Shown here: positions 1-64,000 of the stretch, one piece after another
How positions within the stretch are numbered: the first letter of the stretch is position 1
Layout: every line of letters starts with the position of its first letter
Assembly: GCA_015062395.1 (NCBI GenBank)
Contig: SUUS01000001.1
Coordinates: 65,429-129,428 of the forward strand
DNA length: 64,000 nt
Reading direction: 5' to 3'
Origin: Alphaproteobacteria bacterium
GTDB lineage: Bacteria; Pseudomonadota; Alphaproteobacteria; CAAHEQ01; UBA3637
The notes under the pieces: model-generated
What the model saw: only the letters and a program-made list of their open reading frames with translations
The model's database searches: none
What the model was told of the DNA's origin: nothing
Made by a program: the position numbers and the translations under genes

Positions 1-390
1 AAACTGTTCAGGATGTACATAAAGCGTTTTTGTCTGAATATCGACTAATTGCAAAATGTTTTTCAACTTTATAATTCGTGGTGAATTGATATCTAAACAC
101 AAAGCATCTATTAAAATTTCTTTTCCAGTTTTAAAAACTCTTCGAATAATGATTTCTCTTTGTTTTAATTCCCCAGATAAAGAGGTGTACTTGACAAAAA
201 CCTGAACGGACAAGCCCCCTTCTATTAAATTTTTTCCACTTAATTTCTTTTGGACCTTTTCAAAAATAGCTTGTTTTTGAGGTGATTCAACTTTTTCTAC
301 AGCTTGAGAATTCCATTCTTTTCTGAAAGCATTAACATCAGCATCAGTAAATCGCGCAACAGCATCCATCAATTCATTACTTACAGCCAT
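1..390 (-). CDS. Hypothetical protein, N-terminal 130 codons (3' end runs off the window)
   Basis: Absent from the ORF track because it is open at the window edge. The reverse-strand ATG at 390-388 opens a frame that stays open to position 1 (MAVSNELMDAVARFTDADVNAFRKEW...). The stretch VQVFVKYTSLSGELKQREIIIRRVFKTGKEILIDALCLD loosely resembles a WYL-type beta-barrel pattern. Function unknown. Confidence 0.35.
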   Translation of the reverse strand, partial: MAVSNELMDAVARFTDADVNAFRKEWNSQAVEKVESPQKQAIFEKVQKKLSGKNLIEGGLSVQVFVKYTSLSGELKQREIIIRRVFKTGKEILIDALCLDINSPRIIKLKNILQLVDIQTKTLYVHPEQF

Positions 391-401
391 AAAAGCATCT
401 C

Positions 402-878
402 CTATATTTTCGTTTTTAAAAACATTTTGATCCATTTTTTATAATCCTGAAAAATCGAGAATCGAACCTCGTTTGATATTTCATAGCTTTTAGCATACAT
501 ACTTTTATGCAAAAGGTCTATATATTCTTTTGAAAAAATTACTTTTTGTAATAAAGAATTCATAAAATCTATCCAATCATCTTCATATAAATCAGCAACT
601 TTTTCACGACCAACGCGCGCAATAGCCAGTCTTTTAGCTAACTGATTCAGCTGATTCACGGCTGTTTTATTATCTTGTATTTTTGATATTCTTTTAAAAT
701 CCTTCCATGTTTGGTACCTTAATGAATGCAGATAAGAATATATCGAAAAATACAAAACTAAAATAAAAATAATAAAAAATATAAGGAATATCCACCATCC
801 AAATGCTAATGGAAAGACATTTGGTTCTATAGGAGTATCCAGATTTTTTAACTTACTTAAATCGATTTTAGAAATCAA
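402..878 (-). CDS. Small membrane protein, DUF4381-like (MoxR/Bat operon accessory)
   Basis: 158-aa ORF with one N-terminal TM helix (PLAFGWWIFLIFFIIFILVLYF). It overlaps the upstream DUF58 gene by 4 nt. Its position after MoxR and DUF58 is typical of DUF4381 proteins. Confidence 0.5.
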   Translation of the reverse strand: MISKIDLSKLKNLDTPIEPNVFPLAFGWWIFLIFFIIFILVLYFSIYSYLHSLRYQTWKDFKRISKIQDNKTAVNQLNQLAKRLAIARVGREKVADLYEDDWIDFMNSLLQKVIFSKEYIDLLHKSMYAKSYEISNEVRFSIFQDYKKWIKMFLKTKI

Positions 879-1807
879 AATTTTCGTCTCCTTGATTTTT
901 GCAAAGCCGTTGCAACAACATCATAATAATCATCTTCTGAAGAAACTGGAATATATCGGATATGAAATTTATTTGTAAATTCCAAAATTTGCCATAATTT
1001 TTTTTGGAAATAATATATATAAGAATCGTGAATATCCTTTTGTCTTGTATCCAATGAAATAAAAGATGAGCCATCAGATATGTTGTATAAGTTTGGACTT
1101 GGACATCTTCCTTCTAACACATCGTACACATTAATAAATGAAATCTCATTTGTTCTGGCGACAGAAGCCAAACACTTTAAAACATCGTCATTTAAGTCTG
1201 AAAAATCACTAATGATAAAGATTATATTGCCATTTCTGCAAGTTCTGCGCAATTTAAGACAGGCTTGAGCCAAAGAAATTTCTTCTTCTTTTTTTTCAAA
1301 ATGCTCTTTTTTTTCTGTTTCTTCACTGATAGCATTAAAAAAAGTCATAATTTGATTGCGTATTTTTGAAGGATTGAAAACTTGCATTTTTTTATCTGAT
1401 AAAACAAGCCCTCCTATTTTATCTCCTTTTTTATAAAAAAACCAAGATAGCATGGCTGTAATATGTGCTGCTATAACGGATTTAAAAGCTTGTTTTGTAC
1501 CAAACTTCATACTTTTGCGTAAATCCAATAAAAACCAAATATGCCTATCTCGTTCTTCGTGAAAAATTTTAGTATATGCTTTTCCTGTCTTTGCCGTCAA
1601 TCGCCAATCAACCAACCTGACATCGTCTCCAGACTGATATTCTCGAACCTCATCAAAATCCATACCTCTACCTTTAAATGCAGAAAGGTTTTCGCCTAAA
1701 TTATGCTTAACTGTTTTTTTCCCTTGAATAGAATTTAAGCGATAAGTTTGATATTGATCTTTAATCAAACTCTCAAGACTTGCAAAAACGGCTTCCGAAT
1801 TATTCAT
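875..1807 (-). CDS. DUF58 (vWA-like) protein, MoxR partner
   Basis: 310 aa. Carries the DUF58 signature DFDEVREYQSGDDVRLVDWRLTAKTGKAYTKIFHEERD and sits directly downstream of the MoxR ATPase. Confidence 0.85.
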   Translation of the reverse strand: MNNSEAVFASLESLIKDQYQTYRLNSIQGKKTVKHNLGENLSAFKGRGMDFDEVREYQSGDDVRLVDWRLTAKTGKAYTKIFHEERDRHIWFLLDLRKSMKFGTKQAFKSVIAAHITAMLSWFFYKKGDKIGGLVLSDKKMQVFNPSKIRNQIMTFFNAISEETEKKEHFEKKEEEISLAQACLKLRRTCRNGNIIFIISDFSDLNDDVLKCLASVARTNEISFINVYDVLEGRCPSPNLYNISDGSSFISLDTRQKDIHDSYIYYFQKKLWQILEFTNKFHIRYIPVSSEDDYYDVVATALQKSRRRKF

Positions 1808-1819
1808 GCAGCAATCCCT

Positions 1820-2782
1820 TTAAGGCAATGGAACTTTTTGTTTTAATATATCTATAAATGAATCTGGGGTTATTCCTTTCGCTTGTGCTTCATAAGTCAA
1901 TAATATGCGATGGCGTAAAACGTCATGTAAAATTGCATGGATATCTGAAGGCATCACATAATCCCGTCCTTCCAGCCAAGCATGGGCTTTTGAGCAAATA
2001 TCCAATGCAATAGTTCCACGTGGACTTGAACCAAATTCAATGTAGTTATTTAATGCATCGTCATATGTTGTTGGCTTTCGAGTTGCTATAATAAATTGAA
2101 CAATATAATTTTCTAAATCATCAGATAAATGAACATTTAAAACTTCATTTCTAGCTATTTTGACTTGTTTTTGTGTTATTTTTTGAAATAAAATACTTTC
2201 TTCTTTTTTAGCTTCTCCACGTACAATCTGCAAAATACGATGTTCTGCTTGAGCATCTGGATGCCCTATTTTTACATACATTAAAAAACGGTCTAGTTGT
2301 GCTTCTGGTAAAGGATATGTTCCTTCATTTTCAATAGGATTTTGAGTTGCCATAACCAAAAATAATTCAGGTAATAAGTACGTTGTTGCACCAACCGTCA
2401 CCTGACGTTCACCCATAGCCTCCAATAAAGCAGATTGTACTTTTGCAGGAGCTCTGTTAATTTCATCGGCAAGGATAAAATTATGAAAAACAGGACCTTT
2501 TTGGAAAACAAAAGTCCCATTTTCTGGTCGGTAAACATCGCTTCCAGTAATATCGGCAGGAAGTAAATCAGGTGTAAATTGAATTCTGTGCGAATCGCAT
2601 TCAATAGCTGATGCCAACTTTTTAATTGCTTTTGTTTTAGCTAATCCTGGGGCGCCTTCTACCAACAAGTGACCATCAGACAGTAAAGCTATTAACATCC
2701 TATCTATTAACCCTTTTTGTCCGATAATTTCATTGTTCATATACTCACGAAGATTTAAAAATACATTTTGAATTTCAGACAT
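1820..2782 (-). CDS. MoxR-family AAA+ ATPase
   Basis: Walker A GAPGLAKTK and Walker B FILADEINRA, with MoxR-like ends. I moved the start to the internal ATG at 2782 (MSEIQNV...), which has AAGGAG 8 nt upstream. The longer ORF-track start adds a hydrophobic, non-conserved extension. Confidence 0.9.
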   Translation of the reverse strand: MSEIQNVFLNLREYMNNEIIGQKGLIDRMLIALLSDGHLLVEGAPGLAKTKAIKKLASAIECDSHRIQFTPDLLPADITGSDVYRPENGTFVFQKGPVFHNFILADEINRAPAKVQSALLEAMGERQVTVGATTYLLPELFLVMATQNPIENEGTYPLPEAQLDRFLMYVKIGHPDAQAEHRILQIVRGEAKKEESILFQKITQKQVKIARNEVLNVHLSDDLENYIVQFIIATRKPTTYDDALNNYIEFGSSPRGTIALDICSKAHAWLEGRDYVMPSDIHAILHDVLRHRILLTYEAQAKGITPDSFIDILKQKVPLP

Positions 2783-2853
2783 ATTTTGCTCCTTATAAAA
2801 AAATGCTGTACTTTTTTTTACAATAATATAGAATAAAAGTAAAGGAAAAGCAA

Positions 2854-3618
2854 ATGAGTATTTCAATTTTAACACCTTATAAGCTTTTTTTTACCACCCA
2901 AGCAGATATTTTATATGCTTTGATGAAGGATGGGCGTATCTTAAAAATCAAGCAAATACCGTATTTTTCGAATCTTTCATCAGACAGAACAATGCTTTGT
3001 GGAATTTTCTTTGATGGAGAAAACACGCATATTATGTCGTCTTCTTTAGGAGTCGATTCGTTCGAAAAAAAAGAAATAGCATCTTTGTTTGGTTATTTTT
3101 ATTATCCTTGTCTTTCTAAAACTGGAAAAATGATGGCAATTATTGAGGCTGACTTACTGAAGCCAAAACCTCAAGGGGAACTGCAAATATACATAAAAAA
3201 GATAAAACGATGGTATTTGCAAAAATCTTTACCTGCAAAAATGAAATCGCCTTTTTTATCCTCAATAGATGAATCCGTCTTTTTTATTGATGAACAAAGT
3301 AATTTATGTAAGTTATTGGGTGATAATAAGACTGTATTAGCTATAGACGTTTTGTTTTTTGCGCTTTCTGCTTCCCAAACAAAAATAGTATATTATAATG
3401 GTTCTATTGTTTATGTGTATTCTCTTTTAAACCGAGCTGAAATAACGTCTTTTCCTGCTACGAATTTAACAGCATTATGCTTTGATGCAACAGAAAACGA
3501 AATTCTTTTTTCTGTATCTCAAGACAATCGTTATGCAATTTATAGTCAAAATTACAAAACAAATAAAACTGTTTTATTGGCTCAACCAGATGAAAGTGTT
3601 GTTTTAATATCTTCTTAA
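2854..3618 (+). CDS. Hypothetical protein
   Basis: 254-aa ORF divergent from moxR. I recognise no motif. The repetitive beta-rich pattern might indicate a propeller-like fold. Confidence 0.4.
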   Translation: MSISILTPYKLFFTTQADILYALMKDGRILKIKQIPYFSNLSSDRTMLCGIFFDGENTHIMSSSLGVDSFEKKEIASLFGYFYYPCLSKTGKMMAIIEADLLKPKPQGELQIYIKKIKRWYLQKSLPAKMKSPFLSSIDESVFFIDEQSNLCKLLGDNKTVLAIDVLFFALSASQTKIVYYNGSIVYVYSLLNRAEITSFPATNLTALCFDATENEILFSVSQDNRYAIYSQNYKTNKTVLLAQPDESVVLISS

Positions 3619-3685
3619 AAATGATTGATATTTTTATAAAACATGCTATTGTATGAATAGTTTTTTTATAAAAAAGGATAGAATA

Positions 3686-4582
3686 ATGAAGTATTTAAAA
3701 TTTTTACTGTTGAGCAGTGTATTGTTTTCAAGTGTTTCTTTTGCTCAAACACTTGATATAAAGCAAGTCACAAAAGTCATTGAACCTAAAACATTAAATG
3801 CAAATTTCAGACGAATCGGGTTAGAGTTGTCTTCTACAGATGTCAAAAACGCAATCTATTATAAAGATTCTCCTGTAAGTCAATTAAATGCTGACAGCCA
3901 GACGCTGATAAAAGGGATTTTTGATTTTGTATTGGAATACGAAACCAACTATTTCAGATGGGACAACAGTGTTTACGCAGAATATGCAGAAACAAAGTTA
4001 AAACCAGCAGATGAACCAGCAGATACAGACGAATCGGCTGATAAAATTTTATTTTCAACGAATTATACTCAAAAAATATGGGACTTAAAATATGGAAGTC
4101 TTGGACCATTTTTTGATGGCGCCTATCAAACTGAATTTACTCGAAATAATGGGGCTCCTAGGATGAGTGTTATTCGTGGTAAGGTCGGTTTAAAGCTTTT
4201 TGATGGTCTGGTATTTAAAGATTTATATTTGGCTGGTGTCACAGAATATGATGCGACATATTCTCCAAATGTCAATAAAACGGCAGGAGAAATCGGTTTT
4301 CGTATTGAAAAAGAAATCCGAGATGGTGTAAAATTTTCGACAGATGGTTATTATAGACGTTATTTTTCTTTTAGTGAATATGAAACAGAAGATTTAAGAT
4401 ATGATTTAAATTTAACAGCACGTATGGACGTTAAATTAAATGGCTATTTGTCAGTTGGACCATATTTGTCTTATAGAAGAGCTCATGCAAGAGGAACGCC
4501 AGTTGCGGCAAGTAATTTTATGGTAGGCTTGTCTTTTAGTTATAGTGACCTATTTAATTTAATAAAAAAGGATGAAAAATAA
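3686..4582 (+). CDS. Putative outer-membrane beta-barrel protein
   Basis: Start moved to MKYLKFLLLSSVLFSSVSFA, a signal peptide ending in an A-Q cleavage site. Alternating aromatic/hydrophilic beta-strand pattern, rich in Y/F/G. Confidence 0.5.
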   Translation: MKYLKFLLLSSVLFSSVSFAQTLDIKQVTKVIEPKTLNANFRRIGLELSSTDVKNAIYYKDSPVSQLNADSQTLIKGIFDFVLEYETNYFRWDNSVYAEYAETKLKPADEPADTDESADKILFSTNYTQKIWDLKYGSLGPFFDGAYQTEFTRNNGAPRMSVIRGKVGLKLFDGLVFKDLYLAGVTEYDATYSPNVNKTAGEIGFRIEKEIRDGVKFSTDGYYRRYFSFSEYETEDLRYDLNLTARMDVKLNGYLSVGPYLSYRRAHARGTPVAASNFMVGLSFSYSDLFNLIKKDEK

Positions 4583-5058
4583 TGAAAAAGGTAATTGCAG
4601 AATTTAAAAAATTTGCTATGCGTGGTAATGTTATCGATATGGCTGTCGGTATCATTATCGGTGGCGCATTTGGTAAAATAGTGGATAGCTTGGTAAAAGA
4701 TGTTTTAATGCCTCCTTTAGGTGTTTTGTTGGGTAAAATAGATTTTACAAATTTGTTTATTGTTTTAAAAGACGGAAGTGGGAGTTCATCGCCCTACCCA
4801 TCACTTGAAGCAGCAAAAGCTGCGGGAGCTATTACATTAAACGTTGGATTATTCTTAAATACCGTTATTAGTTTCATCATTGTTGCATTTGCTGTTTTTC
4901 TGCTGATTAAAGCTGTAAATAAATTGCAAGAAAAAATGGATAAAGACGATGCAGCTGAAGAAATCAAAAAGCCAACAGTAAAAAATTGTCCATATTGTTG
5001 CTCTTCAATTCCTATAGATGCTGTCAGATGCCCGAATTGTACATCAAAATTAAAATAA
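4582..5058 (+). CDS. mscL: Large-conductance mechanosensitive channel MscL with C-terminal CxxC...CxxC extension
   Basis: FKKFAMRGNVIDMAVGIIIGGAFGKIV and the rest of the N-terminus match the MscL TM1 signature. An extra tail reads CPYCCSSIPIDAVRCPNC. Confidence 0.9.
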   Translation: MKKVIAEFKKFAMRGNVIDMAVGIIIGGAFGKIVDSLVKDVLMPPLGVLLGKIDFTNLFIVLKDGSGSSSPYPSLEAAKAAGAITLNVGLFLNTVISFIIVAFAVFLLIKAVNKLQEKMDKDDAAEEIKKPTVKNCPYCCSSIPIDAVRCPNCTSKLK

Positions 5059-5075
5059 TAATATTCTTAAAAAAT

Positions 5076-5104
5076 GAAAAAGCCCTAGAAAAGGGCTTTT
5101 TTTT
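5076..5104 (+). terminator. Rho-independent terminator after mscL
   Basis: Stem AGCCCT (5081-5086) pairs with AGGGCT (5092-5097), followed by a run of 8 T. Confidence 0.7.
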
Positions 5105-5113
5105 AAATTAACC

Positions 5114-5329
5114 TTGACAATAAAAAATAATTTTTGTACCCTCTAGATTAGGACAAGTGATGTTTGTCTTGAGGGTTCAAAGCCTCTTAGAAGTTGCAAA
5201 AAATGCGTAAAACCTTTCAGTTTAACGACTGGAAGGTTGCAAAATACGTTTATTAATAAACAAATATGCACACTATTTCTTCTAAATAGCTTTGAACTTC
5301 CAGTCACCTCTCATCAAGGTGATTTTTTT
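5114..5329 (+). promoter_or_regulatory. Candidate leader or small-RNA unit: promoter, structured region and intrinsic terminator upstream of the glycosyltransferase
   Basis: TTGACA (5114-5119), 17 nt, then TACCCT (5137-5142). GACTGGAAG (5227-5235) is complementary to CTTCCAGTC (5297-5305). Terminator hairpin TCACCT (5304-5309) / AGGTGA (5317-5322) is followed by T7 (5323-5329). The CDS ATG is at 5348. Confidence 0.3.
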
Positions 5330-5347
5330 ACAAAAAAGGAAGTTTAT

Positions 5348-6349
5348 ATGAATAAAACTATTTGTGTTGTTATGCCTGTTTATAATGTAGAAAAATACAT
5401 TAAAACGGCATTGGATTCTTTAATAAATCAAACTTATAAAAACTGGATTTGTCTATGTATGGATGATGGTTCCAATGATAATACATTTGAAGTATTAAAA
5501 AAATATGCTCGATTAGATAAAAGGTTTACTGTTTTTTCACAAAATAATCAAGGGGTGACAAAAACTTTAAACACTTTATTGAATAAGGTTCAAGGCGATT
5601 ATTTGTACTACATTGATTCGGACGATTATATTCATCCACAGACATTTGAAACGTTGTTAGCTGTTATGCAAAAAACAGATGCAGATATTGTTGAGTGTGG
5701 CATACAAATCGTTCATGATGAAAAACCAGAAGAACATTTTGAAACTTTTGACATCAAAACACTTCCTGTTGAAGACATAACAGATATGAATATATTTTTA
5801 ACTAAAAAAACTCAAAAAGGATGTTGGATTAATAAAGTAAATAAACTATATAAATGGAGCAAAATAAAGGACTTACGTTTTTCTGAAAATTTATCCTATG
5901 AAGATGATTATTTTTATGCAACACAAATAAGTAGATTAATCTCTAAAAAAAGTATTGTTCCTAAAAATTTATATTTTTATCGTGTAAATCAAACATCAAT
6001 GACGCATCAAGTTAATTTTGAAAAATATCAATTTGCTGCTATCAGTCGTATTAAGCTAACCTATGATTTTTTTATAAAACAAAATAAAGTCCCTGAAATT
6101 TATTTAGAAGATTTTAAGACAGATTTAGTTAATGATGCATACAGGATGATTGTTCGCAAATCATTGAAAAAATGTAAAAATAAAAAACTGCGAAAAGAAT
6201 TATTTTATACTGGGAGTAAATTTATTTCTCAATATATTAAAGAAAGAATTATTGAACCCGAAAGATTGTCTGCTATGAAAAGGTTGTCAATGTTTTTTTA
6301 TTCAAAAAATTTATATTTTTTATCTAGACTTTTAGTTTTTATAGCTTAA
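5348..6349 (+). CDS. Family-2 glycosyltransferase
   Basis: VVMPVYNVEKYIKTALDSLINQTY, then CMDDGSNDNT, then DSDDY: the classic GT2 N-terminal motifs. Start moved to the ATG at 5348, which has AAGGAA upstream. Confidence 0.8.
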   Translation: MNKTICVVMPVYNVEKYIKTALDSLINQTYKNWICLCMDDGSNDNTFEVLKKYARLDKRFTVFSQNNQGVTKTLNTLLNKVQGDYLYYIDSDDYIHPQTFETLLAVMQKTDADIVECGIQIVHDEKPEEHFETFDIKTLPVEDITDMNIFLTKKTQKGCWINKVNKLYKWSKIKDLRFSENLSYEDDYFYATQISRLISKKSIVPKNLYFYRVNQTSMTHQVNFEKYQFAAISRIKLTYDFFIKQNKVPEIYLEDFKTDLVNDAYRMIVRKSLKKCKNKKLRKELFYTGSKFISQYIKERIIEPERLSAMKRLSMFFYSKNLYFLSRLLVFIA

Positions 6350-6374
6350 AAAAAGCCCTCAAATGAGGGCTTTT
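6350..6374. terminator. Bidirectional terminator between the glycosyltransferase and valS
   Basis: GCCCTC (6355-6360) pairs with GAGGGC (6365-6370), flanked by an A-run on one side and a T-run on the other. Confidence 0.7.
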
Positions 6375-6385
6375 ACTTTCTAAAT

Positions 6386-8998
6386 TTAAGCTTTTGGCTT
6401 TTTGGGTTCGTCTTCCCCTAAAACGCAGTTTGTTATTTCCAAATCTTCTGAATGAGCTTCAAATTCTATTTTATGCTCTTTAATATTCAAAACATTTTCA
6501 ATATCTGTTTGAGCTTGTTTCAATGCTTCAATCATATTTTGATTTGCAGAAACCGTCATAGTTAAAACCGGTGTACGCAAAGAACGTTTTTCATCGGCTT
6601 TTACCTTACGTCCCAACTCAACCATAGAAACAACTTTTCGATATAAATCTGCGTCTGTTTTTACACCAGCATAGATTTCAGATGATGGGAATGGTTGGAC
6701 GTGAACAGAACCAGTTTCTTTCCCCCAAGCTCTTGCTTGGAACACTTCTTCAGTGATAAAACTTAAGAATGGTGCAAATAATTTAGCAAATAAATCGATT
6801 GTCACCATCAAACTGGAAACAGCTGAAGTTGGATTATCGCTATACGCACGTGTCTTCACAATTTCCAAATAATTATCACAGAAATCCCAGAAAGCATGTT
6901 CTGTTGTTTCTAATGCAAATGAATAGTCATGATTTTCAAATGCTTTTCTGGAAACATCTATTGCGTCACACATACGAGCAATCCACGCCTTATCAAGAGG
7001 ATTTGTAATGTTTTTTACATAATCTGCATTGATGTCAACTCCAGAATTTTCAACGATATTAGAAACAAAACGCGAAGCGTTAAAAATCTTCATGCAAAGT
7101 TTCTTTCCTTGGTCCATAACCTGTTCTTCGAAAGCAATATCGATACCAAGTTTTGCTCTGGCTGCCCAATAGCGAACAGCATCAGAAGAATACTTTTCCA
7201 ACAAATTCATTGGTGTCACAACATTGCCTTTCGACTTACTCATTTTCTTTCTATCTGGATCCAAAACAAAACCACTGATATGAGCTTCTTTCCAAGGCAA
7301 CATATTTTCGTTCGCATATGCTTTCATAATTGTATAAAAAGCCCAAGTACGAATAATATCATGCGCTTGAGGACGAACATCAAACGGTAATGACAGATTA
7401 TGTCCTTCTGGCGCAAAAGCCATTGCTATTTGAGGCGTCACAGATGAGGTCGCCCAAGTATCCATAATATCTTTATCGCCAACAAAACCACCCGCAACGC
7501 CACGTTGTTCTGCTGTATATCCATTTGGAACATCAGTCATCGGATCTATTGGTAATTGTTCGGATGTTGGGAATATAGGGCTGTCAAAATCAGTGTTTCC
7601 GTTTTCATCAACTTTATACCAAACAGGGAATGGAACGCCAAAGAAGCGTTGACGAGAAATACACCAATCTTGGTTTAATCCATCTACCCATGTTTCATAA
7701 CGCGTTTGCATATGAGATGGATACCATTTAATTTTTCGACCTTGTTCAATTAACTGTTGTTTCAACTTTAAAATATCGATAAACCATTGACGAGAAGAGA
7801 CAAATTCCAAAGGTTGTGACCCTTTTTCATAGAATTTAACAGGGTGCATCAAAGGTTTTGGCTCGGCTAATAAATCTCCTGTTTCTTTTAAAAATTCAAC
7901 CAATTGTGCTCTAGCCTGTTTTACTTTTAAACCAGCTATTGCATCGTAGTATTTTTTTGCCTTTTCTACATTTAAAGAAACAAAATTTCCAGTACCATAT
8001 TCTTGTTTGATAATTCTACCATCTAATCCTATAATTTGTTTAATTGGCAATCCTGACTTTTTCCACCAAGCAACGTCAGCTGCGTCACCGAAAGTACAAA
8101 CCATCATAATACCTGTACCTTTATCCATTTCTGCGTGTTCGGACGGAACTATTGGAACAGGGATATCAAATAACGGAACAATTGCATTTTTTCCAAAATA
8201 CTTTTTGTAGCGTTCATCGTCTGGATGAGCCACAACTGCAATACATGCAGGTAAAAATTCTGGACGAGTTGTTGCAATAGTAAAATATGTATCAGGTTCG
8301 CCTTCTACACCAAAACGGATATCATGGAAAAAGCCTGCCGTTTCTCTGTCTTCAATTTCAGCTTGAGCAACTGCAGATTGGAAATCTATATCCCACATGG
8401 TTGGAGATTCCACACTGTGAGCCAATCCTTTTTTTACCAAATCTAAAAAAGATTCTTGAGAAACTTTAATAGCCAAAGGAGAAATTGTTGTATATTTTAA
8501 AGACCAGTCATAAGAATGTCCGATACGTCTGAAAATATCTTCAAAAGCTTTTTCATCTGTTTCAGTCAATATTTCGCAGGTTTCAACGAAGTTTTTACGT
8601 GAAACTTCTTTCAATTCTTTGGCATTTGGATTATGTTCAGCTTTAAAATCCGAATCGTATGGCAGAGCCGCATTACAAGATATCCCATAAAAATTTTGAA
8701 CACGACGTTCTGTCGGCAAGCCATTATCATCCCAACCGATGGGATAAAATATGGATTTGCCCATCATTCTTTGATAACGAACCTGAACGTCTGTTTGAGT
8801 ATAGCTCATAATATGTCCAATATGTAATGAACCAGACACTGTTGGAGGTGGTGTATCGACAACATAAGTATTTTCTCGGCTTGCTGTTTTATCATATGCA
8901 TACACTCGGTTTTCTTCCCAATAATTCATACAACGTTTTTCAATAGCCTCTGAATTAAACTTGTCATCAAGTTTCTTTATTTCTTTATATGTCGTCAT
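6386..8998 (-). CDS. valS: Valyl-tRNA synthetase
   Basis: TPPPTVSGSLHIGH (HIGH motif in ValRS context) and KMSKSKGN. Start moved to the ATG at 8998 (MTTYKEIKKLDDKFN...). Confidence 0.92.
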   Translation of the reverse strand: MTTYKEIKKLDDKFNSEAIEKRCMNYWEENRVYAYDKTASRENTYVVDTPPPTVSGSLHIGHIMSYTQTDVQVRYQRMMGKSIFYPIGWDDNGLPTERRVQNFYGISCNAALPYDSDFKAEHNPNAKELKEVSRKNFVETCEILTETDEKAFEDIFRRIGHSYDWSLKYTTISPLAIKVSQESFLDLVKKGLAHSVESPTMWDIDFQSAVAQAEIEDRETAGFFHDIRFGVEGEPDTYFTIATTRPEFLPACIAVVAHPDDERYKKYFGKNAIVPLFDIPVPIVPSEHAEMDKGTGIMMVCTFGDAADVAWWKKSGLPIKQIIGLDGRIIKQEYGTGNFVSLNVEKAKKYYDAIAGLKVKQARAQLVEFLKETGDLLAEPKPLMHPVKFYEKGSQPLEFVSSRQWFIDILKLKQQLIEQGRKIKWYPSHMQTRYETWVDGLNQDWCISRQRFFGVPFPVWYKVDENGNTDFDSPIFPTSEQLPIDPMTDVPNGYTAEQRGVAGGFVGDKDIMDTWATSSVTPQIAMAFAPEGHNLSLPFDVRPQAHDIIRTWAFYTIMKAYANENMLPWKEAHISGFVLDPDRKKMSKSKGNVVTPMNLLEKYSSDAVRYWAARAKLGIDIAFEEQVMDQGKKLCMKIFNASRFVSNIVENSGVDINADYVKNITNPLDKAWIARMCDAIDVSRKAFENHDYSFALETTEHAFWDFCDNYLEIVKTRAYSDNPTSAVSSLMVTIDLFAKLFAPFLSFITEEVFQARAWGKETGSVHVQPFPSSEIYAGVKTDADLYRKVVSMVELGRKVKADEKRSLRTPVLTMTVSANQNMIEALKQAQTDIENVLNIKEHKIEFEAHSEDLEITNCVLGEDEPKKPKA

Positions 8999-9130
8999 AA
9001 TATCCTCTTTCATTAAAAATAATACCTTTGGCATTTTACAATCTTTTATTAAAAAATCAAGTCTTTTTATAAAAAAACTATTTGACGTTGCTTGTTTTTC
9101 TGCATACAATAGTCTTAGAGAGAGGGTTTT

Positions 9131-10255
9131 ATGGATTCAATACATTTTCCAGATTATAAGCATTCGATTTTAAATATCTCTTCCACTTTGCTTAAGTACT
9201 ATGGTGTTGAAACGCCTTATGCGTCATTAGAAAAATTAGAAAAAGAGCTAAATAAAGACTATAAAAATGTTATTCTAATGATTTTTGATGGATTGGGTAT
9301 TGATATTTTAAATAAAAATTTACCAAAAGATTCTTTATTGCAAAAACATATCGTTGAAGAAATTACATCAGTATTTCCTCCTACAACAACAGCTGCAACG
9401 ACAAGTTATTATTCTGGAAAAACACCGATTGAACATGCGTGGCTTGGGTGGATGTGTTACTTTAATAAATTAAACAAAGCTATTGAATTATTTAAAAATT
9501 CTGACTTTTATACTGGTGAAAAAATTGATATTGATGTCATGAAAGAATTACCCTATTCTACAATTTATGAACAGATTACAGAAGCAACAAAAAACAAAGT
9601 TAAAACGCATAAATTGTTTCCTGATTTTATTCAAACAGATGGTTATAAAAATCTTGAAGAATTGCATCGTACAATTTGTCAACTGACAAAATCGAATGAT
9701 AGAAACTTTGTTTTATGCTACAGTCCCTTTCCTGATAAAATAATTCACAGATATGGGACGCAATCAGATGAAACCCAAAAATCTGTTTTAAAAACGGTTC
9801 GATTTATTGAAAATATCTATAAACAACTTGATGATACTTTAATCATTGTATCAGCCGATCATGGACTGATTGATATTGAAAAAGAATTTTTTATTGAAGA
9901 ATATCCTGACTTTATGGAATGTTTATCTCGTCCGTTGTCTTTAGAAGACAGAACGATTAGCATTAAGCTTAAAGATGGAAAAAAAGAACAAGTTTTAAGT
10001 GCTTTCAATCGTTATTTTGCTAAAGATTTTATTTTGTTATCAAAAGAAGAAGTTTTACAAAAACAGCTATTCGGACCAGCAAAGCCAAATCCAAAAGCCT
10101 TGGAGTTTATTGGTGATTATATCATTATTTCAAAATCACATAACTCACTACGCCAAAAAACGGCAAGTAATGAACCTTTAAAAGCGGCTCATGCAGGGAT
10201 TTTAAAAGCAGAAATGCTGGTTCCATTGATTTTGTTAAATACTCATTCAAGATAG
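9131..10255 (+). CDS. Alkaline-phosphatase-superfamily protein (phosphodiesterase/nucleotide pyrophosphatase-like)
   Basis: ILMIFDGLGID, then FPPTTTAATTS, then VSADHG: the metal and nucleophile motifs of the AlkP superfamily. Confidence 0.7.
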   Translation: MDSIHFPDYKHSILNISSTLLKYYGVETPYASLEKLEKELNKDYKNVILMIFDGLGIDILNKNLPKDSLLQKHIVEEITSVFPPTTTAATTSYYSGKTPIEHAWLGWMCYFNKLNKAIELFKNSDFYTGEKIDIDVMKELPYSTIYEQITEATKNKVKTHKLFPDFIQTDGYKNLEELHRTICQLTKSNDRNFVLCYSPFPDKIIHRYGTQSDETQKSVLKTVRFIENIYKQLDDTLIIVSADHGLIDIEKEFFIEEYPDFMECLSRPLSLEDRTISIKLKDGKKEQVLSAFNRYFAKDFILLSKEEVLQKQLFGPAKPNPKALEFIGDYIIISKSHNSLRQKTASNEPLKAAHAGILKAEMLVPLILLNTHSR

Positions 10256-10317
10256 TTCTTGACCAAAAAAACTTATTCGTTTATAATTTAGAAAATCTTG
10301 TATGAAAAGGAGTGAAA

Positions 10318-11178
10318 ATGATTGGTTTATTGATGAATTTTGTTTTAATGGGAATTGTTTTAAGTGGACTACTTAAAACTTACTATTTCTTTCCTTTATT
10401 AAGCGATAATCCAGAAATGACGGGGACAGTTGGTCTTATGATTATGTTAATCATTATCTGGATATTTCCCAAAATTATTGGATTATTTATTAAGTTTGCC
10501 ATATTTTGCGCTATTGTATTTTTTATTGGAAATTTCATGGGATTGAATATGGATATATTTAAAGATTCATCGAATGTCGTAGATAAAATTGCAGAAAAAA
10601 CAAAAGAATTAACAGATGTTGCAGATAAAATAAAACTGTCTTCTGAAGCAAATCAATCTTTTTCAGCAACTCCATCACGGGTAAATACAGGAAGAAATAT
10701 ACAATTTGGAAATGAAAGTGTACAACTTTATGGCATTGATGCTCCTGATTTAGCTCAACCCTGTAAAAATTCGGCTGGAGTTAATTATAATTGTGGTCAA
10801 GTTTCCAAAGAACAGTTAGAAAAATTAACGATTGGAAAATCTTTAAACTGTGTAAACAAGGGGAAAAACGTTTACGGTCAGCCAGTTGCGTCGTGTTCTG
10901 TTGACGGTGAAGATTTAGCATCCTTAATGGTTCGGTCGGGATGGGCTGTTGCCGATCCCAGTATCACAGATGCGTATGTAGCAGATGAAAAAATTGCTTA
11001 TCATCAAAAAACTGGATTATGGAATGGAAAATTTCATTCTCCTTGGCGTTGGAGAATGCGGCAAGTCAATTCCAATTTGTCAAAGACAAAAAAATCGAAT
11101 TTTACAAATAAAAAAAATGTAAAAAAGTCTGAATCTGCAAAAACCCCATTTCAAAAAGTAATGGATTTTTTCAAATGA
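10318..11178 (+). CDS. Membrane-anchored thermonuclease (SNase-like) protein
   Basis: About 3 TM helices at the N-terminus, then LYGIDAPDLAQPC...GQPVASCSVDGEDLASLMVRSGWAVA, which is staphylococcal-nuclease-like. ATG at 10318 is preceded by AAAGGAG. Confidence 0.7.
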   Translation: MIGLLMNFVLMGIVLSGLLKTYYFFPLLSDNPEMTGTVGLMIMLIIIWIFPKIIGLFIKFAIFCAIVFFIGNFMGLNMDIFKDSSNVVDKIAEKTKELTDVADKIKLSSEANQSFSATPSRVNTGRNIQFGNESVQLYGIDAPDLAQPCKNSAGVNYNCGQVSKEQLEKLTIGKSLNCVNKGKNVYGQPVASCSVDGEDLASLMVRSGWAVADPSITDAYVADEKIAYHQKTGLWNGKFHSPWRWRMRQVNSNLSKTKKSNFTNKKNVKKSESAKTPFQKVMDFFK

Positions 11179-11636
11179 AAACATTTCAAATTTCAACATT
11201 AGCGCAAACAGTTAGTTTGGCCGAATCTTTTGCTAAACTATTAAAAAAAACAGACATCATTGCCTTGTATGGAACATTAGGTGTTGGAAAAACGGCATTT
11301 ACTCGTGCTTTAGTACAGTCTTTTTTGCCTTCTGAAGAAGTTCCAAGTCCTACGTTTACACTTTTACAAACGTACGAAACAGAAAAATTTCCAGTTTTTC
11401 ACTTTGATTTATATCGGTTAAAAAATCCTGAAGAAGTTTTTGAACTTGGTATCGAAGACGCTTTCTATGATGGCGTTTCTTTAATTGAATGGCCTGAAAA
11501 AATGGGAAAAATAGCACCAGAAAAAAAACTGTTAAAAATAAAAATAGAATGTGATAACAATATAAGAACTTTTACATTTTCTTCGGAAAATCCTCAATGG
11601 ATTGAAAGGCTAAACTTATGGAACGTGCAGATTTAA
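11175..11636 (+). CDS. tsaE: tRNA t6A37 biosynthesis ATPase TsaE
   Basis: LYGTLGVGKTAFTRAL P-loop, SPTFTL, and HFDLYRL. ATGA overlap with the upstream gene. Confidence 0.85.
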   Translation: MKTFQISTLAQTVSLAESFAKLLKKTDIIALYGTLGVGKTAFTRALVQSFLPSEEVPSPTFTLLQTYETEKFPVFHFDLYRLKNPEEVFELGIEDAFYDGVSLIEWPEKMGKIAPEKKLLKIKIECDNNIRTFTFSSENPQWIERLNLWNVQI

Positions 11637-12610
11637 TACGTTTATTTTTAAAAAAGAATAATTTAGATAAAGCAAATTTTTCATGGCTTCCTTCGGACGC
11701 TTCATTTCGACATTACGCACGAATAAATGATGGAAAAAAAAGTTATATTTTTATGGATGCACCACCTCCAGAAATTCCAGAACAATTTGCGTTAGTTGCT
11801 CAAATTTTATGTGAAAACGGATTAAGTGCACCAGAGATTTATAGCACAGACTTTGAAAACGGTTTTATTTTGTTGGAAGATTTTGGAAACAAAGATTATT
11901 CCTCTATGTTATCAGCTGGTTTTAATGAAAAAGAATTATATAAAACTGCCGTAGATGCTTTAATTCAAGTTTCAAAAATAAAAAAAATGGATGGAATTCC
12001 TTTATATGACAGAAATTGGCTTTTTGAAGGATTGTCTGTTTTTTGTGACTGGTTTATTCCCCATGCAACGGGAGAAAAATTATCTTCAAAAGAGCTTAAA
12101 TCATTTGAAAAAATTTGGGATAATTTGTTTAATTCTATTCAAGATGCGCCTTTTGGACTGGTTCTCAATGATTTTCATATGAATAATATGATGTATTTGG
12201 AACGAAAAGAACATCAAATTTGTGGGTTATTAGATTTCCAAGATGCGCGTATTGGTCCTTTAGCATACGATATGGTTTCTTTTATCGAAGATGCCAGAAG
12301 AAGTGAATTACCAGAAGATTTAAAAGAATATCTTTTTGCAAGATATTTGGAAAATAATCCAACCTATCCTAAAGACTTGTTTATGAAGTCTTATCATATT
12401 ATGGCTGTAAAACGTCATTTGCGTGTTATCGGTGTTTTTGTCCGACTAAAAGCACGTGATGGAAAAGGAAAATACCTAAAACACATAAACCATGTTTGGA
12501 AATTATTGGAAAATCATTTAGATTTACCTTACATGAACGATTTTAAAACTTGGTTAGATATAAATGTTCCAAAAGCTTACAGAAAATGTCCTGATGGTTT
12601 AGAGGAATAA
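11618..12610 (+). CDS. Aminoglycoside-phosphotransferase-fold kinase (AmgK-like)
   Basis: APH-fold catalytic region LVLNDFHMNNMMY...GLLDFQDA. Its position between tsaE and addB is where I recall alphaproteobacteria carrying this kinase. Confidence 0.65.
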   Translation: MERADLIRLFLKKNNLDKANFSWLPSDASFRHYARINDGKKSYIFMDAPPPEIPEQFALVAQILCENGLSAPEIYSTDFENGFILLEDFGNKDYSSMLSAGFNEKELYKTAVDALIQVSKIKKMDGIPLYDRNWLFEGLSVFCDWFIPHATGEKLSSKELKSFEKIWDNLFNSIQDAPFGLVLNDFHMNNMMYLERKEHQICGLLDFQDARIGPLAYDMVSFIEDARRSELPEDLKEYLFARYLENNPTYPKDLFMKSYHIMAVKRHLRVIGVFVRLKARDGKGKYLKHINHVWKLLENHLDLPYMNDFKTWLDINVPKAYRKCPDGLEE

Positions 12611-12611
12611 T

Positions 12612-15443
12612 ATGATTTATACAATCCCCTCTTCTGTTTCATTCTGTGACGTATTGGCAAAAGAATGGATTGTTAATGCCCAAGATAAAATTTGGGGATT
12701 ATCACATATAACTTTAATAACCCCAACAAACAGAGCAGCTAAAACATTCAAAGATGCGTTTTTAAGACAGTCCGAAGGTAAAAGTTTATTATTACCTAAA
12801 ATTATATCTTTTTCTGATATGGATTTTTTAGCGACAGGGATTCTCCCTGCAATATCTCCATTAGCCAGACAAATTTTATTGTCTAAATTAATACAAAAAA
12901 AACAACCAATGGGGGAAGATAAAGCCTTTTGCTTATCTTCATCTTTAGCAGAACTAATCGATTTAATGCATCATTATGATGTTGATTTTCATAAATTAAA
13001 AGATATTGCTACTGAAAACTTTTCACTTCACTGGCAACAGACGATGTCTTTTTTAGAAATTATTCAAAATTATTGGCCCCAAATTTTAAAAGAAAGACAA
13101 CAAATAGATCCTGCTTTAAGGCAGATAAAAGTTATTGAAAATTTAATTCATCAATGGAAAGTAAAACCTCCCAAAACTCCGATTTTTGCCATTGGTTTTA
13201 CGGGGGGATTACCAATCATTGAACGTTTTTTAAAAGCAATTTATGAATTACCAAACAGCAATATCTATATCCCAAATCTCGATAAAACCTTATCTAAAGA
13301 AGATTGGGACAGCTTGGATGAAACACATTCTCAATTTTATATCAAAAAATTACTCAATTTTTTGAAGGTTAAGCCTTCTGATGTAAAAACATATGCTGAT
13401 TTTAACGATAGATTTTTATTACTATCAAAAGCCTTAAAACCTGCTGCTAGAACATCTACGTGGCAATCAGATAAAGAGCAATTAAAGAAAAGCTGTATTA
13501 ACAATGTCAGACTCATTGAATGTAAAACGCCACAAACAGAGGCTTTTGAAATTGCGTGTATTCTTCGTGAAGTACTAGAAACTCCTGCTAAAACAGCAGC
13601 ACTGGTGACGACAGACAGATTACTGGCTAGACGTGTTCGAGTACAAATGGCTCGTTGGGGAATTAATTTGGATGATTCTGCAGGAACGAGCTTGTCTAAA
13701 ACCCCTATTGGAACTTATTTAAATTTAATTGCGCAATTTGCCTTAACGGGATCGTCTAGAAATTTGTTAGCTCTGCTAAAACATCCTTTAGCTCTTGATG
13801 GAAAAGAATTTAACACATTCCGTAAAGAAATACATAAAGAAGAAAAACGCACTCGTGTAGAAAAACGAAAATTTCGCCCCATATTAAAAACAGATTTATC
13901 CGAATTTACAAATCTATTTAAGAATGGAATTTCTGTTTCTTTTGAGGAAATTTTACGTAAACATTTGGATGCAGCTCAAAAATTAGCTGAAAGTTCAGAT
14001 AAAACAGGAGCAGAACGAATGTGGGCAAATGAAGCTGGAGATGTTGCCAGTACCTTATTTACAGAAATTTTGATGCATTCTGAAAGTATTGGACTTATCG
14101 AACCAGAAAACTATCCAGCTTTTTTAGACGCTCTTTTAAGTTCGGTGACAGTTCGTTCAAAATATGGTATGCATCCAAGATTAGATATTTTAGGTCCGAT
14201 TGAAGCCAGATTACAGCAACCAGAGCTTGTCGTTATTGCAGGAATGAATGAAGGAACTTTTCCACAAACTCCTGATGCAGATGCGTGGTTAAATATAGCC
14301 ATGAAAAAAGCTTGTGGTTTGCCAATTCCAGAAGAAAAAATAGGTGTTTCAGCGCAAGATTTTTTGCATCTAATGCAAGCAAAAGAAGTCATTTTAACGC
14401 GTTCATTAAAAGCAGATGGAACGCCTACGATTCAATCTAGATGGCTTTCTCGATTAAAAGCTTTGTTAGAATGTGCTCACATGGATTGGTCAATAGAAAA
14501 TGAAAAATATGCCTTTTTATTGGAAAAAAATCAAGGTTATAAACCAACACAAAGACCAGCTCCAAATCCAGCATTAAATACGAGACCATCATCTTTTTCT
14601 ATTTCAGATATTTCAACTTTTATTTCAAATCCATACAGTATTTATGCGAAAAAAATTTTGAACTTATATAAATTGGAAGATTTAGAAAAAGAAATCGGAA
14701 ATTCTGATTTTGGAACAGCAGTCCACAATGCATTATCTTTATATTTTGATGAAGGAAAAGAAAAAATAAAATATGCCTCTCATACTGAAAATGTATTGTT
14801 TTTATTAGCTATCGGTAAAAGATGCTTTGCAGAACAAAAAATTGATATTCAAGAAAACCCATTTTTATGGGAAAAATTTAAACGAATTGCCGAATGGTTT
14901 GTTGAACAAGAAGAAAATTCACAAAACATATTGAAAGTTGATAAATTTTTAGAAAAAAATGCATTGTTAGAATTAAACATCAAAAATACATTATTTTCAA
15001 TAAAAGGACGTTCTGATCGAATCGATATATCAAAAGACAATACAGCAACCATTATCGATTATAAAACAGGATTTACACCAAGCAAATCTCAAGTTTGTGC
15101 TGGTTATGCTCCGCAACTTCCTTTGGAAGCAATTATGCTGGAAGCAGGTTCATTTGCAGATATTCCTAAAGAAAATATAGAAGTAAATCATCTATCTTAC
15201 TGGAAATTAAAAGGCAAAAATGAAACTGGTGAAATTATTGAGGTGTCTCCTGATGAGAAAAAAATGTCAATGAAAGATTTATTAACTAAAACGAAAAAAA
15301 ATCTTTACTCTCTTTTATCTTATTATTTAGATAAGGATGCAATCTATCCTGCAAAAATACAGACAGAAGAAGAACAAAAATATAATGACTATGCTCATTT
15401 AGAACGCAGAGCCGAATGGCAAGTAACGGAGGATGAAGAATGA
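12612..15443 (+). CDS. addB: Double-strand break repair protein AddB (alphaproteobacterial type)
   Basis: 943 aa. C-terminal PD-(D/E)XK nuclease region (GRSDRIDI...IIDYKTG). Translationally coupled to addA by a 4-nt overlap. Confidence 0.8.
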   Translation: MIYTIPSSVSFCDVLAKEWIVNAQDKIWGLSHITLITPTNRAAKTFKDAFLRQSEGKSLLLPKIISFSDMDFLATGILPAISPLARQILLSKLIQKKQPMGEDKAFCLSSSLAELIDLMHHYDVDFHKLKDIATENFSLHWQQTMSFLEIIQNYWPQILKERQQIDPALRQIKVIENLIHQWKVKPPKTPIFAIGFTGGLPIIERFLKAIYELPNSNIYIPNLDKTLSKEDWDSLDETHSQFYIKKLLNFLKVKPSDVKTYADFNDRFLLLSKALKPAARTSTWQSDKEQLKKSCINNVRLIECKTPQTEAFEIACILREVLETPAKTAALVTTDRLLARRVRVQMARWGINLDDSAGTSLSKTPIGTYLNLIAQFALTGSSRNLLALLKHPLALDGKEFNTFRKEIHKEEKRTRVEKRKFRPILKTDLSEFTNLFKNGISVSFEEILRKHLDAAQKLAESSDKTGAERMWANEAGDVASTLFTEILMHSESIGLIEPENYPAFLDALLSSVTVRSKYGMHPRLDILGPIEARLQQPELVVIAGMNEGTFPQTPDADAWLNIAMKKACGLPIPEEKIGVSAQDFLHLMQAKEVILTRSLKADGTPTIQSRWLSRLKALLECAHMDWSIENEKYAFLLEKNQGYKPTQRPAPNPALNTRPSSFSISDISTFISNPYSIYAKKILNLYKLEDLEKEIGNSDFGTAVHNALSLYFDEGKEKIKYASHTENVLFLLAIGKRCFAEQKIDIQENPFLWEKFKRIAEWFVEQEENSQNILKVDKFLEKNALLELNIKNTLFSIKGRSDRIDISKDNTATIIDYKTGFTPSKSQVCAGYAPQLPLEAIMLEAGSFADIPKENIEVNHLSYWKLKGKNETGEIIEVSPDEKKMSMKDLLTKTKKNLYSLLSYYLDKDAIYPAKIQTEEEQKYNDYAHLERRAEWQVTEDEE

Positions 15444-18400
15444 ATTTAAGTTTAACCGATATTGCCAATAATGCTCAACGTCAAGCTTCTGATCCATATA
15501 TCAGTGCGTGGGTTTCTGCTTCTGCAGGTTCTGGAAAAACAAAAGTTTTAACTGATCGTATATTGCAGTTATTATTGGCTAAAAACGAACCAGAAACGAT
15601 ACTTTGTTTAACTTTTACCAAAGCTGCAGCGGCAGAAATGGCGAATCGATTATCTAAAACCCTGAAAGATTGGATGCTGTTAGATAATGATAAATTGATA
15701 GAAGAACTAAAAAAGCTGACAGGACAAGACGAATGCGATTTAGTTGAAAAAATTGATTTTGCAAGAACTTTGTTTGCCAAAGTTTTGGACACCAAAGGTG
15801 GAATGAAAATAATGACAATCCACAGTTTTTGTCAAAGCATTTTAAAACGTTTTCCTTTGGAAGCAGGCATTTTACCCTCTTTTGAAATTGCAGAAGATGC
15901 TACAGCAAAAGAATTGTTAAATAATGCAATTATGCAAACGTTCAGAAATCCTGTATTTCAGAAACAAATGTATATTTTATCTGGCTATCTGGAACAAAAG
16001 GATTTATTAAAACTACTTTCTGACATTCGTTCTGATCAACTTGAATTAGAACATTTACTAGATGAAAATATGAGCTTTCAATCTTTACAAGAGAAAATAT
16101 ATACCTCTTTAGACGTTCATCCAAATCAAACAGAAAATGATTTGATAAAAACAGTCTATGAAGGCAATGATTTTGAAGCTTATAAATTGAAATTTTTGAC
16201 AAAGAAAAATGAAATTAGAGATTGCATATTAAAAAAAGGGGATGAACAAAAAGAAATAGCTCAAAAAATTTTAATAGTTCTTGAAAAAATAAATTCACTG
16301 AAGATAGCTCAAGCGACTTGCGCATTTTTAAGTGTGGCTTTTGACGTTTTACAAAATTTTGAAACGTTAAAAAATAAAGCTGGTTTATTGGATTATACAG
16401 ATTTGATATTCAAAACACGAGCTCTGCTTGAAGAAAAAGATATGACAGCTTGGGTTCTTTATAAATTAGATGGTGGTATCGACCATATCCTTTTAGATGA
16501 GGCACAAGATACCAGCCCAGATCAATGGGCTATAATCAGAGCCATTTGTGAAGAATTTTTTGCAGGAGAAGGCAGAAAAGCTGATAAAATAAGAACGCTT
16601 TTCGCTGTGGGCGATAAAAAACAATCGATTTATCGTTTTCAAGGAGCTGATGCAAATGAATTTGAAAAAATGCGAGTATTCTTTACCAATAGAATACAAG
16701 CCTCTCAAAATACCTTTAAAGATATTCCATTAAACATTTCCTTTCGTTCGACTCAAGCTGTTTTAGATTTGGTTAATTTTTTACTTAAATCAGAGCCTGC
16801 ACGCAAAGGTATTTTAGGAACGCACGAAGATGGCACGCATTTTGCTTATCGAAAAGGACATGCTGGATTGGTTGAAATATGGCCGTTGGAAGAATACCAT
16901 AAAAAAGAAAAGAAAGATGAAAATGATTGGACAATAGATAATGAAAATGATGTAAAACAATCCCCTGTTGCAAGATTATCTGCAAAAATTGCATCAAAAA
17001 TAGCTTCTATGCTCAATAACCATGAAATGCTTGTTTCACAAAATCGCCCTATTCAACCTGGCGATATAATGATTTTAGTACGTTCAAGAAAACGCCAATC
17101 AATCGTTTCTGAATTAGTCAGAGCATTAAAAAAAGAAAACATTCCATTAGCTGGAGTTGATAGATTGATTTTAAATCAACATATTGCTGTTATGGATTTA
17201 ATTTCTTTGGGTGCTTTTTTGTTATTACCAGAAGATGATTTGTCTTTGGCTGAAGTATTAAAAAGCCCTATGTTTGGCATATCTGAAGAAGAATTGTTTG
17301 ATTTGGCCTATGACAGAAACGGACAATCATTATGGTCTCAAATCGCTTTAAAACGCAGTGATATTTATGAAATGCTCAAAAATATGCTTTCAAAAGTTGA
17401 TGTATTACCTGTTTTTGAATTGTATTCTTATATTTTAGATACCCTGCATATTCGGGAAAAGTTTTTATCTAAAATGGGGGCAGAAACAAATGAAATGCTT
17501 GATGAATTTTTAAATTTAGCATTAAATTTTGAAAAAAATCACATATCTAATTTAGAAGGTTTTCTTCAATTTTTAAAGAAAGAAGATATTGAAATCAAGC
17601 GCGATTTAGATAATTCAGAAATTAATGCTGTTCGAATTATGACGGTTCATGGTTCAAAAGGATTACAGGCAGGAATAGTTTTTTTACCTGATACTTATTC
17701 AAAAACATCAAAACCACCTAAATTTATTTGGAATGGTAATTTACCTATATGGGTTCCCAAAGCAGATCTTAAAACAAAATTTACTGAACGAATTTTAAAC
17801 AAAATTGCAGAAGAAGATGATGAAGAATATAATCGTTTGCTGTATGTCGCCTTGACCAGAGCTCAAGATAGACTTTATATCTGTGGTTTTGAAACAGGGA
17901 AAAAAGTGCAGGATAATTCTTGGTATGACATGATAAAAACTGCATTACCACAAAATGTAAGCAAGATAGAATATCCTCAAACAGTCGATTTTGAAAAGAA
18001 AAAAGAAATAAAAAAATTCAAAACAGATAAGATTGAAGAACCTGAATGGTTTTATAAGGAATTGCCTGAAGAACCTGTTCCATCTCGTCCGTTATCGCCA
18101 TCAAAATTAACCCAAAATGAGCCTGAAGCGCCCTCTCCTTTAACAAAAGAACAGGAAAAAGCTATGCAAAAAGGAACTTTTATTCACAAACTGCTGCAGT
18201 TTTTACCAGATATAGAAGAAAAACAACGTGTCGATTTTATTCAAAAATTAACACCTCTCGGAATGGAACCTCCTTTAGATATATTAGATTTATTTGACAA
18301 TCCAGAAATGAAGATTTTATTTGGAAGCAATTCTATTCCTGAAATTCCAATTATTGGAGTTAATACAGAAGGAAAAGTTATTTCTGGACAAATTGATAGA

Positions 18401-18601
18401 TTAGTTGTCAGTCAAAATGAAGTTTTAATTATTGATTTTAAAACAAATCGTTATCCACCTAAAAACATAAAAGACGTTCCTTTAGCATATACGGAACAAA
18501 TGAATGCATATAAAGGCTTGCTAAAAAACATTTTTAGTGATAAAAAGATACGATGTTTTTTATTATGGACAACAACTTTAACTTTAATGGAGCTAAAATG
18601 A
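15440..18601 (+). CDS. addA: Double-strand break repair helicase-nuclease AddA
   Basis: UvrD/Rep motifs SASAGSGKTKVLT, LLDEAQDTSP, VGDKKQSIYRFQGA, TVHGSKGLQ and YVALTRA. C-terminal nuclease motif GQIDRLV...IIDFKT. Confidence 0.88.
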   Translation: MNLSLTDIANNAQRQASDPYISAWVSASAGSGKTKVLTDRILQLLLAKNEPETILCLTFTKAAAAEMANRLSKTLKDWMLLDNDKLIEELKKLTGQDECDLVEKIDFARTLFAKVLDTKGGMKIMTIHSFCQSILKRFPLEAGILPSFEIAEDATAKELLNNAIMQTFRNPVFQKQMYILSGYLEQKDLLKLLSDIRSDQLELEHLLDENMSFQSLQEKIYTSLDVHPNQTENDLIKTVYEGNDFEAYKLKFLTKKNEIRDCILKKGDEQKEIAQKILIVLEKINSLKIAQATCAFLSVAFDVLQNFETLKNKAGLLDYTDLIFKTRALLEEKDMTAWVLYKLDGGIDHILLDEAQDTSPDQWAIIRAICEEFFAGEGRKADKIRTLFAVGDKKQSIYRFQGADANEFEKMRVFFTNRIQASQNTFKDIPLNISFRSTQAVLDLVNFLLKSEPARKGILGTHEDGTHFAYRKGHAGLVEIWPLEEYHKKEKKDENDWTIDNENDVKQSPVARLSAKIASKIASMLNNHEMLVSQNRPIQPGDIMILVRSRKRQSIVSELVRALKKENIPLAGVDRLILNQHIAVMDLISLGAFLLLPEDDLSLAEVLKSPMFGISEEELFDLAYDRNGQSLWSQIALKRSDIYEMLKNMLSKVDVLPVFELYSYILDTLHIREKFLSKMGAETNEMLDEFLNLALNFEKNHISNLEGFLQFLKKEDIEIKRDLDNSEINAVRIMTVHGSKGLQAGIVFLPDTYSKTSKPPKFIWNGNLPIWVPKADLKTKFTERILNKIAEEDDEEYNRLLYVALTRAQDRLYICGFETGKKVQDNSWYDMIKTALPQNVSKIEYPQTVDFEKKKEIKKFKTDKIEEPEWFYKELPEEPVPSRPLSPSKLTQNEPEAPSPLTKEQEKAMQKGTFIHKLLQFLPDIEEKQRVDFIQKLTPLGMEPPLDILDLFDNPEMKILFGSNSIPEIPIIGVNTEGKVISGQIDRLVVSQNEVLIIDFKTNRYPPKNIKDVPLAYTEQMNAYKGLLKNIFSDKKIRCFLLWTTTLTLMELK

Positions 18602-19353
18602 AAAAAATACTATTCCTTTTTATTTGTTTATTCTTGGTTTCTTGCACATCAGGGGAACCTAAAATAAAAGGCTTTAAAAAACAAAGCTTCATTGCAAATG
18701 AAATAGAGCTTTCTGGTCAAGTAAAAGAAATTAAAGCTGGAAAAAAATTGCGTGTTTATATCGATGCTGATGCAAAAACAAAGGGATTATTCAAACCCAA
18801 GGCAACTTTGCCCAATCCTGTTGCAGCTCAATTAGCTCAAAAAGACAAATATCCGTATATCATATACTTAAACCGTCCTTGTTATTTTTCAAATAATCCT
18901 ATTTGTACACCTCAGGTTTGGGAAGATGGTAGATTTTTGCCAGAAGTTGTTGATGAAATGAAAAGCGCTCTTTTACGCATTCAAGCAAAATACCAAATTC
19001 CAGAATTTGAATTTATCGGATATGATGGTGGTGCTGCTATGGCATTGCTATTGGCCAGCAGAATAAAAGGCATACCAATAAAAGTTTATACCATTTCTGG
19101 TATATTAAATACAACTCAATATGCTTTACTGATGGATGAAGTTTTACATCAAGATAGTTTAAATCCTGCAACGGAAACATTTTCTTTGGCTCACATACCT
19201 CAAGTTCATTTTGTTGGAGGAAAAGATAAGCAAGTTCCTTTGGCTCTAACGAAAGATTTTACAAAGAAAATTTCAAAACCTTACTCGCTTCAAGTAAAAT
19301 CATACCCATCTGCAGATCATTTTAATTGGGCACAATTTAAGATGGAATACTAA
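18598..19353 (+). CDS. Lipoprotein, alpha/beta-hydrolase-like
   Basis: Start moved to MKKILFLFICLFLVSC, a lipobox L-V-S-C. The remainder is weakly hydrolase-like (IGYDGGAAMALLLA). Confidence 0.5.
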   Translation: MKKILFLFICLFLVSCTSGEPKIKGFKKQSFIANEIELSGQVKEIKAGKKLRVYIDADAKTKGLFKPKATLPNPVAAQLAQKDKYPYIIYLNRPCYFSNNPICTPQVWEDGRFLPEVVDEMKSALLRIQAKYQIPEFEFIGYDGGAAMALLLASRIKGIPIKVYTISGILNTTQYALLMDEVLHQDSLNPATETFSLAHIPQVHFVGGKDKQVPLALTKDFTKKISKPYSLQVKSYPSADHFNWAQFKMEY

Positions 19354-19832
19354 TTTATAAGCGCAGTTCCTAAATTCAAGTAGGTTGCAAAAATACACCA
19401 CAATAAATAGGGTATAAGCATATAGCTGGCCAAAACAGAAATTTTATAATAACTTTTTATCATCAAAGCGATAATGATCCAAAGAAGAAGTAAAACACCT
19501 GTCCCTGCTAAAATTTGATGTGAATAAAAGAATGTAAAACTCCAAACAATTTGTCCGATTAACTGGGAAAAAAATAAAATTTTAGATGTTGAGTTGGCTT
19601 TTTGCCAAATAAACACGCCACTTAACGCAATTAAAGCATATAAAACAGACCAAACAATGCTAAAAACATATCCTGGAGGCGTTAAAAAGGGGTGTTTTAA
19701 ATTTTCATACCAAGCCATGTTTTCTGGCGTTTGTAAAAAAGCCATAATAAAAAAGCCTGTTCCATAACAAAGTAATAAAAATAATAAAATTTTATTTTTC
19801 AACAGCTCCTTTGGCAAAGTTTTTGTTATCAT
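19350..19832 (-). CDS. tspO: TspO/MBR tryptophan-rich sensory protein
   Basis: Five TM segments. WYENLKHPFLTPPGYVFSIVWSVLYALIA is typical of TspO. Confidence 0.8.
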   Translation of the reverse strand: MITKTLPKELLKNKILLFLLLCYGTGFFIMAFLQTPENMAWYENLKHPFLTPPGYVFSIVWSVLYALIALSGVFIWQKANSTSKILFFSQLIGQIVWSFTFFYSHQILAGTGVLLLLWIIIALMIKSYYKISVLASYMLIPYLLWCIFATYLNLGTALIN

Positions 19833-20577
19833 CTTGGTTTAAAATCCCTTCTAAAGTTGTACCTAAAATACTTAAATGTTCAGGAGACGATAATGCATGA
19901 TCACCTCCTTTAATCAAGTTAATTATCAAATCTTCAGAAGTCAATACGTCTTTAATTTTAAACGCTGTTTGATATGGAACTAAAACGTCTTTATCGCCTT
20001 GTAATAAACGAACAGGTCCATTGTAAAGCAAAGGATTATCTAAAATAAAGTGTTTTTCAGCATCCTGAAACATTTGATAGGTAAAACAATATCCTTTGGT
20101 TTCTTCGGATGGTCCTAAAACAACGCCTCCTTTTAAAGCCTCTTTATGCTGTTCTGATAACAAATTATTCCATATAAATTTGGTAAAATCAGGTCCTGGA
20201 GCCAATCCAATAAATGCATGAACCTTTTGTGGAACATGCTTGCACAAAAGCAAACCAATCCACCCTCCCATACTACTTCCCACAATTATTTGTGGCGTTG
20301 AAGTATATTTTTCCAAAACCTCTAATGCATCTTGTAAACAATGGCTAATCATAAAATCAGAAGGTTCTCCCCATGATTGACCATGAGCTGAAAAGTCAAA
20401 ACACAAATAAGATACCCCTTTTTTTTGAGCAAAAGCTTTCAAATAACGCCCTTTTTTACTTGTCATATTTGATAAAAGTCCATGCAGATACACAATCCCT
20501 GGACGAGAAGTATCCCCAGCAATAAAATCGACATTTAAAAACGTTCCATTTTGTTTTGTAAAAATTTCTGTTGTCAT
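19792..20577 (-). CDS. Alpha/beta hydrolase
   Basis: HGLLSN oxyanion region, nucleophile elbow GSSMGG, and C-terminal GGDHAL. Confidence 0.75.
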   Translation of the reverse strand: MTTEIFTKQNGTFLNVDFIAGDTSRPGIVYLHGLLSNMTSKKGRYLKAFAQKKGVSYLCFDFSAHGQSWGEPSDFMISHCLQDALEVLEKYTSTPQIIVGSSMGGWIGLLLCKHVPQKVHAFIGLAPGPDFTKFIWNNLLSEQHKEALKGGVVLGPSEETKGYCFTYQMFQDAEKHFILDNPLLYNGPVRLLQGDKDVLVPYQTAFKIKDVLTSEDLIINLIKGGDHALSSPEHLSILGTTLEGILNQDDNKNFAKGAVEK

Positions 20578-20649
20578 CTTAAAACCTTATACTTGAAAAT
20601 TTAAAATAAATATAAGATAATATAAAAAAATTAATAAGAAAATAATAAA

Positions 20650-21384
20650 ATGAAAAAAATAATTAAACTGATACGTTTTATTTTTGATATTCTATTACCA
20701 CCTCGTTGTTTGATTTGTGGCGAAATTGTCTATAAAGAAAATGGGCTGTGTGCAAAATGTTTTTCAAAAATAAACTTTTTATCAAATCAAAGTTGCCCAA
20801 TTTGTGGTCGTCCATACACATTCCCAATAGAAGATGGAAACACACTAATTTGTGGAAAATGTTTATCTAAACCACCTGTTCTACGGGGATTGAAGGCTGT
20901 TTTTGCTTATGATGATTTTTCTAAAAATCTTATTTTACCATTTAAACATGCTGACAGAACTGATTTAGTTCCATACTTAAGTAAATTAATGTTTAAACGA
21001 GGCAAAGAATTTTTTGAAGAAGCAGACTGTATTATCCCAGTTCCATTACATTGGAAAAGAAAGCTAAAACGAAAATATAATCAAGCTGCTTTATTGGCTC
21101 TTAACATCGAAAAATTAAGTCAAAAACCATGCCTGCTTAGTGTATTAAGCCGTCATCGATACCTAACTTCTCAAAAGAATAAAACAAGAAAAGAAAGATT
21201 GGAAAATATCAAAAATGCATTTAAAGTTAAAGATGCAAATTTGATAAAAAACAAAAAAATTGTTTTAATCGATGATGTATATACGACTGGTGCAACATTG
21301 AATGAATGTGCTCGTGTATTGTATAAAGCAGGAGCAAAAGATGTTGTAGCTGTCGTTATTGCAAGAGTTTGTTATTTTGAATAA
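20650..21384 (+). CDS. comF: ComF-family phosphoribosyltransferase-like protein
   Basis: N-terminal CxxC x4 zinc fingers (CLICG...CAKC...CPICG...CGKC) and a C-terminal PRTase motif IVLIDDVYTTGAT. Confidence 0.8.
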   Translation: MKKIIKLIRFIFDILLPPRCLICGEIVYKENGLCAKCFSKINFLSNQSCPICGRPYTFPIEDGNTLICGKCLSKPPVLRGLKAVFAYDDFSKNLILPFKHADRTDLVPYLSKLMFKRGKEFFEEADCIIPVPLHWKRKLKRKYNQAALLALNIEKLSQKPCLLSVLSRHRYLTSQKNKTRKERLENIKNAFKVKDANLIKNKKIVLIDDVYTTGATLNECARVLYKAGAKDVVAVVIARVCYFE

Positions 21385-21437
21385 AAACAAATAGTTAAAG
21401 ATATAAGTTAAAGTTAAAGTTAAAGTTTAACTTTATG

Positions 21438-21890
21438 TTATAACGCAGATAATAAATCCAAAGCACCCTGTAAAATATAAGCTGCAGCAACTTTATCTAA
21501 TACTTCTTTTTGTCGTTTTCTGGATAAGTCAGCTTCTTGAGTTAAAACATAAGATGCCACAGACGATGAAAAACGTTCATCCCAAAACAAAACTGGTTTT
21601 TGCGTTTTTTGAGATAAAATTTCAGCCCATTCTCTGGTTAATTTTGCTTGCGAACCTTCTAGTCCATTCATTTGTTTTGGTAAACCAACAATAAATCCTG
21701 AAATTTGCCTGTCTGATAACAAGATTTCTAATTCCTTCATCGAATGAACAATCCCTAATGGAGTTGCGCTCATCCACATTAAATCTGAAACAGCTACACC
21801 GATTCGTTTAATACCATAATCAATACCAACTAACTGCGTCATTGGTTTTAATTGTTTTTTAAAATCAACAGGTATTTCAAAAACAGACAT
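21438..21890 (-). CDS. ruvX: YqgF/RuvX putative pre-16S rRNA nuclease
   Basis: VGIDYGIKRIGVAVSD...GFIVGLP...WDERFSS. Confidence 0.85.
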   Translation of the reverse strand: MSVFEIPVDFKKQLKPMTQLVGIDYGIKRIGVAVSDLMWMSATPLGIVHSMKELEILLSDRQISGFIVGLPKQMNGLEGSQAKLTREWAEILSQKTQKPVLFWDERFSSSVASYVLTQEADLSRKRQKEVLDKVAAAYILQGALDLLSAL

Positions 21891-21893
21891 TTG

Positions 21894-22748
21894 TTATCTT
21901 TCATATCCTTGACAAGCAAGAAGCTGTCTCATCCACATTTTCTTTTGAGATAAAGTCGGAAGCACCCTCAATTCATGTAAAATATGACGTCTGGTTTTAT
22001 CGTCTTTTTTAGAATGCCGTTGATGAGAAACTAAAAAACGCTGTAATTTTTCAGGATTATTTGTTCGCATTAATAAACGATTTTGATCTAAATAATCGCA
22101 ATAAGAAATACTACCATCGGTATTGAAATAGGTTTTAATAGAAACATCTTTTAAATTTTTTGGCTTAAAAACAGAATAAATTAAACGACCGTTTTGGTAT
22201 CCCTTTACTTGTTGAAAGGATACTTCTTTAAACCTTAAAGGCAAGTTTCTTGTTGAGGTTTCTTCAAGTACATTTCCTTGTTCATCATAACGAACAGCAT
22301 CGAAGTTTCCTTTACTTCTTTGCTTTTTTTCTTTTTCAAGAATGCGACCATTTACATTAAAAAAGTATGTCAAAATATAATCATCATGAAAAAAACGTTC
22401 TGATAAAATATAATTCTTGTGTTTATCTCTGTCACACAGTTGTTCTACTTCATAGATTTTCTTTCCTAATTGGTCATAAAAAACATCTAGCTGGACAAGA
22501 TTTTTATTTTGATCAACCCTTCTATAAGACCACAATCCAATTTTAGTGCATCTTTGTCCATCTGAATACTTACCTTCTTCTGCGATGTATTTTCCATCGT
22601 TTGTATAGCGTACGTACTTTACTTCTCCATTTGCTAGAGTTTCAAACGTTTTATACCTTATTTTTCGACCAACAGGAAAAATCCCCCAGCATGGCTGTAA
22701 ATAATAGGTAGTTAAATTGCCATTTTTCTCCACAAGTTTTCTTTTCAT
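21894..22748 (-). CDS. Repeat protein, MORN/YwqK-like
   Basis: Recurrent G-x-Y/W...G...G-type beta-hairpin repeats (YTNDGKYIAEEGKYSDGQRCTKIGLWSYRR and others). Start moved to the ATG at 22748, which has a GGAG upstream. Confidence 0.4.
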   Translation of the reverse strand: MKRKLVEKNGNLTTYYLQPCWGIFPVGRKIRYKTFETLANGEVKYVRYTNDGKYIAEEGKYSDGQRCTKIGLWSYRRVDQNKNLVQLDVFYDQLGKKIYEVEQLCDRDKHKNYILSERFFHDDYILTYFFNVNGRILEKEKKQRSKGNFDAVRYDEQGNVLEETSTRNLPLRFKEVSFQQVKGYQNGRLIYSVFKPKNLKDVSIKTYFNTDGSISYCDYLDQNRLLMRTNNPEKLQRFLVSHQRHSKKDDKTRRHILHELRVLPTLSQKKMWMRQLLACQGYER

Positions 22749-22877
22749 AGTATCTCCAAAATTCTCTGCTATCATACAGGAATTATTTTTTTTGTCAAGT
22801 ATTTATTCAATAAAAAGCTTGTAATTATATTTTTTTTAAATTACTATAAAACAAATCATCAAATATAAGGATTTAAA

Positions 22878-23318
22878 ATGTTAAATAAAAATATCATTAT
22901 TGCCTCTGATCACGCTGGTTTTTTACTAAAAAATCAACTGGTTGCTTATTTAAAAGAAAATGCTTATAAAGTCTTGGATTTAGGAACAAACGACTCTCAA
23001 AACAGCGTTGACTATCCAGTGAAGGCTCAAGAGTTGGCTCATGAACTGGAAAAAAGCACAGAAAACATTGGGATTTTGGTTTGTGGTTCTGGAATTGGTA
23101 TGTGCATAGCAATTAACCGTTTTCCTTTTGCCAGAGGTGCTTTAGTATATGAGGTAGAAGCTGCTAAATTAGCAAGACAACACAATAATGCAAATGTTTT
23201 ATGTTTAGGTGGCAGAATGACAGATTTTGAAACAGCTAAACAATTAGTTGACACTTTTTTAACGACCCCTTTTGAAGGTGGTCGCCACGAACGTAGAGTT
23301 TCACAATTAGGAGGTTAA
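22878..23318 (+). CDS. rpiB: Ribose-5-phosphate isomerase B
   Basis: [10 protein letters not shown]...[17 protein letters not shown]...[12 protein letters not shown]. Confidence 0.88.
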
Positions 23319-23319
23319 A

Positions 23320-24621
23320 ATGACTTGCAACTGCACACATCACTGCGATACAAAAGATTTCTTTTATGAAACACTAAAGGAAAGGGATCCACAAATAGCG
23401 CGTTTAATTCAAAAAGAACTTTGGCGTCAACAAGATCACATAGAACTCATTGCTTCTGAAAATATTGTTTCGGAAGCTGTTTTACAAGCTCAAGGTTCAA
23501 TTTTAACAAATAAATATGCTGAAGGATATTCTGCACATCGTTATTATCATGGTTGCGAATTTATCGATGAAATAGAAACTTTAGCAATAGAACGAGCAAA
23601 AAAATTATTTAACTGTGAATTTGCAAATGTTCAACCCAATTCGGGTTCTCAAGCAAATCAGGCTGTTTATTTAGCTTTACTGCAACCAGGCGACACTTTA
23701 ATGGGAATGAGTTTAGATGCAGGTGGTCATTTAACTCATGGTGCAAGAGTTTCAAGTTCTGGTAAATTTTATAATGCAGTTCAATATGGTGTCAATGAAA
23801 AAGGGTTAATTGACTATGATGAAGTTGAAAAATTAGCTATCGAAAACAAACCCAAATTAATTATTGCAGGAGGTTCTGCGTACGCAAGGATTATTGATTT
23901 TAAACGTTTCAGAACTATTGCAGATAAAGTTGGTGCAAAATTAATGGTTGATATGGCTCATTTTGCTGGATTGGTTGCAGGTAATCAATACCCTTCCCCA
24001 TTGCCTTATGCTGATGTTGTGACAACGACGACCCATAAAACATTAAGAGGACCTAGAGGGGGGATGATTTTAACAAACGATGCAGATATTGCAAAAAAAA
24101 TTAATTCTGCTGTATTTCCAGGTTTACAAGGTGGTCCATTAGAACACGTTATCGCGGGAAAAGCTGTTGCTTTTGGAGAAGCTCTAAAACCAGATTTTGC
24201 AGAATATGCAGAGCAAATTATCCAAAATGCAAAAAGTTTAGAAAAAACACTCGCAGAACGTGAAATTGATATGGTCACAGGTGGGACTGATACGCATTTA
24301 ATTTTAATTGATTTGCGTTCCAAAGGTTTAAAAGGAAATGAAGTTTGCGATTCCTTAGCAAGAGCGCACATCGTTTGCAATAAAAATGCTGTACCTAACG
24401 ACCCACAAAAACCAAGCATAACATCAGGATTAAGAATTGGCACACCTGCTGGAACAACACGTGGTTTTGGAATTTATGAATTTGAGGATATTGCCGAAAT
24501 GATAGCAGACATTATTGATGGAATGAAATTGTCTCCTGAAGATAATTCTGTTATGGAAGCAATCGTTCGACAAAAAGCTTCAGAATTATGCTCTACTTTT
24601 CCAATTTATCCAAATAAATAG
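23320..24621 (+). CDS. glyA: Serine hydroxymethyltransferase
   Basis: [10 protein letters not shown]...[15 protein letters not shown] (PLP lysine motif). Confidence 0.93.
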
Positions 24622-24629
24622 GAGTATTC

Positions 24630-25088
24630 ATGCGTTGCCCTTTTTGTCACAGTGAAGATAGTCAAGTAAAAGACAGCCGAACAGCTGAAGATGGTTCAGC
24701 AATTCGAAGAAGACGTGTCTGTACAGTATGTAATGCCAGATTTACAACTTTTGAACGCGTTCAATTAAGAGAGTTAACAGTTGTCAAAAAAAACAACTTT
24801 AAAGTTCCTTTTGATCGGGATAAGCTTTCTAAATCTTTGCATATTGCGACCAGAAAGCGCCCAGTTGAAATGAAACAAGTTGAAAATTTAGTAAATCAAA
24901 TACAACGTCAGTTGGAAGAACTTGGTGAAACAGAAATAACATCAACTCAAATCGGTACGCTTGCTATGTCTGGACTTTTAAAACTTGACAAAGTTGCTTA
25001 TATTCGGTATGCTTCTGTTTATCGAAATTTTAGCGAAACAAAAGATTTTGAAGAATTTATTAGACCTTTATTAGAAGAAGAAAATTAA
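24630..25088 (+). CDS. nrdR: Transcriptional repressor NrdR
   Basis: [17 protein letters not shown]...[17 protein letters not shown] zinc ribbon plus an ATP-cone. Confidence 0.92.
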
Positions 25089-25089
25089 A

Positions 25090-25575
25090 ATGACACAAAT
25101 ATCAAAAACACAAAAATTTACAAATGCTCGATTAAACGCAATTCAAGCGCTATACGCCTCTGAATTTTCCGATAAACCAATAGCAAAAATTATTTTTCAA
25201 TTTTTAAATGGAGAAATTGGAAAAAATATTCTTTATGAAAATGAAAAAGGGAAGGAAGAGTTCCTTCCTTTGACTGATATGGATAATGAATTGTTTGCAC
25301 AAATTGTCCAAGAAGCTACATCAAGAAAAGAGGATTTGGATAAGATAATTTTAGAAGCTGTTTCTACAGGCTGGAAAAATGACAGATTAGAAGTTTTACT
25401 ACAATCCATTTTACGAGCAGGATTGGCTGAATTTTTCGTAAATACGAATTTAGATGCACCGATTATTATTAATGAATATACAGATATTACACGCTCTTTT
25501 TATGAGGGAGCCGAAATTAATTTAGTAAATGCGATTTTAAATAAATTCGCTAATATAATTAAAGGGAAAGAATAA
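25090..25575 (+). CDS. nusB: Transcription antitermination factor NusB
   Basis: ARLNAIQALY...NDRLEVLLQSILRAGLAEF. Conserved position after nrdR. Confidence 0.8.
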   Translation: MTQISKTQKFTNARLNAIQALYASEFSDKPIAKIIFQFLNGEIGKNILYENEKGKEEFLPLTDMDNELFAQIVQEATSRKEDLDKIILEAVSTGWKNDRLEVLLQSILRAGLAEFFVNTNLDAPIIINEYTDITRSFYEGAEINLVNAILNKFANIIKGKE

Positions 25576-25842
25576 CACTTTCTACAAATAGGTTGAAAAA
25601 TATGTTTCTATTTTGGTAGGAACATATTTTTTTGTGCTTTATCAAAATATACATCAGTTTTGCTTTAAATTAAATTCATTATTAAATTAAAATATCTAAA
25701 AAAGTACTTGCAAAGGGAAAAAAAACGTGCTAATAATTCCTTGTTTTAAAAGAATTCATGTTCCGAAAGTTTTAGGAATTTTATTTCATACATTTCGGAA
25801 ATGTTTTTTTGTTTGTTTAATTTAAAGAAAGGATAATTATCC

Positions 25843-28500
25843 ATGACAAAATGGGTTTATACGTTTGGTGACGGCATTGCTGAAGGCCGTGCTGATATGA
25901 AAAACCTGTTGGGCGGTAAAGGTGCTAACTTGGCAGAAATGTCAAGTATTGGTGTTCCAGTTCCTCCAGGTTTCACAATTACAACAGAAGTTTGTACATA
26001 CTTTTATGATAACAACAAAACTTATCCAACAGAATTAAAAGATCAAGTTAATGCTGCTTTGGCTGGTATTGAAGCTAAAATGGGCAAAAAATTTGGAGAT
26101 GCTGAAAATCCTTTGTTGTTCTCTGTTCGTTCAGGCGCTCGTGTTTCAATGCCTGGTATGATGGACACAGTTTTAAACTTGGGTTTAAATGATGAAACAG
26201 TTAAAGGTTTAGCTAAAGTTTCTGGTAATGAAAAATTTGCTTACGACTCTTACCGTCGTTTCATCCAAATGTATGGTGATGTTGTTATGGGCGTTCATTC
26301 CGACAATTTCGAACATGTTTTGGATAAAGTTCGTGAAGAAAACGGATATAAATTTGACAACCAAATGACAGTTGAACAATTAAAAGATGTAATTGCTCAG
26401 TTCAAAAAAATCTGTGATGACGCAGGTAAGCCATTGCCACAAGACCCTCAAACTCAATTATGGGGTGCTATTGGGGCTGTTTTTGGTTCTTGGATGATCG
26501 ATCGCGCTATCACATATCGTAAATTAAACAACATTCCAGGAAACTGGGGTACAGCTGTTAACGTTCAAACGATGGTTTTCGGTAACAGTGGCGACAATTC
26601 AGCTACAGGTGTTTGCTTCTCTCGCGACCCAGCAACTGGTGAAAATTATTTCTATGGTGAATACTTGAAGAACGCTCAAGGTGAAGACGTTGTTGCAGGT
26701 ATTCGTACACCACAACCAATGACAAAATTGGTTAAAGAACGTTCTGGTACAGATATGCCTTGCATGGAAGAAGAATTCCCAGAATTGTTCAAAGAATTAT
26801 CTGATATTCGTGCAAAATTAGAAGCTCATTACAAAGACATGCAAGATATGGAATTTACTATTCAAGATGGTAAATTGTGGATGTTGCAAACACGTAATGG
26901 TAAACGCACAGGTACAGCTGCTTTACGCATTGCTGTTGAAATGGTTAAAGAAGGTTTAATCGACAAGAAAACAGCTATTATGCGTGTTGAAGCTGGTCAA
27001 GTTGATCAATTATTACATCCAATGTTTGATAAAGGGGCAAAGAAAAACGTTGTTGCTCGTGGTTTGCCTGCATCTCCAGGTGCTGCTGTTGGTCAAATCG
27101 TTTTCTCTGCTGCCGATGCAGAAACATGGGCTGAACAAGGTAAAAAAGTTGTTTTGGTTCGTATTGAAACATCTCCAGAAGATATTTCTGGTATGCACGT
27201 TGCTCAAGGTATCTTGACAGCTCGTGGTGGCATGACATCTCACGCAGCCGTTGTTGCTCGTGGTATGGGTAAACCATGTGTTTCTGGAGTTCCAGAATTG
27301 CGCATCGACTATGCTGGCAAATTCTTGAAAATCGGTGACTTGATTATGAAAGAAGGCGACATGATTTCCATCGATGGTTCTACTGGTGAAGTTATGGAAG
27401 GCGCTTTGAATTTAGTTTTACCAGAAATGACAGGAAATTTCGGTGAATTTATGGGATGGGTTGATGAAATTCGTAAATTGCGCGTTCGTGCAAATGCTGA
27501 AACTCCAAAAGATGCTCAAACAGCTCGTCAATTTGGTGCTGAAGGTATTGGTTTGTGCCGTACAGAACATATGTTCTTTGACCCAAGCCGTATTAACCAC
27601 ATGCGTGAAATGATTTTGGCAAAAACAGAAGCAGACCGTCGTGTTGCTTTAGATAAATTGTTGCCATATCAACGCAATGACTTTGTTGAATTATTCAAAA
27701 TTATGGAAGGTTTACCTGTCACAATTCGCTTGTTAGACCCACCTTTGCATGAATTCTTGCCTCATAAGCATGAAGAACAAGTAGAAATTGCTCAAGAATT
27801 GGGTGTATCTGTTGAAGAAATTCAAGCACGTACAGCTCAATTACACGAAGCAAACCCAATGTTAGGTTTACGTGGTTGCCGTTTAGCTGTTGTATTCCCA
27901 GAAATTTGTGAAATGCAAACACGCGCAATCATTGAAGCTGCTTTAGAAGTTTCTGCACAAGGCATGAAAGTAATTCCTGAAATCGAAGTTCCTTTGATTT
28001 CTTCAAAGAAAGAATTGGAAATCTGCAAAAAGATTATCGACGATACTGCTGAAAAAGTTTTTGCTGAAAAAGGCGCTAAAGTTGAATACTTCGTTGGTAC
28101 AATGATTGAATTGCCTCGTGCAGCTTTATTGGCTGATGAAATCGCTGAAATCGCAGACTTCTTCGAATTTGGTACAAACGACTTAACTCAAACAACTTTG
28201 GGTATGAGCCGTGACGATGCTGGTGCATTCTTACCAAAATATGTAGAAAAAACAATTTACGAACGCGATCCTTTCCAATCTTTGGATACAACTGGTGTTG
28301 GTAAATTAGTTGCAATGGCTTGCCAAGATGGACGCAGCACAAATAAAGAATTATATTTGAGTATTTGTGGCGAACATGGTGGTGACCCAGCTTCTATCAT
28401 GTATTTGAATAAGTATTTAGACGGTGTTTCTTGTTCTCCATATCGTGTTCCTATTGCACGTTTGGCAGCAGCTCAAGCAGCCGTTAAAGATGAACAATAA
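25843..28500 (+). CDS. ppdK: Pyruvate, phosphate dikinase
   Basis: 885 aa. GGKGANLAEM, phospho-histidine motif GGMTSHAAVVARG, and GLCRTEHMF. Confidence 0.95.
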   Translation: MTKWVYTFGDGIAEGRADMKNLLGGKGANLAEMSSIGVPVPPGFTITTEVCTYFYDNNKTYPTELKDQVNAALAGIEAKMGKKFGDAENPLLFSVRSGARVSMPGMMDTVLNLGLNDETVKGLAKVSGNEKFAYDSYRRFIQMYGDVVMGVHSDNFEHVLDKVREENGYKFDNQMTVEQLKDVIAQFKKICDDAGKPLPQDPQTQLWGAIGAVFGSWMIDRAITYRKLNNIPGNWGTAVNVQTMVFGNSGDNSATGVCFSRDPATGENYFYGEYLKNAQGEDVVAGIRTPQPMTKLVKERSGTDMPCMEEEFPELFKELSDIRAKLEAHYKDMQDMEFTIQDGKLWMLQTRNGKRTGTAALRIAVEMVKEGLIDKKTAIMRVEAGQVDQLLHPMFDKGAKKNVVARGLPASPGAAVGQIVFSAADAETWAEQGKKVVLVRIETSPEDISGMHVAQGILTARGGMTSHAAVVARGMGKPCVSGVPELRIDYAGKFLKIGDLIMKEGDMISIDGSTGEVMEGALNLVLPEMTGNFGEFMGWVDEIRKLRVRANAETPKDAQTARQFGAEGIGLCRTEHMFFDPSRINHMREMILAKTEADRRVALDKLLPYQRNDFVELFKIMEGLPVTIRLLDPPLHEFLPHKHEEQVEIAQELGVSVEEIQARTAQLHEANPMLGLRGCRLAVVFPEICEMQTRAIIEAALEVSAQGMKVIPEIEVPLISSKKELEICKKIIDDTAEKVFAEKGAKVEYFVGTMIELPRAALLADEIAEIADFFEFGTNDLTQTTLGMSRDDAGAFLPKYVEKTIYERDPFQSLDTTGVGKLVAMACQDGRSTNKELYLSICGEHGGDPASIMYLNKYLDGVSCSPYRVPIARLAAAQAAVKDEQ

Positions 28501-28519
28501 TAAATTTGTTTAGCTGAAA

Positions 28520-28550
28520 ATATCCCGATCCACGATCGGGATATTTTTTT
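28520..28550 (+). terminator. Rho-independent terminator after ppdK
   Basis: ATATCCCGATC (28520-28530) pairs with GATCGGGATAT (28534-28544), then T7. Confidence 0.75.
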
Positions 28551-28642
28551 ATGAAGAAAAAAAAATAAAAACGCTTGACAAATTTTATTTTTTATTATAG
28601 TATAAAGTTTTTTAAGATAACTCGATGAAAGGAAACTGAAAA

Positions 28643-29019
28643 ATGGCTATTGCAGATGCAATCGAAACAAAAGGTGTTTTATGGGTAGTACATGAAGATG
28701 GATACATTACCCGTAAAACAGGTAATTATACAGAAGAAAAAGCTCCAGAATTGTTTTCGTATCCTAAAAGACCAGAGATAAAGCCCGAAGAAATGATAGC
28801 CCATACTTTAAATGGTGAGGTTGTTTGCCGAGATACTGAAGATGGAAAATTGCCATCTGGTTATCTGCGTGCGAAGATATTGAACAACAAAACGCTTTAT
28901 ATGCTGCTCAATGGAATAAATTAAGAAAACAAAAACTGCGTAGAATAGTTTCTTCTTATAGAAGACAACAAATAAAAGAATTTATTTCTCGCGTTTTTAG
29001 AAAAGAAAACACTAGATAA
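28643..29019 (+). pseudogene. Hypothetical small gene split by an apparent 1-nt frameshift
   Basis: The ORF 28643-28924 stops at 28924. A second frame with no start codon is open from 28840 to the TAA at 29017-29019 (…EDIEQQNALYAAQWNKLRKQKLRRIVSSYRRQQIKEFISRVFRKENTR). That frame ends just before the terminator at 29025-29052. Confidence 0.3.
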
Positions 29020-29024
29020 AATTA

Positions 29025-29052
29025 AAAACTCTGCATTTAGCAGAGTTTTTTT
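29025..29052 (+). terminator. Rho-independent terminator
   Basis: CTCTGC (29029-29034) pairs with GCAGAG (29040-29045), then T7. Confidence 0.65.
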
Positions 29053-29077
29053 ATAATTAATCAGAATAGATTATAAG

Positions 29078-29099
29078 GAAAAAGCCCTCTTTCGAGGGC
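29078..29099 (-). terminator. Rho-independent terminator for the DUF465 gene
   Basis: GCCCTC (29084-29089) pairs with GAGGGC (29094-29099). A T-run follows on the minus strand (complement of A5 at 29079-29083). Confidence 0.6.
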
Positions 29100-29106
29100 T
29101 TTAAAA

Positions 29107-29280
29107 TTATTTTTCTAAAGCTGTAATTTCTTCTTTCAATTTAAGCTTTTGTTTTTTCCATTCTTGAATAGATATTTCATTTGGTGCAGGACGAGCCATT
29201 TCTTCTTCAATCATAACATCCAAAGCATGATGTTTTTCTTTTAATGCTTGTAAGTGTTTATCTTGTTTTTCTGTATTCAT
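29107..29280 (-). CDS. DUF465 (YdcH-like) small protein, 57 aa, below the ORF-track cutoff
   Basis: My own translation is MNTEKQDKHLQALKEKHHALDVMIEEEMARPAPNEISIQEWKKQKLKLKEEITALEK. This fits the DUF465 pattern (H..LD..I......D..I...KK.KL.LKDEI). It has its own terminator. Confidence 0.6.
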   Translation of the reverse strand: MNTEKQDKHLQALKEKHHALDVMIEEEMARPAPNEISIQEWKKQKLKLKEEITALEK

Positions 29281-29354
29281 TTTGTACTCCTTTATCTTTT
29301 AAACCATAATATAGTATAGATAAGCATTTTTAAAAATGCAATACCTTTTTAAAT

Positions 29355-30449
29355 TTATTCACCGACATACATACCTAAACCACGAGCGACACGAACCATC
29401 TCGCCATTAGGATCAACAGGTGTATTTGCGATTTTCAACACATTGTTTAATGCCATATCTGATACCTTTCCATCGCGACAGACAACGACTCGATTAGTTA
29501 ATCCTTGTTCCAATAAATTTACAGCATGAACACCAAAAGAAGACGCCAAAATTCTATCTTGCGCATCTGGAGAACCTCCTCGTTGAACATGACCTAAAAT
29601 AGTTGCACGAACATTGAATTTATCTGGTTCAGTTGCTAAACGTTCTGCAAAATAAGCTGAAACACCAGCAAAAGTTCTGCCATTTGAAGAATATACAAGT
29701 TTTCCTTCTGGATTCTTAATCCCTTCGGCAACAACCATCAAAGCATGTCTTCGTCCAGCTTTGCGTAATGCACGCAATTTTTCTACAACACCTTCATATG
29801 TATAGGGAACTTCTGGTATCAAACAAATATCTGCCATTCCTGCGATTGCGCCTTCCAAAGCTAAATGACCTGCTCCACGTCCCATAACTTCCAAAATCAT
29901 AATACGTTCGTGAGAATGGGCTGTTGTATCTACTTCATCTAACGCCTTCATTACAATATCACGCGCTGTTGAAAAACCAATAGCTTCTTCTGTTGCTGGA
30001 GCGTCATTATCAATCGTTTTAGGAATACCAACCATTTTAACGCCTGCTTGCTTACAATAGTTGCTAACAATAGCCATACTGCCATCTCCACCAATAACAA
30101 CCAAAGCATCCAAGCCCAATTCCTTAACCCCATCATGGAAACGTTGAATAATTTGCTCATTAGTCAATTCTTCAATAGTTCCATCTGCACGACGCAAGAT
30201 GTTTGGATTTCCAGAATTATTTGTTCCCAACATTGTTCCTCCAATTTTGGCATAAGGAAAATTAAAATCTGCCATAGTCAATTTTCTATAACGCATTGGA
30301 CGAACAATTAAACCATCTGTTGCATTTTCGATTGCAAAAACTTCCCAACCTTTTGAAATTGCCGAAGATGTCACAGCCCAAATAGCCGTGTTTAAACCAG
30401 AACAATCGCCTCCACTTGTCAAGACGCCGATTCTTTTTATTGTTTCCAT
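29355..30449 (-). CDS. pfkA: 6-phosphofructokinase (PfkA family; ATP versus PPi donor unresolved)
   Basis: GVLTSGGDCSGLNTAI, VIGGDGS and GIPKTIDND. Confidence 0.88.
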   Translation of the reverse strand: METIKRIGVLTSGGDCSGLNTAIWAVTSSAISKGWEVFAIENATDGLIVRPMRYRKLTMADFNFPYAKIGGTMLGTNNSGNPNILRRADGTIEELTNEQIIQRFHDGVKELGLDALVVIGGDGSMAIVSNYCKQAGVKMVGIPKTIDNDAPATEEAIGFSTARDIVMKALDEVDTTAHSHERIMILEVMGRGAGHLALEGAIAGMADICLIPEVPYTYEGVVEKLRALRKAGRRHALMVVAEGIKNPEGKLVYSSNGRTFAGVSAYFAERLATEPDKFNVRATILGHVQRGGSPDAQDRILASSFGVHAVNLLEQGLTNRVVVCRDGKVSDMALNNVLKIANTPVDPNGEMVRVARGLGMYVGE

Positions 30450-30532
30450 AATATCCTCTCTTTTATTAAATTATTGAATAGCAATTTTATACCTGCTTTT
30501 TTATTTTTTTTCCAGTAAAATTTTATAATTTT

Positions 30533-33019
30533 CTACTTTTTATTTTTTTCTTTAATCAAATCAACAGCTTGTTGTAAAGTCGGTTTAATATCTAAACCTT
30601 TCAATTCTTTAGGTAAAGCTATATTCAGTTTTTCCCACTTTAAGTAAGGTCCATACTTTCCAACAATCCATAAGATGGGTTTTCCCTCATAATCGCCTAA
30701 AGAAATTCCTTCATCCTTTGCTTTATTTTTTCCATTTTCTAATAAAATTAATGCTCTTTGCAAGTCAATTTTTAACACATCATCTGCTGTCGTCAAAGAT
30801 TGAAATACTTTTCCAGATTTTACATAAGGACCAAATCGTCCGATAGAAGTTTCTACATCTTCTTGAGTTTGAGGATTCTTTCCAAGTAATCTTGGTAAAG
30901 ATAACAATCCTTTTGCTTGTTCTAATGTCAAATCATCTGAAGACAGATTTTTAGGGACGGAAATACGTTTAGCCTCTTTTCCCTCACCTAATTGGACATA
31001 CCAACCATATGGTCCTTTTTTTACAAAAACATTCAATCCTGTTTTTTCATCGATACCTAATATGCGATTATTATCTTGAACTTCTACTGTGGTATTTTCC
31101 TCTCCGTCTTCATCTGTTGAAGAAGTTGAAAATTGACGGGTATATTTACATTCTGGATAGTTTGAACAGCCAATAAATGCTCCAAAACGCCCTACTTTTA
31201 AAGATAAAGTACCTTTTTGACATTCAGGACAAATTCGACTTTCTTCTGTTGGAAACAAATGTTTTTCCAACGCTGCATCAACCTTTTGTAATACATCAGC
31301 CGTTTTAAATGGAGAAACCTGCTGAACTGTAGCATAAAAGTTTTTCCAAAATTCAGATAATACATTTTTCCATTGTGCATCGCCAGAAGTAATATCGTCA
31401 AGCAAGCTTTCTAACTTTGCCGTAAAGTCATATTGAACATATTGATTAAAATAATTTTCCAAAAAAGCTGTGACAACTCGTCCTCTGTCTTCTGGAATAA
31501 ATCGTTTTTTATTTAAAACGACATAAGCTCTGTCCTGAAGAACTGACAAAATGGATGCATACGTTGAAGGTCTTCCAATCCCCAATTCTTCCATTTTTTT
31601 GACCAAACTTGCTTCTGAATATCTAGGTGGTGGTTCGGTAAAATGTTGCTCTGTCGTTGCTTCTAATAAAGCAAGAGCATCTCCTTTATTCATCAGTGGC
31701 AACAACGCAGAATCTTCTTCTTTTTCATCATCAACATCTTCTTTATACACCTTAATAAATCCTGCAAAAGCGATTGTTTGTCCCGTTGCATGCAACATTA
31801 AAGAAGAATCTGAACTTGGAATATCTACAGAAACCTTATCTAGCAAAGCACTTTCCATTTGACAAGCCAAAGCACGTTTCCAAATCAGTTCATATAAACG
31901 CAATTGATCTTTGTCCAAAAACGCTGAAACAGATTGAGGTGTCCTGTTTATATTAGTTGGTCGGATAGCCTCATGCGCTTCTTGCGCATTTTTTACCTTA
32001 TTTTTATAAATCCGTGGTTTTTCAGGTAAAAAATCCTTTCCATATTCTTTTTCAATAAAAACACGCATTGCATCCACTGCTTCCTGAGCCAAAGTAACAC
32101 CATCTGTTCGCATATAAGTAATTAAACCAACGCGTTCGCCATTTATTTCAACACCTTCATAAAGTTCTTGAGCTGTTTTCATTGTTTTTTTAGCTGCAAA
32201 ATTCAATTTACGAGATGCTTCTTGCTGTAATGTTGAAGTTGTAAAAGCTGGAGCTGGATTTCGTTTTACTTGTTTTTTTTCAATTTCACCAACCGAAAAA
32301 ACAGAAGACAAAACTTTGGCCTTCATTGCTGATGCTTGTTCTTCATTTACAATAGCAAACTTATCTAACTTTTTGCCATCGACATGCGTCAAGGAAGTCT
32401 TAAAAACATCTTTATTTAGTGTTTCCATTTGTGCAGATAAAGACCAATACTCTTGCTTTTTAAAGGCTTCTATTTCACTTTCTCGCTCACAAACTAAACG
32501 CAAAGCAACGGATTGAACTCGACCTGCTGATTTACTGCCTGGAAGTTTTCGCCACAAAACAGGTGATAAAGTAAAACCAACCAAATAATCCAATGCGCGT
32601 CTAGCTAAATAAGCATTAACTAAATTCATGTCTATTTCGCGAGGATTTTTCATAGCCTCTAAAACTGCTGTTTTTGTAATTTCATTAAAAACGACCCGAT
32701 GAACAGGAACTTTTAATTTTTTTCTACGAGTTAATTCTTGTACGATATGCCATGAAATAGCCTCTCCTTCTCTATCTGGGTCAGATGCAAGATAAACTTC
32801 TTCAGCCTTTTGTAAAGCATTTACAATATCTTTTACGTGTTTTTCTGATTTGCTTTCAACAGCCCACGTCATTTCAAAATCTTTGTCAGGTAAAACAGAA
32901 CCATCTTTAGCTGGTAAATCTCGAATATGACCAAAACTGGCCAACACCTGATAATCTTTTCCCAAATACTTATTAATTGTTTTTGCTTTTGCTGGAGATT
33001 CCACAATAACTAACTTCAA
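30533..33019 (-). CDS. topA: DNA topoisomerase I
   Basis: Toprim MKLVIVESPAKAKTI, catalytic-Tyr region ITYMRTD, and C-terminal zinc ribbons (CPECQKG...CSNYPEC). Confidence 0.95.
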   Translation of the reverse strand: MKLVIVESPAKAKTINKYLGKDYQVLASFGHIRDLPAKDGSVLPDKDFEMTWAVESKSEKHVKDIVNALQKAEEVYLASDPDREGEAISWHIVQELTRRKKLKVPVHRVVFNEITKTAVLEAMKNPREIDMNLVNAYLARRALDYLVGFTLSPVLWRKLPGSKSAGRVQSVALRLVCERESEIEAFKKQEYWSLSAQMETLNKDVFKTSLTHVDGKKLDKFAIVNEEQASAMKAKVLSSVFSVGEIEKKQVKRNPAPAFTTSTLQQEASRKLNFAAKKTMKTAQELYEGVEINGERVGLITYMRTDGVTLAQEAVDAMRVFIEKEYGKDFLPEKPRIYKNKVKNAQEAHEAIRPTNINRTPQSVSAFLDKDQLRLYELIWKRALACQMESALLDKVSVDIPSSDSSLMLHATGQTIAFAGFIKVYKEDVDDEKEEDSALLPLMNKGDALALLEATTEQHFTEPPPRYSEASLVKKMEELGIGRPSTYASILSVLQDRAYVVLNKKRFIPEDRGRVVTAFLENYFNQYVQYDFTAKLESLLDDITSGDAQWKNVLSEFWKNFYATVQQVSPFKTADVLQKVDAALEKHLFPTEESRICPECQKGTLSLKVGRFGAFIGCSNYPECKYTRQFSTSSTDEDGEENTTVEVQDNNRILGIDEKTGLNVFVKKGPYGWYVQLGEGKEAKRISVPKNLSSDDLTLEQAKGLLSLPRLLGKNPQTQEDVETSIGRFGPYVKSGKVFQSLTTADDVLKIDLQRALILLENGKNKAKDEGISLGDYEGKPILWIVGKYGPYLKWEKLNIALPKELKGLDIKPTLQQAVDLIKEKNKK

Positions 33020-33029
33020 TTTTTCACCC

Positions 33030-34214
33030 CTAATCTTCCATCCAATCTAAATTTTCACTTAATACATGAGACGTTCCATCATAAACTAAAGAAACTCTTC
33101 CATTTGCATGCCTTTGCAGTCGTCCTGATAACTCTAATTCTAACAAAACAGCGCCAACAATCATTACAGGCATATCTAATTGACGACTTAATTCATCTTC
33201 TGATACAGGATTTGCAGACAATTCGCGTTCAATTAATTGTCTGGCAGATTTTATTTGTTCTTCATCTGGCAAACAATACGTAGTCCTTTCTTCAACCTGT
33301 TCACATAAAGAAAAATCGTTTTTATTTGCATTTAAATCAGAAATTGCATTTAAAATATCCTTTGAACTTTCTATAAATACAGCACCTGATTTCAATAATG
33401 CATTTGGAACAGCGCTTCTGTCATCTAATGGAGAGCCTGGAACTGCCATAACCAAACGACCTTGTTCTTTTGCAAATTCGGCTGTAATTAAAGAACCCGA
33501 CTTTTCTTTTGCCTCCACTACCAGTGTAGCCAAAGACAAACCAGAAATCAAGCGATTTCGTCTGGGAAAATTCGATGCAGATGGACGTGTTTGTAAAGAA
33601 AATTCACTAACCAGCAATCCATTTTCTTTTATTTGATTATAAATATCCTGATTTTCAACAGGATAAACAACATCGATTCCACATCCTAAAACTGCAATAG
33701 TTCCAGCATTTAAACTTTTAGCAGATAAAGCGCCTTCATGCGCAGCCCCATCGATTCCCAAAGCCATTCCAGAAATAACATTTATATTTGCTTGAACACA
33801 ATCAAAAGCAAGTCTTCTTGTTAAATTTTTACCATTTAACGAAGCATTTCTTGCTCCGACAAAAGCAACTCCATCTGTTTGTAATAATCTTTTATTTCCT
33901 AAAATAGTTAAAACAGGGGGGGCACTTTTTATTCTTCGAAGCTGTTCTGGATAATCTTCTTCACAAGAAAAAATTATCCGAGCGCCCAGCTTTTCTGTAT
34001 TTTCTATTTCCTCCAAAGCCATTTTTTCAGAACAGATTTTAATCGTTTTTTTTGAATTGTTTTTATTCAACCAATGAGGTAAGTCATTTAACACATCAGA
34101 TGGTTTTTCATAAAAACGCATCAATGCTTCAAAAGTTGCAGGTCCGATATTTTCACTTCGTATCAAACGCAACCAAGCTAATTTTTCTTGTTCTGAAAGC
34201 TTTGTTAAATTCAT
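33030..34214 (-). CDS. dprA: DNA-processing protein DprA
   Basis: VGARNAS...ISGMALGIDGAAHEGAL...SPLDDRS. Confidence 0.88.
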   Translation of the reverse strand: MNLTKLSEQEKLAWLRLIRSENIGPATFEALMRFYEKPSDVLNDLPHWLNKNNSKKTIKICSEKMALEEIENTEKLGARIIFSCEEDYPEQLRRIKSAPPVLTILGNKRLLQTDGVAFVGARNASLNGKNLTRRLAFDCVQANINVISGMALGIDGAAHEGALSAKSLNAGTIAVLGCGIDVVYPVENQDIYNQIKENGLLVSEFSLQTRPSASNFPRRNRLISGLSLATLVVEAKEKSGSLITAEFAKEQGRLVMAVPGSPLDDRSAVPNALLKSGAVFIESSKDILNAISDLNANKNDFSLCEQVEERTTYCLPDEEQIKSARQLIERELSANPVSEDELSRQLDMPVMIVGAVLLELELSGRLQRHANGRVSLVYDGTSHVLSENLDWMED

Positions 34215-34816
34215 TATTTTTTCTTCTTAAAATTAATTTTTGTTTCTTCCCCACGCAATAATCTTTCGATATTTGCACGATGTCTAACGATAGAAAGAAT
34301 CGCTAAAAACGCATAAGCCAAAACATAAGCTTCTTTATTTGCATCAACCAAAAAATATGCATAAAAAGGCGATAACGTCAATGCCGTTAATGCAGATAAG
34401 GAAGAATATCTAAAAACAAAAGCCATAAAAAGCCACGTTAAGCAAGATAAAAGACCGACCAAAGGATTTGTCGCTAACATCATACCTAATGTTGAAGCAA
34501 CGCCCTTTCCCCCTTTGAAATTCAACCAAATTGGAAAGTTATGACCTATAACACCAGCTAAACCGGCAAATAATCCAGCCATAGGATTAAAAATCCATGA
34601 AGCTAACAAAGCCGCAAAACCAGCTTTACCAGCATCTAAAATCAGTGTCAATATGGTTAAATCCTTACGTTTTGTTATTCGCAAAACATTTGTTGTTCCG
34701 ATATTTCCAGAACCTTGTTTTCTAATATCCCCAAAACCAGCTAAATAAGCTATAACCAAGCCAAAAGGAATTGAACCTAAAAAATAACCACATAAAAGAC
34801 TTATCAGATAAGACAT
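34214..34816 (-). CDS. plsY: Glycerol-3-phosphate acyltransferase PlsY
   Basis: GYFLGSIPFG...GSGNIGTTNVLR...HNFPIWLNFKGGKGVAS. Confidence 0.9.
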   Translation of the reverse strand: MSYLISLLCGYFLGSIPFGLVIAYLAGFGDIRKQGSGNIGTTNVLRITKRKDLTILTLILDAGKAGFAALLASWIFNPMAGLFAGLAGVIGHNFPIWLNFKGGKGVASTLGMMLATNPLVGLLSCLTWLFMAFVFRYSSLSALTALTLSPFYAYFLVDANKEAYVLAYAFLAILSIVRHRANIERLLRGEETKINFKKKK

Positions 34817-34884
34817 ATTAAAACTCCTCTATAAATTTCATCATTATTGAAGGTTATACATAACTTTCAAATCAAATTCAAGTA

Positions 34885-34914
34885 AAAAATTAAAGGGGAG
34901 AAAAAACTCCCCCC
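34885..34914 (-). terminator. Rho-independent terminator after proS
   Basis: GGGGAG (34895-34900) pairs with CTCCCC (34907-34912). On the minus strand it is followed by a T-rich tract. Confidence 0.6.
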
Positions 34915-34918
34915 TTTT

Positions 34919-36637
34919 TTATTGATATTTTTTCATTTCTTCTTCAATCCATTTTTGGGTAAAAGATACAACTTGCTCTAATGGAAGCGTTCCTTTTTCA
35001 TCCGTACCACGAATTTTATATTCGACCATTCCGTTTGCCAAGGCTTTTGGTGCAACAATCAAACGTAAAGGAATTCCCATCAAATCAGCTTCTGCAAATT
35101 GAGGACCTGCACCCAAATTACGATCGTCGTATAAAACTTCAATGCCCAGATTTTCCAATTCAGAATAAAGTTTTTCTGCAGTTTCCCGAACGCCTTCTTT
35201 ATCCATTTGAAGAGCATTTATTTGAACTTGCCATGGGGAAATTGACAAAGGCCATATTGGACCATAATCATCGTGACTAGCTTCAATAACTGATGCCAAC
35301 GTTCTGCCAACACCGATACCATAACATCCCATAATCGGTGTTTGTTCATCGCCATTTTCATCGGTATAGGTCAAGTTCATTGCTTTACTGTAGCGAACAC
35401 CTAACTGGAAAATGTTTCCAACTTCAATACCTCGAACCATTTTTAAAGGAGCACCACATTTAGGGCATTTTTCCCCTTCTTGAACACAGGCGATATCTGC
35501 TATAATAGCGTTTGGAACATCTCTTGATAAATTAAAGTTGTACATATGATAATCAGTTTTATTTGCTCCACACAACAAATTTGCAGTATTGGCAACAGAA
35601 TTATCTACGACTTGGATACAATCGTGCAAACCGATACCACTTGCAAAACCAGGAACAGCCCCTATAGATTCGATTTGCTCATCATTTGCAAATTGGAATG
35701 TTTCTTTTAAAACTTTTGCTAATTTACATTCGTTTACTTCTATATCGCCACGGATAGTCACTGCAACCATTTTTCCACTATCTGTGATATAAAATACCAT
35801 TTTGGCAGTTTGTTCTGGGTGTAAATTAAGTAAAGCACAAACATCTTCAATTGTTTTTACATTTGGCGTATGAACTTCTTGCAAAGGTTTAGGCTCTTCA
35901 TTATTGTATTTGAGCTGACCAGAAGATGCAACTTCTTCGTTTGCAACATAATCGCATTTAGAACACTTTGCGATTTTATCTTCACCAGCGTCACAAATTA
36001 AATCGTATTCATGTGAAACCTTTCCCCCCATCATGCCATTATCTCCTTCAATAGCGACAACTTGAGGGATACCACAACGGGCATAAATACGCGCATAAGC
36101 ATCTGCACAACGGGCATAGTATTGATTTAAATCTTCTTGCGTTCTGTGGAAAGAATAAGCATCCTTCATTGTAAATTCACGAACACGAACCAATCCACCA
36201 CGAGAACGAGCCTCATCACGGAACTTTGTCTGAATTTGATACAGCATAAACGGATATTCTTTATATGAAGTAATCTCACTTCTAGCAATAGCAACACACG
36301 CTTCTTCATGCGTCATTGCTAACAACATTCCATGTTTATTTCTGTCTTGAAAACGCAACAATTCAGATTGAACAGAATCATATCGACCCGTTTCGTCCCA
36401 TAATTCCCTGGGCAAAACAACAGGCATTTTGATTTCTTGTCCTTCAATCGCGTCCATTTCTTGACGAACAATGTTTTCAATTTTTTGAGAAATACGAAAA
36501 GCTGGTGGCAACATCGAATATATACCGTTCGCGACGGGTCGGATATATGCACCACGTAATAAATAAATGTGGCTGATAAGTTGCGCTTCTGTCGGTTTTT
36601 CCTTATAGCGACGACCAATTAATTTGCTATTTCTCAT
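34919..36637 (-). CDS. proS: Prolyl-tRNA synthetase, bacterial type with full INS (YbaK-like) editing domain
   Basis: 572 aa. Class II motifs (FRDEARSRGGLVRVREFTMKDAYSF; GCYGIGVGR). An inserted domain of about 180 aa lies between motifs 2 and 3 (…VFYITDSGKMVAVTIRGDIEVNECKL…). Confidence 0.93.
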   Translation of the reverse strand: MRNSKLIGRRYKEKPTEAQLISHIYLLRGAYIRPVANGIYSMLPPAFRISQKIENIVRQEMDAIEGQEIKMPVVLPRELWDETGRYDSVQSELLRFQDRNKHGMLLAMTHEEACVAIARSEITSYKEYPFMLYQIQTKFRDEARSRGGLVRVREFTMKDAYSFHRTQEDLNQYYARCADAYARIYARCGIPQVVAIEGDNGMMGGKVSHEYDLICDAGEDKIAKCSKCDYVANEEVASSGQLKYNNEEPKPLQEVHTPNVKTIEDVCALLNLHPEQTAKMVFYITDSGKMVAVTIRGDIEVNECKLAKVLKETFQFANDEQIESIGAVPGFASGIGLHDCIQVVDNSVANTANLLCGANKTDYHMYNFNLSRDVPNAIIADIACVQEGEKCPKCGAPLKMVRGIEVGNIFQLGVRYSKAMNLTYTDENGDEQTPIMGCYGIGVGRTLASVIEASHDDYGPIWPLSISPWQVQINALQMDKEGVRETAEKLYSELENLGIEVLYDDRNLGAGPQFAEADLMGIPLRLIVAPKALANGMVEYKIRGTDEKGTLPLEQVVSFTQKWIEEEMKKYQ

Positions 36638-36756
36638 ATTAAAATCCTTTCATAAATGTTTTAGGTGTGCAGAATACATAAAACTTAATAAGATTTCAAG
36701 AGAAAAGTTATTGATTTTTTAATAAATATCGTTTATCGTACAAAACGGAGTTAGAA

Positions 36757-36948
36757 ATGGAAGAACGTTTAAACGATATTGAAATAGCACTAACGAATTT
36801 AGAAAAGACTGTCGATGAAATGAATACCGAATTGATTCGTCAAGCAAAGATTATTGAAAAACTAGAACGTGAAAATAAAGCTTTAAAAGAAACTATCGGA
36901 GGGAATGTTAAACCTTTATCAGAAGAAACACCTCCTCCACATTACTAA
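36757..36948 (+). CDS. slyX: SlyX-family coiled-coil protein
   Basis: 63 aa. RLNDIEIALTNLEKTVDEMNTELIRQAKIIEKLERENKAL ending …PPPHY is a typical SlyX layout. Confidence 0.6.
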   Translation: MEERLNDIEIALTNLEKTVDEMNTELIRQAKIIEKLERENKALKETIGGNVKPLSEETPPPHY

Positions 36949-36963
36949 TAAGGAGAAACACAT

Positions 36964-37950
36964 ATGATTATCGTCACTGGTGGCGCTGGATTTATCGGTT
37001 CAAACATTGTTGCTGGATTAGAAGAAAAAGGATACAAAGACATTGTTGTTGTTGATTGGCTTGGAAATGAAGATAAATGGAAAAACATCGCCAAAAGAAA
37101 CTTATCAGCTATTGTTTCTCCTGAAGATTTAGACGTTTTTTTGGAAAATAACCACAATCAAATTTCAGCAATTATTCATATGGGAGCTATCTCTACAACC
37201 ACCGAAAAAGACGTCGATTTAATTAAAGCGTCAAACATAGATTTAACTTGGAAACTTTGGTGTTTTTGCCGAGATTTTAAAAAGCAATTTATATTTGCAT
37301 CTTCTGCAGCAACTTATGGAAGTGGAGAAAACGGCTTTAATGACAATGACGGCTTGGAATATCTTAATTCATTGCGACCATTGAACCCATATGGTTGGAG
37401 TAAAGCTTTTATTGACAGAAAAATTGCTTTTGAATTATCTGAAAAACGCCCTACGCCACCTCAATTTGTCGGTTTAAAGTTTTTCAACGTTTATGGACCA
37501 AACGAATACCATAAAGGAGGACAAAAAAGCGTTGTCGCACATATTTTTCCTCTTGTTCAAAAAAATGAAGAAGTCTTGCTGTTTAAATCATATCATCCAG
37601 ATTATAAAGATGGTTGGCAATTACGGGACTTTGTGTGGATAGAAGACATTGTCAATGTTATCATTTGGATGCTAGAACACAAATCTGTCAGTGGCTTATT
37701 CAACGTTGGTTCTGGGGAAGCGCGTTCTTTCTATGATTTAGCAGCATCTACTTGGATTGCTATGGGAAAAGAGCCTAAAATTGGTTTTAAAGACATGCCT
37801 GAAGAGTTAAAAGGTAAATACCAATACTACACAAAAGCAAATATAGATAAATTAAGAAGTATAGGCTATACAGCGCCTATGACAAAATTGGAAGATGGCA
37901 TTCGTCAATACGTACAAAATTACTTAAACAAGGAAGATTCATACAGATGA
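36964..37950 (+). CDS. hldD: ADP-L-glycero-D-manno-heptose 6-epimerase
   Basis: MIIVTGGAGFIGSN, ASSAATYG and YGWSK: an SDR epimerase with an HldD-like N-terminus. Confidence 0.85.
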   Translation: MIIVTGGAGFIGSNIVAGLEEKGYKDIVVVDWLGNEDKWKNIAKRNLSAIVSPEDLDVFLENNHNQISAIIHMGAISTTTEKDVDLIKASNIDLTWKLWCFCRDFKKQFIFASSAATYGSGENGFNDNDGLEYLNSLRPLNPYGWSKAFIDRKIAFELSEKRPTPPQFVGLKFFNVYGPNEYHKGGQKSVVAHIFPLVQKNEEVLLFKSYHPDYKDGWQLRDFVWIEDIVNVIIWMLEHKSVSGLFNVGSGEARSFYDLAASTWIAMGKEPKIGFKDMPEELKGKYQYYTKANIDKLRSIGYTAPMTKLEDGIRQYVQNYLNKEDSYR

Positions 37951-39713
37951 TATTTAAAAAAATTAAAGAAAAATTTAAATCGCTTAATTTTATTCAAAAC
38001 TATCGAAAAATATATCCGTATGTGAAACCGTATAAGACGCGTGCGATCCTTGCATTACTGATAACTTTGCCCATTGGATCTATGGATGCAGTTATTGCAT
38101 GGGTTTTAAAACCTTACATGGATACTGTTATGATAGAAAAAAGCGTTCAAGCAACATCTTTAATCCCGATACTAATTATTTTATTTAGCTTGCTACAAAG
38201 TTTACTAAATTACGGAGCGACATATTTAAATACTTGGGTTGGAAATCGTATTACGATGGATTTAAAGATGACGCTTTTTAAAAAGATGATGCGTAAAGAT
38301 CCTGCCTTTTTTGACAAAACAAATTCTGGAGAAATTTTATTTCGTTTCAACAACGACGCAGATACGGCTTGTTCTGGTTTATTAAGTAATTTAAAATTAT
38401 TTTCTACTCGTTTATTTTCTTCAATATCTTTAATTTTTGTCTTGTTTTATAACTCTTGGCAACTAGCTATAATTGCTTTAATCGTTTTATTTGGAGCCTT
38501 ATATCCCCTATCAACGGTAAGAAAAAGAATCAAAGATTTAATGAGTAAAAACGTTGTTTCTGCGTCTGCTATATTAACGCATTATAACGAAGCTTTTTCA
38601 GGAAATAGAGTAGTTGCTTCCTTTAATTTATACGATTATCAAAATAAAAGATTCAAAGAAACGCTACGTCAAATGTTTAAAATTGTTATGAAAATGACAA
38701 AAAAAACAGGGTTATTAACGCCTATGATGCATTTTATTATCTCTATCGGAATTGCAGGCGTTATTTGGTTGGGAAGTTATCTTATTATGAATAATCAATT
38801 ATCGCCAGGTGGTTTTGTTTCATTTATAACAGCTTTATTGATGTTGTATCATCCTATCAAATCGATTGGAACAAACTTTACAAATGTACAATTTTCATTC
38901 ATGGCAATGGAAAGAATTTTTGCTATATTAGAACAAAAAACAACATTAACGACACCTCCGAATGCAAAAATTTTAACATCGGTTGAAAATGTTATTGAAT
39001 TTAAAAATGTCACATTTGGGTACACACCGAATAAACCAGTATTAAAAGATATAAACATAACAGTAAACAAAGGACAAACCATTGCATTAGTTGGTAATTC
39101 TGGAGGTGGAAAATCGACTTTGGTCAGTTTATTGACACGTTTCTATGATATTCAAAATGGTTCGATTGAAATAGATGGAACAAATATTCGAAATTTGAAT
39201 TTAGATTCACTGCGTTCGCAAATAGCTTTTGTTTTCCAAGACAACATTTTATTTGCAGGAACGATTCGAGAAAATATATTGCTTGGAAACAAAAACGCCA
39301 GCGAAACAGAATTAAAAGAAGCAGTAAAAAATGCCTGTTTAGATGAATTTATTGCCTCTTTGCCTTTGGGACTGGATACACGCATTGGAGAAAGGGGAAC
39401 GACTTTATCAGGAGGTCAACGTCAACGCATTGCTATTGCAAGAGCTTTTATAAAAAACGCACCTATTGTAGTTTTGGATGAAGCAACGTCTGCGTTAGAT
39501 AACAAGTCCGAAGGAATCGTACAACAGGCAATCTATAATTTAATGAACGATAGAACAGTATTTATCATAGCACACAGACTATCAACTGTCAGAAATGCAG
39601 ATAAAATAGCCGTTATCAATCATGGCGTTTTAGCCGAAATTGGAACTCATGATGAATTAATTGCTAAAGAAAATTCAATTTATGCATCGTTATATCAAAC
39701 TCAACTTAAATAA
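37947..39713 (+). CDS. msbA: ABC transporter permease/ATPase, MsbA-like lipid exporter
   Basis: Six-TM N-terminal half. Walker A GNSGGGKST, signature LSGGQRQR, Walker B VVLDEATSALD. 4-nt overlap with hldD. Confidence 0.75.
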   Translation: MIFKKIKEKFKSLNFIQNYRKIYPYVKPYKTRAILALLITLPIGSMDAVIAWVLKPYMDTVMIEKSVQATSLIPILIILFSLLQSLLNYGATYLNTWVGNRITMDLKMTLFKKMMRKDPAFFDKTNSGEILFRFNNDADTACSGLLSNLKLFSTRLFSSISLIFVLFYNSWQLAIIALIVLFGALYPLSTVRKRIKDLMSKNVVSASAILTHYNEAFSGNRVVASFNLYDYQNKRFKETLRQMFKIVMKMTKKTGLLTPMMHFIISIGIAGVIWLGSYLIMNNQLSPGGFVSFITALLMLYHPIKSIGTNFTNVQFSFMAMERIFAILEQKTTLTTPPNAKILTSVENVIEFKNVTFGYTPNKPVLKDINITVNKGQTIALVGNSGGGKSTLVSLLTRFYDIQNGSIEIDGTNIRNLNLDSLRSQIAFVFQDNILFAGTIRENILLGNKNASETELKEAVKNACLDEFIASLPLGLDTRIGERGTTLSGGQRQRIAIARAFIKNAPIVVLDEATSALDNKSEGIVQQAIYNLMNDRTVFIIAHRLSTVRNADKIAVINHGVLAEIGTHDELIAKENSIYASLYQTQLK

Positions 39714-39808
39714 TTTTTTTTATAGTTGACAAACTGTTTTAAAATAGTATTCTAACATTATACAGATTTAGGTATGAATCTGCATTGAACAACAAAAAGG
39801 AGATTATA

Positions 39809-42213
39809 ATGAAATTAAGTCAAACAGCGATTAGAGAATTATCTTCTTAATATCGAAGTGTTTTGAAAAAATGCTTCATTTTAAATGCCATCGTATTAAT
39901 GGCAGTTGCCCCTGCAATGGCAGCAGATTATGGCGTAGATGTGACGGAAACCAAAACATACACAGAAACATCTTTTGATGGAACTGTTGCTGGTATTTAT
40001 TCTGGTACTGGAAAAACAGGTACTTTTACAGCTGAAGACATCGTAATTAAAGACACCGAAAGAGGAATTTATGCTGTAGGCACTGACTCTAAAGTGATTA
40101 TTGGTAGCGAATCGGAATTTACCGACAGTTTAACTATATCGAACGTATCTAACAGAGGTATCAGAGCAGAAAAAGGTGCTGAAGTAGATATTTATACTGA
40201 CGATGTCTCGATAAGTGCTGGTGATGACGTATATGCATTACATGTTCGGGGAACGACAAGTACAAATCAAAAAGACGAATCAGACATTGTCACATTGATT
40301 TCCATTAATGCAGAAGATGTAAATTTAACCAGTAAAAATGTTGCTGCTGTTATTGTAAATAATGCAAGTATAAAACAAGATAAAAACAATTCTCCTACGT
40401 CAAAAATTAGTATTGTAGCAGATAATATCAATATTTCATCAGATTCCATAGCACTTTCAACAATGAGTGAAGGAATTATTGAATTAACAGGAAATACTGT
40501 TTTAAACGCACCAGATGTAATTTCTGCTCGTGGAGAATCTACAATTAACATAAATACAACAGACGCAACAAAAACATTAAAAATGGATGGAAACATCAAC
40601 TTTAGTTATAACAATGCGACATCAAAAAGTGGTATTGACGCAAATGTTAACGTAGCGTTAAACGGTACTGAGTCTTATTGGTCTGGAAATACAACAGTTA
40701 ACTGGGATGTTAAACCAGAAAACGAAAAATTGATTGTCTCTAATGCGACTGTTTCATTGAATGAAGGCGCTACTTGGAATGTTGCAAAGATTGAAGAAAC
40801 GGATACACTAAGACAAAACGCATTGAATAACTTAATTGTAAACAAGGGAACTATTTCTGTTGGCACAGGCGCAAAAGCTTGGGTTGAAAATATGCAAGTT
40901 AATGGTAATTTAACCTTAAACGGTTCTGTTACAGCAGATTCCGTTGTTTTTGCGAATAATTCATCCTTAACAACAACATTATTAAAAGATACTGCCATTA
41001 TTACAGCAAATACTGTAGAAGTTGGTGAAAATTCTATTTAAATATCTCGAACGGTACAGGAACATACGCATTCATCGATGCTCAATTAACTGGAGATTTT
41101 TTAAATACTTTATATAACTTAGATGCAACAACAGAACAAGGAAAACTTATTGTATCTGAAAAATCTGCAGAAGATATTGCAAGTAATACAGGTATTTCCA
41201 CTGATGCGGCGGCCACAATTTCTGGATTAGCTGGTTCAGATAATGAAAAAGCTCAATCTATTGCAACCTATATTGAAAGCGAAATTAACTCCGGAAATAC
41301 TGATATCGTAGAAAAGATTACCAACAACATTAATCCGACTTCAAATCCTGTTGTTCAATCTGTATCAACAGAAGTTAATGGGCAAATTATGAATTTAGTT
41401 GGCGCTCGTTTAGCTCCTGCAACAGGACGTTCTGCAGGTGACTTTACAGGTGAATTTGGTGGTTTATGGGCTAAAGGCTTATACAACCGTTCAAAACAAG
41501 ACGGTCAATTCCACAGATACACAAAGGGCGTCGCAATGGGTGCTGATGTTATCTTTGACGAAACATTCACGTTAGGGGTTGGTTATGCTTACAATACAAC
41601 AGACGTCAAAGCCGATGCAAGAAAGACTGACATTAAAGGTCATAACTTCTTTGCTTACGCAGAATATCAACCAAACAACTGGTTCATGAATGCTGCAGTA
41701 AGTTATAGCAAAGCCGATTATACAGAACATAAAGAATTAGTCGGAGAAGAAGCTAACTACAATGTTGAAACTTACGGAGCTCAAGCAATGACTGGATACG
41801 ATTTTGCAGTTGGTTTAACACCTCAAGTTGGATTAAGATACTTGCATGTAAGACAAGATTCTTATAATGATGGTCTAACTTCTGTAAAAACAGAAGATAC
41901 TGACTTATTAACGGCTGTTGCAGGCATCAATTTTGCGAAAGATATGAAAGCATCAATCTTTACATTTACGCCAGAACTTCGTTTGGCTGCAACTTATGAT
42001 GTTGTTTCAGATGGAACAGAAGCCAATGTTATATTAGGAAATGCATCTTATACTGTTAAAGGTCAACGCTTACCTCGTTTTGGTGTCGAAACAGGTGTCG
42101 GTGTTCAAATGAATGTTGCCGATCGTCTTAACGTTAACGTTGATTATGATTTAGGTGTTCGCAGAGATTATATGAGCCATACAGGTACTGTATCTTTGAA
42201 ATACAACTTCTAA
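39809..42213 (+). pseudogene. Autotransporter adhesin-like gene disrupted by an in-frame TAA and a frameshift
   Basis: ATG at 39809 has a strong AAAGGAG and is followed by an in-frame TAA at 39848-39850, just before a perfect signal peptide (KKCFILNAIVLMAVAPAMA). The passenger has repetitive beta-helix-like N/T/S/G-rich repeats. Its frame ends at 41041 while the downstream frame is open from 41029. The C-terminal beta-barrel domain (41389-42213) ends ...SLKYNF. Confidence 0.7.
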
Positions 42214-42414
42214 TCATTGTTATAAAAAAGAAAAGTCTATGGTTGTGAAATCTGGCTCGAAGGCCAAAATTTAATAGTTCGTGGAAAAATAGCCTTTTTA
42301 GGAAGAAATCAAAAATAGCTCGCAAATAAAGATTTTAAATCAGAAGAAAATATAGACTTGATACCAAAGAAACCAAAAATAAAATAAAAAAAATGAAAAA
42401 AATAAAAAAAGGTA

Positions 42415-42443
42415 TTGACAAGCATTTTTTTATTGTCTATAAT
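42415..42443 (+). promoter_or_regulatory. Consensus sigma-70 promoter of tRNA-Pro(UGG)
   Basis: TTGACA (42415-42420), 17 nt, then TATAAT (42438-42443). The tRNA starts 10 nt downstream. Confidence 0.6.
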
Positions 42444-42453
42444 GCCTTTTATT

Positions 42454-42530
42454 CGGAGCGTAGCTCAGTCTGGTAGAGTACTTGGTTTGGGACCAAGGTG
42501 CCGTAGGTTCAAATCCTATCGCTCCGACCA
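42454..42530 (+). tRNA. tRNA-Pro (anticodon UGG), CCA encoded
   Basis: CGGAGCGTAGCTCAGTCTGGTAGAGTACTTGGTTTGGGACCAAGGTGCCGTAGGTTCAAATCCTATCGCTCCGACCA. Cloverleaf folded by hand: acceptor CGGAGCG/CGCTCCG, anticodon stem CTTGG/CCAAG with loop TT-TGG-GA, T-arm GTAGG-TTCAAAT-CCTAT. Confidence 0.93.
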
Positions 42531-42534
42531 ATAT

Positions 42535-42567
42535 AAAAAAGCGGAAGTTTATACTTTCGCTTTTTTT
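42535..42567 (+). terminator. Rho-independent terminator after tRNA-Pro(UGG)
   Basis: GCGGAAGT (42541-42548) pairs with ACTTTCGC (42553-42560) with one G-U pair, then T7. Confidence 0.7.
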
Positions 42568-43058
42568 GTTGTCCAATTCCCCTGCAAAGCCCTAGGACAG
42601 CCAACTGCTGAAAAGTGATTTTATACCAAAATCGATGTGGTTGCCGAGATTTTTCCAAATTGATATATACTTTTGCCCGAATATATATACCTTGTGCAAT
42701 GTGATTTTTTCGCCAGAGCCACTTGACCGTAAGTTATTGTTTTTGAATAATTGATTATAATGGTATGACATTAACTTTCCGAATCTTGCCAAGCAGTGGT
42801 TGGTTTAGAAACCCAAAAACTGATACCACAATTTGCACACACCTCTAAAAGCCTTATTTTATAAGGAGTTTAAATTTTTTATAACTTATACACATGGTGT
42901 TTGGGGCATATAAAGAGATTTTCATTTTTTTTGAAAAAAATGACTATTTTCTTGCAATTTTAGGTAGAAGTCGTTAAAATGTGACGGATTATAATTTTAT
43001 GCTGATAAATGAGGTGTTTTCATGGCAGACGATATTCAAATTCAAAAAATGGACGGCA

Positions 43059-43178
43059 TCACCTTTTTTTCAAGCTTTTTGTGATTGCTTCAATACCCGC
43101 TTTTACAGCGCGGTCAGCATCGGCCTTGGTTAATCCTGCTGTTTTAGCAATAGCTTCAACTAATTCTGTTTTATTCAT
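43059..43178 (-). pseudogene. Truncated HU/IHF-family DNA-binding protein gene (5' fragment only)
   Basis: Reverse-strand ATG at 43178 has an AAGGAA upstream. It reads MNKTELVEAIAKTAGLTKADADRAVKAGIEAITKSLKK, the canonical HU N-terminus, then hits TGA right after an A7 run. Even with the frame corrected, only GDAV follows before all HU similarity is lost. Confidence 0.6.
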
Positions 43179-43322
43179 TGTATTTTCCTTTCTTTATATA
43201 TAAAGTTAAATGAAGGCTCATGATACCTTCATTTAGTATTAGAGAGAATTTAGATGGGTATGTCAAGAGGAAAATTAATTATACCAATAATCTGCATTAA
43301 GAGTGGCCAGTAATCTTTTTTC

Positions 43323-43351
43323 TTGACAAAAAAACAAAAAAGTGATATAAT
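43323..43351 (+). promoter_or_regulatory. Consensus sigma-70 promoter of the ProRS2-PPTase-ATP-grasp operon
   Basis: TTGACA (43323-43328), exactly 17 nt, then TATAAT (43346-43351). The ATG at 43394 is preceded by AGAGAGAGG. Confidence 0.6.
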
Positions 43352-43393
43352 ACGACATCGTGTTTTAAACATAAAAAGAGAGAGGCTATAAAA

Positions 43394-44908
43394 ATGACTT
43401 TAAAAAATACAAGAGCGAGCAACTATCCTGAGTGGTATCAGAATGTCATAACTGCAGCTGATATGGCAGAAGTATCTTCTTCGCCAGGATGCATGGTTAT
43501 TAAGCCTTGGGGGTATGGGATATGGGAACGTATTCAACGGGTTCTAGATGATAAGATCAAAGAAACAGGTCATGAGAATTGTTACTTTCCTCTATTTATT
43601 CCTTTAAGCTATTTTCAAAAAGAAGCAGAGCATGTTGAAGGTTTTGCTAAAGAAATGGCAATTGTTACTCATAGTCGCTTAACTATGCAAGATGGCAAAT
43701 TGACACCTGATGGAAAATTGGAAGAACCTCTTATTGTTCGTCCTACCTCTGAAACAATTATTGCGGATTCGTTCTCAAAATGGGTCAAATCATACAGAGA
43801 TTTGCCAATTATGATAAATCAATGGGCAAATGTTGTCCGTTGGGAGATGAGACCAAGAATCTTTTTACGAACAAGAGAGTTTTTATGGCAAGAAGGTCAC
43901 ACTGCACATGCTAGTTATGAGGAAGCGGAACAAGAAGCAAAAACCATGTTGAATGTGTATTCTGATGTGGCACGAGATGCTTTGGCTATGCCTGTTATAA
44001 AAGGACGCAAGCCCGAGCATGAAAAATTCCCAGGCGCTGTTGATACATATTGTATAGAAGCAATGATGCAGGATGGTAGAGCTTTACAAGCTGGTACCTC
44101 GCACTTTTTAGGCCAAAATTTTGCCAAATCAGCTGATATTAAGTTTCTAGGTAAGGATGGGAAACAACAATATGCATACACAACCTCTTGGGGTGTAACG
44201 ACACGTCTAATTGGTAGCTTAATTATGACGCACGCTGATGATGAAGGAATGGTCGTTCCTCCAAAGATTGCACCACATCAAATTGTTATCGTCCCTATCA
44301 TCAAAGATAAAGCTCAAAGAGAGGAAGTAATGTCCTACGTGATGCGCTTGTATTCTGCTTTATCTAAACAGAGCTATGATGGCGAAAAAATTCGTGTAAA
44401 AGTTGATACAAGAGACAAGGAATCTGTAGACAAAATGTGGGAGTGGACACGAAAAGGTGCCCCCATTGTATGTGAGGTTGGACCTCGTGACGTAAAAAAC
44501 AATGGTTTAATGGTCAGAACAAGAAATAAGATCAACACCCCAGAATGGAAACAAGTTGTTCAGTTTGATGATTTTGTTTCATCAGCTTCTAAGAGGTTGG
44601 AAGATTTCCATATGGATTTATATAACGCTGCGAATACTCGTTTACAACAAAATCAAAGAACAGATATTACAACGGCAGAGGAAATGCAAGCATATTTTGC
44701 GCAACAAAACTCTTGGGTAAACGGTCAAGGGCAAAAGGTAGCTTTTGTCCGTGGCAAATGGTCTGAAGATCCAGAAAGCGTTGATAAAATGAAGGAAATG
44801 AAAATTTCAATTCGCTGTATTCCTGAGGATCAATCTCAGAAGGAAGGAAATTGCCTTTTGACTAATAAAAAAGCGAAACTTGATGTTATTTATGCAAGAT
44901 CTTATTAG
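43394..44908 (+). CDS. proS: Prolyl-tRNA synthetase, archaeal/eukaryote-like type (no INS domain, ProRS-C1-type C-terminal domain)
   Basis: 504 aa. YPEWYQNVITAADMAEVSSSPGCMVIKPWGYGIWE and the following N-terminus are typical of type-II (archaeal/eukaryote-like) ProRS. Class II motifs RPTSET, FLRTREFLWQEGHTAH and TSWGVTTR. The C-terminus ends ...VIYARSY, with the conserved terminal Tyr of this subtype. Confidence 0.9.
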   Translation: MTLKNTRASNYPEWYQNVITAADMAEVSSSPGCMVIKPWGYGIWERIQRVLDDKIKETGHENCYFPLFIPLSYFQKEAEHVEGFAKEMAIVTHSRLTMQDGKLTPDGKLEEPLIVRPTSETIIADSFSKWVKSYRDLPIMINQWANVVRWEMRPRIFLRTREFLWQEGHTAHASYEEAEQEAKTMLNVYSDVARDALAMPVIKGRKPEHEKFPGAVDTYCIEAMMQDGRALQAGTSHFLGQNFAKSADIKFLGKDGKQQYAYTTSWGVTTRLIGSLIMTHADDEGMVVPPKIAPHQIVIVPIIKDKAQREEVMSYVMRLYSALSKQSYDGEKIRVKVDTRDKESVDKMWEWTRKGAPIVCEVGPRDVKNNGLMVRTRNKINTPEWKQVVQFDDFVSSASKRLEDFHMDLYNAANTRLQQNQRTDITTAEEMQAYFAQQNSWVNGQGQKVAFVRGKWSEDPESVDKMKEMKISIRCIPEDQSQKEGNCLLTNKKAKLDVIYARSY

Positions 44909-44913
44909 AAAAA

Positions 44914-45573
44914 ATGAGCAAAATTTTTCTTTATCATGTAGATAAATCAAAAATTGATGAGTCTCAGCTTTCTGTTCTGGAGTCTATTTTGTCAGCAACA
45001 GAAAACAAAAGATTTAAAAAGATAAAAATGATAGATGCGAGAAAGAATTTTATTCTTTCTCGTTTTCTGATTAATAAGGCATTAATGAATTTCAATTGTG
45101 CGCAAAGATTTCATATTGGTAGAACTATATATGGGAAACCATATTTATCTCCAAATCCTAAAAATTTAAAAATATCAATAAGTCATACGAGAGATATTAT
45201 TTGCCTTTTAATTGCAAAAAATATAGAGTTTATAGGTGTTGATATAGAGGAAAAAAACAGAAAAATAAATAAAAAAGGTATTATAAATTTTCTGTACTCT
45301 CCTGATGAAAAATTGTATCTTAAAACAAAAGATTTGTATAAAAATTTTTTTAAATATTGGACCTTTAAGGAGGCATTTACGAAAGCTCTTGGAAAAGGAC
45401 TTTTAATTCCATTTAATCAAATATCCTTTTCCAAAAAATACCAAAAGTATTATGTTACCTCTGTGCCTATTGATATAAACTCTAATACAACAGGGTTCAT
45501 AGTATGTTTAGATAAAAATGAAAGATCAGCCGATATTAACATAAATAATGTTATTATAGGAGGGATAAAATGA
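44914..45573 (+). CDS. Sfp-type 4'-phosphopantetheinyl transferase
   Basis: GKPYL, SISHT, IGVDIEE and YWTFKEAFTKALGKG (the W/KEA motif). It starts 5 nt after the ProRS2 stop. Confidence 0.85.
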   Translation: MSKIFLYHVDKSKIDESQLSVLESILSATENKRFKKIKMIDARKNFILSRFLINKALMNFNCAQRFHIGRTIYGKPYLSPNPKNLKISISHTRDIICLLIAKNIEFIGVDIEEKNRKINKKGIINFLYSPDEKLYLKTKDLYKNFFKYWTFKEAFTKALGKGLLIPFNQISFSKKYQKYYVTSVPIDINSNTTGFIVCLDKNERSADININNVIIGGIK

Positions 45574-46409
45574 AAAGAATTTGTATTGCGACAGATGAAG
45601 ATAATATCAATGATCCTGAGAATTTACTAATTAGTAAAATTCTTAATGACATGGGAGCTAAAGCAGAATTGACTATTTGGGATAAACAAGAAAGTCTTTT
45701 CAAAGATTGCGACTATGTTTTAATTCGTTCTTGTTGGAATTATCACAAATACCCAGATAAATTTATTCAATGGATAAATTCTCTCAATATTCCAACAATC
45801 AACGCTAAGAGTTTAATCCAATGGAATATTCATAAAAAATATCTTCTTGAGTTAGAAAAACACAATATTGAAATTCCAAAAACATATGTTATTCAAAAAG
45901 AAAATGTAAAAGATTTTAATTTTAATATATTTGATGAATTTGTAATAAAACCAGCAATATCAGCAAGTGGCTATTTGACATATAAATATAATAAAAATGA
46001 TAGTGAAAAGGTAAATTCTTTACTTCCATTGTATTCTTCAGATGTTTTAATACAAGAATTCATTCCGGAAGTAATACAAGAAGGTGAAATATCCTTTGTA
46101 TTTTTCAACAATAGCTTTTCACATGCTGTAAAAAAAATACCTTCACTATCTGATTTCAGAAGTCAAGCAAGATATGGAGGAACTGTTAAAAATTTTATTC
46201 CAAATCAAGCTTTAAAAAATAAGGCAGTAGAAATAGTACAAAAAATCATGGATATCACTAACGAATGCCCTTTCTATATGAGATTAGATGCGGTTTTGAG
46301 AAAAAATAATTTAGTTATAATGGAAATTGAGGCAATTGAACCCAGGCTTTTTTTATCGAATTCAAATTGTGATATCTTTAAAAAAGCTTGGCAATCTATT
46401 CTTCCTTAA
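45570..46409 (+). CDS. ATP-grasp ligase, RimK/GshB-like
   Basis: VIKPAISASG, VLIQEFIP, DFRSQARYGGT (compare the RimK EFRSN..GG motif) and LVIMEIEAIEP. ATGA overlap with the PPTase gene and a GGAGG RBS. Confidence 0.75.
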   Translation: MKRICIATDEDNINDPENLLISKILNDMGAKAELTIWDKQESLFKDCDYVLIRSCWNYHKYPDKFIQWINSLNIPTINAKSLIQWNIHKKYLLELEKHNIEIPKTYVIQKENVKDFNFNIFDEFVIKPAISASGYLTYKYNKNDSEKVNSLLPLYSSDVLIQEFIPEVIQEGEISFVFFNNSFSHAVKKIPSLSDFRSQARYGGTVKNFIPNQALKNKAVEIVQKIMDITNECPFYMRLDAVLRKNNLVIMEIEAIEPRLFLSNSNCDIFKKAWQSILP

Positions 46410-49400
46410 CTGTATCTTCTAAAAGGGATATATACAAAGAAGCCCAGTCTTTAATGGTATTTATATCAAAACGATGAACATGATACCAAAAATTAAAACG
46501 AAGATTGCTTTTCTGCATGTCGACTATCAGAAATAATCCCGCTAATTCTCTTAAGGTTGAATAGTTTAATGTATTCAACAATGGTTCTGAAATGGTTCCA
46601 AGTGTTTCTAAAACTTCTACTTTAGGCCAGACATTGTCTTTTTCTTTGTGATAATTATTCAGCATGATATAGGCATCTGTGAAATAACTTGATCGAGAGA
46701 AATTCAAAAACTTTTCGACATACTTAGGTAAAAGATTCACTGGGTAGTAAGACCTTTCATTCACAAGAGATACAATACTATTAATTTGGGTTATTTGTGT
46801 CATATTAGAAAGAGTTTCATCTAAAGAAATCGGAAGTGGGAATTGTTTAACGAATGGGCCTATTGTTTCTTTAAAATTATCCTCTGTTCGTCCATTGAAA
46901 ACAGTTCCTATTAATAAATTATGTTGTCTTGTTAATTTTACCAATAACTTCGAATAAACAAACAACAATACTGAAAAAACGGATACATGCGCTTTATGAG
47001 CAAATTTATTTAAGGATTCATATACTTTTTCTGAAGAAAAAATGGTATAGCAACTTGACGGATAACACTGTTCAAAAAATTCATCTCCGGTTTTATTTGG
47101 CAAAATTACAGGACGTGCAATACCAGCATATAACCCACCAAAGAAGGCTTCATTTTCCTTTTCTGTCTCCAGTAAAAATTTATGTTGCCAATCTACATAT
47201 TGATCATAGAGAACTGGATTTGGGAGTCTCAAATGTGATTTTTGAAGAAAAGAGGCATAAAATTTTCTTAATTCTTCAACAAATACCGTCACAGATGTTC
47301 CATCGAATGGCAAATGATGCGTAAAAAGAAGACATATAAACTGATTATTATTTAACTTTAAAATTTTTAAAATCCAAGGTGGGGTTTTTGTAATATCAGG
47401 AAAAGAAGATGTTAACGTACATGCTAAATTTTTTATATATTCAGCAACATTTTCTACACCCTTCATATTCACAAAAATACTTTCACTAGAAATGAAATCT
47501 TTTATATTACAAGTTTCATAATGATTATCAACATAACAATGTGTCAAAATTGGATGTCTTGAAATAACCTCTTTTAAGGCGTTCAAAAATGAATTCTTTT
47601 TTAGTTCGCAATGGAAAAGTATTGGTATCAATAAATATCCATATTTAATTCTTTCTAATGCCACCCACCTTTGTTCTTCATATGATAACTTGTTTTCACT
47701 ATTGTTCTTATCCAAGACAATCTCTGTTTTTTCACATAGTTTTTTATCCAATGATTTACTGGAACAATTTTTGATACAAAAGGCTGTTAAATTTCTTAAA
47801 GTTCTTTCTTTAAATACAACACTAACAGGGAATGAAATATTTAACAAATGTCTAATAGCGTTACGTAATTCTATTGCGCTTAAAGAATCAAGTCCCAAAT
47901 CAAAAAGATCATCATCTTTTTCAATATGGCAATTATGTGTATATTTGTCTAAAACTCGAGCAACTTCGGATGAGACAATACTAGGAATGTCTTGAATGCT
48001 GTATTGAGTTAATGTATCCGTGTTCTTTTCCTCAACAGGCAAATAATCTTTTGCTAACAATCTAAAGAACGGGCTATTTTCGAGTTTATATTTTCTTAAA
48101 AAGATATTCCAATTCATAGGTAATAAAATTACCTGTTCTTGTAAACTAAGTATTGATGACATTATCTCATCGAAATCGTTTTTTTTAAGATAAGAATATC
48201 CCTTTTCTTCTAATTTCTGCTGTAGATTCTTGTTTATATCAATAGTTCCTAAGTCCCCCCATGCTCCCCAATTAATACTTAATGCTGGTAATCCCAAAGA
48301 TATCCTATATTTACACACAGAATCCAAGAATGCGTTTGCTGTTGTATAATTAGATTGTCCAGGATTTCCTATTACGGATACAGCGGAAGAAAAGACTACA
48401 AAAAAATCTAACTGTGTATTTAAAGAGAGTTTATGTAAATTCCATACTCCAAGAACCTTTGCCTTTGCAATTTTCTTAAAGTCCTCCATAGTCGTATTTG
48501 TAAAGGATTTATCCTCAATACAACCAGCCGCATGCACAATTCCACCGATATTTTTTATATCAAGTTTTGAAGACAATGCAAAAAACTTGCTCTCATCGGA
48601 AATATCCATACTTATATATTCTAGGTCTAATGTGTCATCAAGCAGCTTTAAAGTTCTTATTTGTTCTATCACCTCATTCTTTTCCCGACGGCCAACTATC
48701 ACAATTCGTTTTGCACCATTTTTAATGAGCCACTTACTGGTTAAAAGTCCTAATGCACCTACCCCCCCTGTCACTAAATATTGTTTTTTAGGAACTATAG
48801 TGAGTTTCCGTTCTGATGATAAAGAAATGGGGGCTAAAGTTGCTTCAAAGACACTTTTCCCGCCTGGATCAATTTGAAAAAAACTAAACGACTTTTGCTG
48901 ACGTATACACGAAGCAATCTTTGAAATAGAATTTTCTGTCAATGCCTTTGCAAAAAAACAAGAGCATTTGATTTCTGAATTTTCAAGACAAATTGTTTTT
49001 AAAAGAGAAACTAGAGATTCATTTAAAAAGTCATTACCAACAAAAATAAACGAAATATTTTCTATTTTCCCCATTAAAAAGGCTTCTTTTAAGGAATAAA
49101 AAACGTTTTTGATCTTATTTAAATAAAGCCTTAAGATATCAGATGAGGTGTAATTCTGCACATCATCGGAAATACTGTCTATAACATATACAATACGTTC
49201 TATTTTCTTCTTAAAAGAATCAAGTTTTTCTTTTAAGAAGAATGAGTTATTTGAAATATCTGTACTTACAAGGAGATTCTTTTCTGATGAGAAGTGTGCT
49301 ATTTGACTTTTATCTCCTATAATTAACGAATTCTCTATATAAGATTTAGAAAAATTAGAAAGCGAAACTGATTCCCATTGAATTTTGTATAAATCGTTTC

Positions 49401-52400
49401 TCCAACTTGCCTTTTGTAATAAATCAACCGGCTCAAGATAATATTTTTTTAAATCAAAAGGATAAGTTGGTAGTTCAATTAATAAACAATTATCTTTCGG
49501 TAGGATATGGTCAAAATTAACGGATATTCCTTTCGAAAATAATTTTCCAAATGCTGAAAGTAATTGTTCTGTATCATCAGTAGTTTTTCTCATCATAGGT
49601 ATATATGTTGCGTTCTGCTCATCATAACATTCTGCAACCATATTAAGAAGCACAGAATTTGGACCTATTTCCAAGAAAATATCAACATCCTTATTTTTTA
49701 AATTATGGATCATATTTTCAAAATTGACAGGTTGAATCATGTGGTTACACCAATAGTCTGAAGATATTTCTCCTGTTTGAATAAAATCCCCCGTTACATT
49801 TGAAAGTAATTTTATAAAAGGATCCTTAAATGAAAATTTGGAAAGATATTTTTTATATACCGCCACAAGGGGATTAGCAACACTTGAATGGCCAAAACTG
49901 CTGTTATCTAATTTTTGTGCTTCAATCTTCTGATCATGTAAAGCTTTAAAAAGTGATAGTATTCTCTCTGTTGGACCAGATACAACCACTAAATTAGGTG
50001 TATTGATAGATGCTATAGATATCTCATTATAGTTTTCCAACAGTTTTTCGACAGTATTTTTATTAGCTCTGATTGCTAACATTTTTGCATGAATTTTTAA
50101 TGAAGTTAACAAAACAGCTCTATGATAAACTATTTGAAGTAATTCATTTAATTTTAGTATACCAGCACAGTAAGCTGCAACGTATTCTCCCAAACTATGT
50201 CCTAATACAAATTTAGGCAAAATTGCCATTTGTTTTAAAATTTCTAGAATAGATACTTCTATGGCTACAATTGCCAGTTGATTTAAAATAACATCTTGTT
50301 CTGAATATTTTTCCTGTTTCCATATTATATCGATTAGATCAAAATCCGTAAATTTCTTTATAATTTTATTACATTCCTGAATCTTTTTCTTAAAAATAGC
50401 ATTTTTCTCATACAGCCTCTTTCCCATCCCAAAATATTGAGATGTATAACCAGAAAAAATAAAGGCAAGCTGTTGTTTTTGTGAGACCTTAAAATCATCT
50501 TTTGTAACAGATGGGAGTTTTAATCGTTTTTCAGTATTTGACAGTTCGTATATCAAACGATCCATTGTATTCGCAACAAAAGAGACCCTATAATCAAAAT
50601 GATATTTCCTCTTTAAAAGTGAATAAGAGATATCCTGTAGACGTAAATCACGATGATTTTCGAAGAAAATTCTATGATTGTGTATTATTTTAACTAAATC
50701 CTCGAATTTCTTTCCAGAAAAAACAAACAAATAAAAATTATTCTTTTGTTTTGTTTGGTTGTTTTTTTTGTGTGAATAACTTTCTAAAATGACATTAGCG
50801 TTAGTACCACCAAGACCAAAGGAATTCACTAAGCAATAATGTTTCTTTGATTTCCAAGGGATCGTTTTATTATTTACATAAAAGGGAGAATCATCCAACT
50901 CCAATAAGGGGTTATTTTTTTTAAAATGAAGTGTAGCAGGTATTTGTTTATGCTGAATACATAAAATTGCTTTTATTATCCCTGCCATGCCAGAAGCCCA
51001 ACCGAGATGACCTATATTAGTTTTTACGCTCCCAATAACGCAATCCCTTTTCCTATTATTACCGAAAACATTTTTTAATGCTTGGATTTCAACTGCATCT
51101 CCAACGACAGTTCCAGTTCCATGTGTTTCAATAAAAGAAATTTTATCTGGCAGTATGTTTGCATCTTTTAAAGCTTGCTGTAATGATCGTGTTTGTCCAT
51201 CAATTGTTGGTGCTAGAAAATTAGATTTCCCATTATTTCCATCATTACTAACACCACTTCCTGAAATAATGGCTAAAATATTATCTTTATCTTTTATGGC
51301 TTTTGATAGTGGTTTTAATAAAACTACTCCTAATCCTTGGGCCATCATCATACCTTCTGATCTTTCATCGAAAGTACGTGTATGGCCATCTGGTGACCAA
51401 GGCATGTCTTTTTGGAAAGTATATTTATGTTTTGATGGGGACATAATGTTTACAGCACCAACTAGTGCCATTTCACATTCTCCATTCAAAAGAGCTTGTT
51501 TTGCCAAGTGAATTGCAACCAACGATGAAGAACATGCAGATTGTACATTAATACTTGGTCCTTCTAACCCCAATTTAAAGGAAACTTTTGTTGGTAAGTA
51601 ATCCTTATCCCCGCCCATCATAACTTGCAAATCCGAAAAACGTTCGAAGAAATACCTATTAGAACGATAATCTAAGTTTGGGTTAAGGTTATTAACAAGA
51701 TAGCTACTAAATCCTTGGGAAGCAAAGACTCCTATCTTTTTAGTCGTATTATTGTTAAGATATCCTGTTTTTTCTAGTAGTTCCCAAGATAATTCCAAAA
51801 ACTTTCGTTGTTGTGGATCCATCATTTCTGCTTCAGTCTTTGAATATCCAAAGAATTCAGCATCAAACAAATTTGCATCATCAATTGTAGATGAACAAAA
51901 TACATCATGCTCAAAGGGATCCAGCATTGACAAATCCTGTGATGGGCCAAAAGATTCGATACTTTCTTTACCAGTTGAAAGAAAATTCCAAAATTCGTCA
52001 GGAGTATGGCACTTAGGAAAATTGCATGCCATTCCTATTACAGCGATTTTTTCTTTTACAGGTTTTCCAAAATCTTGAATAACTGCTTCTTTCCCCTGTA
52101 TTATATTTCCTTTTAAGAGATCAGATACAGCATTAAATGTACTATTTTTTAGTAGCATAGCAACTGGTATTTTTTGCTTGAATGTTTCGAAAATTTTCGT
52201 GTATAGCTGAAGCAAGAGTAATGAGGTTCCACCTAGCTCAAAGAATGTCTTATTTTTGTCAAAGTCGGTTATGTGCAAAAGATCTCGCCAGATTTCTTCC
52301 AACTTAGTCAATTCTGAATGGGTTGTTGTTTCTTTTTTTTCTATATACGTTTGAATTAATACTTTTCTATCCAGTTTCCCTGACGGGGTTCTCGGTAATT

Positions 52401-53811
52401 TGTCAATTACGACAAAATCTTTAGGAGTCATATAATTAGGCACCAGAGTACCAATGGATTGCTTTATATCCAAAATCTCAGTTTTTTCGTTTTTCAAGAC
52501 AATAAAAGCGACAAGGAAAGTGGGCCGATTTTCAGCCATTATCGGACAAACAGCACATTCAAGAACATTTTTATCTTTTGATAATAGGTACTCTATTTCT
52601 GCAAGTTCTATTCTATACCCACTTATTTTTACTTGGTCATCTTTTCGCCCAACGAATTCAAGTTGCTTTTTCTTGTTTAGCTTGACAATATCGCCTGTTG
52701 CATATAGAAGATTTTTTGTGTTTTGAGGATCTGGGATGAAAGATTTATTTGTATCCTTTGGATTATTTACATACCCTTTAGCAATAAACGGAGCACAGAT
52801 AAACAATTCACCCTCCGTAGTAGCTGTAAGTTTTTCATTTAGAATTTTTAACTGTATATTGGATATAGGCTTTCCTATGGGAGGGAGTTTCCCCCACTGA
52901 TTAACATTCTTTGGTAATGTAAACGAAGTGACAACATGGGTCTCACTCGGACCATACTGATTGATTAGACGGCAATGCTTTAGAATTTTAAAAAAAGAAC
53001 GAATTACTGGCGTTATAATCAACTGTTCACCGGCTGTGATTACTTCTTTAAGAGAGGTAGGAAAGGTTTTATTAAGATCTGCGATTTGCGCTATGTAATT
53101 TAACATTACTGCGGGGAGAAAAATCCGTTCAATCTTGAACTTGTCAATTAAGTACAGCAGTTTTTCAGGATCTTTTCTTTCATTTTCTTCAATCAGTACT
53201 AATGAAGCACCCGTACATAAAGTAGAAAAAATTTCTTGAAAAGAAACATCGAAGCTAATTGGGGCAAATTGTAATGTTCTTTTTATCGCAGATTCTTTAA
53301 TTTGCCATGTAATAAGATTTTCAAGAACTGATGTTGGCATAACAACACCCTTTGGAGCTCCCGTAGAACCAGAAGTAAATATAATATAGGCCAATTTACC
53401 AAAACCGTTATTGTTTACGGTTTTATTTCCCCTTGAATTTTTAATTATCTTTTCAAAAAAAACAAACTTTTTATTTCTTTTGTCAATGGTTACATCATCT
53501 GTGATAATTAAATTTGTACCGGATTTTTCCTGCATAAAATTCAAACGCTCGACAGGATAACTCTTATCAAGTGGAACATAAGGGTTTCCAGACTTTAGAA
53601 TTCCTAAAATAGAGATAATTAACTCTATTGATCTGTCAAATAGTACTCCTACTGGTTTCTTATAATTTAATGATTTTATATAACCTGCAACTAAATCTGA
53701 TTTGAAATCTAATTCTCCATAAGTTAGCTCTATACCATCCTTAATAATGGCTACCTTATCGGGAGTCTCGACACAAATCTTCTTAAAATTGTTATATAAA
53801 CTACTTTGCAT
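46396..53811 (-). CDS. Hybrid NRPS-PKS megasynthase, A-T-KS-AT-KR-ACP-C (2471 aa)
   Basis: All core motifs are found in order; see the domain sub-features. There is no TE or reductase release domain. The protein ends in a condensation domain with an intact HHxxxDG. Confidence 0.95.
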   Translation of the reverse strand: MQSSLYNNFKKICVETPDKVAIIKDGIELTYGELDFKSDLVAGYIKSLNYKKPVGVLFDRSIELIISILGILKSGNPYVPLDKSYPVERLNFMQEKSGTNLIITDDVTIDKRNKKFVFFEKIIKNSRGNKTVNNNGFGKLAYIIFTSGSTGAPKGVVMPTSVLENLITWQIKESAIKRTLQFAPISFDVSFQEIFSTLCTGASLVLIEENERKDPEKLLYLIDKFKIERIFLPAVMLNYIAQIADLNKTFPTSLKEVITAGEQLIITPVIRSFFKILKHCRLINQYGPSETHVVTSFTLPKNVNQWGKLPPIGKPISNIQLKILNEKLTATTEGELFICAPFIAKGYVNNPKDTNKSFIPDPQNTKNLLYATGDIVKLNKKKQLEFVGRKDDQVKISGYRIELAEIEYLLSKDKNVLECAVCPIMAENRPTFLVAFIVLKNEKTEILDIKQSIGTLVPNYMTPKDFVVIDKLPRTPSGKLDRKVLIQTYIEKKETTTHSELTKLEEIWRDLLHITDFDKNKTFFELGGTSLLLLQLYTKIFETFKQKIPVAMLLKNSTFNAVSDLLKGNIIQGKEAVIQDFGKPVKEKIAVIGMACNFPKCHTPDEFWNFLSTGKESIESFGPSQDLSMLDPFEHDVFCSSTIDDANLFDAEFFGYSKTEAEMMDPQQRKFLELSWELLEKTGYLNNNTTKKIGVFASQGFSSYLVNNLNPNLDYRSNRYFFERFSDLQVMMGGDKDYLPTKVSFKLGLEGPSINVQSACSSSLVAIHLAKQALLNGECEMALVGAVNIMSPSKHKYTFQKDMPWSPDGHTRTFDERSEGMMMAQGLGVVLLKPLSKAIKDKDNILAIISGSGVSNDGNNGKSNFLAPTIDGQTRSLQQALKDANILPDKISFIETHGTGTVVGDAVEIQALKNVFGNNRKRDCVIGSVKTNIGHLGWASGMAGIIKAILCIQHKQIPATLHFKKNNPLLELDDSPFYVNNKTIPWKSKKHYCLVNSFGLGGTNANVILESYSHKKNNQTKQKNNFYLFVFSGKKFEDLVKIIHNHRIFFENHRDLRLQDISYSLLKRKYHFDYRVSFVANTMDRLIYELSNTEKRLKLPSVTKDDFKVSQKQQLAFIFSGYTSQYFGMGKRLYEKNAIFKKKIQECNKIIKKFTDFDLIDIIWKQEKYSEQDVILNQLAIVAIEVSILEILKQMAILPKFVLGHSLGEYVAAYCAGILKLNELLQIVYHRAVLLTSLKIHAKMLAIRANKNTVEKLLENYNEISIASINTPNLVVVSGPTERILSLFKALHDQKIEAQKLDNSSFGHSSVANPLVAVYKKYLSKFSFKDPFIKLLSNVTGDFIQTGEISSDYWCNHMIQPVNFENMIHNLKNKDVDIFLEIGPNSVLLNMVAECYDEQNATYIPMMRKTTDDTEQLLSAFGKLFSKGISVNFDHILPKDNCLLIELPTYPFDLKKYYLEPVDLLQKASWRNDLYKIQWESVSLSNFSKSYIENSLIIGDKSQIAHFSSEKNLLVSTDISNNSFFLKEKLDSFKKKIERIVYVIDSISDDVQNYTSSDILRLYLNKIKNVFYSLKEAFLMGKIENISFIFVGNDFLNESLVSLLKTICLENSEIKCSCFFAKALTENSISKIASCIRQQKSFSFFQIDPGGKSVFEATLAPISLSSERKLTIVPKKQYLVTGGVGALGLLTSKWLIKNGAKRIVIVGRREKNEVIEQIRTLKLLDDTLDLEYISMDISDESKFFALSSKLDIKNIGGIVHAAGCIEDKSFTNTTMEDFKKIAKAKVLGVWNLHKLSLNTQLDFFVVFSSAVSVIGNPGQSNYTTANAFLDSVCKYRISLGLPALSINWGAWGDLGTIDINKNLQQKLEEKGYSYLKKNDFDEIMSSILSLQEQVILLPMNWNIFLRKYKLENSPFFRLLAKDYLPVEEKNTDTLTQYSIQDIPSIVSSEVARVLDKYTHNCHIEKDDDLFDLGLDSLSAIELRNAIRHLLNISFPVSVVFKERTLRNLTAFCIKNCSSKSLDKKLCEKTEIVLDKNNSENKLSYEEQRWVALERIKYGYLLIPILFHCELKKNSFLNALKEVISRHPILTHCYVDNHYETCNIKDFISSESIFVNMKGVENVAEYIKNLACTLTSSFPDITKTPPWILKILKLNNNQFICLLFTHHLPFDGTSVTVFVEELRKFYASFLQKSHLRLPNPVLYDQYVDWQHKFLLETEKENEAFFGGLYAGIARPVILPNKTGDEFFEQCYPSSCYTIFSSEKVYESLNKFAHKAHVSVFSVLLFVYSKLLVKLTRQHNLLIGTVFNGRTEDNFKETIGPFVKQFPLPISLDETLSNMTQITQINSIVSLVNERSYYPVNLLPKYVEKFLNFSRSSYFTDAYIMLNNYHKEKDNVWPKVEVLETLGTISEPLLNTLNYSTLRELAGLFLIVDMQKSNLRFNFWYHVHRFDINTIKDWASLYISLLEDTVKEE
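46399..47694 (-). other. C-terminal condensation domain (aa ~2040-2471)
   Basis: LLFTHHLPFDGTSVTVF (HHxxxDG, His2165/His2166/Asp2170). About 430 aa, the typical C-domain length. Confidence 0.8.
47767..47979 (-). other. ACP domain (aa ~1945-2015)
   Basis: LFDLGLDSLSAIELRNAI (Ser1976). Confidence 0.85.
48232..48786 (-). other. Ketoreductase catalytic subdomain (aa ~1676-1860)
   Basis: YLVTGGVGALGLLTSKWL, HAAGCIEDK (LDD-like, hinting at B-type), SSAVSVIGNPGQSNYTTANAFLD (Tyr1822). The preceding aa ~1450-1675 look like the structural psi-KR half, with no DH HxxxGxxxxP motif. Confidence 0.85.
49552..50475 (-). other. Acyltransferase domain (aa ~1113-1420), non-canonical specificity motifs
   Basis: FIFSGYTSQYFGMG appears in place of the usual GQGSQ. 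The active site is GHSLGEY (Ser1206). SFGHS sits where HAFH or YASH normally does. Confidence 0.85.
50782..52050 (-). other. Ketosynthase domain (aa ~588-1010)
   Basis: IAVIGMACNFP, DPQQRKFLE, VQSACSSSLVAIHLA (Cys760), ETHGTGT (His897), KTNIGHLGWASG (His935). Confidence 0.92.
52102..52314 (-). other. Thiolation (PCP) domain (aa ~500-570)
   Basis: FFELGGTSLLLLQL, with Ser530 as the phosphopantetheine site. Confidence 0.8.
52357..53811 (-). other. Adenylation domain (aa ~1-485), proline-like specificity code
   Basis: A3 YIIFTSGSTGAPKGV, A4 FDVSFQEIF, A5 NQYGPSETHV, A6 GELFICAPFIAKGY, A7 YATGDIV, A8 GRKDDQVKISGYRIELAEIE, A10 PRTPSGKLDRK. Boundaries are approximate. Confidence 0.9.
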
Positions 53812-54043
53812 GATTCTGAATGAAACTCACAACATCCCCTATCGCTTTCATTTTGGCTATTTCTTCATTTGGAAAAGAAATATTAAATTTTTCTTCCAAC
53901 CGAAAAAATAAATCCATTTTATCTAAGGAATCCACTTCCATTTCTTTAAAAGACATATCACTGGTCAATATCTTATCATGTAAAGCGAACTTTACCTCTT
54001 TTAACGTTTCTTGAACTATTTGAAAAATATCGTTATCACTCAT
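53801..54043 (-). CDS. Discrete acyl carrier protein
   Basis: 80 aa. MEVDSLDKMDLFFRLEE (DSL serine motif). AGGAGG RBS. Overlaps the megasynthase start by 11 nt. Confidence 0.8.
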   Translation of the reverse strand: MSDNDIFQIVQETLKEVKFALHDKILTSDMSFKEMEVDSLDKMDLFFRLEEKFNISFPNEEIAKMKAIGDVVSFIQNHAK

Positions 54044-55004
54044 TTTTGCCTCCTGTCAATGTTAATAAACAATTACACCAAGAAAAACCCGTTCCAAATC
54101 CAGATAATACAAGGTAATTAGCATCTTTTTGTTTCAGATGTGGCTCTAGGATTAATGGGATTGATGATGAACTCGTATTACCATAATTAGCCGCTTTGAA
54201 TTTTAACTGATTTTCTTTTAGATTCAGGGTCGAAGATAATCTTTCCAGTAGATATCTTGATGGTTGATGACACAAAAACTCAGAAATATCACAAGTATCC
54301 AGTCCGTTTTTTAACAATAAGTTTTTAATTGATGCTGGAATTTCTTTCAACACATTATTAAAGACCATACGACCATCCATTCTTAAAAAATTTTTTTCTA
54401 TTATGGTCTCATAAGAATTTGGCAATGTTCCAAAATCCCAATCTTTTAAAATATATCCTGTTGAAACATCTTTTGTTATATAAGTCACTGTTGCTGCGTC
54501 GCCAAAGAGTAATACTGTATTTTTATCTTTTGGGTCTAGAATCCTCGATAACTGGTCACATGTGAAGAAGAGAGCGTTTTTCAAATGAAGGGTTTTCATC
54601 ATAGATAAAACGGTTAGTAAAGCATGGCAAAAACCAGCACATCCTTGACCGATATCAAAAGTAATACATTTTTTTGATAAACCTATTTTATTATGTAAAA
54701 TCGCGGACATATATGGAGCCTTATGATCTGGTGTTTGTGTTACCGTACATACTAAATCAATATTTTCAATGTCAATTTTGATTTTTTTCTCTAAATCATG
54801 CCATGCAGATAAACACATATCAGCCAAAGTCTGATGTTCTTTTATTTTAGACCTCCTAATTATTCCCAATTTATTTTCTATGAAATCTGGACTTACCTCA
54901 AAAGTTGTTAATAAATCCATATTATTTACATAGTTATCTGGAATATAAGTGCCAATACATTTTATTTTAAAGTTTTGCAAGCTCATCCCTCCTATTGATT
55001 TCAT
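54036..55004 (-). CDS. KASIII (FabH-like) beta-ketoacyl-ACP synthase
   Basis: DIGQGCAGFCHAL (Cys), FLCHQPS (His), ANYGNTSSSSIPLIL (Asn): a complete Cys-His-Asn triad. The start is uncertain (55004 or 54986). Overlaps the ACP gene by 8 nt. Confidence 0.85.
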   Translation of the reverse strand: MKSIGGMSLQNFKIKCIGTYIPDNYVNNMDLLTTFEVSPDFIENKLGIIRRSKIKEHQTLADMCLSAWHDLEKKIKIDIENIDLVCTVTQTPDHKAPYMSAILHNKIGLSKKCITFDIGQGCAGFCHALLTVLSMMKTLHLKNALFFTCDQLSRILDPKDKNTVLLFGDAATVTYITKDVSTGYILKDWDFGTLPNSYETIIEKNFLRMDGRMVFNNVLKEIPASIKNLLLKNGLDTCDISEFLCHQPSRYLLERLSSTLNLKENQLKFKAANYGNTSSSSIPLILEPHLKQKDANYLVLSGFGTGFSWCNCLLTLTGGKNE

Positions 55005-56067
55005 ATATTGGGAAATATGTTGGAATTTCAGAATTTTGATAATCTAGTATTAGTTGTGGAATATCTTCCCAACAATAGGTATACACGTCATCTATTATAG
55101 GCATCCAATTGTGCGAAATTGCATAGTTCATCGCATCTAAAGCTTCCTGACGATTTGCATAATGAGTATTTACATGTATGTGTCGATTAATGCATTCAAC
55201 CGTTCTTGAAATAGGAAGTAAGGATCCTGTCTTCCAACCACATGATGAAATTACGGCGTTCCTTCCCAATCCTTTTAGTGCTATTTTTGTGAATGTTCCT
55301 CCTAAATTATCTATAAATATTGATGCTCCCTCATTATGTGTTTCTCTTGAAATATACGACAAAAAATCTTTTTCAAAATCCTTAAATGTGGTTCGATTTA
55401 TGGGGATTATCCCTGAAGAACGAGCATATCTCTCTCTGTACTCATTTGATACCGTCATATAAACACTAAACCCCACTTTTTTTGCGAGAAGAAGTTCAGC
55501 ATATGAAACTCCACCACCATAAGCAAAAACGGACAATCCCTTTGGCTTTCGTTTCGAAAAGGTTTGTATTTTCCAACAGCCATACGCTTGCCGCCAATTT
55601 GAATAAGCAGAAATGAAGCGACCAGAGAATGCGGCCCATTGTTTCAAGGAAAATTGTGAATTTGGGGGTATCTTAATAACCTGTTCCTCTTTCAATTTGA
55701 TTTTTTTTGCTAAATTTCCCATAATTCCTTTTGCATCATAACCCGCTATCTTTATCGGATAACCTTGGGCGTCAGAGATACCATTCCCAAAATAAATGGC
55801 AAAATCACCAATTTCCACTGAGGAAACCTTCTTTCCTCTATTTTGAATATAAAGAACACCAGTATTACCCAAAATTATTTCTTCTTCTGCTCTATCTTCA
55901 TTAATGTTTGTGGGAACTTTTTGTACAGCATGTAAGATGTTTGCTTCAAAACAACCATAAACAGGTAAAGCCAATACCTCATCATCCTCAATATCCGGAA
56001 AATGAATTATTTTTCGTTCTAAAATAGATGAATCCTTCTGTAAAACATACGCCTCTGTTTCAATCAT
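54967..56067 (-). CDS. MDR-superfamily NAD(P)-dependent oxidoreductase (enoyl-reductase or CCR-like candidate)
   Basis: 366 aa. Rossmann segment VFAYGGGVSYAELLLAKKVGFSVYMTVSNEYRERYARSSGIIPINR fits the MDR pattern GxGGVGxxAxQLAKxxGAxVxxT. GroES-like N-terminal half. Confidence 0.65.
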   Translation of the reverse strand: MIETEAYVLQKDSSILERKIIHFPDIEDDEVLALPVYGCFEANILHAVQKVPTNINEDRAEEEIILGNTGVLYIQNRGKKVSSVEIGDFAIYFGNGISDAQGYPIKIAGYDAKGIMGNLAKKIKLKEEQVIKIPPNSQFSLKQWAAFSGRFISAYSNWRQAYGCWKIQTFSKRKPKGLSVFAYGGGVSYAELLLAKKVGFSVYMTVSNEYRERYARSSGIIPINRTTFKDFEKDFLSYISRETHNEGASIFIDNLGGTFTKIALKGLGRNAVISSCGWKTGSLLPISRTVECINRHIHVNTHYANRQEALDAMNYAISHNWMPIIDDVYTYCWEDIPQLILDYQNSEIPTYFPIYEINRRDELAKL

Positions 56068-56840
56068 TTTTTGCTCCGAAGTAAATACGTTTTACTCAAA
56101 GTACTTGGCTGTATTTTGGATATTATACTAAAACCAATTTGTTTAATCTCATCCTCTGATACATCTTCGTATAAAAGAGTTGCAGCTTTTTGTGGTAAAC
56201 GTAACAGAATATTAACATTAGTTTTGGCGGTATCTTTAATTTTTAATAATGTTTTTTTCTTATTAGATAGTCCATTTGCTAAAAGTACGATATTTTCATC
56301 CTTATACGAGAAATCAAAGGATCTCTTTTTTATAAACGTGAAATCTTTTGAAATATCTTTGGAGCACGTCTGTTTGATATACGCTTCAGAGGCTTTAAGA
56401 GCTTGTGTATCATAATCCAAACAAACTGGTATAATCCTCTGATAATTTTGTTTAAGTTCAATTAATGTTTCAGGGTGGTATCCACTACCAGCCATAAGAC
56501 AACGTTTCTGGCTGGATAGATCCTTAATAAGATTAAATTCGCAAAGAACTCCAGCATATCCTTCTTTTTCAAGAATGGATATGCTATTTACCTTTTCACC
56601 ATTCAAAAAATCCTTAACCTTGTTCCTTTCTAATTCTTTTATATACTTATTCCATTTTAAAGAAATTTCCTTTTTATCATCAGAAGATAAAGAAGTAAGC
56701 AAGTCAGAGATTTCATTTTCAGATAAACCAATTAAAATCTTCCAAAAATCCTGAAAGACTAATAAGTCAGGTTCAGTGTAATAAGCCTTTAAAGGTATAG
56801 ATAAAACCTTTTGCGTAATTTGTAATATGGACACTCTCAT
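56064..56840 (-). CDS. Nicotianamine-synthase-like (CntL-like) SAM-dependent transferase candidate
   Basis: 258 aa. RCLMAGSGYHPETLIEL versus NAS VAFVGSGPLPLTSIVLA. VCLDYDTQALKASEAYI versus NAS xNxDxDxxANxxA. VLLANGLSNKKKTLLKI...ILLRLPQKAATLLYEDVSEDEIKQIGFSIISKIQPS...TYLLRSKK versus NAS VFLAALVGM..EEK.KVI...LVVRSAHGARAFLYPVVD..DI..GFEVLSVFHP...NSVIIARK. The comparison is from memory of the family consensus. Confidence 0.5.
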   Translation of the reverse strand: MRVSILQITQKVLSIPLKAYYTEPDLLVFQDFWKILIGLSENEISDLLTSLSSDDKKEISLKWNKYIKELERNKVKDFLNGEKVNSISILEKEGYAGVLCEFNLIKDLSSQKRCLMAGSGYHPETLIELKQNYQRIIPVCLDYDTQALKASEAYIKQTCSKDISKDFTFIKKRSFDFSYKDENIVLLANGLSNKKKTLLKIKDTAKTNVNILLRLPQKAATLLYEDVSEDEIKQIGFSIISKIQPSTLSKTYLLRSKK

Positions 56841-56875
56841 AATTCATACATCAAATCATTCAAACATTTTCGTTT

Positions 56876-56905
56876 AGTATACTTTAAAATACACCCTAGA
56901 GTCAA
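56876..56905 (-). promoter_or_regulatory. Candidate promoter for the NAS-like/MDR/KASIII/ACP/megasynthase operon
   Basis: Minus strand: TTGACT (56905-56900), 18 nt, then TATACT (56881-56876). It lies about 35 nt upstream of the ATG at 56840. Confidence 0.45.
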
Positions 56906-56912
56906 CAAAAAA

Positions 56913-57353
56913 TTACTCACTGACAGCAGTTGAAGAAAAAATAGCTTCTGCAACAATTCTATTGTTGATTCTAATTGTTCCTTCAAACTTATAAGCATTA
57001 CCGATAGAGTGTTTTTTTATAGCCTCAATGTAAAGAGTATCTCCAGGGCGAGCTTGCCCTCTAAATTTTGCACTTTCAATAGTCATAAAAAGAAAAATTA
57101 AATTATGACATTTTCTTTCTTTAAGGTCAAAATACATCAGTATATTCGACAATTGGGACATTGCTTCAACAAAGAAAGTTCCAGGAAAAATGGGGTTATT
57201 TGGGAAATGTCCTTTTAAGAAGAATTCATCTGATGAAATTTCTTTTATGCCCGAAATTTTATCACTGGTATAGTCCAACACAGCGTCAACCATCAACATA
57301 GGATAACGATGCGGAAGAATTGTTTTTATTTTTTCTAAATCTAAACTTGGCAT
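56913..57353 (-). CDS. fabZ: FabZ-like 3-hydroxyacyl-ACP dehydratase
   Basis: LPHRYPMLMVDAVLDY and GHFPNNPIFPGTFFVEAMSQ (catalytic His and Glu context). It is not in the usual lpxD-fabZ-lpxA context. Confidence 0.85.
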   Translation of the reverse strand: MPSLDLEKIKTILPHRYPMLMVDAVLDYTSDKISGIKEISSDEFFLKGHFPNNPIFPGTFFVEAMSQLSNILMYFDLKERKCHNLIFLFMTIESAKFRGQARPGDTLYIEAIKKHSIGNAYKFEGTIRINNRIVAEAIFSSTAVSE

Positions 57354-57386
57354 AAAAACTCCACTGGCTAGTTAGTATGGAAAATT

Positions 57387-57450
57387 TGTGATAAGAACAA
57401 CTTTTTAGACAGGGACAAAAGAATGTGTCTAAAAAGTTGTTCTTATCACA
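57387..57450. repeat. Perfect 25-bp inverted repeat with a 14-nt spacer
   Basis: TGTGATAAGAACAACTTTTTAGACA (57387-57411) and its exact reverse complement TGTCTAAAAAGTTGTTCTTATCACA (57426-57450). It lies 2 nt from the 3' end of tRNA-Pro(CGG) and 33 nt from the fabZ-like ATG. Confidence 0.9.
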
Positions 57451-57452
57451 TT

Positions 57453-57529
57453 TGGTCGGAGTGGCGGGATTTGAACCCACGACCCCTACGTCCCGAACGT
57501 AGTGCTCTACCAAACTGAGCTACACTCCG
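57453..57529 (-). tRNA. tRNA-Pro (anticodon CGG), CCA encoded
   Basis: Reverse complement is CGGAGTGTAGCTCAGTTTGGTAGAGCACTACGTTCGGGACGTAGGGGTCGTGGGTTCAAATCCCGCCACTCCGACCA. Acceptor CGGAGTG/CACTCCG, anticodon stem CTACG/CGTAG with loop TT-CGG-GA. Confidence 0.93.
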
Positions 57530-57653
57530 ATTTTTTATTTATCTTTTTTTGAAGTTATATCAAAAGAACCATAAAACATCAAGTATTTTTTAAAATTTTC
57601 TTGCCTTTTTTGCTATTTTCCAATATCATCAAATTAAAAAGTTGGAGTAAAAT

Positions 57654-58073
57654 ATGACAAAGTACGAAGAAAAAGTAAAACAATTTCACAAAGTAATGAA
57701 CTTACCTGTAAATAGTCAATTTAACGTTGAATTATTACAGTTAAGAAAAAAACTTATTTTAGAAGAAACTCAAGAACTTATTGCAGAGTTGGATTATGCG
57801 ATTAACCAACTTCAGACAAAAGATAAGTCCGTTTTACGCCCTACTTTCGAAAATATGTGTAAAGAAATGGCCGATGTACAATATGCTTTATCAGGACTGG
57901 CTATTTCTTTTGGTTTACCGATAGAAGAAGCTTTTGATGCTACACACAACAGCAATATGTCTAAATTAGGTAATGATGGGAAACCCGTTTACAGAGAAGA
58001 TGGAAAGATTACCAAAGGTCCAAATTATCATAAGCCAGATTTATCAAATCTTATTCAGAAAGTAGAAGAATAA
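57654..58073 (+). CDS. MazG-like nucleotide pyrophosphohydrolase domain protein
   Basis: 139 aa all-alpha protein. LILEETQELIAELD...EMADVQYALSGLAISFGLP has the EExxE/D metal-binding pattern of the MazG/dimeric-dUTPase superfamily. Confidence 0.6.
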   Translation: MTKYEEKVKQFHKVMNLPVNSQFNVELLQLRKKLILEETQELIAELDYAINQLQTKDKSVLRPTFENMCKEMADVQYALSGLAISFGLPIEEAFDATHNSNMSKLGNDGKPVYREDGKITKGPNYHKPDLSNLIQKVEE

Positions 58074-58074
58074 A

Positions 58075-58809
58075 ATGGAAAAATTCATTCAAAATCATCA
58101 CATATACAGCTATGAATGTGACAAAGAAGGAAAATTAAGGTTATTAACATTATTCAATCTTTTGCAACACATGGCCGATTCGCATGCAGATTTATTAAAT
58201 CTTGGATATAAAAATTTTTCCACTCGAAATATAACTTGGGTTGGTTCGCATTATGCACTTCACATAAATAAACGTCCAAAATGGAATGAAAACGTTATTA
58301 TTGAAACATGGCCATCTGGTTTGGGACCTGTTTCTGCGATTCGAGACTTTAGGGTTCTATCCCCCAAAAATGAACCTTTATTTACTGCATCGAGTCAATG
58401 GGTCATAATTGATTTAAGTTCTGGTCGGCCTCAACCGACAAAAAAATATGTTAATAATTTAGAATCGCTTGAAGAAAGAGCTCTTGATACAAAGTTTCCT
58501 ACCATACCAACTGTTCAAAGACAGGATTTTCAGAAAGATTTTTATGTTCGTTACGATGATATAGACATCAATCAACATGTGAATAATGCTATTTATCCTG
58601 TTTGGGCTAGCGAGTCGGTCCCTAATGACTTTAGAGAATCGAACGAAATCGAAGATTTAGAAATTTCATTCAAAAAACCAGCATTTTATGGACAAAAAAT
58701 AAAAGTTTCAACTCAAATTGATGAAAATACATCGCTTCATCAAATTTTTTCAGATGATAAAAGCATTGAATTTGCTCGCATTCGTATAAAATGGCGTAAA
58801 AAAAGTTAA
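58075..58809 (+). CDS. Acyl-ACP thioesterase (FatA/B-type, PF01643-like)
   Basis: YSYECDKEGKLRLLTLFNLLQHMADSHADLLNLG...ITWVGSHYALHINKRPKWNENVIIETWPSG...RDFRV...DIDINQHVNNAIY: the double hot-dog acyl-ACP TE pattern. Confidence 0.8.
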   Translation: MEKFIQNHHIYSYECDKEGKLRLLTLFNLLQHMADSHADLLNLGYKNFSTRNITWVGSHYALHINKRPKWNENVIIETWPSGLGPVSAIRDFRVLSPKNEPLFTASSQWVIIDLSSGRPQPTKKYVNNLESLEERALDTKFPTIPTVQRQDFQKDFYVRYDDIDINQHVNNAIYPVWASESVPNDFRESNEIEDLEISFKKPAFYGQKIKVSTQIDENTSLHQIFSDDKSIEFARIRIKWRKKS

Positions 58810-58899
58810 AAAAATACAAAATACACGTAATAATATATTGCATTATTATATTTTCTATTGTATATATACATTATCTTATATACAAAAGGAGTAAAAAAA

Positions 58900-59082
58900 A
58901 TGTATGATGCAGTAGATAATTTTATAATGTGTGAAACAAATAAAGTCGATAAAATCACAGTAGCAATTTTAGCTAGCGCCCTCATTTATCAAAAGAAAGA
59001 CGCTACGCCAGAAGATGTTGCTGATATTTTTAGCATGGTCTATATGAAGTTAAAGGAACGGAAACTAATTACATTCCCATAA
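58900..59082 (+). CDS. Hypothetical small protein
   Basis: Start moved to the ATG at 58900, which has AAAGGAG 8 nt upstream. 60 aa, no recognisable motif. Confidence 0.3.
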   Translation: MYDAVDNFIMCETNKVDKITVAILASALIYQKKDATPEDVADIFSMVYMKLKERKLITFP

Positions 59083-59167
59083 ACTTTATACCATTTCACA
59101 AAGAGCAGCTCTGTTTATTTTGACAGGGCTGTCTTTTGTGTATCGAATATATTAAATAAAAACGATC

Positions 59168-60940
59168 TTACGCTAATGCTATATCATGAATAATCATTTG
59201 GACCTTTTTTTGAGTATTCCAAGTATCTATACGCAACTGACCTGCAATATGATAATACTGTCCGACACGATTTTCTAAAAGAGTTTGACCTATTTGTGTT
59301 TTTTCTGCCCTAAAGCATACAGCGTCTAAATATCCACCACTTTTACCTGTAAACTTACAAACAACATGTCCGTTTTTGGTTAAAATAGTTCTGGATAATA
59401 AAACATCATGAACAGCAAAAACAGGTTCTTCATTTCCTTCCCCATATGGTTCAAGCAAACTGATTTTATCCAATAAATCTAAATTAACTGCATGAATATC
59501 TAATACACCATCGATTATTAGCTCTTTAGGTTTATCTACCTCAAGATTGCATTGAGTATTAATATATTCTTTTAAAAAGGCTCTAAAATCGTTAATCCTA
59601 TTGGTATCTAATGAAAAACCAGCAGCCATAGGATGTCCCCCTCCTCGAGATAAAATCCCTTTTTGCATTGCTGTAATAACCAATGTACCTAAATCAACTC
59701 CAGGAACAGAACGACTAGATCCTTTAGCATCAGAACCTTCGACACTTAAAACAAAGGAAGGTAAATTAAATCGTTCTTTTAATCGACCAGCAACAATTCC
59801 AACTACTCCTTGATGCCAATTTTCCCCTTGTACCAAAATAAAAGGATGACCTGCTTGAATATCATCCATAGCCTGTTTAGTTGCCTGTTCTAAAACATCG
59901 CTTTCAATAGAACGTCTTAATAAATTTAATTCTTCCAATTCATTTGCAATCATGGCCGCTTCGACTTCATCAAATGTAGAAAGAAGACGCATCCCTAAAT
60001 CAGACTTACCAACGCGCCCACCAGCATTAATTCTTGGCCCTAAAATATAGCCCAAATGATAAGAAGTTATTTGTTCATGAATTTTCGAAATATGAGATAA
60101 AGCCTTAATCCCCACATTTTTATTGGCTAAAATTTGCTTTAATCCACTTTTTACCAGCAAACGATTAACACCTTTTAATGGAACAACATCGCAAACCGTA
60201 CCAAAAGCAACCAAATCCAACCATTGACGTAAATCGGGTTCTGGTATCTTATCGTCATAAAAACCACGTTGACGTAAAATTTTATTAATCGCAACAACAA
60301 CCAAAAAAACGACTCCAACGGCAGCCATAGAATGACAAGGATGTTTAATATCTTCATCCAACCTTTTAGGATTTACCACAGAATAAGCATTAGGAAGCAT
60401 CCTTTCTGGTTCATGATGATCAATAATAACGATATCCAAACCTAACTTTGTACCAAAATCAATAGGCTCAAAAGCCGTCATACCACAATCGACTGTTGCG
60501 ACTAAACGAATTCCTTCGTCATAAAATTCTTGCATTTTTTGTGCATTTGGACCATAACCATCATCTCTGTCAGGAATGAATGTTTTCGTTTTTGTCCCTG
60601 TACTTTGCAAAAAAAGCTTTAATAAAGCGCTGGACGTTGCACCATCGACATCATAATCCCCCATGATACCGATTGTTTCGCCTCGTTCAACAGAATCAGC
60701 AATTCGTTCGGCTGTTTTTGTGACATCCTTTAGTGTTTCTGGATTGGGTAAATTTTTACGTAAAGTTGGATATAAAAAGTTTTCTAAAACATCTACATCA
60801 AGATTTTTTACCACTAAAATACGTGCTAAAATTTCTGGAATATCGAATTTTTGAATAATGTGCGCAATTAATTTTTCATCTGCAAAATGCTGAACCCACT
60901 TTTTTTTCGATAAAGACTCTTCTACACCTAATACTAACAT
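59168..60940 (-). CDS. recJ: Single-stranded-DNA-specific exonuclease RecJ
   Basis: DHH motifs IGIMGDYDVDGATS, VIIDHHEP and GGGHPMAAG. Confidence 0.92.
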   Translation of the reverse strand: MLVLGVEESLSKKKWVQHFADEKLIAHIIQKFDIPEILARILVVKNLDVDVLENFLYPTLRKNLPNPETLKDVTKTAERIADSVERGETIGIMGDYDVDGATSSALLKLFLQSTGTKTKTFIPDRDDGYGPNAQKMQEFYDEGIRLVATVDCGMTAFEPIDFGTKLGLDIVIIDHHEPERMLPNAYSVVNPKRLDEDIKHPCHSMAAVGVVFLVVVAINKILRQRGFYDDKIPEPDLRQWLDLVAFGTVCDVVPLKGVNRLLVKSGLKQILANKNVGIKALSHISKIHEQITSYHLGYILGPRINAGGRVGKSDLGMRLLSTFDEVEAAMIANELEELNLLRRSIESDVLEQATKQAMDDIQAGHPFILVQGENWHQGVVGIVAGRLKERFNLPSFVLSVEGSDAKGSSRSVPGVDLGTLVITAMQKGILSRGGGHPMAAGFSLDTNRINDFRAFLKEYINTQCNLEVDKPKELIIDGVLDIHAVNLDLLDKISLLEPYGEGNEEPVFAVHDVLLSRTILTKNGHVVCKFTGKSGGYLDAVCFRAEKTQIGQTLLENRVGQYYHIAGQLRIDTWNTQKKVQMIIHDIALA

Positions 60941-61006
60941 TTTTTACTTCCTTTTGTACTGACATTTATATATTAAACGAAAAAAGGATTAAAATGCAAG
61001 CTTTTT

Positions 61007-61831
61007 TTAATCTTTTATCTTTTGAGTTTCGTTTGCTTGAGTGCATAAGGATTTGTATCTTCCAACAATGAACATCGAATGAGATGTAATAATCCTTGGC
61101 AAAGTAATCATTTTATCCATACATTCTGTAAAAGTACTTTCCATTTGAGATAGCATAAAAGAATGATATGTTTCTCTATCCTCTTTAACACTTAAAGCTT
61201 CTAAACTATCTAAATAATCAGATCTTTGGTGTGGATGAATCACAACAGGAAAATAAGCATGCTTTAATAAATGAAAATTCATTAACAAACGCCCTGTTCT
61301 GCCATTTCCATCTGCAAAAGGATGAATAGAAACAAACTGATGATGCATATTAAATGCCTGTAAAACTATTTCAGAAGATGTTTTTTCATAATCACGAACT
61401 AACCGTTCCATTAAACCTGGTACTTTTGTAGCCGAAGGTAAAATTGTCGAAGAATTTAATAGTCTTACCCTATCTCTTCGGTAAAAACCAGCTTCATAAT
61501 CATTAATTTTTTTTAAAACTTCTCTGTGTAATGAAAAAATCAACATTTCAGAAAGAGGGATATTCATCGCGACAGCTTCAACCATTAAATTAAATGCATC
61601 AAAATGATTGCTGTCTTCCAACTCATAAACTCGCTGTATATCTTCATCTTTGACACCCATTTGCTTTGCCATCCGAGTAATTGTTTGGCAACGCTCCAAA
61701 GCTGAAGAAGTTGATACCATTTGTTTTTGCAGCCAATTAAAGTAAGTATTTCTATCTTTCAAACTTTCATATAAAACTTTATATTCTTCTTTATTTTCTT
61801 TTATACGCGCAATTCGTTCTTCTTTAGTCAT
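61007..61831 (-). CDS. fic: Fic-domain protein (AMPylase family)
   Basis: The canonical HPFADGNGRTGR motif (HxFx[D/E]GNGRxxR). Confidence 0.85.
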   Translation of the reverse strand: MTKEERIARIKENKEEYKVLYESLKDRNTYFNWLQKQMVSTSSALERCQTITRMAKQMGVKDEDIQRVYELEDSNHFDAFNLMVEAVAMNIPLSEMLIFSLHREVLKKINDYEAGFYRRDRVRLLNSSTILPSATKVPGLMERLVRDYEKTSSEIVLQAFNMHHQFVSIHPFADGNGRTGRLLMNFHLLKHAYFPVVIHPHQRSDYLDSLEALSVKEDRETYHSFMLSQMESTFTECMDKMITLPRIITSHSMFIVGRYKSLCTQANETQKIKD

Positions 61832-61948
61832 ATCTTTACCTATCTTATGTAAATTTCATAGCACAAAATATCGCATTTGTGAAGACTTTTGATAAAAAAA
61901 ATCTCCAGTTTTTTACAACTGGAGATTTAATTTTCATTTACTGTATAG

Positions 61949-62485
61949 TTATTCTTTTACATCTGCAGCAACCTGCATTTTTACAATGATATCTGGATTG
62001 TTCATCAAACCACTTTGAGGATGTCCTTTTTTAATCATATCAACATATTCCATACCACTGACAACTTTTCCCCAAGCTGTATATTGTCTGTCCAAAAAAC
62101 GAGCATCATCAAAGCAAATAAAGAATTGACTATCTGCAGAATCTGGGTCACTTGCACGAGCCATAGAAACCGTTCCACGAACGTGTGGCACATTATTAAA
62201 TTCAGCATTTAATTTCTTACCACTTCCCCCTGTTCCATTTCCAAGAGGATCTCCTGTTTGAGCCATAAAACCATCAATAACACGATGGAACTTCAGTCCA
62301 TTATAGAAACCTTGACGTGTCAACTCTTTAATTCTAGCAACATGATTTGGCGCTTCATTTGGTAATAATTCAATTACGACACGACCATAATCTAAATCTA
62401 AATATAAAGTATTTTCTTTATCCATAGCTTTTACTCCACTTGCAATTAAACATAAACCTAAAATTAAACTAACTATTTTCTTCAT
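61949..62485 (-). CDS. ppiA: Periplasmic cyclophilin-type peptidyl-prolyl cis-trans isomerase
   Basis: Signal peptide MKKIVSLILGLCLIASGVKA. FHRVIDGFMAQTGDP...SQFFI. Confidence 0.9.
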   Translation of the reverse strand: MKKIVSLILGLCLIASGVKAMDKENTLYLDLDYGRVVIELLPNEAPNHVARIKELTRQGFYNGLKFHRVIDGFMAQTGDPLGNGTGGSGKKLNAEFNNVPHVRGTVSMARASDPDSADSQFFICFDDARFLDRQYTAWGKVVSGMEYVDMIKKGHPQSGLMNNPDIIVKMQVAADVKE

Positions 62486-64000
62486 TTATTTCCTCCCCTC
62501 GAGATAAATCTTGTTGTACATTATCACTTTCATTTTGCTGTTCAACAGACGCATCCGTTTCATCAGTAGCATAATCTTTTACAACCGAAACAGAAACAAC
62601 TTTTTCATTGTTTCCTAAACGGAACAAAATCACACCTTTAGAATTTCGACTGACGATTCTGATATCCGAAGCACGCATTCTGATTAATTTACCAGCATCC
62701 GTCACCAACATTACATGTTCATCTTCTGTCACAGGCATTGATGCAACCACTTCAGCTGGAGCTTTTGTAATATCGATATTTGTCACACCTTGAGCCCCTC
62801 TGGATGTAATACGATAAAGATATGCAGAAGAACGCTTACCCAATCCTGCAGAAGTCACAGTCAAAATAAACTGTTCTTCTTTTTGCATTTTTTCAAATTC
62901 TTCGTCAGACAAAACAACATCTGTTGAAGTTTCTGATACTTCATCATCTAATGTTTCTTCTATATCGTCAACACTTCCAGCTGCTACACGTCTAGCATTT
63001 GCCATCTTCAAATAAACATCACGCTTTTCGACTTCTGTTTCAACATGTTCCAAAACGCTCATAGATATAACTCGGTCATTATTTAACAACCTGATACCAC
63101 GAACGCCAGTAGAAGCTCTAGATTCGAAAATACGAACGGCAGTCACTGGACAACGAACACAACGACCACCAGCTGTTGCAATTAAAATATCTTGATTTTC
63201 TTTGCATATACGAACATCGACCAGTTTATCGCCCTCATCCAACTTCATAGCAATTTTACCATTGCTATTTACTCGATAAAAGTCATCCAAACGATTACGA
63301 CGGATACTACCAGACATTGTAGCAAAAACAACAGACAAACCTTCGCATTCTTCTTGTTTTTCAGGCAAAGTCATCACTGTTGATATTGTTTCACCTTGTT
63401 CCAAAGGCAATAAGTTAATCAACGCTTTGCCCAAACTGTTTGGTCCACCTTCAGGTAAACGATAAACCTTTACCTTGTAAACCATCCCCTTTGAAGAGAA
63501 GAATAAAACAGGATCATGAGTAGATGCTACAAATAATTTACAAACAGCATCTTCTTCACGAGTTGTCATACTGTTCCGTCCTTTTCCTCCTCGATGTTGC
63601 GCTTGGTAAGTATTTAAAGGAACTCTTTTAATGTATCCTGTATTTGTGACTGTCACTACCATTTCTTCACGAGGAATCAAGTCTTCCAAATCTTGTTCAA
63701 ACTCACTATCTTCGATAGTTGTTTTTCTTGGAGTTGCAAAATCACCTTTAACTTGTAAAAACTCTTCGCGCATAATTTCATACAGTTTTTCACGAGAAGA
63801 CAAAATAAACAATAACGCTTTTATCTGTTCGCTTAAATCACCAACTTCGCCATGAATTTTATCGCGTTCCAAGCCTGTTAAACGGTGCAATTTTAAATCC
63901 AAAATCCCTTTAGCTTGAGCTTCGGACAACATATAGCAACCATCCACAATTTTTCGGTCTGGTTCATCGATTAAATCTATTAAAGCTGTCACATCAGCAG
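62469..64000 (-). CDS. gyrA: DNA gyrase subunit A, C-terminal portion (5' end outside the window)
   Basis: The coiled-coil/tower end (ILDLKLHRLTGLERDKI) is followed by GyrA C-terminal beta-pinwheel repeats and an acidic tail. The frame stays open to the window edge. Confidence 0.93.
   Translation of the reverse strand, partial: ADVTALIDLIDEPDRKIVDGCYMLSEAQAKGILDLKLHRLTGLERDKIHGEVGDLSEQIKALLFILSSREKLYEIMREEFLQVKGDFATPRKTTIEDSEFEQDLEDLIPREEMVVTVTNTGYIKRVPLNTYQAQHRGGKGRNSMTTREEDAVCKLFVASTHDPVLFFSSKGMVYKVKVYRLPEGGPNSLGKALINLLPLEQGETISTVMTLPEKQEECEGLSVVFATMSGSIRRNRLDDFYRVNSNGKIAMKLDEGDKLVDVRICKENQDILIATAGGRCVRCPVTAVRIFESRASTGVRGIRLLNNDRVISMSVLEHVETEVEKRDVYLKMANARRVAAGSVDDIEETLDDEVSETSTDVVLSDEEFEKMQKEEQFILTVTSAGLGKRSSAYLYRITSRGAQGVTNIDITKAPAEVVASMPVTEDEHVMLVTDAGKLIRMRASDIRIVSRNSKGVILFRLGNNEKVVSVSVVKDYATDETDASVEQQNESDNVQQDLSRGEEINEENS

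Follow-up and report, generated by a model that had tools for sequence, protein, structure and literature searches.

A second, archaeal/eukaryote-like prolyl-tRNA synthetase coupled to a hybrid NRPS-PKS cluster in an alphaproteobacterium: a candidate self-resistance gene

The stretch of DNA analysed here, hereafter the window, comprises 64,000 nucleotides from a gut/rumen alphaproteobacterium (GCA_015062395.1, SUUS01000001.1:65429-129428) and encodes two prolyl-tRNA synthetases (ProRS) of different architecture, one bacterial (P-type) and one archaeal/eukaryote-like (E-type). The E-type gene and a hybrid NRPS-PKS gene cluster are together bracketed by two tRNA-Pro genes. The relevant features are as follows (positions counted from the first nucleotide of the window):

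34919..36637, minus strand: ProRS-1, P-type prolyl-tRNA synthetase with INS editing domain, 572 aa, in the block topA-dprA-plsY-ProRS-1
42415-42443: promoter-like site ahead of tRNA-Pro(UGG), a perfect consensus match
42454..42530, plus strand: tRNA-Pro(UGG), with C1:G72 and A73, the bacterial identity set
43323..43351, plus strand: promoter-like site TTGACA-17-TATAAT, 12/12 matches, TG-extended, with 43 nt between it and the start codon of ProRS-2
43394..44908, plus strand: ProRS-2, E-type prolyl-tRNA synthetase, 504 aa, first gene of the ProRS-2/PPTase/ATP-grasp unit
44914..45573, plus strand: PPTase, a Sfp/HetI-type 4'-phosphopantetheinyl transferase, whose gene begins 5 nt past the stop codon of ProRS-2
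45570..46409, plus strand: ATP-grasp ligase with weak DcsG/RimK/glutathione-synthetase likeness (under family cutoffs), sharing 4 nt with the PPTase gene
46396..53811, minus strand: hybrid NRPS-PKS megasynthase, A-T-KS-AT-KR-T-C, 2471 aa
53801..54043, minus strand: free-standing acyl carrier protein (ACP), 80 aa, overlapping the genes on both sides
54036..55004, minus strand: KSIII, a FabH-like ketosynthase
54967..56067, minus strand: MDR-family (zinc-ADH/enoyl-reductase-like) oxidoreductase
56064..56840, minus strand: 258-aa protein with no family assigned and a faint nicotianamine-synthase/CntL-like hint (E 0.23)
56913..57353, minus strand: FabA/FabZ-like dehydratase
57453..57529, minus strand: tRNA-Pro(CGG), inverted relative to tRNA-Pro(UGG)

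Both synthetase genes proved to be as the original prediction had described them. The open reading frame of ProRS-1 is exact, and its bacterial type is borne out by matches to NF006625 (675.2 bits, cutoff 558) and TIGR00409 (568.2 bits, cutoff 306.7). The editing insertion is recognised by PF04073 at residues 257-367, within the PF00587 span (95-452), where it separates the two halves of the class II core, and the Pseudomonas aeruginosa enzyme (5ucm) aligns with ProRS-1 end to end (E 5e-135), colinear through the insertion. Motif 2 and motif 3 stretches are kept in this alignment and the reading frame is unbroken; aminoacylation and Ala-tRNA(Pro) deacylation are putative activities of ProRS-1. 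Relatives with a ProRS-1 of 92% and 88% identity have the topA-dprA-plsY-ProRS-1 block too, and we regard ProRS-1 as a stably placed P-type enzyme with predicted cis-editing.

ProRS-2 likewise has the reading frame and the type ascribed to it. It scores 490.2 bits against TIGR00408 (proS_fam_I, cutoff 437), carries PF09180 (ProRS-C_1) at residues 448-504 and ends in ...DVIYARSY with a terminal Tyr, and a profile search of the protein found no match to the PF04073/INS editing domain. Thermus thermophilus ProRS (1h4q) aligns with it (E 1e-129), the motif 2 and motif 3 stretches are kept and the frame is again unbroken, which upholds the claim that both copies are intact; by active-site alignment, neither looks catalytically dead. 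The T. thermophilus enzyme has zinc-binding cysteines in its C-terminal domain. The first two zinc-site cysteines are missing in ProRS-2 and in its whole subfamily, and are present in a cluster-linked enzyme described below (L111), so that their loss is a trait of the subfamily and no defect peculiar to ProRS-2; the RPR motif-2 loop is subfamily-wide as well. Among the positions that are at least 90% conserved in 83 relatives, ProRS-2 departs at five, and each of these departures is also found in 3-7 of the 83. Judged by its sequence, ProRS-2 falls within the E-type clade of gut Alphaproteobacteria as an ordinary member, without unusual substitutions.

Bacteria normally carry one type of ProRS, as the original prediction had rightly stated, and about 22% have the E-type (PMC11229370). 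A binning artefact as the source of the pair was rejected, since both genes share one contig in independent assemblies (NCBI proteins MBE6449174 and MBE6449182; the largest contig with both is 132,643 bp). A comparison of codon usage, which had been proposed as a check, found both genes to be host-like. Against NF008979, the profile of the canonical alphaproteobacterial INS-less ProRS (cutoff 550), ProRS-1 reaches 422 bits in two pieces and ProRS-2 110, and by this measure neither copy is the usual alphaproteobacterial form. A survey of relatives found that synteny of the copies is not kept, which removes the objection that both might be universally present and syntenic. Orthologues of ProRS-2, 89% and 81% identical, lie in unrelated contexts (the dnaA region, and a cassette of IS3 and radical SAM), and about 45 gut alphaproteobacterial species have a ProRS-2-like E-type enzyme without the cluster; because of these, we conclude that ProRS-2 did not come with the cluster. 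The identity series among relatives run parallel (92/88/82% for ProRS-1 and 89/88/81% for ProRS-2), and the genus probably had both enzymes before it acquired the cluster.

ProRS-2 is coupled to the cluster genes in an operon-like manner, and no terminator-like site was found between it and the PPTase gene. The PPTase/ATP-grasp unit stands tail to tail with the megasynthase gene, and the minus-strand operon of the cluster is probably headed by the dehydratase gene. The site upstream of ProRS-2, a putative promoter by its match to the consensus, lies in an 81-nt upstream stretch conserved in a cluster-less orthologue (L097). Pfam matches of the megasynthase comprise AMP-binding, two PP-binding, ketoacyl-synt, Acyl_transf_1, KR and Condensation. 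The code of its A domain is D-V-Q-F-I-A-Q-V-V(-K), that for proline being DVQLIAHVVK, and the pocket D-V-Q-F/Y-I-A-Q-V-V is common to all five family megasynthases. The best single-domain PDB match of the A domain is module 1 of tyrocidine synthase 2 (208 bits), which activates proline. The specificity code is thus proline-like, and the cluster is apparently proline-loading.

Outside its own species the megasynthase lacks close relatives, and the next in line is 34% identical over the full length. The loci of these distant homologues have in common the cassette reductase-KSIII-ACP-[A-T-KS-AT-KR-T-C], of which the MDR-family oxidoreductase is the best-conserved marker across the family (40-52% identity). 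At all five scorable loci, namely the window, L109, L111, L113 (a partial gene at a contig end) and L116, the cluster has an E-type ProRS next to or within it, a locus being scorable if the relevant side of the cluster is visible; the family members L114 and L121 were left out of this count. No ProRS was found in 78 control loci (639 kb) fetched with the same reductase profile and lacking this megasynthase. The cluster-linked enzymes of L109 and L111 score 490.1 and 616.7 bits against TIGR00408. Because cluster-linked ProRS proteins are just 41-49% identical between lineages, the five loci represent at least three lineages; going by these identities, distant versions of the cluster are found in at least two lineages besides that of the window. 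At L109/L110, type IVb pilus and shufflon genes are present, and the ProRS gene there sits between methyltransferase/transposase remnants and MFS/NRPS genes; at L116 a MobA/VirD2 relaxase gene lies 2.3 kb upstream. By gene content, these two distant loci are plasmid-like, an unusual setting if the gene were the only housekeeping proS. For the Clostridium-like lineage (L111/L113/L116), the E-type may be the host's normal ProRS, and this counts against a role in self-resistance.

How might a biosynthetic cluster come to carry a ProRS gene? We envision a scenario whereby ProRS-2, as a functional E-type enzyme, would have been drawn into the transcription unit of the NRPS-PKS cluster. The cluster would load proline or a very close analogue, join the loaded unit to one malonyl unit and reduce the ketone, and the terminal condensation domain would link this product to a partner from the KSIII/ACP/dehydratase/reductase set. 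The final compound would inhibit prolyl-tRNA synthetase, most plausibly of the P-type architecture, and ProRS-2, whose active site is built differently, would go on charging tRNA-Pro in the producer. It would then represent a target-bypass self-resistance gene, comparable to mupM for mupirocin and to ObaO and BorO for obafluorin and borrelidin. We consider it the best reading, and one as apt to be right as wrong, that ProRS-2 gives the producer an insensitive copy with which to withstand a proline-derived inhibitor of ProRS; in doing so we infer the chemistry of the product, ProRS as its target, the type that is sensitive and the insensitivity of ProRS-2.

Second synthetase genes borne on biosynthetic clusters are an established resistance device (PMC5388404; PMC12945691), and inhibitors do discriminate between the ProRS architectures, halofuginone being about 100-fold weaker on P-type enzymes (PMC11229370). 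Among the features expected of a self-resistance gene, the window has a second copy in the genome, its co-localisation with the cluster and an association kept across diverged clusters, whereas ProRS-2, typical of its clade, does not look like a divergent or horizontally acquired paralogue. The simple version of self-resistance is weakened because ProRS-2 is ordinary in its clade and has 81-89% identical orthologues in unrelated contexts. The proposal that one copy can bypass an inhibitor of the other gains genuine, if indirect, support from the coupling of ProRS-2 to a recurring pairing of NRPS-PKS cluster and E-type ProRS, and loses from its ordinary sequence and its orthologues outside clusters; on balance it is supported in part. 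As for the more general expectation, that a second synthetase of another type is a resistance or stress isoform, coexistence of P- and E-type is documented in Bacillus thuringiensis and was explained there by stress tolerance, so that ProRS duplication by itself does not imply resistance. The promoter-like site of ProRS-2, being conserved without the cluster, counts against the self-resistance reading.

More tentatively, and with somewhat less than an even chance of being right, we propose an undescribed, horizontally mobile NRPS-PKS family, whose product would be a proline-derived inhibitor of bacterial-type ProRS and for which the E-type ProRS would serve as a portable immunity gene. The hosts proposed for such a family are Alphaproteobacteria together with two further lineages, one Clostridium-like and one plasmid-associated. 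We found no precedent for a ProRS immunity gene in the literature. If the proposal of such a family is true, the E-type ProRS would constitute the first self-resistance determinant at the level of ProRS, and the clusters the first genome-mined pathway to a bacterial ProRS inhibitor.

In the mupirocin cluster of Pseudomonas fluorescens, mupM (IleRS2) similarly encodes a 'eukaryote-like' second synthetase with a PKS-type cluster in the presence of a bacterial-type housekeeping copy, toxin and antidote being encoded at one locus (PMC5388404). It belongs to another synthetase class and amino acid, and the product and the resistance are experimentally established there, whereas those of the window are predicted from genes; moreover, ProRS-2 is an ordinary clade member and no divergent paralogue. 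ThrRS and ProRS are both class IIa synthetases, and ObaO (obafluorin NRPS cluster) and BorO (borrelidin PKS cluster) are demonstrated ThrRS producer-immunity copies. These systems resemble the window in having a class IIa synthetase within NRPS or PKS clusters; they differ in the target amino acid and in that the immunity copy has the same architecture as the housekeeping enzyme, unlike the two ProRS of the window.

Alternatively, ProRS-2 may reject the pathway's proline analogue better and keep it out of proteins, for which TyrZ, cited in PMC11229370 as excluding D-Tyr, provides the precedent of a discriminating synthetase. This would fit an A-domain code that is proline-like and yet has Q for H at position 322 in 5/5 family members. 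It would also fit the signature in the 258-aa protein, as enzymes of the nicotianamine-synthase/CntL class make aminobutyrate and azetidine units from SAM. That hint, however, falls far short of significance, the 258-aa gene was not found at the other cluster loci, the methyltransferase of other cluster members resembles ordinary type-11 methyltransferases, and an E-type ProRS, having no editing domain, gives no obvious reason to expect better discrimination; we hold this explanation to be improbable. Even less can be said for a direct role in biosynthesis, which is the least probable of the alternatives: ProRS-2 would provide an enzyme of the pathway with Pro-tRNA(Pro) or activated proline, like VlmL or AcmD in other clusters, and the flanking tRNA-Pro genes could participate. 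Cluster-borne synthetases that feed tRNA-dependent steps are known (PMC12945691), and two tRNA-Pro genes do bracket the region, but the conserved core has none of the known aminoacyl-tRNA users (Fem/GNAT-type, cyclodipeptide synthase, LanB-like), the megasynthase has a Pro-like A domain of its own, no tRNA genes were found near the cluster at the other loci, and ProRS-2, a standard enzyme of full length, has orthologues that lie outside clusters. A duplicated ProRS near a tRNA-Pro gene is also reminiscent of Streptomyces ProRSx/tRNA-ProA, a P-type duplicate and a tRNA bearing an Ala anticodon (Vargas-Rodriguez et al. 2021, as cited in PMC9437257). Such a recoding pair was rejected for the window, where the two tRNAs carry the ordinary Pro anticodons UGG and CGG together with the standard C1:G72/A73 acceptor end, and where ProRS-2 has ordinary orthologues in many genomes.

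Could the pair instead reflect a xenologous gene displacement in progress, with one ProRS type replacing the other and both transiently kept? Consistently, neither copy is the canonical INS-less type, related gut Alphaproteobacteria appear to have one type or the other, and at L036 an E-type proS lies upstream of plsY-dprA-topA, in the slot held by ProRS-1 in the window. Displacement nonetheless seems highly doubtful to us, as both genes are intact, have host-like codons and have diverged in step with their relatives down to about 80% identity, which points to long-term retention, and as it leaves the recurrent pairing with the cluster unexplained. A better, though still unlikely, alternative is that the two serve as general-purpose isozymes, the labour being divided between an editing-competent P-type and a more stress-tolerant E-type, cluster proximity being incidental. 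B. thuringiensis carries ProRS1 (P-type) and ProRS2 (E-type), both constitutively expressed, and their retention has been ascribed to stress tolerance (Ivanesthi et al., NAR 2024, PMC11229370); its E-type gene does not adjoin this cluster family. The putative promoter of ProRS-2 and its lack of specialised substitutions agree with this explanation, as do the parallel identity series, which suggest that both copies are older than the cluster. It accounts neither for the 5-nt junction of ProRS-2 with the PPTase gene nor for the E-type ProRS in diverged clusters elsewhere, two of them plasmid-like, as against none in the controls.

A P-type and an E-type enzyme in one genome being already known, what is new is the cluster context of ProRS-2. 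Like B. thuringiensis, the window combines an intact INS-containing P-type with an intact E-type ending in a C-terminal Tyr, and its tRNA-Pro genes have G72/A73. The motif-2 loop of the E-type enzyme is bacterial-style throughout, with RPR in ProRS-2, TTR in B. thuringiensis and RTR in Thermus. Unlike in B. thuringiensis, where cluster linkage is neither reported nor seen around the proS examined, the E-type gene of the window forms an operon-like unit with NRPS-PKS genes, a pairing found again in other lineages. The enzyme compared here was the cluster-linked ProRS of L111 rather than ProRS-2, and its best match among B. thuringiensis proS is 58% identical.

The window encodes two prolyl-tRNA synthetases (ProRS) of different type, as the original prediction had it, and curated models, domain searches and open reading frames all confirm the pair:

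34919-36637, minus strand: ProRS-1, P-type (bacterial), 572 aa; NF006625 at 675 bits (cutoff 558), TIGR00409 at 568 bits
43394-44908, plus strand: ProRS-2, E-type (archaeal/eukaryote-like), 504 aa; TIGR00408 at 490 bits (cutoff 437)

ProRS-1 carries an INS editing domain (PF04073) at residues 257-367, within the class II core, and aligns over its full length with the P. aeruginosa enzyme (5ucm). ProRS-2, in which a domain search of the protein found no editing domain, contains a ProRS-C_1 domain, ends in ARSY and was aligned with its T. thermophilus counterpart (1h4q). Both proteins keep the stretches of motifs 2 and 3 as well as the RPTSET and FLWQEGHTAH segments, and on these alignments the class II motifs claimed for the two copies appear to be in place. 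Alphaproteobacteria normally use an INS-less bacterial ProRS type, and the model for that usual form (NF008979, cutoff 550) is passed by neither protein. The conserved positions of ProRS-2 hold no unusual residue, and we found no resistance-type substitutions among them; its missing zinc-site cysteines and RPR motif-2 loop are common to the entire subfamily. The source is an uncultured gut or rumen alphaproteobacterium with a GC content of ~33% across the window, and the codons of both genes are host-like, diverging from the rest of the window by ~0.05, as do those of other long genes. Codon usage and GC3 were therefore discarded as a sign of recent transfer, since host-like values in both genes say nothing on ancestry. 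Among the genes of the window, that for pyruvate phosphate dikinase (25843-28500) deviates most in codon usage, by a wide margin (0.26 versus 0.03-0.16 for the others), which is consistent with very high expression. In GenBank, the two synthetases have the accessions MBE6449174 and MBE6449182, which are eight numbers apart, with 132,643 bp as the longest contig for each, and the ProRS-2 side was found again in six JGI metagenome contigs.

ProRS-1 ends a minus-strand block, topA-dprA-plsY-ProRS-1, and is followed to the right by an epimerase gene, an MsbA-like ABC transporter gene, a two-ORF autotransporter, tRNA-Pro(UGG) and ProRS-2. A sigma-70-like site (consensus match, 12/12 with TG extension) lies 43 nt 5' of ProRS-2, the gene for a PPTase begins 5 nt past its stop codon without a terminator-like site in between, and an ATP-grasp gene overlaps the PPTase gene by 4 nt. 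Convergent with this unit is a minus-strand operon encoding a FabA-like dehydratase, a 258-aa protein, an MDR-type reductase, a KSIII, an ACP of 80 aa and an NRPS-PKS megasynthase of 2471 aa with the domain order A-T-KS-AT-KR-T-C, and the region is closed by tRNA-Pro(CGG) in inverted orientation. The two tRNA-Pro genes (42454-42530, UGG; 57453-57529, CGG) are 90% identical and bracket ProRS-2 together with the whole cluster; they are also the only Rfam matches in the window, in which no T-box or riboswitch leader was found. Both have C1:G72 and A73, the bacterial tRNA-Pro identity set (PMC11229370). We considered tRNA-Pro as a general integration site of such clusters and rejected it, because tRNA genes are absent at the other cluster loci. 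The autotransporter (39863-42213) consists of a 392-aa passenger-like ORF without a Pfam match and a 274-aa beta-barrel ORF ~350 nt apart, and could be a single gene that was disrupted or a two-partner arrangement. Between tRNA-Pro(UGG) and ProRS-2, the JGI contig annotation places a 39-aa remnant of an HU/IHF DNA-binding fold (43040-43170, minus strand), which looks like a gene fragment left after rearrangement.

What might the cluster use as a building block? With the pocket positions placed via the A4 and A5 core motifs, the Stachelhaus residues of five aligned megasynthases read D-V-Q-F/Y-I-A-Q-V-V; the proline code of A domains is DVQLIAHVVK. For the region that holds the pocket, the proline-activating module 1 of tyrocidine synthase 2 is the best single-domain PDB match (208 bits), whereas LgrA reaches its nominally higher score by adding up two A domains (106 + 140 bits). 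The 258-aa protein (56064-56840) has no Pfam match, and within it LMAGSGYHPETLI looks faintly like the SAM-binding loop of CntL/nicotianamine-synthase-type aminobutyryl transferases (E 0.23 only). An azetidine-carboxylate synthase was considered and dropped, given only this E value to CntL and the ordinary type-11 character of the methyltransferase in L109, a distant version of the cluster.

The main interest of the locus lies less in the duplication itself than in a recurrent pairing of cluster and synthetase. Outside its own species the megasynthase lacks close relatives, the next full-length matches being ~34% identical. After retrieving the contexts of four such matches, we searched JGI metagenomes with a reductase profile. 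A reductase, a KSIII, an ACP and an A-T-KS-AT-KR-T-C megasynthase, often accompanied by a PPTase and a methyltransferase, recurred together as a cassette at L109/L110, L111/L112, L113, L114 and L116, and at L121 without the KSIII. An E-type ProRS stands beside or inside the cluster at five of the five loci with the relevant flank visible, namely the window and four others:

ProRS genes at the distant versions of the cluster
L109: 500 aa, TIGR00408 at 490 bits; between methyltransferase/transposase remnants and genes for an MFS transporter, a beta-lactamase-fold protein and an NRPS
L111: 478 aa, TIGR00408 at 617 bits
L113: first 151 aa, cut by the contig end
L116: starts 139 bp past the megasynthase gene

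Outside this count are L114, where the sequence stops 204 bp past the megasynthase gene, and L121, where it ends after an ABC exporter gene. The synthetases of L111, L113 and L116 share 73-81% identity with each other and 41-49% with those of L109 and the window, so at least three lineages are involved. No ProRS occurs in the 78 further loci (639 kb) that the reductase profile retrieved. On a rough scale, which is an estimate and not a computed statistic, the chance that one particular gene lies 5 kb or less from one particular locus in a genome of 2-4 Mb is a few per thousand, so two independent repeats of the window's pairing by chance are very unlikely.

The two synthetases differ in how they are kept among relatives. 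A 92% identical ProRS-1 relative has the order epimerase, slyX, ProRS-1, plsY, dprA, topA, pfk, an 88% relative has the same order plus an mscS insertion, and the neighbouring proteins diverged in step with ProRS-1 (62-91% identity). In the sister species with the 88% ProRS-1 (L105-L107), the block from the pyruvate phosphate dikinase gene to the MsbA-like ABC transporter gene is kept, including ProRS-1; past the transporter gene, groESL and ankyrin genes replace the autotransporter, tRNA-Pro, ProRS-2 and the cluster. Synteny of both copies across the clade, which had been named as counting against the original prediction, is thus rejected. An 89% ProRS-2 orthologue (L097) has cstA on one side and a metallophosphatase gene on the other, near dnaA, its nucleotide similarity to the window running from 81 nt 5' of the ProRS-2 start, including the promoter-like site, to the stop codon, and an 81% orthologue is flanked by an IS3 transposase gene and by a radical-SAM/SPASM cassette. 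The identity series run parallel (92/88/82% for ProRS-1, 89/88/81% for ProRS-2), which suggests that the genus inherited both types. Among the matches listed, at least ~45 GTDB species of gut Alphaproteobacteria have an E-type ProRS at 66-73% identity without the cluster nearby, and P-type relatives at 63-67% are present, in housekeeping contexts, in MAGs of other gut Alphaproteobacteria. Among NCBI homologues (9 and 10 proteins from few accessions), the window's own MBE6449174/MBE6449182 is the only accession block common to both types. Linking L097 to the contigs with the 88-92% identical ProRS-1 relatives (L100, L105) by GC and tetranucleotide correlation was abandoned, as the correlations fail to discriminate organisms. 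In a more distant gut alphaproteobacterium, the GTDB MAG CALXPZ01 (~50% GC; L036:2789-8900), plsY-dprA-topA is directly preceded by an E-type proS with 68% identity to ProRS-2, which matches the P-type ProRS-1 of the window in gene order and orientation; across related lineages, this one chromosomal position is occupied by either type of ProRS.

How might the pairing be explained? The most economical reading, which we regard as evenly poised between right and wrong, is that ProRS-2 and the cluster form a target-duplicate arrangement for self-protection. We envision a scenario whereby the cluster joins a proline-derived ketide to a partner made by the KSIII/ACP/dehydratase/reductase set, whereby the product would inhibit ProRS, and whereby the E-type enzyme would let the producer survive; apart from the gene content and the recurrence of the pairing, all of this we infer. 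ProRS-2 is ordinary and different E-type subfamilies are recruited in the different lineages, so the insensitivity would have to belong to the E-type architecture as such, and the P-type enzyme is therefore more likely to be the target. Inhibition that discriminates between the types is known in the opposite direction, halofuginone being ~100-fold weaker on P-type enzymes (PMC11229370). The original prediction, that one copy might bypass an inhibitor of the other, gains partial support from the recurrent pairing, but ProRS-2 has neither the substitutions of a resistant enzyme nor the self-resistance feature of a divergent or horizontally acquired paralogue.

Alternatively, the two might be general isozymes as in B. 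thuringiensis, with the cluster adjacent by accident. The promoter-like site and ordinary sequence of ProRS-2 fit this, but it leaves the recurrence unexplained, and we consider it rather unlikely. It is improbable that ProRS-2 guards against a misincorporating proline analogue, because the hints in that direction (pocket code, 258-aa protein, L109 methyltransferase) are weak. A transient stage of gene displacement is slightly less probable again, as both synthetases look long retained. Least probable of all is a role in biosynthetic supply, given that the conserved core contains no tRNA-dependent enzyme family and the other cluster loci carry no tRNA genes.

ThrRS is known as a cluster-borne immunity synthetase. 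The same role is documented for a second IleRS, LeuRS, SerRS, TrpRS, MetRS and AlaRS (PMC12945691, PMC11229370, PMC5388404), whereas a review table of duplicated synthetases has ProRSx as its sole ProRS entry and no producer-immunity ProRS (PMC9437257), and our literature search found nothing that ties an NRPS-PKS cluster, or self-resistance, to ProRS. P-type and E-type ProRS together in one bacterium have been described (PMC11229370). We considered the B. thuringiensis E-type proS as a neighbour of the same cluster family and rejected it; in the record inspected it does not adjoin this family, unlike in the window. ProRS is a validated drug target, addressed by halofuginone and febrifugine in malaria, fibrosis and toxoplasmosis. 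Its natural inhibitors are few (febrifugine, cispentacin, phosmidosine; PMC11229370). A cluster family repeatedly travelling with a second ProRS is the signal exploited by resistance-guided genome mining, and offers a testable lead to a ProRS-directed natural product from a concrete, expressible locus of ~14 kb, with ProRS-1 and ProRS-2 as a built-in test pair from the same genome. It also provides a possible reason, besides stress tolerance, for bacteria to keep both architectures, and places such pathways in uncultured gut and rumen Alphaproteobacteria.

The L109/L110 and L116 loci look mobile. L116 encodes a MobA/VirD2 relaxase, for which small Clostridium plasmids are the best matches. At L109:16283-21925, the cluster extends further, with genes for an MFS transporter, a beta-lactamase-fold protein, a second NRPS (A-T-C) and a glycosyltransferase, and on its opposite side (L110:1-7055) type IVb pilus (PilO/Q/R/S-like) and shufflon genes indicate a conjugative element. 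The Clostridium-like version (L111:843-7018, 17344-18348) has fatty-acid-type genes (acyltransferase, ketoreductase, FabA) together with its own malonyl-CoA supply (acetyl-CoA carboxylase biotin carboxylase and carboxyltransferase subunits, biotin carrier, biotin ligase), a set that suggests a lipid-like moiety in the product. On the contig with the 81% ProRS-2 orthologue (L094:8728-21515; ENA ERZ16268269 scaffold_448), the IS3 transposase gene lies upstream, and genes for a radical-SAM/SPASM maturase, an HprK-related kinase (ScmC-like), a sugar nucleotidyltransferase and a purine nucleoside phosphorylase lie 3', followed by a B12-radical-SAM enzyme, a PapB-like maturase and then a short-form AlaRS (NF002436); these could be a second, different biosynthetic cassette. 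E-type proS genes are also annotated on the large plasmids CP050563.1 (Rhizobium leguminosarum) and NZ_CP155756.1 (Sphingomonas parapaucimobilis), and may be further extra, mobile E-type genes.

Follow-up and report, generated by a model that had tools for sequence, protein, structure and literature searches.

Two tRNA-Pro genes converge on 15 kb of DNA that holds a prolyl-tRNA synthetase (ProRS) gene and a set of synthase genes, within a 64-kb stretch from an alphaproteobacterium (the window, to which all positions refer). Is this interval one genomic island, or do its parts belong together because of proline? An earlier note had offered both readings, as an old island inserted at a tRNA-Pro gene or as a functional proline regulon. 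The 15 kb between the tRNA genes is a mosaic rather than one island, and within it 44914-57452 is an orphan antibiotic-type hybrid NRPS-PKS gene cluster. The features concerned are listed here.

34919..36637, minus: bacterial-type (P-type) ProRS with INS editing domain, 572 aa (domain search)
42415..42443, plus: sigma-70 promoter, perfect consensus (TTGACA, 17-nt spacer, TATAAT), lying 10 nt before tRNA-Pro(UGG)
42454-42530, plus: tRNA-Pro(UGG), encoded CCA, bacterial-type C1:G72/A73 (ARAGORN, Rfam)
~42536-42566: hairpin and T-run terminator after tRNA-Pro(UGG)
42567..43312, no strand: non-coding spacer of decayed appearance, containing the HU fragment
43059..43178, minus: truncated HU (Bac_DNA_binding) gene, N-terminal 39 codons only, then stop
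43323..43351, plus: sigma-70 promoter, perfect consensus plus extended -10 TG, in front of proS
43394..44908, plus: archaeal/eukaryotic-type (E-type) ProRS (proS), 504 aa (Pfam; TIGR00408)
44914..45573, plus: Sfp-type 4′-phosphopantetheinyl transferase (PPTase), first gene of the species-specific segment, 5 nt past the proS stop
45570..46409, plus: DcsG-like ATP-grasp ligase, start overlapping the PPTase end by 4 nt
46396..53811, minus: megasynthase, 2471 aa, A(Pro-type)-T-KS-AT-KR-ACP-C (Pfam domains)
53801..54043, minus: stand-alone acyl carrier protein, 80 aa (domain search)
54036..55004, minus: KASIII (FabH-like) ketosynthase or acyltransferase (domain search)
54967..56067, minus: MDR-family NAD(P)H oxidoreductase (domain search)
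56064..56840, minus: 258-aa protein, putative CntL/nicotianamine synthase relative (profile search)
56913..57353, minus: FabZ-type 3-hydroxyacyl-ACP dehydratase, first gene of the minus-strand operon
57387..57450, minus: hairpin with perfect 25-bp stem, beginning 2 nt past the CCA of tRNA-Pro(CGG)
57453-57529, minus: tRNA-Pro(CGG), encoded CCA, 3′ end at the exact right synteny breakpoint (ARAGORN, Rfam)
57654..58809, plus: MazG-like pyrophosphohydrolase and acyl-ACP thioesterase, core genes

According to ARAGORN the window contains just two tRNA genes, both tRNA-Pro, and Rfam supports each with 66-67 bits. They are convergent, with 3′ ends facing the 15-kb interval, and CCA is encoded in both because both end in CCGACCA; ARAGORN, Rfam, and the sequence itself thus confirm what the earlier note had reported of them. 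Sigma-70 promoter matches at 12 of 12 positions occur just twice within 42000-58200, before tRNA-Pro(UGG) and before proS, and the latter lies within the region that aligns with the sister species. The decayed spacer has no match in the relatives' loci or the plasmid collection. Its truncated HU gene, found in all four same-species contigs that reach its position, is a rearrangement scar, and the proximity of tRNA-Pro(UGG) to the cluster is probably incidental. At the other end, the hairpin next to tRNA-Pro(CGG) (-35 kcal/mol, z = -10.7) is island-specific, with no second copy in the window, and probably serves in 3′ processing of the tRNA or in termination, and as an insulator.

Homology to relatives breaks at both ends of the species-specific DNA, which spans ~12.5 kb. 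The left edge falls 5 bp past the stop codon of the E-type ProRS (~44913), as sister-species loci L010 and L011 align over 43313-44913 only, with the ProRS 89% identical in amino acids and 82% in nucleotides. The right edge coincides with the 3′ end of tRNA-Pro(CGG). In L027 and L028, alignment from the right reaches base 57453, the last base of this tRNA, and is followed by unrelated ORFs; the FabZ-type gene is missing at the corresponding position in L027. Both loci retain tRNA-Pro(CGG) upstream of MazG and the thioesterase, two genes that we place outside the cluster because they are syntenic in relatives without it, and L024 keeps the gene order MazG, thioesterase, RecJ, Fic, PPIase, GyrA. 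Flanking genes have relatives at 74-90% identity, whereas the megasynthase has no homologue above 34% outside the species among 5.8 billion proteins. The cluster is present in all 10 distinct same-species places shown (22 contigs read). The proposal of an island at tRNA-Pro therefore holds insofar as accessory DNA directly adjoins tRNA-Pro(CGG) at its 3′ end, but tRNA-Pro(UGG) forms no demonstrable border, the left edge being the proS stop.

Genes for tRNAs are classic landing sites for genomic islands. None of the ORFs in the interval gave an integrase or transposase domain in the domain search, and with up to 3 mismatches allowed in 19 nt neither tRNA 3′ end recurs in the window, in agreement with the reading by eye that came before; the suggested search for direct repeats of the two 3′ ends likewise returned none in the window. 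No mobility gene or att repeat proving integration at tRNA-Pro(CGG) was found. The low GC content previously counted on single 60-nt lines is noise. Measured over the whole segment, the deficit is ~2 points (0.314 in 44914-57452 vs 0.337 in the rest of the window). In sliding 12.5-kb windows the segment is the lowest of 206, yet the whole range is merely 0.314-0.358. Codon positions 1 and 2 account for the deficit (Mann-Whitney p = 0.004 and 0.03), and GC3 is not lower, at 0.24 inside vs 0.22 outside (p = 0.1). The segment is not convincingly marked by composition.

The suggestion that the ProRS beside the cluster came as part of an imported segment did not survive comparison. ProRS-504 (490 bits to TIGR00408; cut-off, 437) has 118 orthologues at ~69-89% identity, and in all four relatives examined (74-89% identity) the orthologue stands among housekeeping genes with the cluster absent. 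It carries no private substitution at columns that at least 95% of the 118 orthologues conserve, and judged by these alignments it is the canonical, lineage-typical copy. Import with the cluster was rejected on the orthologues, their cluster-free contexts, and the lack of private substitutions, and a specialised resistant allele was rejected on the last of these. Any protection would thus have to come from the E-type class as a whole, or from dosage. ProRS-572 heads a co-oriented housekeeping run of proS, plsY, dprA, and topA, read as an operon. Among the matches listed, some of them clustered at 50% identity, its nearest sampled relatives are 50-61% identical, and the two ProRS proteins of the window share 25-28% identity in partial local alignments.

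On the plus strand, the PPTase and ATP-grasp genes extend the transcription unit of proS, and the other cluster genes form a tight convergent operon on the minus strand in the order fabZ-like, CntL/NAS-like, reductase, KASIII, ACP, megasynthase. The A-domain pocket region of the megasynthase best matches GrsB1 and TycB1, both Pro-activating A domains, at 105 and 100 bits, with the next match at 57 bits; PltF-type ligases are also among the search matches. Its signature, read by hand, is D-V-Q-(F/L)-I-A-Q-V-V and is conserved in 12 family members, while we take the canonical Pro code to be DVQ(F/L)IAHVV. The Q322 signature is common in ordinary NRPSs, with at least 600 matches. By its pocket sequence the A domain is proline-type, which upholds the earlier assignment of the synthase to a proline-activating type. 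The megasynthase would start the chain by loading proline or a close cyclic analogue, one malonyl extension with beta-keto reduction would follow, and the chain would leave through the terminal condensation domain. A trans-acting enoyl or other reductase is the probable role of the MDR oxidoreductase, which is the best marker of the cluster family (46-51% identical in L029, L031, and L193); the KASIII is 44-45% identical to its L029 and L031 counterparts, and the DcsG-like ATP-grasp gene occurs only in this version of the cluster. The 258-aa protein has no Pfam or NCBIfam match at threshold, and its AlphaFold model (pLDDT 41) is unusable. A profile of it and its L034 homologue matches CntL (7c7m, E = 5e-7) and thermoNAS (E = 0.04-0.07), suggesting distant kinship with two SAM-dependent 3-amino-3-carboxypropyl transferases, CntL and nicotianamine synthase.

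The cluster family comprises five distantly related loci: the present cluster, L029/L030, L031/L032, L034, and L193. Four of the five have an E-type proS within 3 kb, vs none of 79 control NRPS loci that share the A-domain type (Fisher p = 2.6e-6). In L029/L030, L031/L032, and L034 this proS is 42-46% identical and lies at 1.2-2.4 kb, and the arrangement of proS and cluster takes four different layouts across the family. L034, from a Moraniibacteriota MAG, has its proS within an operon, on an element that carries a large serine recombinase and lies beside tRNA-Asn, and that of L029 is flanked by IS remnants and adjoins conjugative-pilus genes. The linked proS in L031 and L034 could be the host's sole copy. 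L193 has no proS within 10 kb and carries an ABC exporter. The proline link looks functional. What stands of the proposed proline regulon is the proline-type A domain and the recurrence of E-type proS in homologous clusters; the two tRNAs are not a conserved part, as tRNA-Pro is found in none of the four other family loci (L029-L034 and L193). The literature searched holds no precedent for a bacterial cluster with a ProRS.

With slightly better than even confidence, we read this mosaic locus as a horizontally acquired cluster whose linkage to proS is selected and whose putative product is a proline mimic, with the ProRS for self-protection. The resident parts would be tRNA-Pro(UGG), the decayed spacer with its truncated HU gene, and the E-type proS native to the lineage. 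The 12.5-kb cluster would have been gained horizontally in the lineage of the present species, filling the exact gap from the proS stop codon to the 3′ end of tRNA-Pro(CGG), which would mark the insertion site. With integrase, att repeat, and GC3 shift all lacking, the insertion would be old or the donor of similar GC. The linkage would be selected and not accidental, most likely for the reason that the product or an intermediate mimics proline and interferes with prolyl-tRNA synthesis, against which the adjoining E-type ProRS may protect the producer. Our best guess for the product itself is a proline-derived or proline-mimic compound. A second ProRS of the other type in the genome and the consensus promoters before tRNA-Pro(UGG) and proS support this explanation. 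Counting against a selected linkage are the cluster-free orthologues in relatives, such that adjacency could simply reflect where an island landed, the chance that the linked proS of L031 and L034 is the sole one in those hosts, and the one family member without a nearby proS.

That all 15 kb, ProRS-504 included, are one old genomic island at a tRNA-Pro gene strikes us as quite unlikely. Two tRNA-Pro genes do converge on the segment, and the 0.8 kb next to tRNA-Pro(UGG), with its junk sequence and truncated HU gene, speaks of past rearrangement; ProRS-504 also has the highest GC3 among non-cluster genes of the window (0.30) and different neighbours in each relative examined. However, its divergence from the sister species (89% aa identity) is in step with that of the core proteins RecJ (84%), GyrA (84%), and PPIase (90%), it is canonical among its orthologues, the raised proS GC3 recurs in L007, another low-GC relative, and neither integrase nor tRNA fragment repeat was found. 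Coincidence is also unlikely. In that case the product, perhaps a lipid or a metallophore resembling an opine or nicotianamine, would have nothing to do with prolyl-tRNA and the position would lack functional meaning, as a native, unmodified proS-504, the generic appeal of tRNA genes to islands, the CntL-like gene with its hint of a metallophore, and the proS-free L193 would allow. Against it stand the enrichment of proS over the control loci and the settings in L034, inside an operon on a recombinase-bearing element, and L029, between IS remnants beside conjugative-pilus genes.

Proline supply, in which the ProRS and both tRNA-Pro genes would feed Pro-tRNA(Pro) to a tRNA-dependent pathway step, is very unlikely. 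A proline-type synthase does sit together with a ProRS and two tRNA-Pro genes, proS recurs in the family, and cluster-encoded aaRSs feeding aminoacyl-tRNA-dependent enzymes are documented, such as SerRS VlmL (valanimycin) and AlaRS AcmD (ascamycin) (PMC12945691). But the other family loci lack tRNA-Pro, no Fem/GNAT, CDPS, LanB, PEARL, or aaRS-like transferase was detected in the cluster, and the A domain would already activate proline directly. We are doubtful, too, of an azetidine-type mimic, where the CntL/NAS-like enzyme would make azetidine-2-carboxylate (AZE) or a related SAM-derived imino acid, the A domain (H322Q) would load it, and the ProRS would protect translation from mischarging by free mimic. 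The 258-aa protein and its L034 homologue match the CntL/nicotianamine synthase family. Nicotianamine synthases turn SAM into an azetidine ring, AZE is taken by Pro-specific A domains and mischarged by ProRS, and AzeJ-type neighbourhoods, some in candidate phyla radiation bacteria, often hold aaRS, ATP-grasp, A-domain, and mobile-element genes (PMC11794875). The ATP-grasp gene of the present cluster and the Moraniibacteriota origin of L034 fit as well. However, an NAS-like gene occurs in only two of the five family loci, the methyltransferase of L029 and L193 matches the HvrF type with no AzeJ or VioH among PDB matches at E <= 0.001, CntL-type enzymes usually alkylate an amine and do not cyclise, and many ordinary NRPSs carry the Q322 signature.

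In terms of known systems, the Yersinia High-Pathogenicity Island at tRNA-Asn is a tRNA-associated island with NRPS/PKS cargo, and here too secondary-metabolite cargo abuts a tRNA 3′ end and is absent from close relatives that retain the tRNA and the other flank. Unlike such islands, this locus has no P4-type integrase, tRNA 3′ direct repeat, or atypical GC3, and the stop codon of a housekeeping-type gene, not an att site, forms its distal border. Anatoxin-a (AnaC/AnaD) is a proline-primed polyketide pathway, and PltF/PigI belong to pyrrole-forming systems. The present cluster would share with them a proline-type adenylation that starts a chain extended by a PKS module, but its A and T domains are fused to that module, release would be by a terminal C domain, and no prolyl-carrier-protein oxidase is present. 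The 258-aa protein resembles staphylopine CntL and nicotianamine synthase in its predicted SAM-binding core, whereas the cluster has no CntM-type opine dehydrogenase or CntK racemase. AzeJ/VioH clusters II-IV combine, as here, a SAM-using enzyme, Pro-type A domain, ATP-grasp, aaRS, and signs of mobility, and also reach candidate phyla radiation bacteria; in the present cluster the candidate SAM enzyme resembles CntL/NAS and not an AzeJ-type MT1, a full PKS module is present, and the aaRS is a class II ProRS vs the class I tRNA ligase of the AzeJ neighbourhood (figure legend, PMC11794875). Finally, aaRS immunity genes are embedded in the clusters for mupirocin (MupM, a eukaryote-like IleRS), borrelidin (BorO, ThrRS), ascamycin (AcmD, AlaRS), and SB-203208 (SbzA, IleRS) (bioRxiv 10.1101/2020.06.01.128595; PMC12945691). 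In contrast to these, the enzyme here is a ProRS, lineage-typical and not a visibly divergent paralogue, and the inhibitor is putative only. Like them, however, the locus joins an aaRS physically to a PKS/NRPS cluster, its genome also encodes an aaRS of the other evolutionary type, and homologous clusters in unrelated hosts retain the linked aaRS.

The 15-kb stretch that the earlier note had described as an accessory locus bracketed by two tRNA-Pro genes, and read as either an old island or a proline regulon, resolves into a 12.5-kb orphan NRPS-PKS island between a resident E-type (archaeal/eukaryotic-type) proS and tRNA-Pro(CGG). The coordinates and identities of the two tRNA genes had been read correctly, as had their encoded CCA and their convergence on the interval. 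The ARAGORN prediction for the whole window consists of exactly two tRNA genes, both tRNA-Pro and both confirmed by Rfam, which detected no further RNA family, leader or riboswitch. Both genes terminate in CCGACCA, which means that the CCA is encoded, and their acceptor ends are of the bacterial C1:G72/A73 kind. The features needed for the discussion are as follows.

34919-36637, minus strand: ProRS-572, bacterial type (P-type), 572 aa, with INS editing domain
42454-42530, plus strand: tRNA-Pro(UGG) (ARAGORN, Rfam)
42531-43393: non-coding spacer of 0.8 kb after tRNA-Pro(UGG), holding an HU fragment
43059-43178, minus strand: truncated HU gene (Bac_DNA_binding), first 39 codons
43323-43351, plus strand: second perfect promoter, before proS-504
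43394-44908, plus strand: proS-504, encoding ProRS-504, E-type, 504 aa
46396-53811, minus strand: megasynthase
57387-57450: hairpin, a perfect 25-bp inverted repeat between the CCA of tRNA-Pro(CGG) and the FabZ-like gene
57453-57529, minus strand: tRNA-Pro(CGG) (ARAGORN, Rfam)

The borders of the species-specific DNA emerge from contigs of relatives. In relatives L027/L028 (thioesterase 74% identical), tRNA-Pro(CGG) occupies the same place upstream of MazG and blastn homology begins exactly at base 57453; past the CCA, they carry sequence unrelated to the window, with small unknown ORFs and a membrane protein and no FabZ or PKS gene. The sister-species loci L010/L011, whose ProRS-504 orthologue is 89% identical in amino acids and 82% in nucleotides, can be aligned only over 43313-44913, which covers the promoter and proS and ends 5 bp past the stop codon; their proS has cstA and a metallophosphatase as neighbours, with dnaA close by. 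The breakpoints at 44913 and 57453 therefore delimit a species-specific segment of 12.5 kb, 44914-57452. Farther right, another relative (L024) conserves the gene order MazG, thioesterase, RecJ, Fic, PPIase, GyrA, with identities of 77% for the thioesterase, 84% for RecJ and GyrA and 90% for the PPIase. Among 5.8 billion proteins, no homologue of the megasynthase from outside its own species exceeds 34% identity, whereas relatives of the flanking genes reach 74-90%. The cluster is present in all 10 distinct same-species places shown (22 contigs read), so no presence/absence polymorphism was seen. RecJ alone, as a protein probe of GTDB genomes, gave no match. The thioesterase and MazG genes outside tRNA-Pro(CGG) were considered as cluster members and ruled out, being syntenic in relatives that lack the cluster.

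Of the earlier picture of an island bracketed by tRNAs, the right half holds, since the island abuts tRNA-Pro(CGG); its left edge is the resident proS-504 and not tRNA-Pro(UGG). From these alignments, tRNA-Pro(CGG) is the sole demonstrable tRNA border. A perfect consensus promoter precedes tRNA-Pro(UGG) and a terminator follows it, and the spacer behind this tRNA (42531-43393) has no match among plasmids. The truncated HU gene within the spacer, found in all four same-species contigs that reach that position, marks an old breakpoint between tRNA-Pro(UGG) and proS. To the left of this tRNA lies an autotransporter (39863-42213) with its passenger ORF (39863-41041) and beta-barrel ORF (41389-42213) in different frames and 348 nt apart; it is probably a pseudogene. 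An ABC transporter at 37947-39713 was rejected as a cluster part, having only generic 30% likeness to the exporter of a related locus (L193). At the left end of the window, a MoxR AAA+/DUF58/DUF4381 operon (402-2875) and a 907-aa class I aaRS of the Val/Ile/Leu type (6386-9109) look like ordinary core genes.

Of five features of tRNA-associated islands, the segment shows two: foreign DNA starts directly after the 3′ end of tRNA-Pro(CGG), and it is absent from the relatives that define its borders. Two others, an integrase and an att repeat, are lacking. A domain scan of the 10 called genes that run from proS (43394) through the MazG-like gene (58073) gave no recombinase or transposase. A search allowing up to 3 mismatches in 19 nt gave no further copy of either tRNA-Pro 3′ end, nor is there such a repeat family. 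These domain and repeat searches agree with the earlier reading by eye that no integrase, transposase or duplicated tRNA 3′ fragment is present. The fifth feature, composition, is equivocal and makes a weak argument for an island. At 0.314, the GC of the segment is the lowest of any 12.5-kb stretch, with 0.337 elsewhere in the window, and the difference sits in codon positions 1 and 2; GC3 is not lower (0.24 against 0.22, not significant). The sharper GC contrast counted by hand from single lines was overstated. The insertion is either old or drawn from a donor of similar GC content.

The earlier note had placed ProRS-504 (its ProRS2) inside the segment that it read as a possible island; the orthologues of the enzyme do not bear out an origin as imported cargo. 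ProRS-504 scores 490 bits against TIGR00408 (proS_fam_I; cut-off 437), carries the Pfam domains PF00587, PF03129 and PF09180 (class II core, anticodon-binding and ProRS C-terminal) and has more than 100 homologues at about 69-89% identity, the named ones mostly from Alphaproteobacteria MAGs. In three relatives (89%, 75% and 74% identical) the orthologue has ordinary housekeeping genes around it, and both the cluster and tRNA genes are absent nearby. The extent to which ProRS-504 has diverged from the sister species matches that of core genes. In a comparison of 118 orthologues it has zero private substitutions at columns with at least 95% conservation, which gives no indication of a divergent or resistant variant. 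By descent, as judged from these comparisons, ProRS-504 is not imported cargo but a native, unmodified enzyme. The GC3 of proS-504 (0.30) is the highest of the window's non-cluster genes (mean 0.22) and nearly equals the 0.31 of an orthologue in a relative on a higher-GC contig. As a sign of recent transfer this value is ambiguous because the proS of a further relative (L007, ProRS 81% identical) is also GC3-rich compared to its neighbours. In that relative (L007:8728-21515), proS follows an IS (rve) transposase and precedes a compact cluster encoding a radical-SAM/SPASM enzyme, a ScmC-like protein, a nucleotidyltransferase, a PNP/MTA-nucleosidase-like protein, two more radical-SAM enzymes and a HAD hydrolase. 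This cluster terminates at an AlaRS-like gene, making it a second unusual aaRS-flanked cluster in the clade; two proteins of this cluster gave no informative PDB match.

ProRS-504 is one of two ProRSs in the window, both passing NCBIfam equivalog cut-offs, so that an E-type and a P-type enzyme are encoded in one genome 8 kb apart. Neither is the short INS-less form that we take to be typical of classical Alphaproteobacteria. ProRS-572 heads a co-oriented housekeeping run of proS, plsY, dprA and topA. Its best HMMER match in a database clustered at 50% identity is 53% identical, with a Clostridia MAG at 52%. The best 80 metagenome matches listed are 49-61% identical, and those inspected are mostly high-GC; none of these 80 shows plsY/dprA/topA synteny, and same-species contigs are not among them.

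The host is an uncultured alphaproteobacterium whose proteins are recorded in JGI and ENA metagenome assemblies and in an NCBI MAG named "Alphaproteobacteria bacterium". The cluster itself is organized as two convergent sets of genes. On the plus strand, a PPTase gene starts 5 nt past the proS-504 stop and its end overlaps a DcsG-like ATP-grasp gene by 4 nt, so that both are appended behind the consensus promoter of proS-504. On the minus strand, a tight operon runs in the order FabZ-like dehydratase, 258-aa protein, MDR reductase, KASIII, ACP and megasynthase. A weak match of the FabZ-like protein to the cispentacin enzyme AmcE was set aside as generic hot-dog-fold homology. No convincing promoter belonging to this operon was found, which makes read-through from the tRNA-Pro(CGG) promoter possible. 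The hairpin begins 2 nt past the tRNA-Pro(CGG) CCA and the operon begins 33 nt downstream of it; at -35 kcal/mol (z = -10.7), with only a weak U-tract after it, it is unique within the window and absent in relatives. The megasynthase has 2471 aa in the order A-T-KS-AT-KR-ACP-C, with all Pfam domains far above their cut-offs, and this set of domains in one polypeptide together with the PPTase identifies a hybrid type I NRPS-PKS. In another sample of the same species (L014:1-6158) it was called as two ORFs of 2236 and 203 aa, owing either to a frameshift in that strain or to an error of assembly.

The loading domain provides the link to proline. Against PDB, the pocket region of the A domain scores 105 bits with GrsB1 and 100 bits with TycB1, the two solved proline-activating domains, and the next structure scores 57 bits. 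The canonical Pro code is DVQxIAHVVK, and the hand-read signature D-V-Q-(F/L)-I-A-Q-V-V fits it at eight of nine pocket positions, the difference being H322Q. The A-domain motifs are conserved in 12 family megasynthases; an alignment search of IMG/VR gave no match. On this sequence evidence, the A domain is assigned as proline-type. The megasynthase would then load proline or a cyclic analogue, add one malonyl unit and reduce the keto group, and the terminal C domain would off-load the chain. KASIII, ACP, the reductase and the FabZ-like enzyme may build or tailor a second acyl piece, and the ATP-grasp enzyme may form an amide bond or ring.

There is nothing unusual about islands that adjoin tRNA genes, about orphan NRPS-PKS clusters or about the tRNA-Pro bracketing itself. 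What is out of the ordinary is that one cluster family, with megasynthases only 32-38% identical and a proline-type loading domain, is repeatedly coupled to proS; this association, and not the bracketing, is the part worth follow-up. We placed distant megasynthases of the same architecture, at that level of identity, in their genomic context and found four loci besides that of the window.

L029/L030: reductase, KASIII, ACP, megasynthase, methyltransferase, IS remnants, E-type proS, MFS, beta-lactamase-like gene, NRPS
L031/L032: core set among fatty-acid synthesis genes, followed 1.2 kb downstream by an E-type proS
L034 (Moraniibacteriota MAG): tRNA-Asn, large serine recombinase, then one co-directional run of AMP-ligase, E-type proS, VanX-like peptidase, PPTase, 258-aa homologue, A-T and KS-AT-KR-ACP-C
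L193: core with methyltransferase, ABC exporter and beta-lactamase-like gene; no proS within 10 kb

With the window included, four of five family loci carry proS. A control set of 79 other GTDB loci that share the A-domain type, 1.27 Mb in all, has no proS (Fisher p = 2.6e-6). Identity of the linked ProRSs to ProRS-504 is 42-46%, and between those of L029 and L031 it is 43%. In an NCBIfam scan of the L029 and L034 enzymes, both pass the E-type equivalog cut-off, and the L031 enzyme carries the E-type C-terminal domain. Across the family, proS occurs in four different positions and orientations, and in two loci it adjoins recombinase, IS or conjugative-pilus genes, which suggests that it travels there as mobile-element cargo. 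Conjugative type IV pilus and shufflon genes adjoin the cluster of L029/L030. In L034:1814-4048 the immediate neighbours of the cluster are tRNA-Asn and the gene for a large serine recombinase of 729 aa, and this arrangement suggests an integrative element. An NRPS-PKS is unusual in a small-genome lineage of the candidate phyla radiation, and mis-binning is possible. In L031:843-18348, from a 26%-GC organism, the core of PPTase, reductase, KASIII, ACP and megasynthase sits between accA and accB/birA. Shared ancestry of a single arrangement would be the alternative to selection; four arrangements, two of them beside mobility genes, argue for selection on the proS-cluster linkage. The proline connection proposed earlier thus survives in the recurrent linkage of proS across the family. 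The tRNA genes drop out of it: no tRNA-Pro is found in the other four loci, which places the tRNAs outside the conserved unit.

No genomic clue to the mode of action of an antibiotic is more reliable than an embedded copy of its target enzyme. Here, proS adjoins the cluster in the window, a second ProRS, of the P-type, is encoded elsewhere in the genome, and proS is retained across the family (four of five loci, the window's included); the most economical interpretation of the linkage would be self-protection against a compound or intermediate competing at ProRS, with the E-type ProRS as the insensitive form. This reading is weakened because ProRS-504 is unmodified and native. In L193, the ABC exporter might, speculatively, provide an alternative protection. 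The family has members in gut Alphaproteobacteria, in a Moraniibacteriota MAG, on a plasmid-like element and in other low-GC hosts. We tentatively suggest, as a possibility that we rate below even, that this cluster family is mobile and phylogenetically scattered and makes a proline-derived or proline-mimic polyketide hybrid aimed at ProRS, and that immunity comes from the E-type ProRS, whose gene would be portable or co-opted.

The 258-aa protein bears on the proline-mimic part of this proposal. CntL and nicotianamine synthase are SAM-dependent aminocarboxypropyl transferases, and a profile of the 258-aa protein and its L034 homologue matches this family, CntL with E = 5e-7 over ~160 columns. 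The protein has no Pfam or NCBIfam match, and its AlphaFold model has a pLDDT of 41. The gene for this NAS-like protein occurs in only two of the five family loci. An hhalign comparison of the 258-aa family showed no relation to the methyltransferases of L029 and L193, which match HvrF-type methyltransferases with no AzeJ or VioH entry among their PDB matches.

If the proposal is true, the family would be the first bacterial natural-product system to target ProRS and would lend itself readily to target-directed genome mining. A rumen or gut alphaproteobacterium would become a testable source of a ProRS-directed compound, and the two ProRSs would offer a natural experiment on P-type versus E-type sensitivity. 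In the literature searched, with partial coverage that is not proof of novelty, we found neither a bacterial ProRS-directed natural product nor a description of a bacterial cluster with an embedded ProRS. As ProRS inhibitors, a review of aaRS inhibitors describes nothing beyond febrifugine, which is a plant alkaloid, halofuginone, which is derived from it, and synthetic compounds (PMC7916415), and the literature searches turned up these same kinds. For the proS linkage, the parallel is the cluster-linked aaRS protection of MupM, BorO and AcmD (bioRxiv 10.1101/2020.06.01.128595; PMC12945691). Nicotianamine synthases also form an azetidine ring, and AzeJ-type azetidine-2-carboxylate neighbourhoods hold aaRS, ATP-grasp, A-domain and mobile-element genes (PMC11794875). 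These neighbourhoods are the parallel behind the proline-mimic reading here and, together with the tentative likeness of the 258-aa protein to CntL and NAS, make such a pathway plausible.

Follow-up and report, generated by a model that had tools for sequence, protein, structure and literature searches.

The window is the whole stretch of 64,000 nucleotides of DNA analysed here, from a gut alphaproteobacterium. It contains the gene of a single-module hybrid NRPS-PKS synthase on the minus strand and, converging with it, a plus-strand operon headed by a prolyl-tRNA synthetase (ProRS) gene. The features of the locus and its flanks are as follows, with the basis of each assignment in brackets.

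34919-36637, minus strand: ProRS1, complete bacterial-type (P-type) ProRS with the INS editing domain, a context gene outside the cluster (NF006625)
42454-42530, plus strand: tRNA-Pro(UGG), left flank (ARAGORN and Rfam)
43059-43178, minus strand: truncated HU-like gene, 39 aa (ORF translation, MNKTELVEAIAKTAGL...)
43323-43351, plus strand: sigma-70 promoter TTGACA-17-TATAAT with extended TG (12/12 consensus match)
43394-44908, plus strand: ProRS2, archaeal/eukaryote-type (E-type) ProRS, 504 aa (TIGR00408 and Pfam)
44914-45573, plus strand: Sfp-type phosphopantetheinyl transferase, PPTase (Pfam ACPS and AASDHPPT_N)
45570-46409, plus strand: DcsG-like ATP-grasp ligase (Pfam GSH-S_ATP, RimK and ATP-grasp_3)
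46396-53811, minus strand: hybrid synthase, single-module, 2471 aa (Pfam, catalytic motifs and A-domain code)
53801-54043, minus strand: discrete acyl carrier protein (ACP), 80 aa (Pfam PP-binding)
54036-55004, minus strand: FabH-type KASIII (Pfam ACP_syn_III and ACP_syn_III_C)
54967-56067, minus strand: divergent, enoyl-reductase-like MDR-superfamily reductase (Pfam ADH_zinc_N, slightly under the cutoff)
56064-56840, minus strand: 258-aa protein, predicted nicotianamine-synthase (NAS)/CntL-like SAM-dependent aminobutyryl transferase (Pfam NAS in homologues and AlphaFold/Foldseek)
56913-57353, minus strand: FabZ/FabA-like dehydratase, which opens the minus-strand operon (Pfam FabA, 2.5e-25)
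57387-57450, no strand assigned: perfect inverted repeat of 25 nt with a 14-nt loop (repeat search)
57453-57529, minus strand: tRNA-Pro(CGG), right flank (ARAGORN and Rfam)

A sequence-only reading of this DNA had described four elements: an operon of ProRS2, PPTase (5-nt gap) and ATP-grasp ligase (ATGA overlap) behind a perfect TTGACA-17-TATAAT promoter; a 2471-aa A-T-KS-AT-KR-ACP-C synthase with intact motifs and a proline-like code in its loading A domain; genes chained by overlaps of 11, 8, 38 and 4 nt from the synthase through ACP, KASIII and MDR reductase to the 258-aa protein, with the FabZ-like gene further upstream; and, at a distance of 6.8 kb, a complete ProRS of the bacterial type, giving two ProRS architectures. 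All four were borne out by the ORFs, the promoter scan, the Pfam domain order, the motif check, the A-domain code and the NF006625 match.

ProRS2 scored 490 bits against TIGR00408 (cutoff, 437) and matched Pfam tRNA-synt_2b, HGTP_anticodon and ProRS-C_1. ProRS1 matched NF006625 over its full length (positions 1-559, 675 bits; cutoff, 558), and the order ProRS1-PlsY-DprA-TopA-PFK is the same in the relative L103. DcsG_N matched the gene identical to that of the ATP-grasp ligase, whose sole PDB sequence match is DcsG (6jil, E 9.5e-10); the ATP-grasp gene overlaps the 3' end of the synthase gene convergently by 14 nt. There are two perfect promoters in 16.7 kb, of which one precedes ProRS2 and the other (42415-42443) drives tRNA-Pro(UGG), which also has a terminator-like hairpin. 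The number of promoter-like sites overall in these 16.7 kb is not above the shuffled expectation.

Pfam placed the synthase domains in the order AMP-binding, PP-binding, KS, AT, KR, PP-binding and Condensation, with A at residues 11-479, T at Ser530, KS at 587-963, AT at 1117-1429, KR at 1678-1852, ACP at Ser1976 and C at 2066-2469. All catalytic motifs were found (TSGSTGAPKG, GGTSL, SACSSS, HGTGT, GHSLGE, GGVGALG, YTTAN, GLDSL and HHLPFDG). The Stachelhaus code of the A domain, DVQFIAQVVK, is identical to the proline code DVQFIAHVVK at 9 of 10 positions, the one difference being Q for H. The AT motif is SFGHS in the window synthase and xAGH[ST] in the family, without the malonyl and methylmalonyl motifs.

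In KASIII, the Cys-His-Asn triad is readable in the translation, and PDB FabH entries matched to E 1.5e-37. The weak PDB matches of the MDR reductase are quinone oxidoreductases and one PKS ER domain. The 258-aa protein gave no match when searched directly against Pfam; 31 of its 56 homologues matched Pfam NAS, and its AlphaFold model (pLDDT 95) had MtNAS (3fpe) and CntL (7c9m) as top Foldseek matches (TM ~0.72). A 90% identical NAS-like copy with the same neighbours and a fragment of the FabZ-like gene upstream is present in L128.

The two tRNA-Pro genes, which were absent from the sequence-only reading, bracket the locus and are each oriented inward. In the gap that separates the FabZ-like gene from tRNA-Pro(CGG), the inverted repeat may serve as a terminator or as an operator. 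The HU-like gene sits in ~0.75 kb of non-coding DNA upstream of ProRS2; Pfam Bac_DNA_binding matched the identical gene in L001, and the remnant is probably a rearrangement scar.

The synthase family and its linkage to E-type ProRS

The synthase belongs to an undescribed, horizontally mobile and uncharacterised family. Its closest full-length non-identical relatives share just 30-34% identity at 99-100% coverage, with the same architecture. A metagenome scan with a C-domain profile added 20 loci, and clustering of the C domains at <55% identity defined 11 independent lineages, whose hosts span a GC content of 0.25-0.71. Nearly all members carry the A-domain code DVQF[IV]A[QH]VVK, and in several it is the exact proline code. 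The gene order KASIII-ACP-synthase recurs in L105, L106, L107 and L117, MDR homologues adjoin the synthase in most family loci, and the L106 cluster includes a homologue of the FabZ-like gene (37% identity). The NAS-like gene was not found in the other synthase-family loci; their methyltransferase is Tam/HvrF-like, with no AzeJ or VioH chain among its PDB sequence matches.

An E-type ProRS lies within 10 kb of the synthase in 7 of the 11 lineages and often shares its operon; two lineages are without a ProRS (none was found within about 10 kb in L109 and L115) and two cannot be judged. Gene neighbourhood thus indicates that the coupling between ProRS and the cluster is real and far beyond chance. 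In L105, L106 and L107, the ProRS is found 0.8-2.4 kb beyond the 3' end of the synthase gene, and mapping placed it adjoining the synthase in L116, L117 (146 nt past the synthase), L119, L121-L124, L125 and L126. The operon order is ProRS-PPTase-MDR-synthase-MT in L119, where the ProRS-PPTase junction of the window recurs, and NRPS-ProRS-synthase in L125. In the L121 group and in L105, the ProRS has an MFS exporter as its neighbour, and class A beta-lactamase-like genes are located inside the L105, L109, L111 and L121-group clusters; together these genes look like a resistance module. Every linked ProRS is E-type, a type present in about 22% of bacteria (PMC11229370). A literature search turned up no report of a ProRS-linked cluster.

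ProRS2 as a resident enzyme

The view of ProRS2 as an additional copy brought in by the cluster was not borne out and we reject it. Some 40 further species of gut Alphaproteobacteria have orthologues of 66-89% identity that are not accompanied by the cluster; around those at 89, 82, 81 and 74% identity, the gene neighbourhood is unrelated and the synthase is missing, and no cluster gene was found within 10 kb at 87 non-identical orthologue loci (L007-L093). In the tree, ProRS2 is nested in a gut alphaproteobacterial clade, and the ProRS genes linked to clusters do not form a monophyletic group. ProRS2 departs from the consensus at 1 of 180 conserved columns, with no unusual active-site change. 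Its promoter is also kept before a cluster-less orthologue in L010, which indicates that it belongs natively to ProRS2 rather than specifically to the cluster. Taken together, these comparisons indicate that ProRS2 is a resident enzyme of the lineage. The similarity to cluster-less loci stops at the ProRS2 stop codon, and GC drops from 0.39 to 0.26 at the ProRS2/PPTase junction. Relatives that keep ProRS2-PPTase-ATP-grasp at this site without the synthase had been named as evidence against a protective role; relatives do keep ProRS2 without the synthase, but not at the same site and without the PPTase and ATP-grasp genes.

Self-protection and alternative explanations

Self-protection against a proline-mimicking product is, in our view, the best reading of the coupling, with about an even chance of being right. 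The earlier proposal is borne out in part: the proline-type code, the two ProRS enzymes and the family linkage speak for it, but ProRS2 as a cluster-specific extra copy does not stand. We infer the product structure, the inhibition of ProRS, the insensitivity of ProRS2 and the extender role of the accessory genes as follows. The A domain would load L-proline, and KS and AT would carry out one extension with a probably unusual extender; KASIII, the MDR reductase and the FabZ-like dehydratase may build this unit while it is bound to the discrete ACP. KR would reduce the beta-keto group, and the terminal C domain would free the chain as an amide. In the window genome, the NAS/CntL-like aminobutyryl transferase and the DcsG-like ATP-grasp ligase may tailor it. 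The small, proline-headed product or an intermediate would mimic proline, prolyl-adenylate or the prolyl-tRNA end and interfere with ProRS, probably a P-type enzyme; ProRS1, being complete and P-type, is a possible sensitive partner. A co-expressed E-type ProRS would keep tRNA-Pro charged. In the window, this protector would be the resident and presumably insensitive ProRS2, with the cluster PPTase and ATP-grasp genes joined directly behind it and read from its promoter. The ordinary sequence, native promoter and cluster-less orthologues of ProRS2, the non-monophyly of the linked ProRS genes, the two lineages without ProRS and the cluster-free pairing of P-type and E-type ProRS known from Bacillus thuringiensis count against self-protection. 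The family linkage no more than suggests that the product attacks ProRS and that the neighbouring copy protects the producer.

It is also conceivable, if unlikely, that no inhibitor is made: the synthase would drain proline and ATP, which both it and ProRS consume, and the linked ProRS would keep tRNA-Pro charged. The linkage equally could put the cluster under shared proline-responsive control. The presence of ProRS in the operons of L116, L117, L119 and L125 and the lack of resistance-like substitutions in ProRS2 are consistent with this idea, which nevertheless leaves unexplained why only E-type ProRS is linked and why MFS and beta-lactamase-like genes co-occur. To our knowledge, there is no precedent for NRPS clusters with an aminoacyl-tRNA synthetase (aaRS) serving proline economy.

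Incidental adjacency, in which the cluster happened to land between two tRNA-Pro genes and beside an ordinary lineage ProRS2 to which it has no functional tie, has a slim chance. The cluster-less orthologues in many species and varied contexts, the native promoter and ordinary sequence of ProRS2, the HU pseudogene scar and the break of synteny with an 88%-ProRS1 relative right after MsbA all fit it, as does the mobility of the family, indicated by the integrase and tRNA-Met gene beside the L115 cluster. However, it is already disfavoured by the linkage across the family, because a single-copy gene would lie so close by chance in <~1% of cases per lineage, and the ProRS-PPTase junction was seen again in L119.

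The linked ProRS might instead feed Pro-tRNA(Pro) to a tRNA-dependent biosynthetic step, with the flanking tRNA-Pro genes as part of the system. The SerRS VlmL supplies aminoacyl-tRNA in valanimycin biosynthesis. Biosynthetic aaRS paralogues are known (PMC12945691), and two inward tRNA-Pro genes bracket the window locus. We consider this role quite improbable, as no tRNA-Pro gene was found near the other family loci, the conserved gene set includes no Fem/GNAT-type, cyclodipeptide-synthase or LanB-type aminoacyl-tRNA-using enzyme, and proline is already activated by the A domain, as predicted from its code.

Least probable, and very doubtful, is that the NAS-like enzyme makes azetidine-2-carboxylate (AZE) or another proline mimic from SAM, which the A domain loads and the linked ProRS discriminates against, shielding the proteome. 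Enzymes of the NAS type convert SAM into azetidine rings. ProRS mischarges AZE, and Pro-specific A domains accept it (PMC11794875); the window code has Q instead of H. Against this, the other family loci have ProRS without a NAS-like gene, no AzeJ or VioH chain is among the PDB sequence matches of their methyltransferase, and the exact proline code is present in several members.

Comparison with known systems

Resistant aaRS genes are found in the clusters of aaRS inhibitors such as mupirocin (MupM, IleRS), borrelidin (BorO, ThrRS), obafluorin (ObaO, ThrRS), albomycin (AbmK, SerRS), agrocin 84 (AgnB2, LeuRS) and indolmycin (TrpRS). As in these clusters, the biosynthetic genes lie beside a synthetase that matches the building-block amino acid, another synthetase with that specificity but of a different type is encoded in the genome, and the linkage is kept across homologous clusters. 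Unlike them, the putative target is ProRS, for which we found no described example, and the linked enzyme is a resident, widespread E-type ProRS, not a dedicated divergent paralogue. P-type and E-type ProRS coexist without a cluster in Bacillus thuringiensis, where BtProRS1 and BtProRS2, as in the window, represent one complete ProRS of each architecture (PMC11229370). No biosynthetic cluster has been reported beside BtProRS2, whereas the E-type copy of the window heads an operon with the cluster PPTase.

The upstream genes resemble ACP-linked extender cassettes in that a ketosynthase, a carrier protein, a dehydratase and an MDR reductase adjoin a PKS module with an atypical AT. Such cassettes include the FK506 allylmalonyl genes TcsA-D and the crotonyl-CoA carboxylase/reductase systems. 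The window MDR protein is, however, very divergent, and reductive carboxylation is only putative. The predicted fold of the 258-aa protein is that of the metallophore enzymes CntL and MtNAS. Unlike those systems, the locus has neither an opine dehydrogenase nor a metallophore transporter, and the NAS-like gene is located inside an NRPS-PKS operon.

The synthase locus and its predicted product

The window has a GC content of about 32%, and contigs identical to it were present in several JGI metagenomes. An ORF check of the window recovered all ORFs, overlaps and gaps that the sequence-only reading had listed. The main features are as follows:

34919-36637, minus strand: ProRS1, a P-type (bacterial-type) prolyl-tRNA synthetase
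42454-42530: tRNA-Pro(UGG)
43323-43351: promoter upstream of ProRS2
43394-44908, plus strand: ProRS2, an E-type (archaeal/eukaryote-type) prolyl-tRNA synthetase
46396-53811, minus strand: NRPS-PKS synthase (2471 aa)
56064-56840, minus strand: NAS-like protein (258 aa)
57453-57529: tRNA-Pro(CGG)

In the Pfam analysis, the 2471-aa synthase had the order AMP-binding, PP-binding, KS, AT, KR, PP-binding and Condensation, as had been read from the sequence, and a motif scan found all its catalytic motifs intact, which matches the definition of an NRPS-PKS hybrid. The upstream genes were also confirmed: they encode a carrier protein, a KASIII that is truly of the FabH type, an MDR reductase of very divergent sequence and the 258-aa protein, and the FabZ-like gene is the first gene of this minus-strand operon. 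The converging operon encodes ProRS2, an Sfp-type PPTase and a DcsG-like ATP-grasp ligase. Its promoter matches at 12 of 12 positions; the scanned region has a single other match of this quality, and the total number of promoter-like sites there was not higher than the shuffled expectation.

The A-domain code is DVQFIAQVVK, 9/10 identical to the proline code, in agreement with the proline-like specificity proposed earlier. It was read by alignment to a segment of GrsA, whose numbering reproduced DAWTIAAICK. By its domain order, the synthase has a loading module with predicted proline specificity, extends the chain by a single ketide, carries out a ketoreduction and ends in a C domain of the amide-forming kind. 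In a PDB sequence search the terminal C domain matched generic amide-forming C domains only. The AT domain (49525-50463) has the motif SFGHS and those of relatives have xAGH[ST], neither of which is HAFH or YASH. Since this is not a malonyl or methylmalonyl motif and the KASIII, ACP, FabZ-like and MDR genes are conserved, the sequences suggest an unusual, ACP-linked extender unit dedicated to the pathway. The product would be a small compound of the 3-hydroxy-3-(pyrrolidin-2-yl)propanamide type. In the window, the NAS-like protein, as a putative aminobutyryl transferase, and the DcsG-like ligase may act on it, and in most relatives a Tam/HvrF-like methyltransferase probably takes the place of these tailoring enzymes.

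The 258-aa protein matched no Pfam family, even at E-values up to 10. Its best matches in a PDB sequence search were CntL, at E 0.23 the top one, and sialic-acid-binding proteins, all at E-values of at least 0.2; AzeJ and VioH did not appear among the matches in the PDB copy searched. Its assignment as NAS-like is borne out by its homologues, 31 of 56 of which match Pfam NAS. In Foldseek, its AlphaFold model (pLDDT 95) was closest to MtNAS and CntL, with TM about 0.72, as against at most 0.54 for ordinary methyltransferases, and the protein carries a near-invariant Glu71. The NAS-like gene was found only in the window-type cluster. A 1.4-kb locus from Logan SRR29134219 (L128) holds a 90% identical NAS-like gene with the same FabZ-like and MDR neighbours, so a further variant of this cluster type exists in another sample. 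The azetidine-2-carboxylate hypothesis was rejected because the methyltransferase of relatives is Tam/HvrF-like, not AzeJ-like, and no cluster other than the window type has the NAS-like gene. In the related locus L105, the methyltransferase adjoining the synthase matched HvrF/Tam-type methyltransferases in a PDB sequence search; AzeJ and VioH were not named among its matches in the PDB copy searched, in which they may be missing.

Linkage of prolyl-tRNA synthetase in the synthase family

The synthase has no close homologue besides identical copies. Full-length relatives of 2436-2612 aa have the same domain content and show 30-34% identity over 99-100% of the synthase length. They share a conserved cassette of PPTase, MDR reductase, KASIII, ACP and synthase, in most cases with a methyltransferase gene behind it. 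Nearly all of their A domains carry the code DVQF[IV]A[QH]VVK, which in several of them is the proline code itself. The GC content of the hosts ranges from 0.25 to 0.71. This cluster family is undescribed.

ProRS2 is located 1.5 kb from the 3' end of the synthase gene and shares an operon with the cluster PPTase. In three related loci (L105, L106 and L107), the synthase 3' end is followed at a distance of 0.8-2.4 kb by an E-type ProRS. Searching metagenomes with a profile built from the terminal C domain yielded 20 further family loci, in which the arrangement varies. The ProRS gene closes a co-directional gene string beside the synthase in L116, lies 146 nt downstream of the synthase in L117, and stands in the orders ProRS-PPTase-MDR-synthase-MT in L119 and NRPS-ProRS-synthase in L125. 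In L121-L124 and L126 it is convergent and follows genes for a TE, a beta-lactamase-like protein, a methyltransferase and an MFS protein. When lineages were defined by clustering the C domains at <55% identity (n = 11), a ProRS was linked in 7/11 and absent within about 10 kb in 2/11 (L109 and L115); the remaining 2/11 cannot be judged, and one of these has a non-proline A-domain code. All linked ProRS enzymes are E-type. No tRNA-Pro genes were found beside family loci other than the window. The coupling of ProRS and synthase across the family is well supported. The idea that the linked ProRS enzymes form one co-transferred resistance clade was rejected, since they fall on separate branches of the NJ tree.

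Several other genes accompany the family clusters. A tyrosine-type integrase gene and tRNA-Met lie directly beside the cluster in L115 (13786-14996), which indicates that the family is mobile and travels on integrative islands. In both lineages without a nearby ProRS, a gene for a TauD-type dioxygenase adjoins the synthase (L109, 14053-14880; L115, 988-1845). In L105 and in the L121 group, the ProRS has an MFS exporter gene as a neighbour. A gene of the isocitrate/isopropylmalate-dehydrogenase family heads low-GC clusters (L106, 843-1982; L107, 5895-7034; L117, 2-1012), and the L106 cluster additionally contains FabD, FabG and all acetyl-CoA carboxylase subunits. Genes for class A beta-lactamase-like proteins occur in four independent cluster versions, not in the window:

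L105, 17567-18427: class A beta-lactamase-like gene
L109, 13079-13897: class A beta-lactamase-like gene
L111, 8114-8947: class A beta-lactamase-like gene
L121, 12028-12945: class A beta-lactamase-like gene

These genes point tentatively to a strained lactam or lactone or, alternatively, to self-protection by hydrolysis.

ProRS2 and the two ProRS types of the lineage

ProRS2 scored 490 bits against TIGR00408, above the curated cutoff of 437, and is therefore E-type. It is 504 aa long, ends in a C-terminal Tyr, and has the ProRS-C_1 domain (PF09180) and no INS domain. As proposed, the genome contains a second, complete bacterial-type ProRS: ProRS1 is a full-length P-type enzyme (NF006625, 675 bits).

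A linked ProRS that is restricted to producers, or that diverges from the orthologues of its lineage, would be expected of a dedicated resistance copy. ProRS2 does not fit this, because orthologues of 66-89% identity exist without the cluster and ProRS2 is nested in their lineage. More than 120 clusters of ProRS2 homologues were found at identities of at least 69%. The orthologue of 89% identity (L010) adjoins DnaA, DnaE and CstA, that of 82% (L012) adjoins UvrC, that of 81% (L007) lies by a radical-SAM cluster and a transposase, and a fourth (L009) shows 74% identity; none of the four is accompanied by the synthase, PPTase or ATP-grasp gene. When a single genome per species was scanned, 80 ProRS2 loci were obtained, about 40 of them from alphaproteobacterial MAGs of gut or rumen origin (66-73% identity), and tblastn found cluster genes within 10 kb of the ProRS2 orthologue in 0/87 non-identical loci (L007-L093). 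The case named in advance as speaking against a resistance role, in which relatives without the synthase keep ProRS2 together with the PPTase and ATP-grasp genes at this site, was found in part: such relatives keep ProRS2, but at other sites, and the PPTase and ATP-grasp genes are absent beside it. In the NJ tree, ProRS2 is placed deep within a gut alphaproteobacterial clade, where its sister is the 89% orthologue that lacks the cluster, and it departs from the consensus at 1 of 180 highly conserved columns. The promoter is also conserved 5' of a cluster-less orthologue, and homology ends at the ProRS2 stop codon; ProRS2 and its promoter therefore form a resident unit, behind which the PPTase and ATP-grasp genes were attached at a distance of 5 nt. 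ProRS2 is a resident gene of the lineage, not a cluster gene. The view that it is merely a lineage gene, drawn from 4 contexts and 80 loci, was in turn revised, since distant homologues of the cluster also carry a ProRS.

GC content by gene drops from ProRS2 to the PPTase; because GC3 is uniform, this drop is not decisive for horizontal transfer. A convergent active-site change in the linked enzymes was considered and rejected. Column 220 (Cys to Thr/Ala) divides the other linked enzymes from the references, and ProRS2 has Cys there; the split is probably phylogenetic, because the reference set was picked for similarity to ProRS2. The L007 locus (8728-21515) is a second instance of this ProRS beside genes of specialised metabolism. 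There the orthologue lies between the transposase and a separate cluster encoding a radical SAM/SPASM protein, ScmC, a nucleotidyltransferase, a PNP_UDP-family protein, two further radical SAM enzymes and a hydrolase, and an AlaRS-like gene follows.

ProRS1 has many alphaproteobacterial homologues. Their number of close clusters is similar to that of ProRS2, which is the sole indication that genomes of relatives may hold both types. In a relative with an 88% identical ProRS1, the synteny PPDK-PFK-TopA-DprA-PlsY-ProRS1 / MsbA is kept and then diverges, and neither ProRS2 nor the cluster was found within 10 kb. In another gut alphaproteobacterium (L043, CALXPZ010000012.1, 2789-8900), an E-type ProRS lies directly upstream of PlsY-DprA-TopA, the slot that is occupied by the P-type ProRS1 in the window (30533-36637) and in the comparison locus L103. 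From the gene order, this looks like an in-situ swap, in which the P-type and E-type enzymes would replace each other among gut alphaproteobacteria. E-type ProRS is held by about 22% of bacteria, and P-type and E-type ProRS coexist in Bacillus thuringiensis (PMC11229370).

Meaning of the linkage and the flanks of the locus

The linkage is best read as putative protection: a product or intermediate that mimics proline would threaten translation, the linked ProRS would protect it, and the P-type ProRS would be the likely sensitive target. Explanations by proline economy, by tRNA-dependent chemistry or by a toxic analogue formed by the NAS-like enzyme fit fewer observations. Chance, too, accounts for fewer of them.

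The proposed role of ProRS2 as an aaRS self-resistance gene was upheld in part. Its linkage, its match to the building block of the product, the presence of a second ProRS and the conservation of the linkage all stood, but a dedicated, divergent copy did not. The locus is like the classic aaRS-inhibitor clusters in its aaRS linkage, in the second aaRS of the same specificity and in keeping the linkage in homologous clusters. Those clusters have a resistant synthetase. ProRS2 is not producer-restricted, and in this one feature the locus departs from the class. Searches of the literature returned neither a ProRS-linked cluster, in line with the sequence-only reading, nor a natural product of bacteria whose resistance gene encodes a ProRS.

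Protection as such is to be kept apart from a bolder proposal, which we consider rather unlikely: that the family makes the first natural products against bacterial P-type ProRS, with E-type ProRS as a portable immunity determinant. If this is true, chemical warfare would help to explain the spread of E-type ProRS into about one fifth of bacteria and the exchange of P-type and E-type enzymes at one chromosomal slot in gut alphaproteobacteria (L043 and the window), in parallel to IleRS2 and mupirocin. The cluster family also offers a testable reason for the patchwork of the two types in bacteria. ProRS is a validated drug target (halofuginone and antiparasitic programmes), and an E-type ProRS beside a proline-loading synthase in hosts of 25-71% GC is a direct lead for resistance-guided discovery of a new class of inhibitors. 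The window comes from an uncultured alphaproteobacterium of the gut or rumen, so the gut community may be where the compound acts.

The two tRNA-Pro genes bracket the locus as an inverted pair, both directed inward. A repeat search found no att-like direct repeats around them, only the inverted pair itself, and no integrase was detected among the scanned window ORFs. The locus therefore does not fit a tRNA-gene-integrated island, which would be expected to have an integrase and, at its boundaries, direct repeats of the tRNA 3' end. The stretch from tRNA-Pro(CGG) to the FabZ-like gene contains a perfect inverted repeat of 25 nt with a 14-nt loop (57387-57450), which could act as terminator or operator. 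Upstream of ProRS2, about 0.75 kb (42560-43320) contains no intact ORF and holds a truncated HU gene (43059-43178, 39 aa); this stretch is probably a rearrangement scar. Further out (39863-42213), a 392-aa ORF without a family match precedes one of 274 aa that consists of an autotransporter beta-barrel only, and the pair may represent an autotransporter gene that has split or decayed. Just before this pair, synteny with the closest relative ends.
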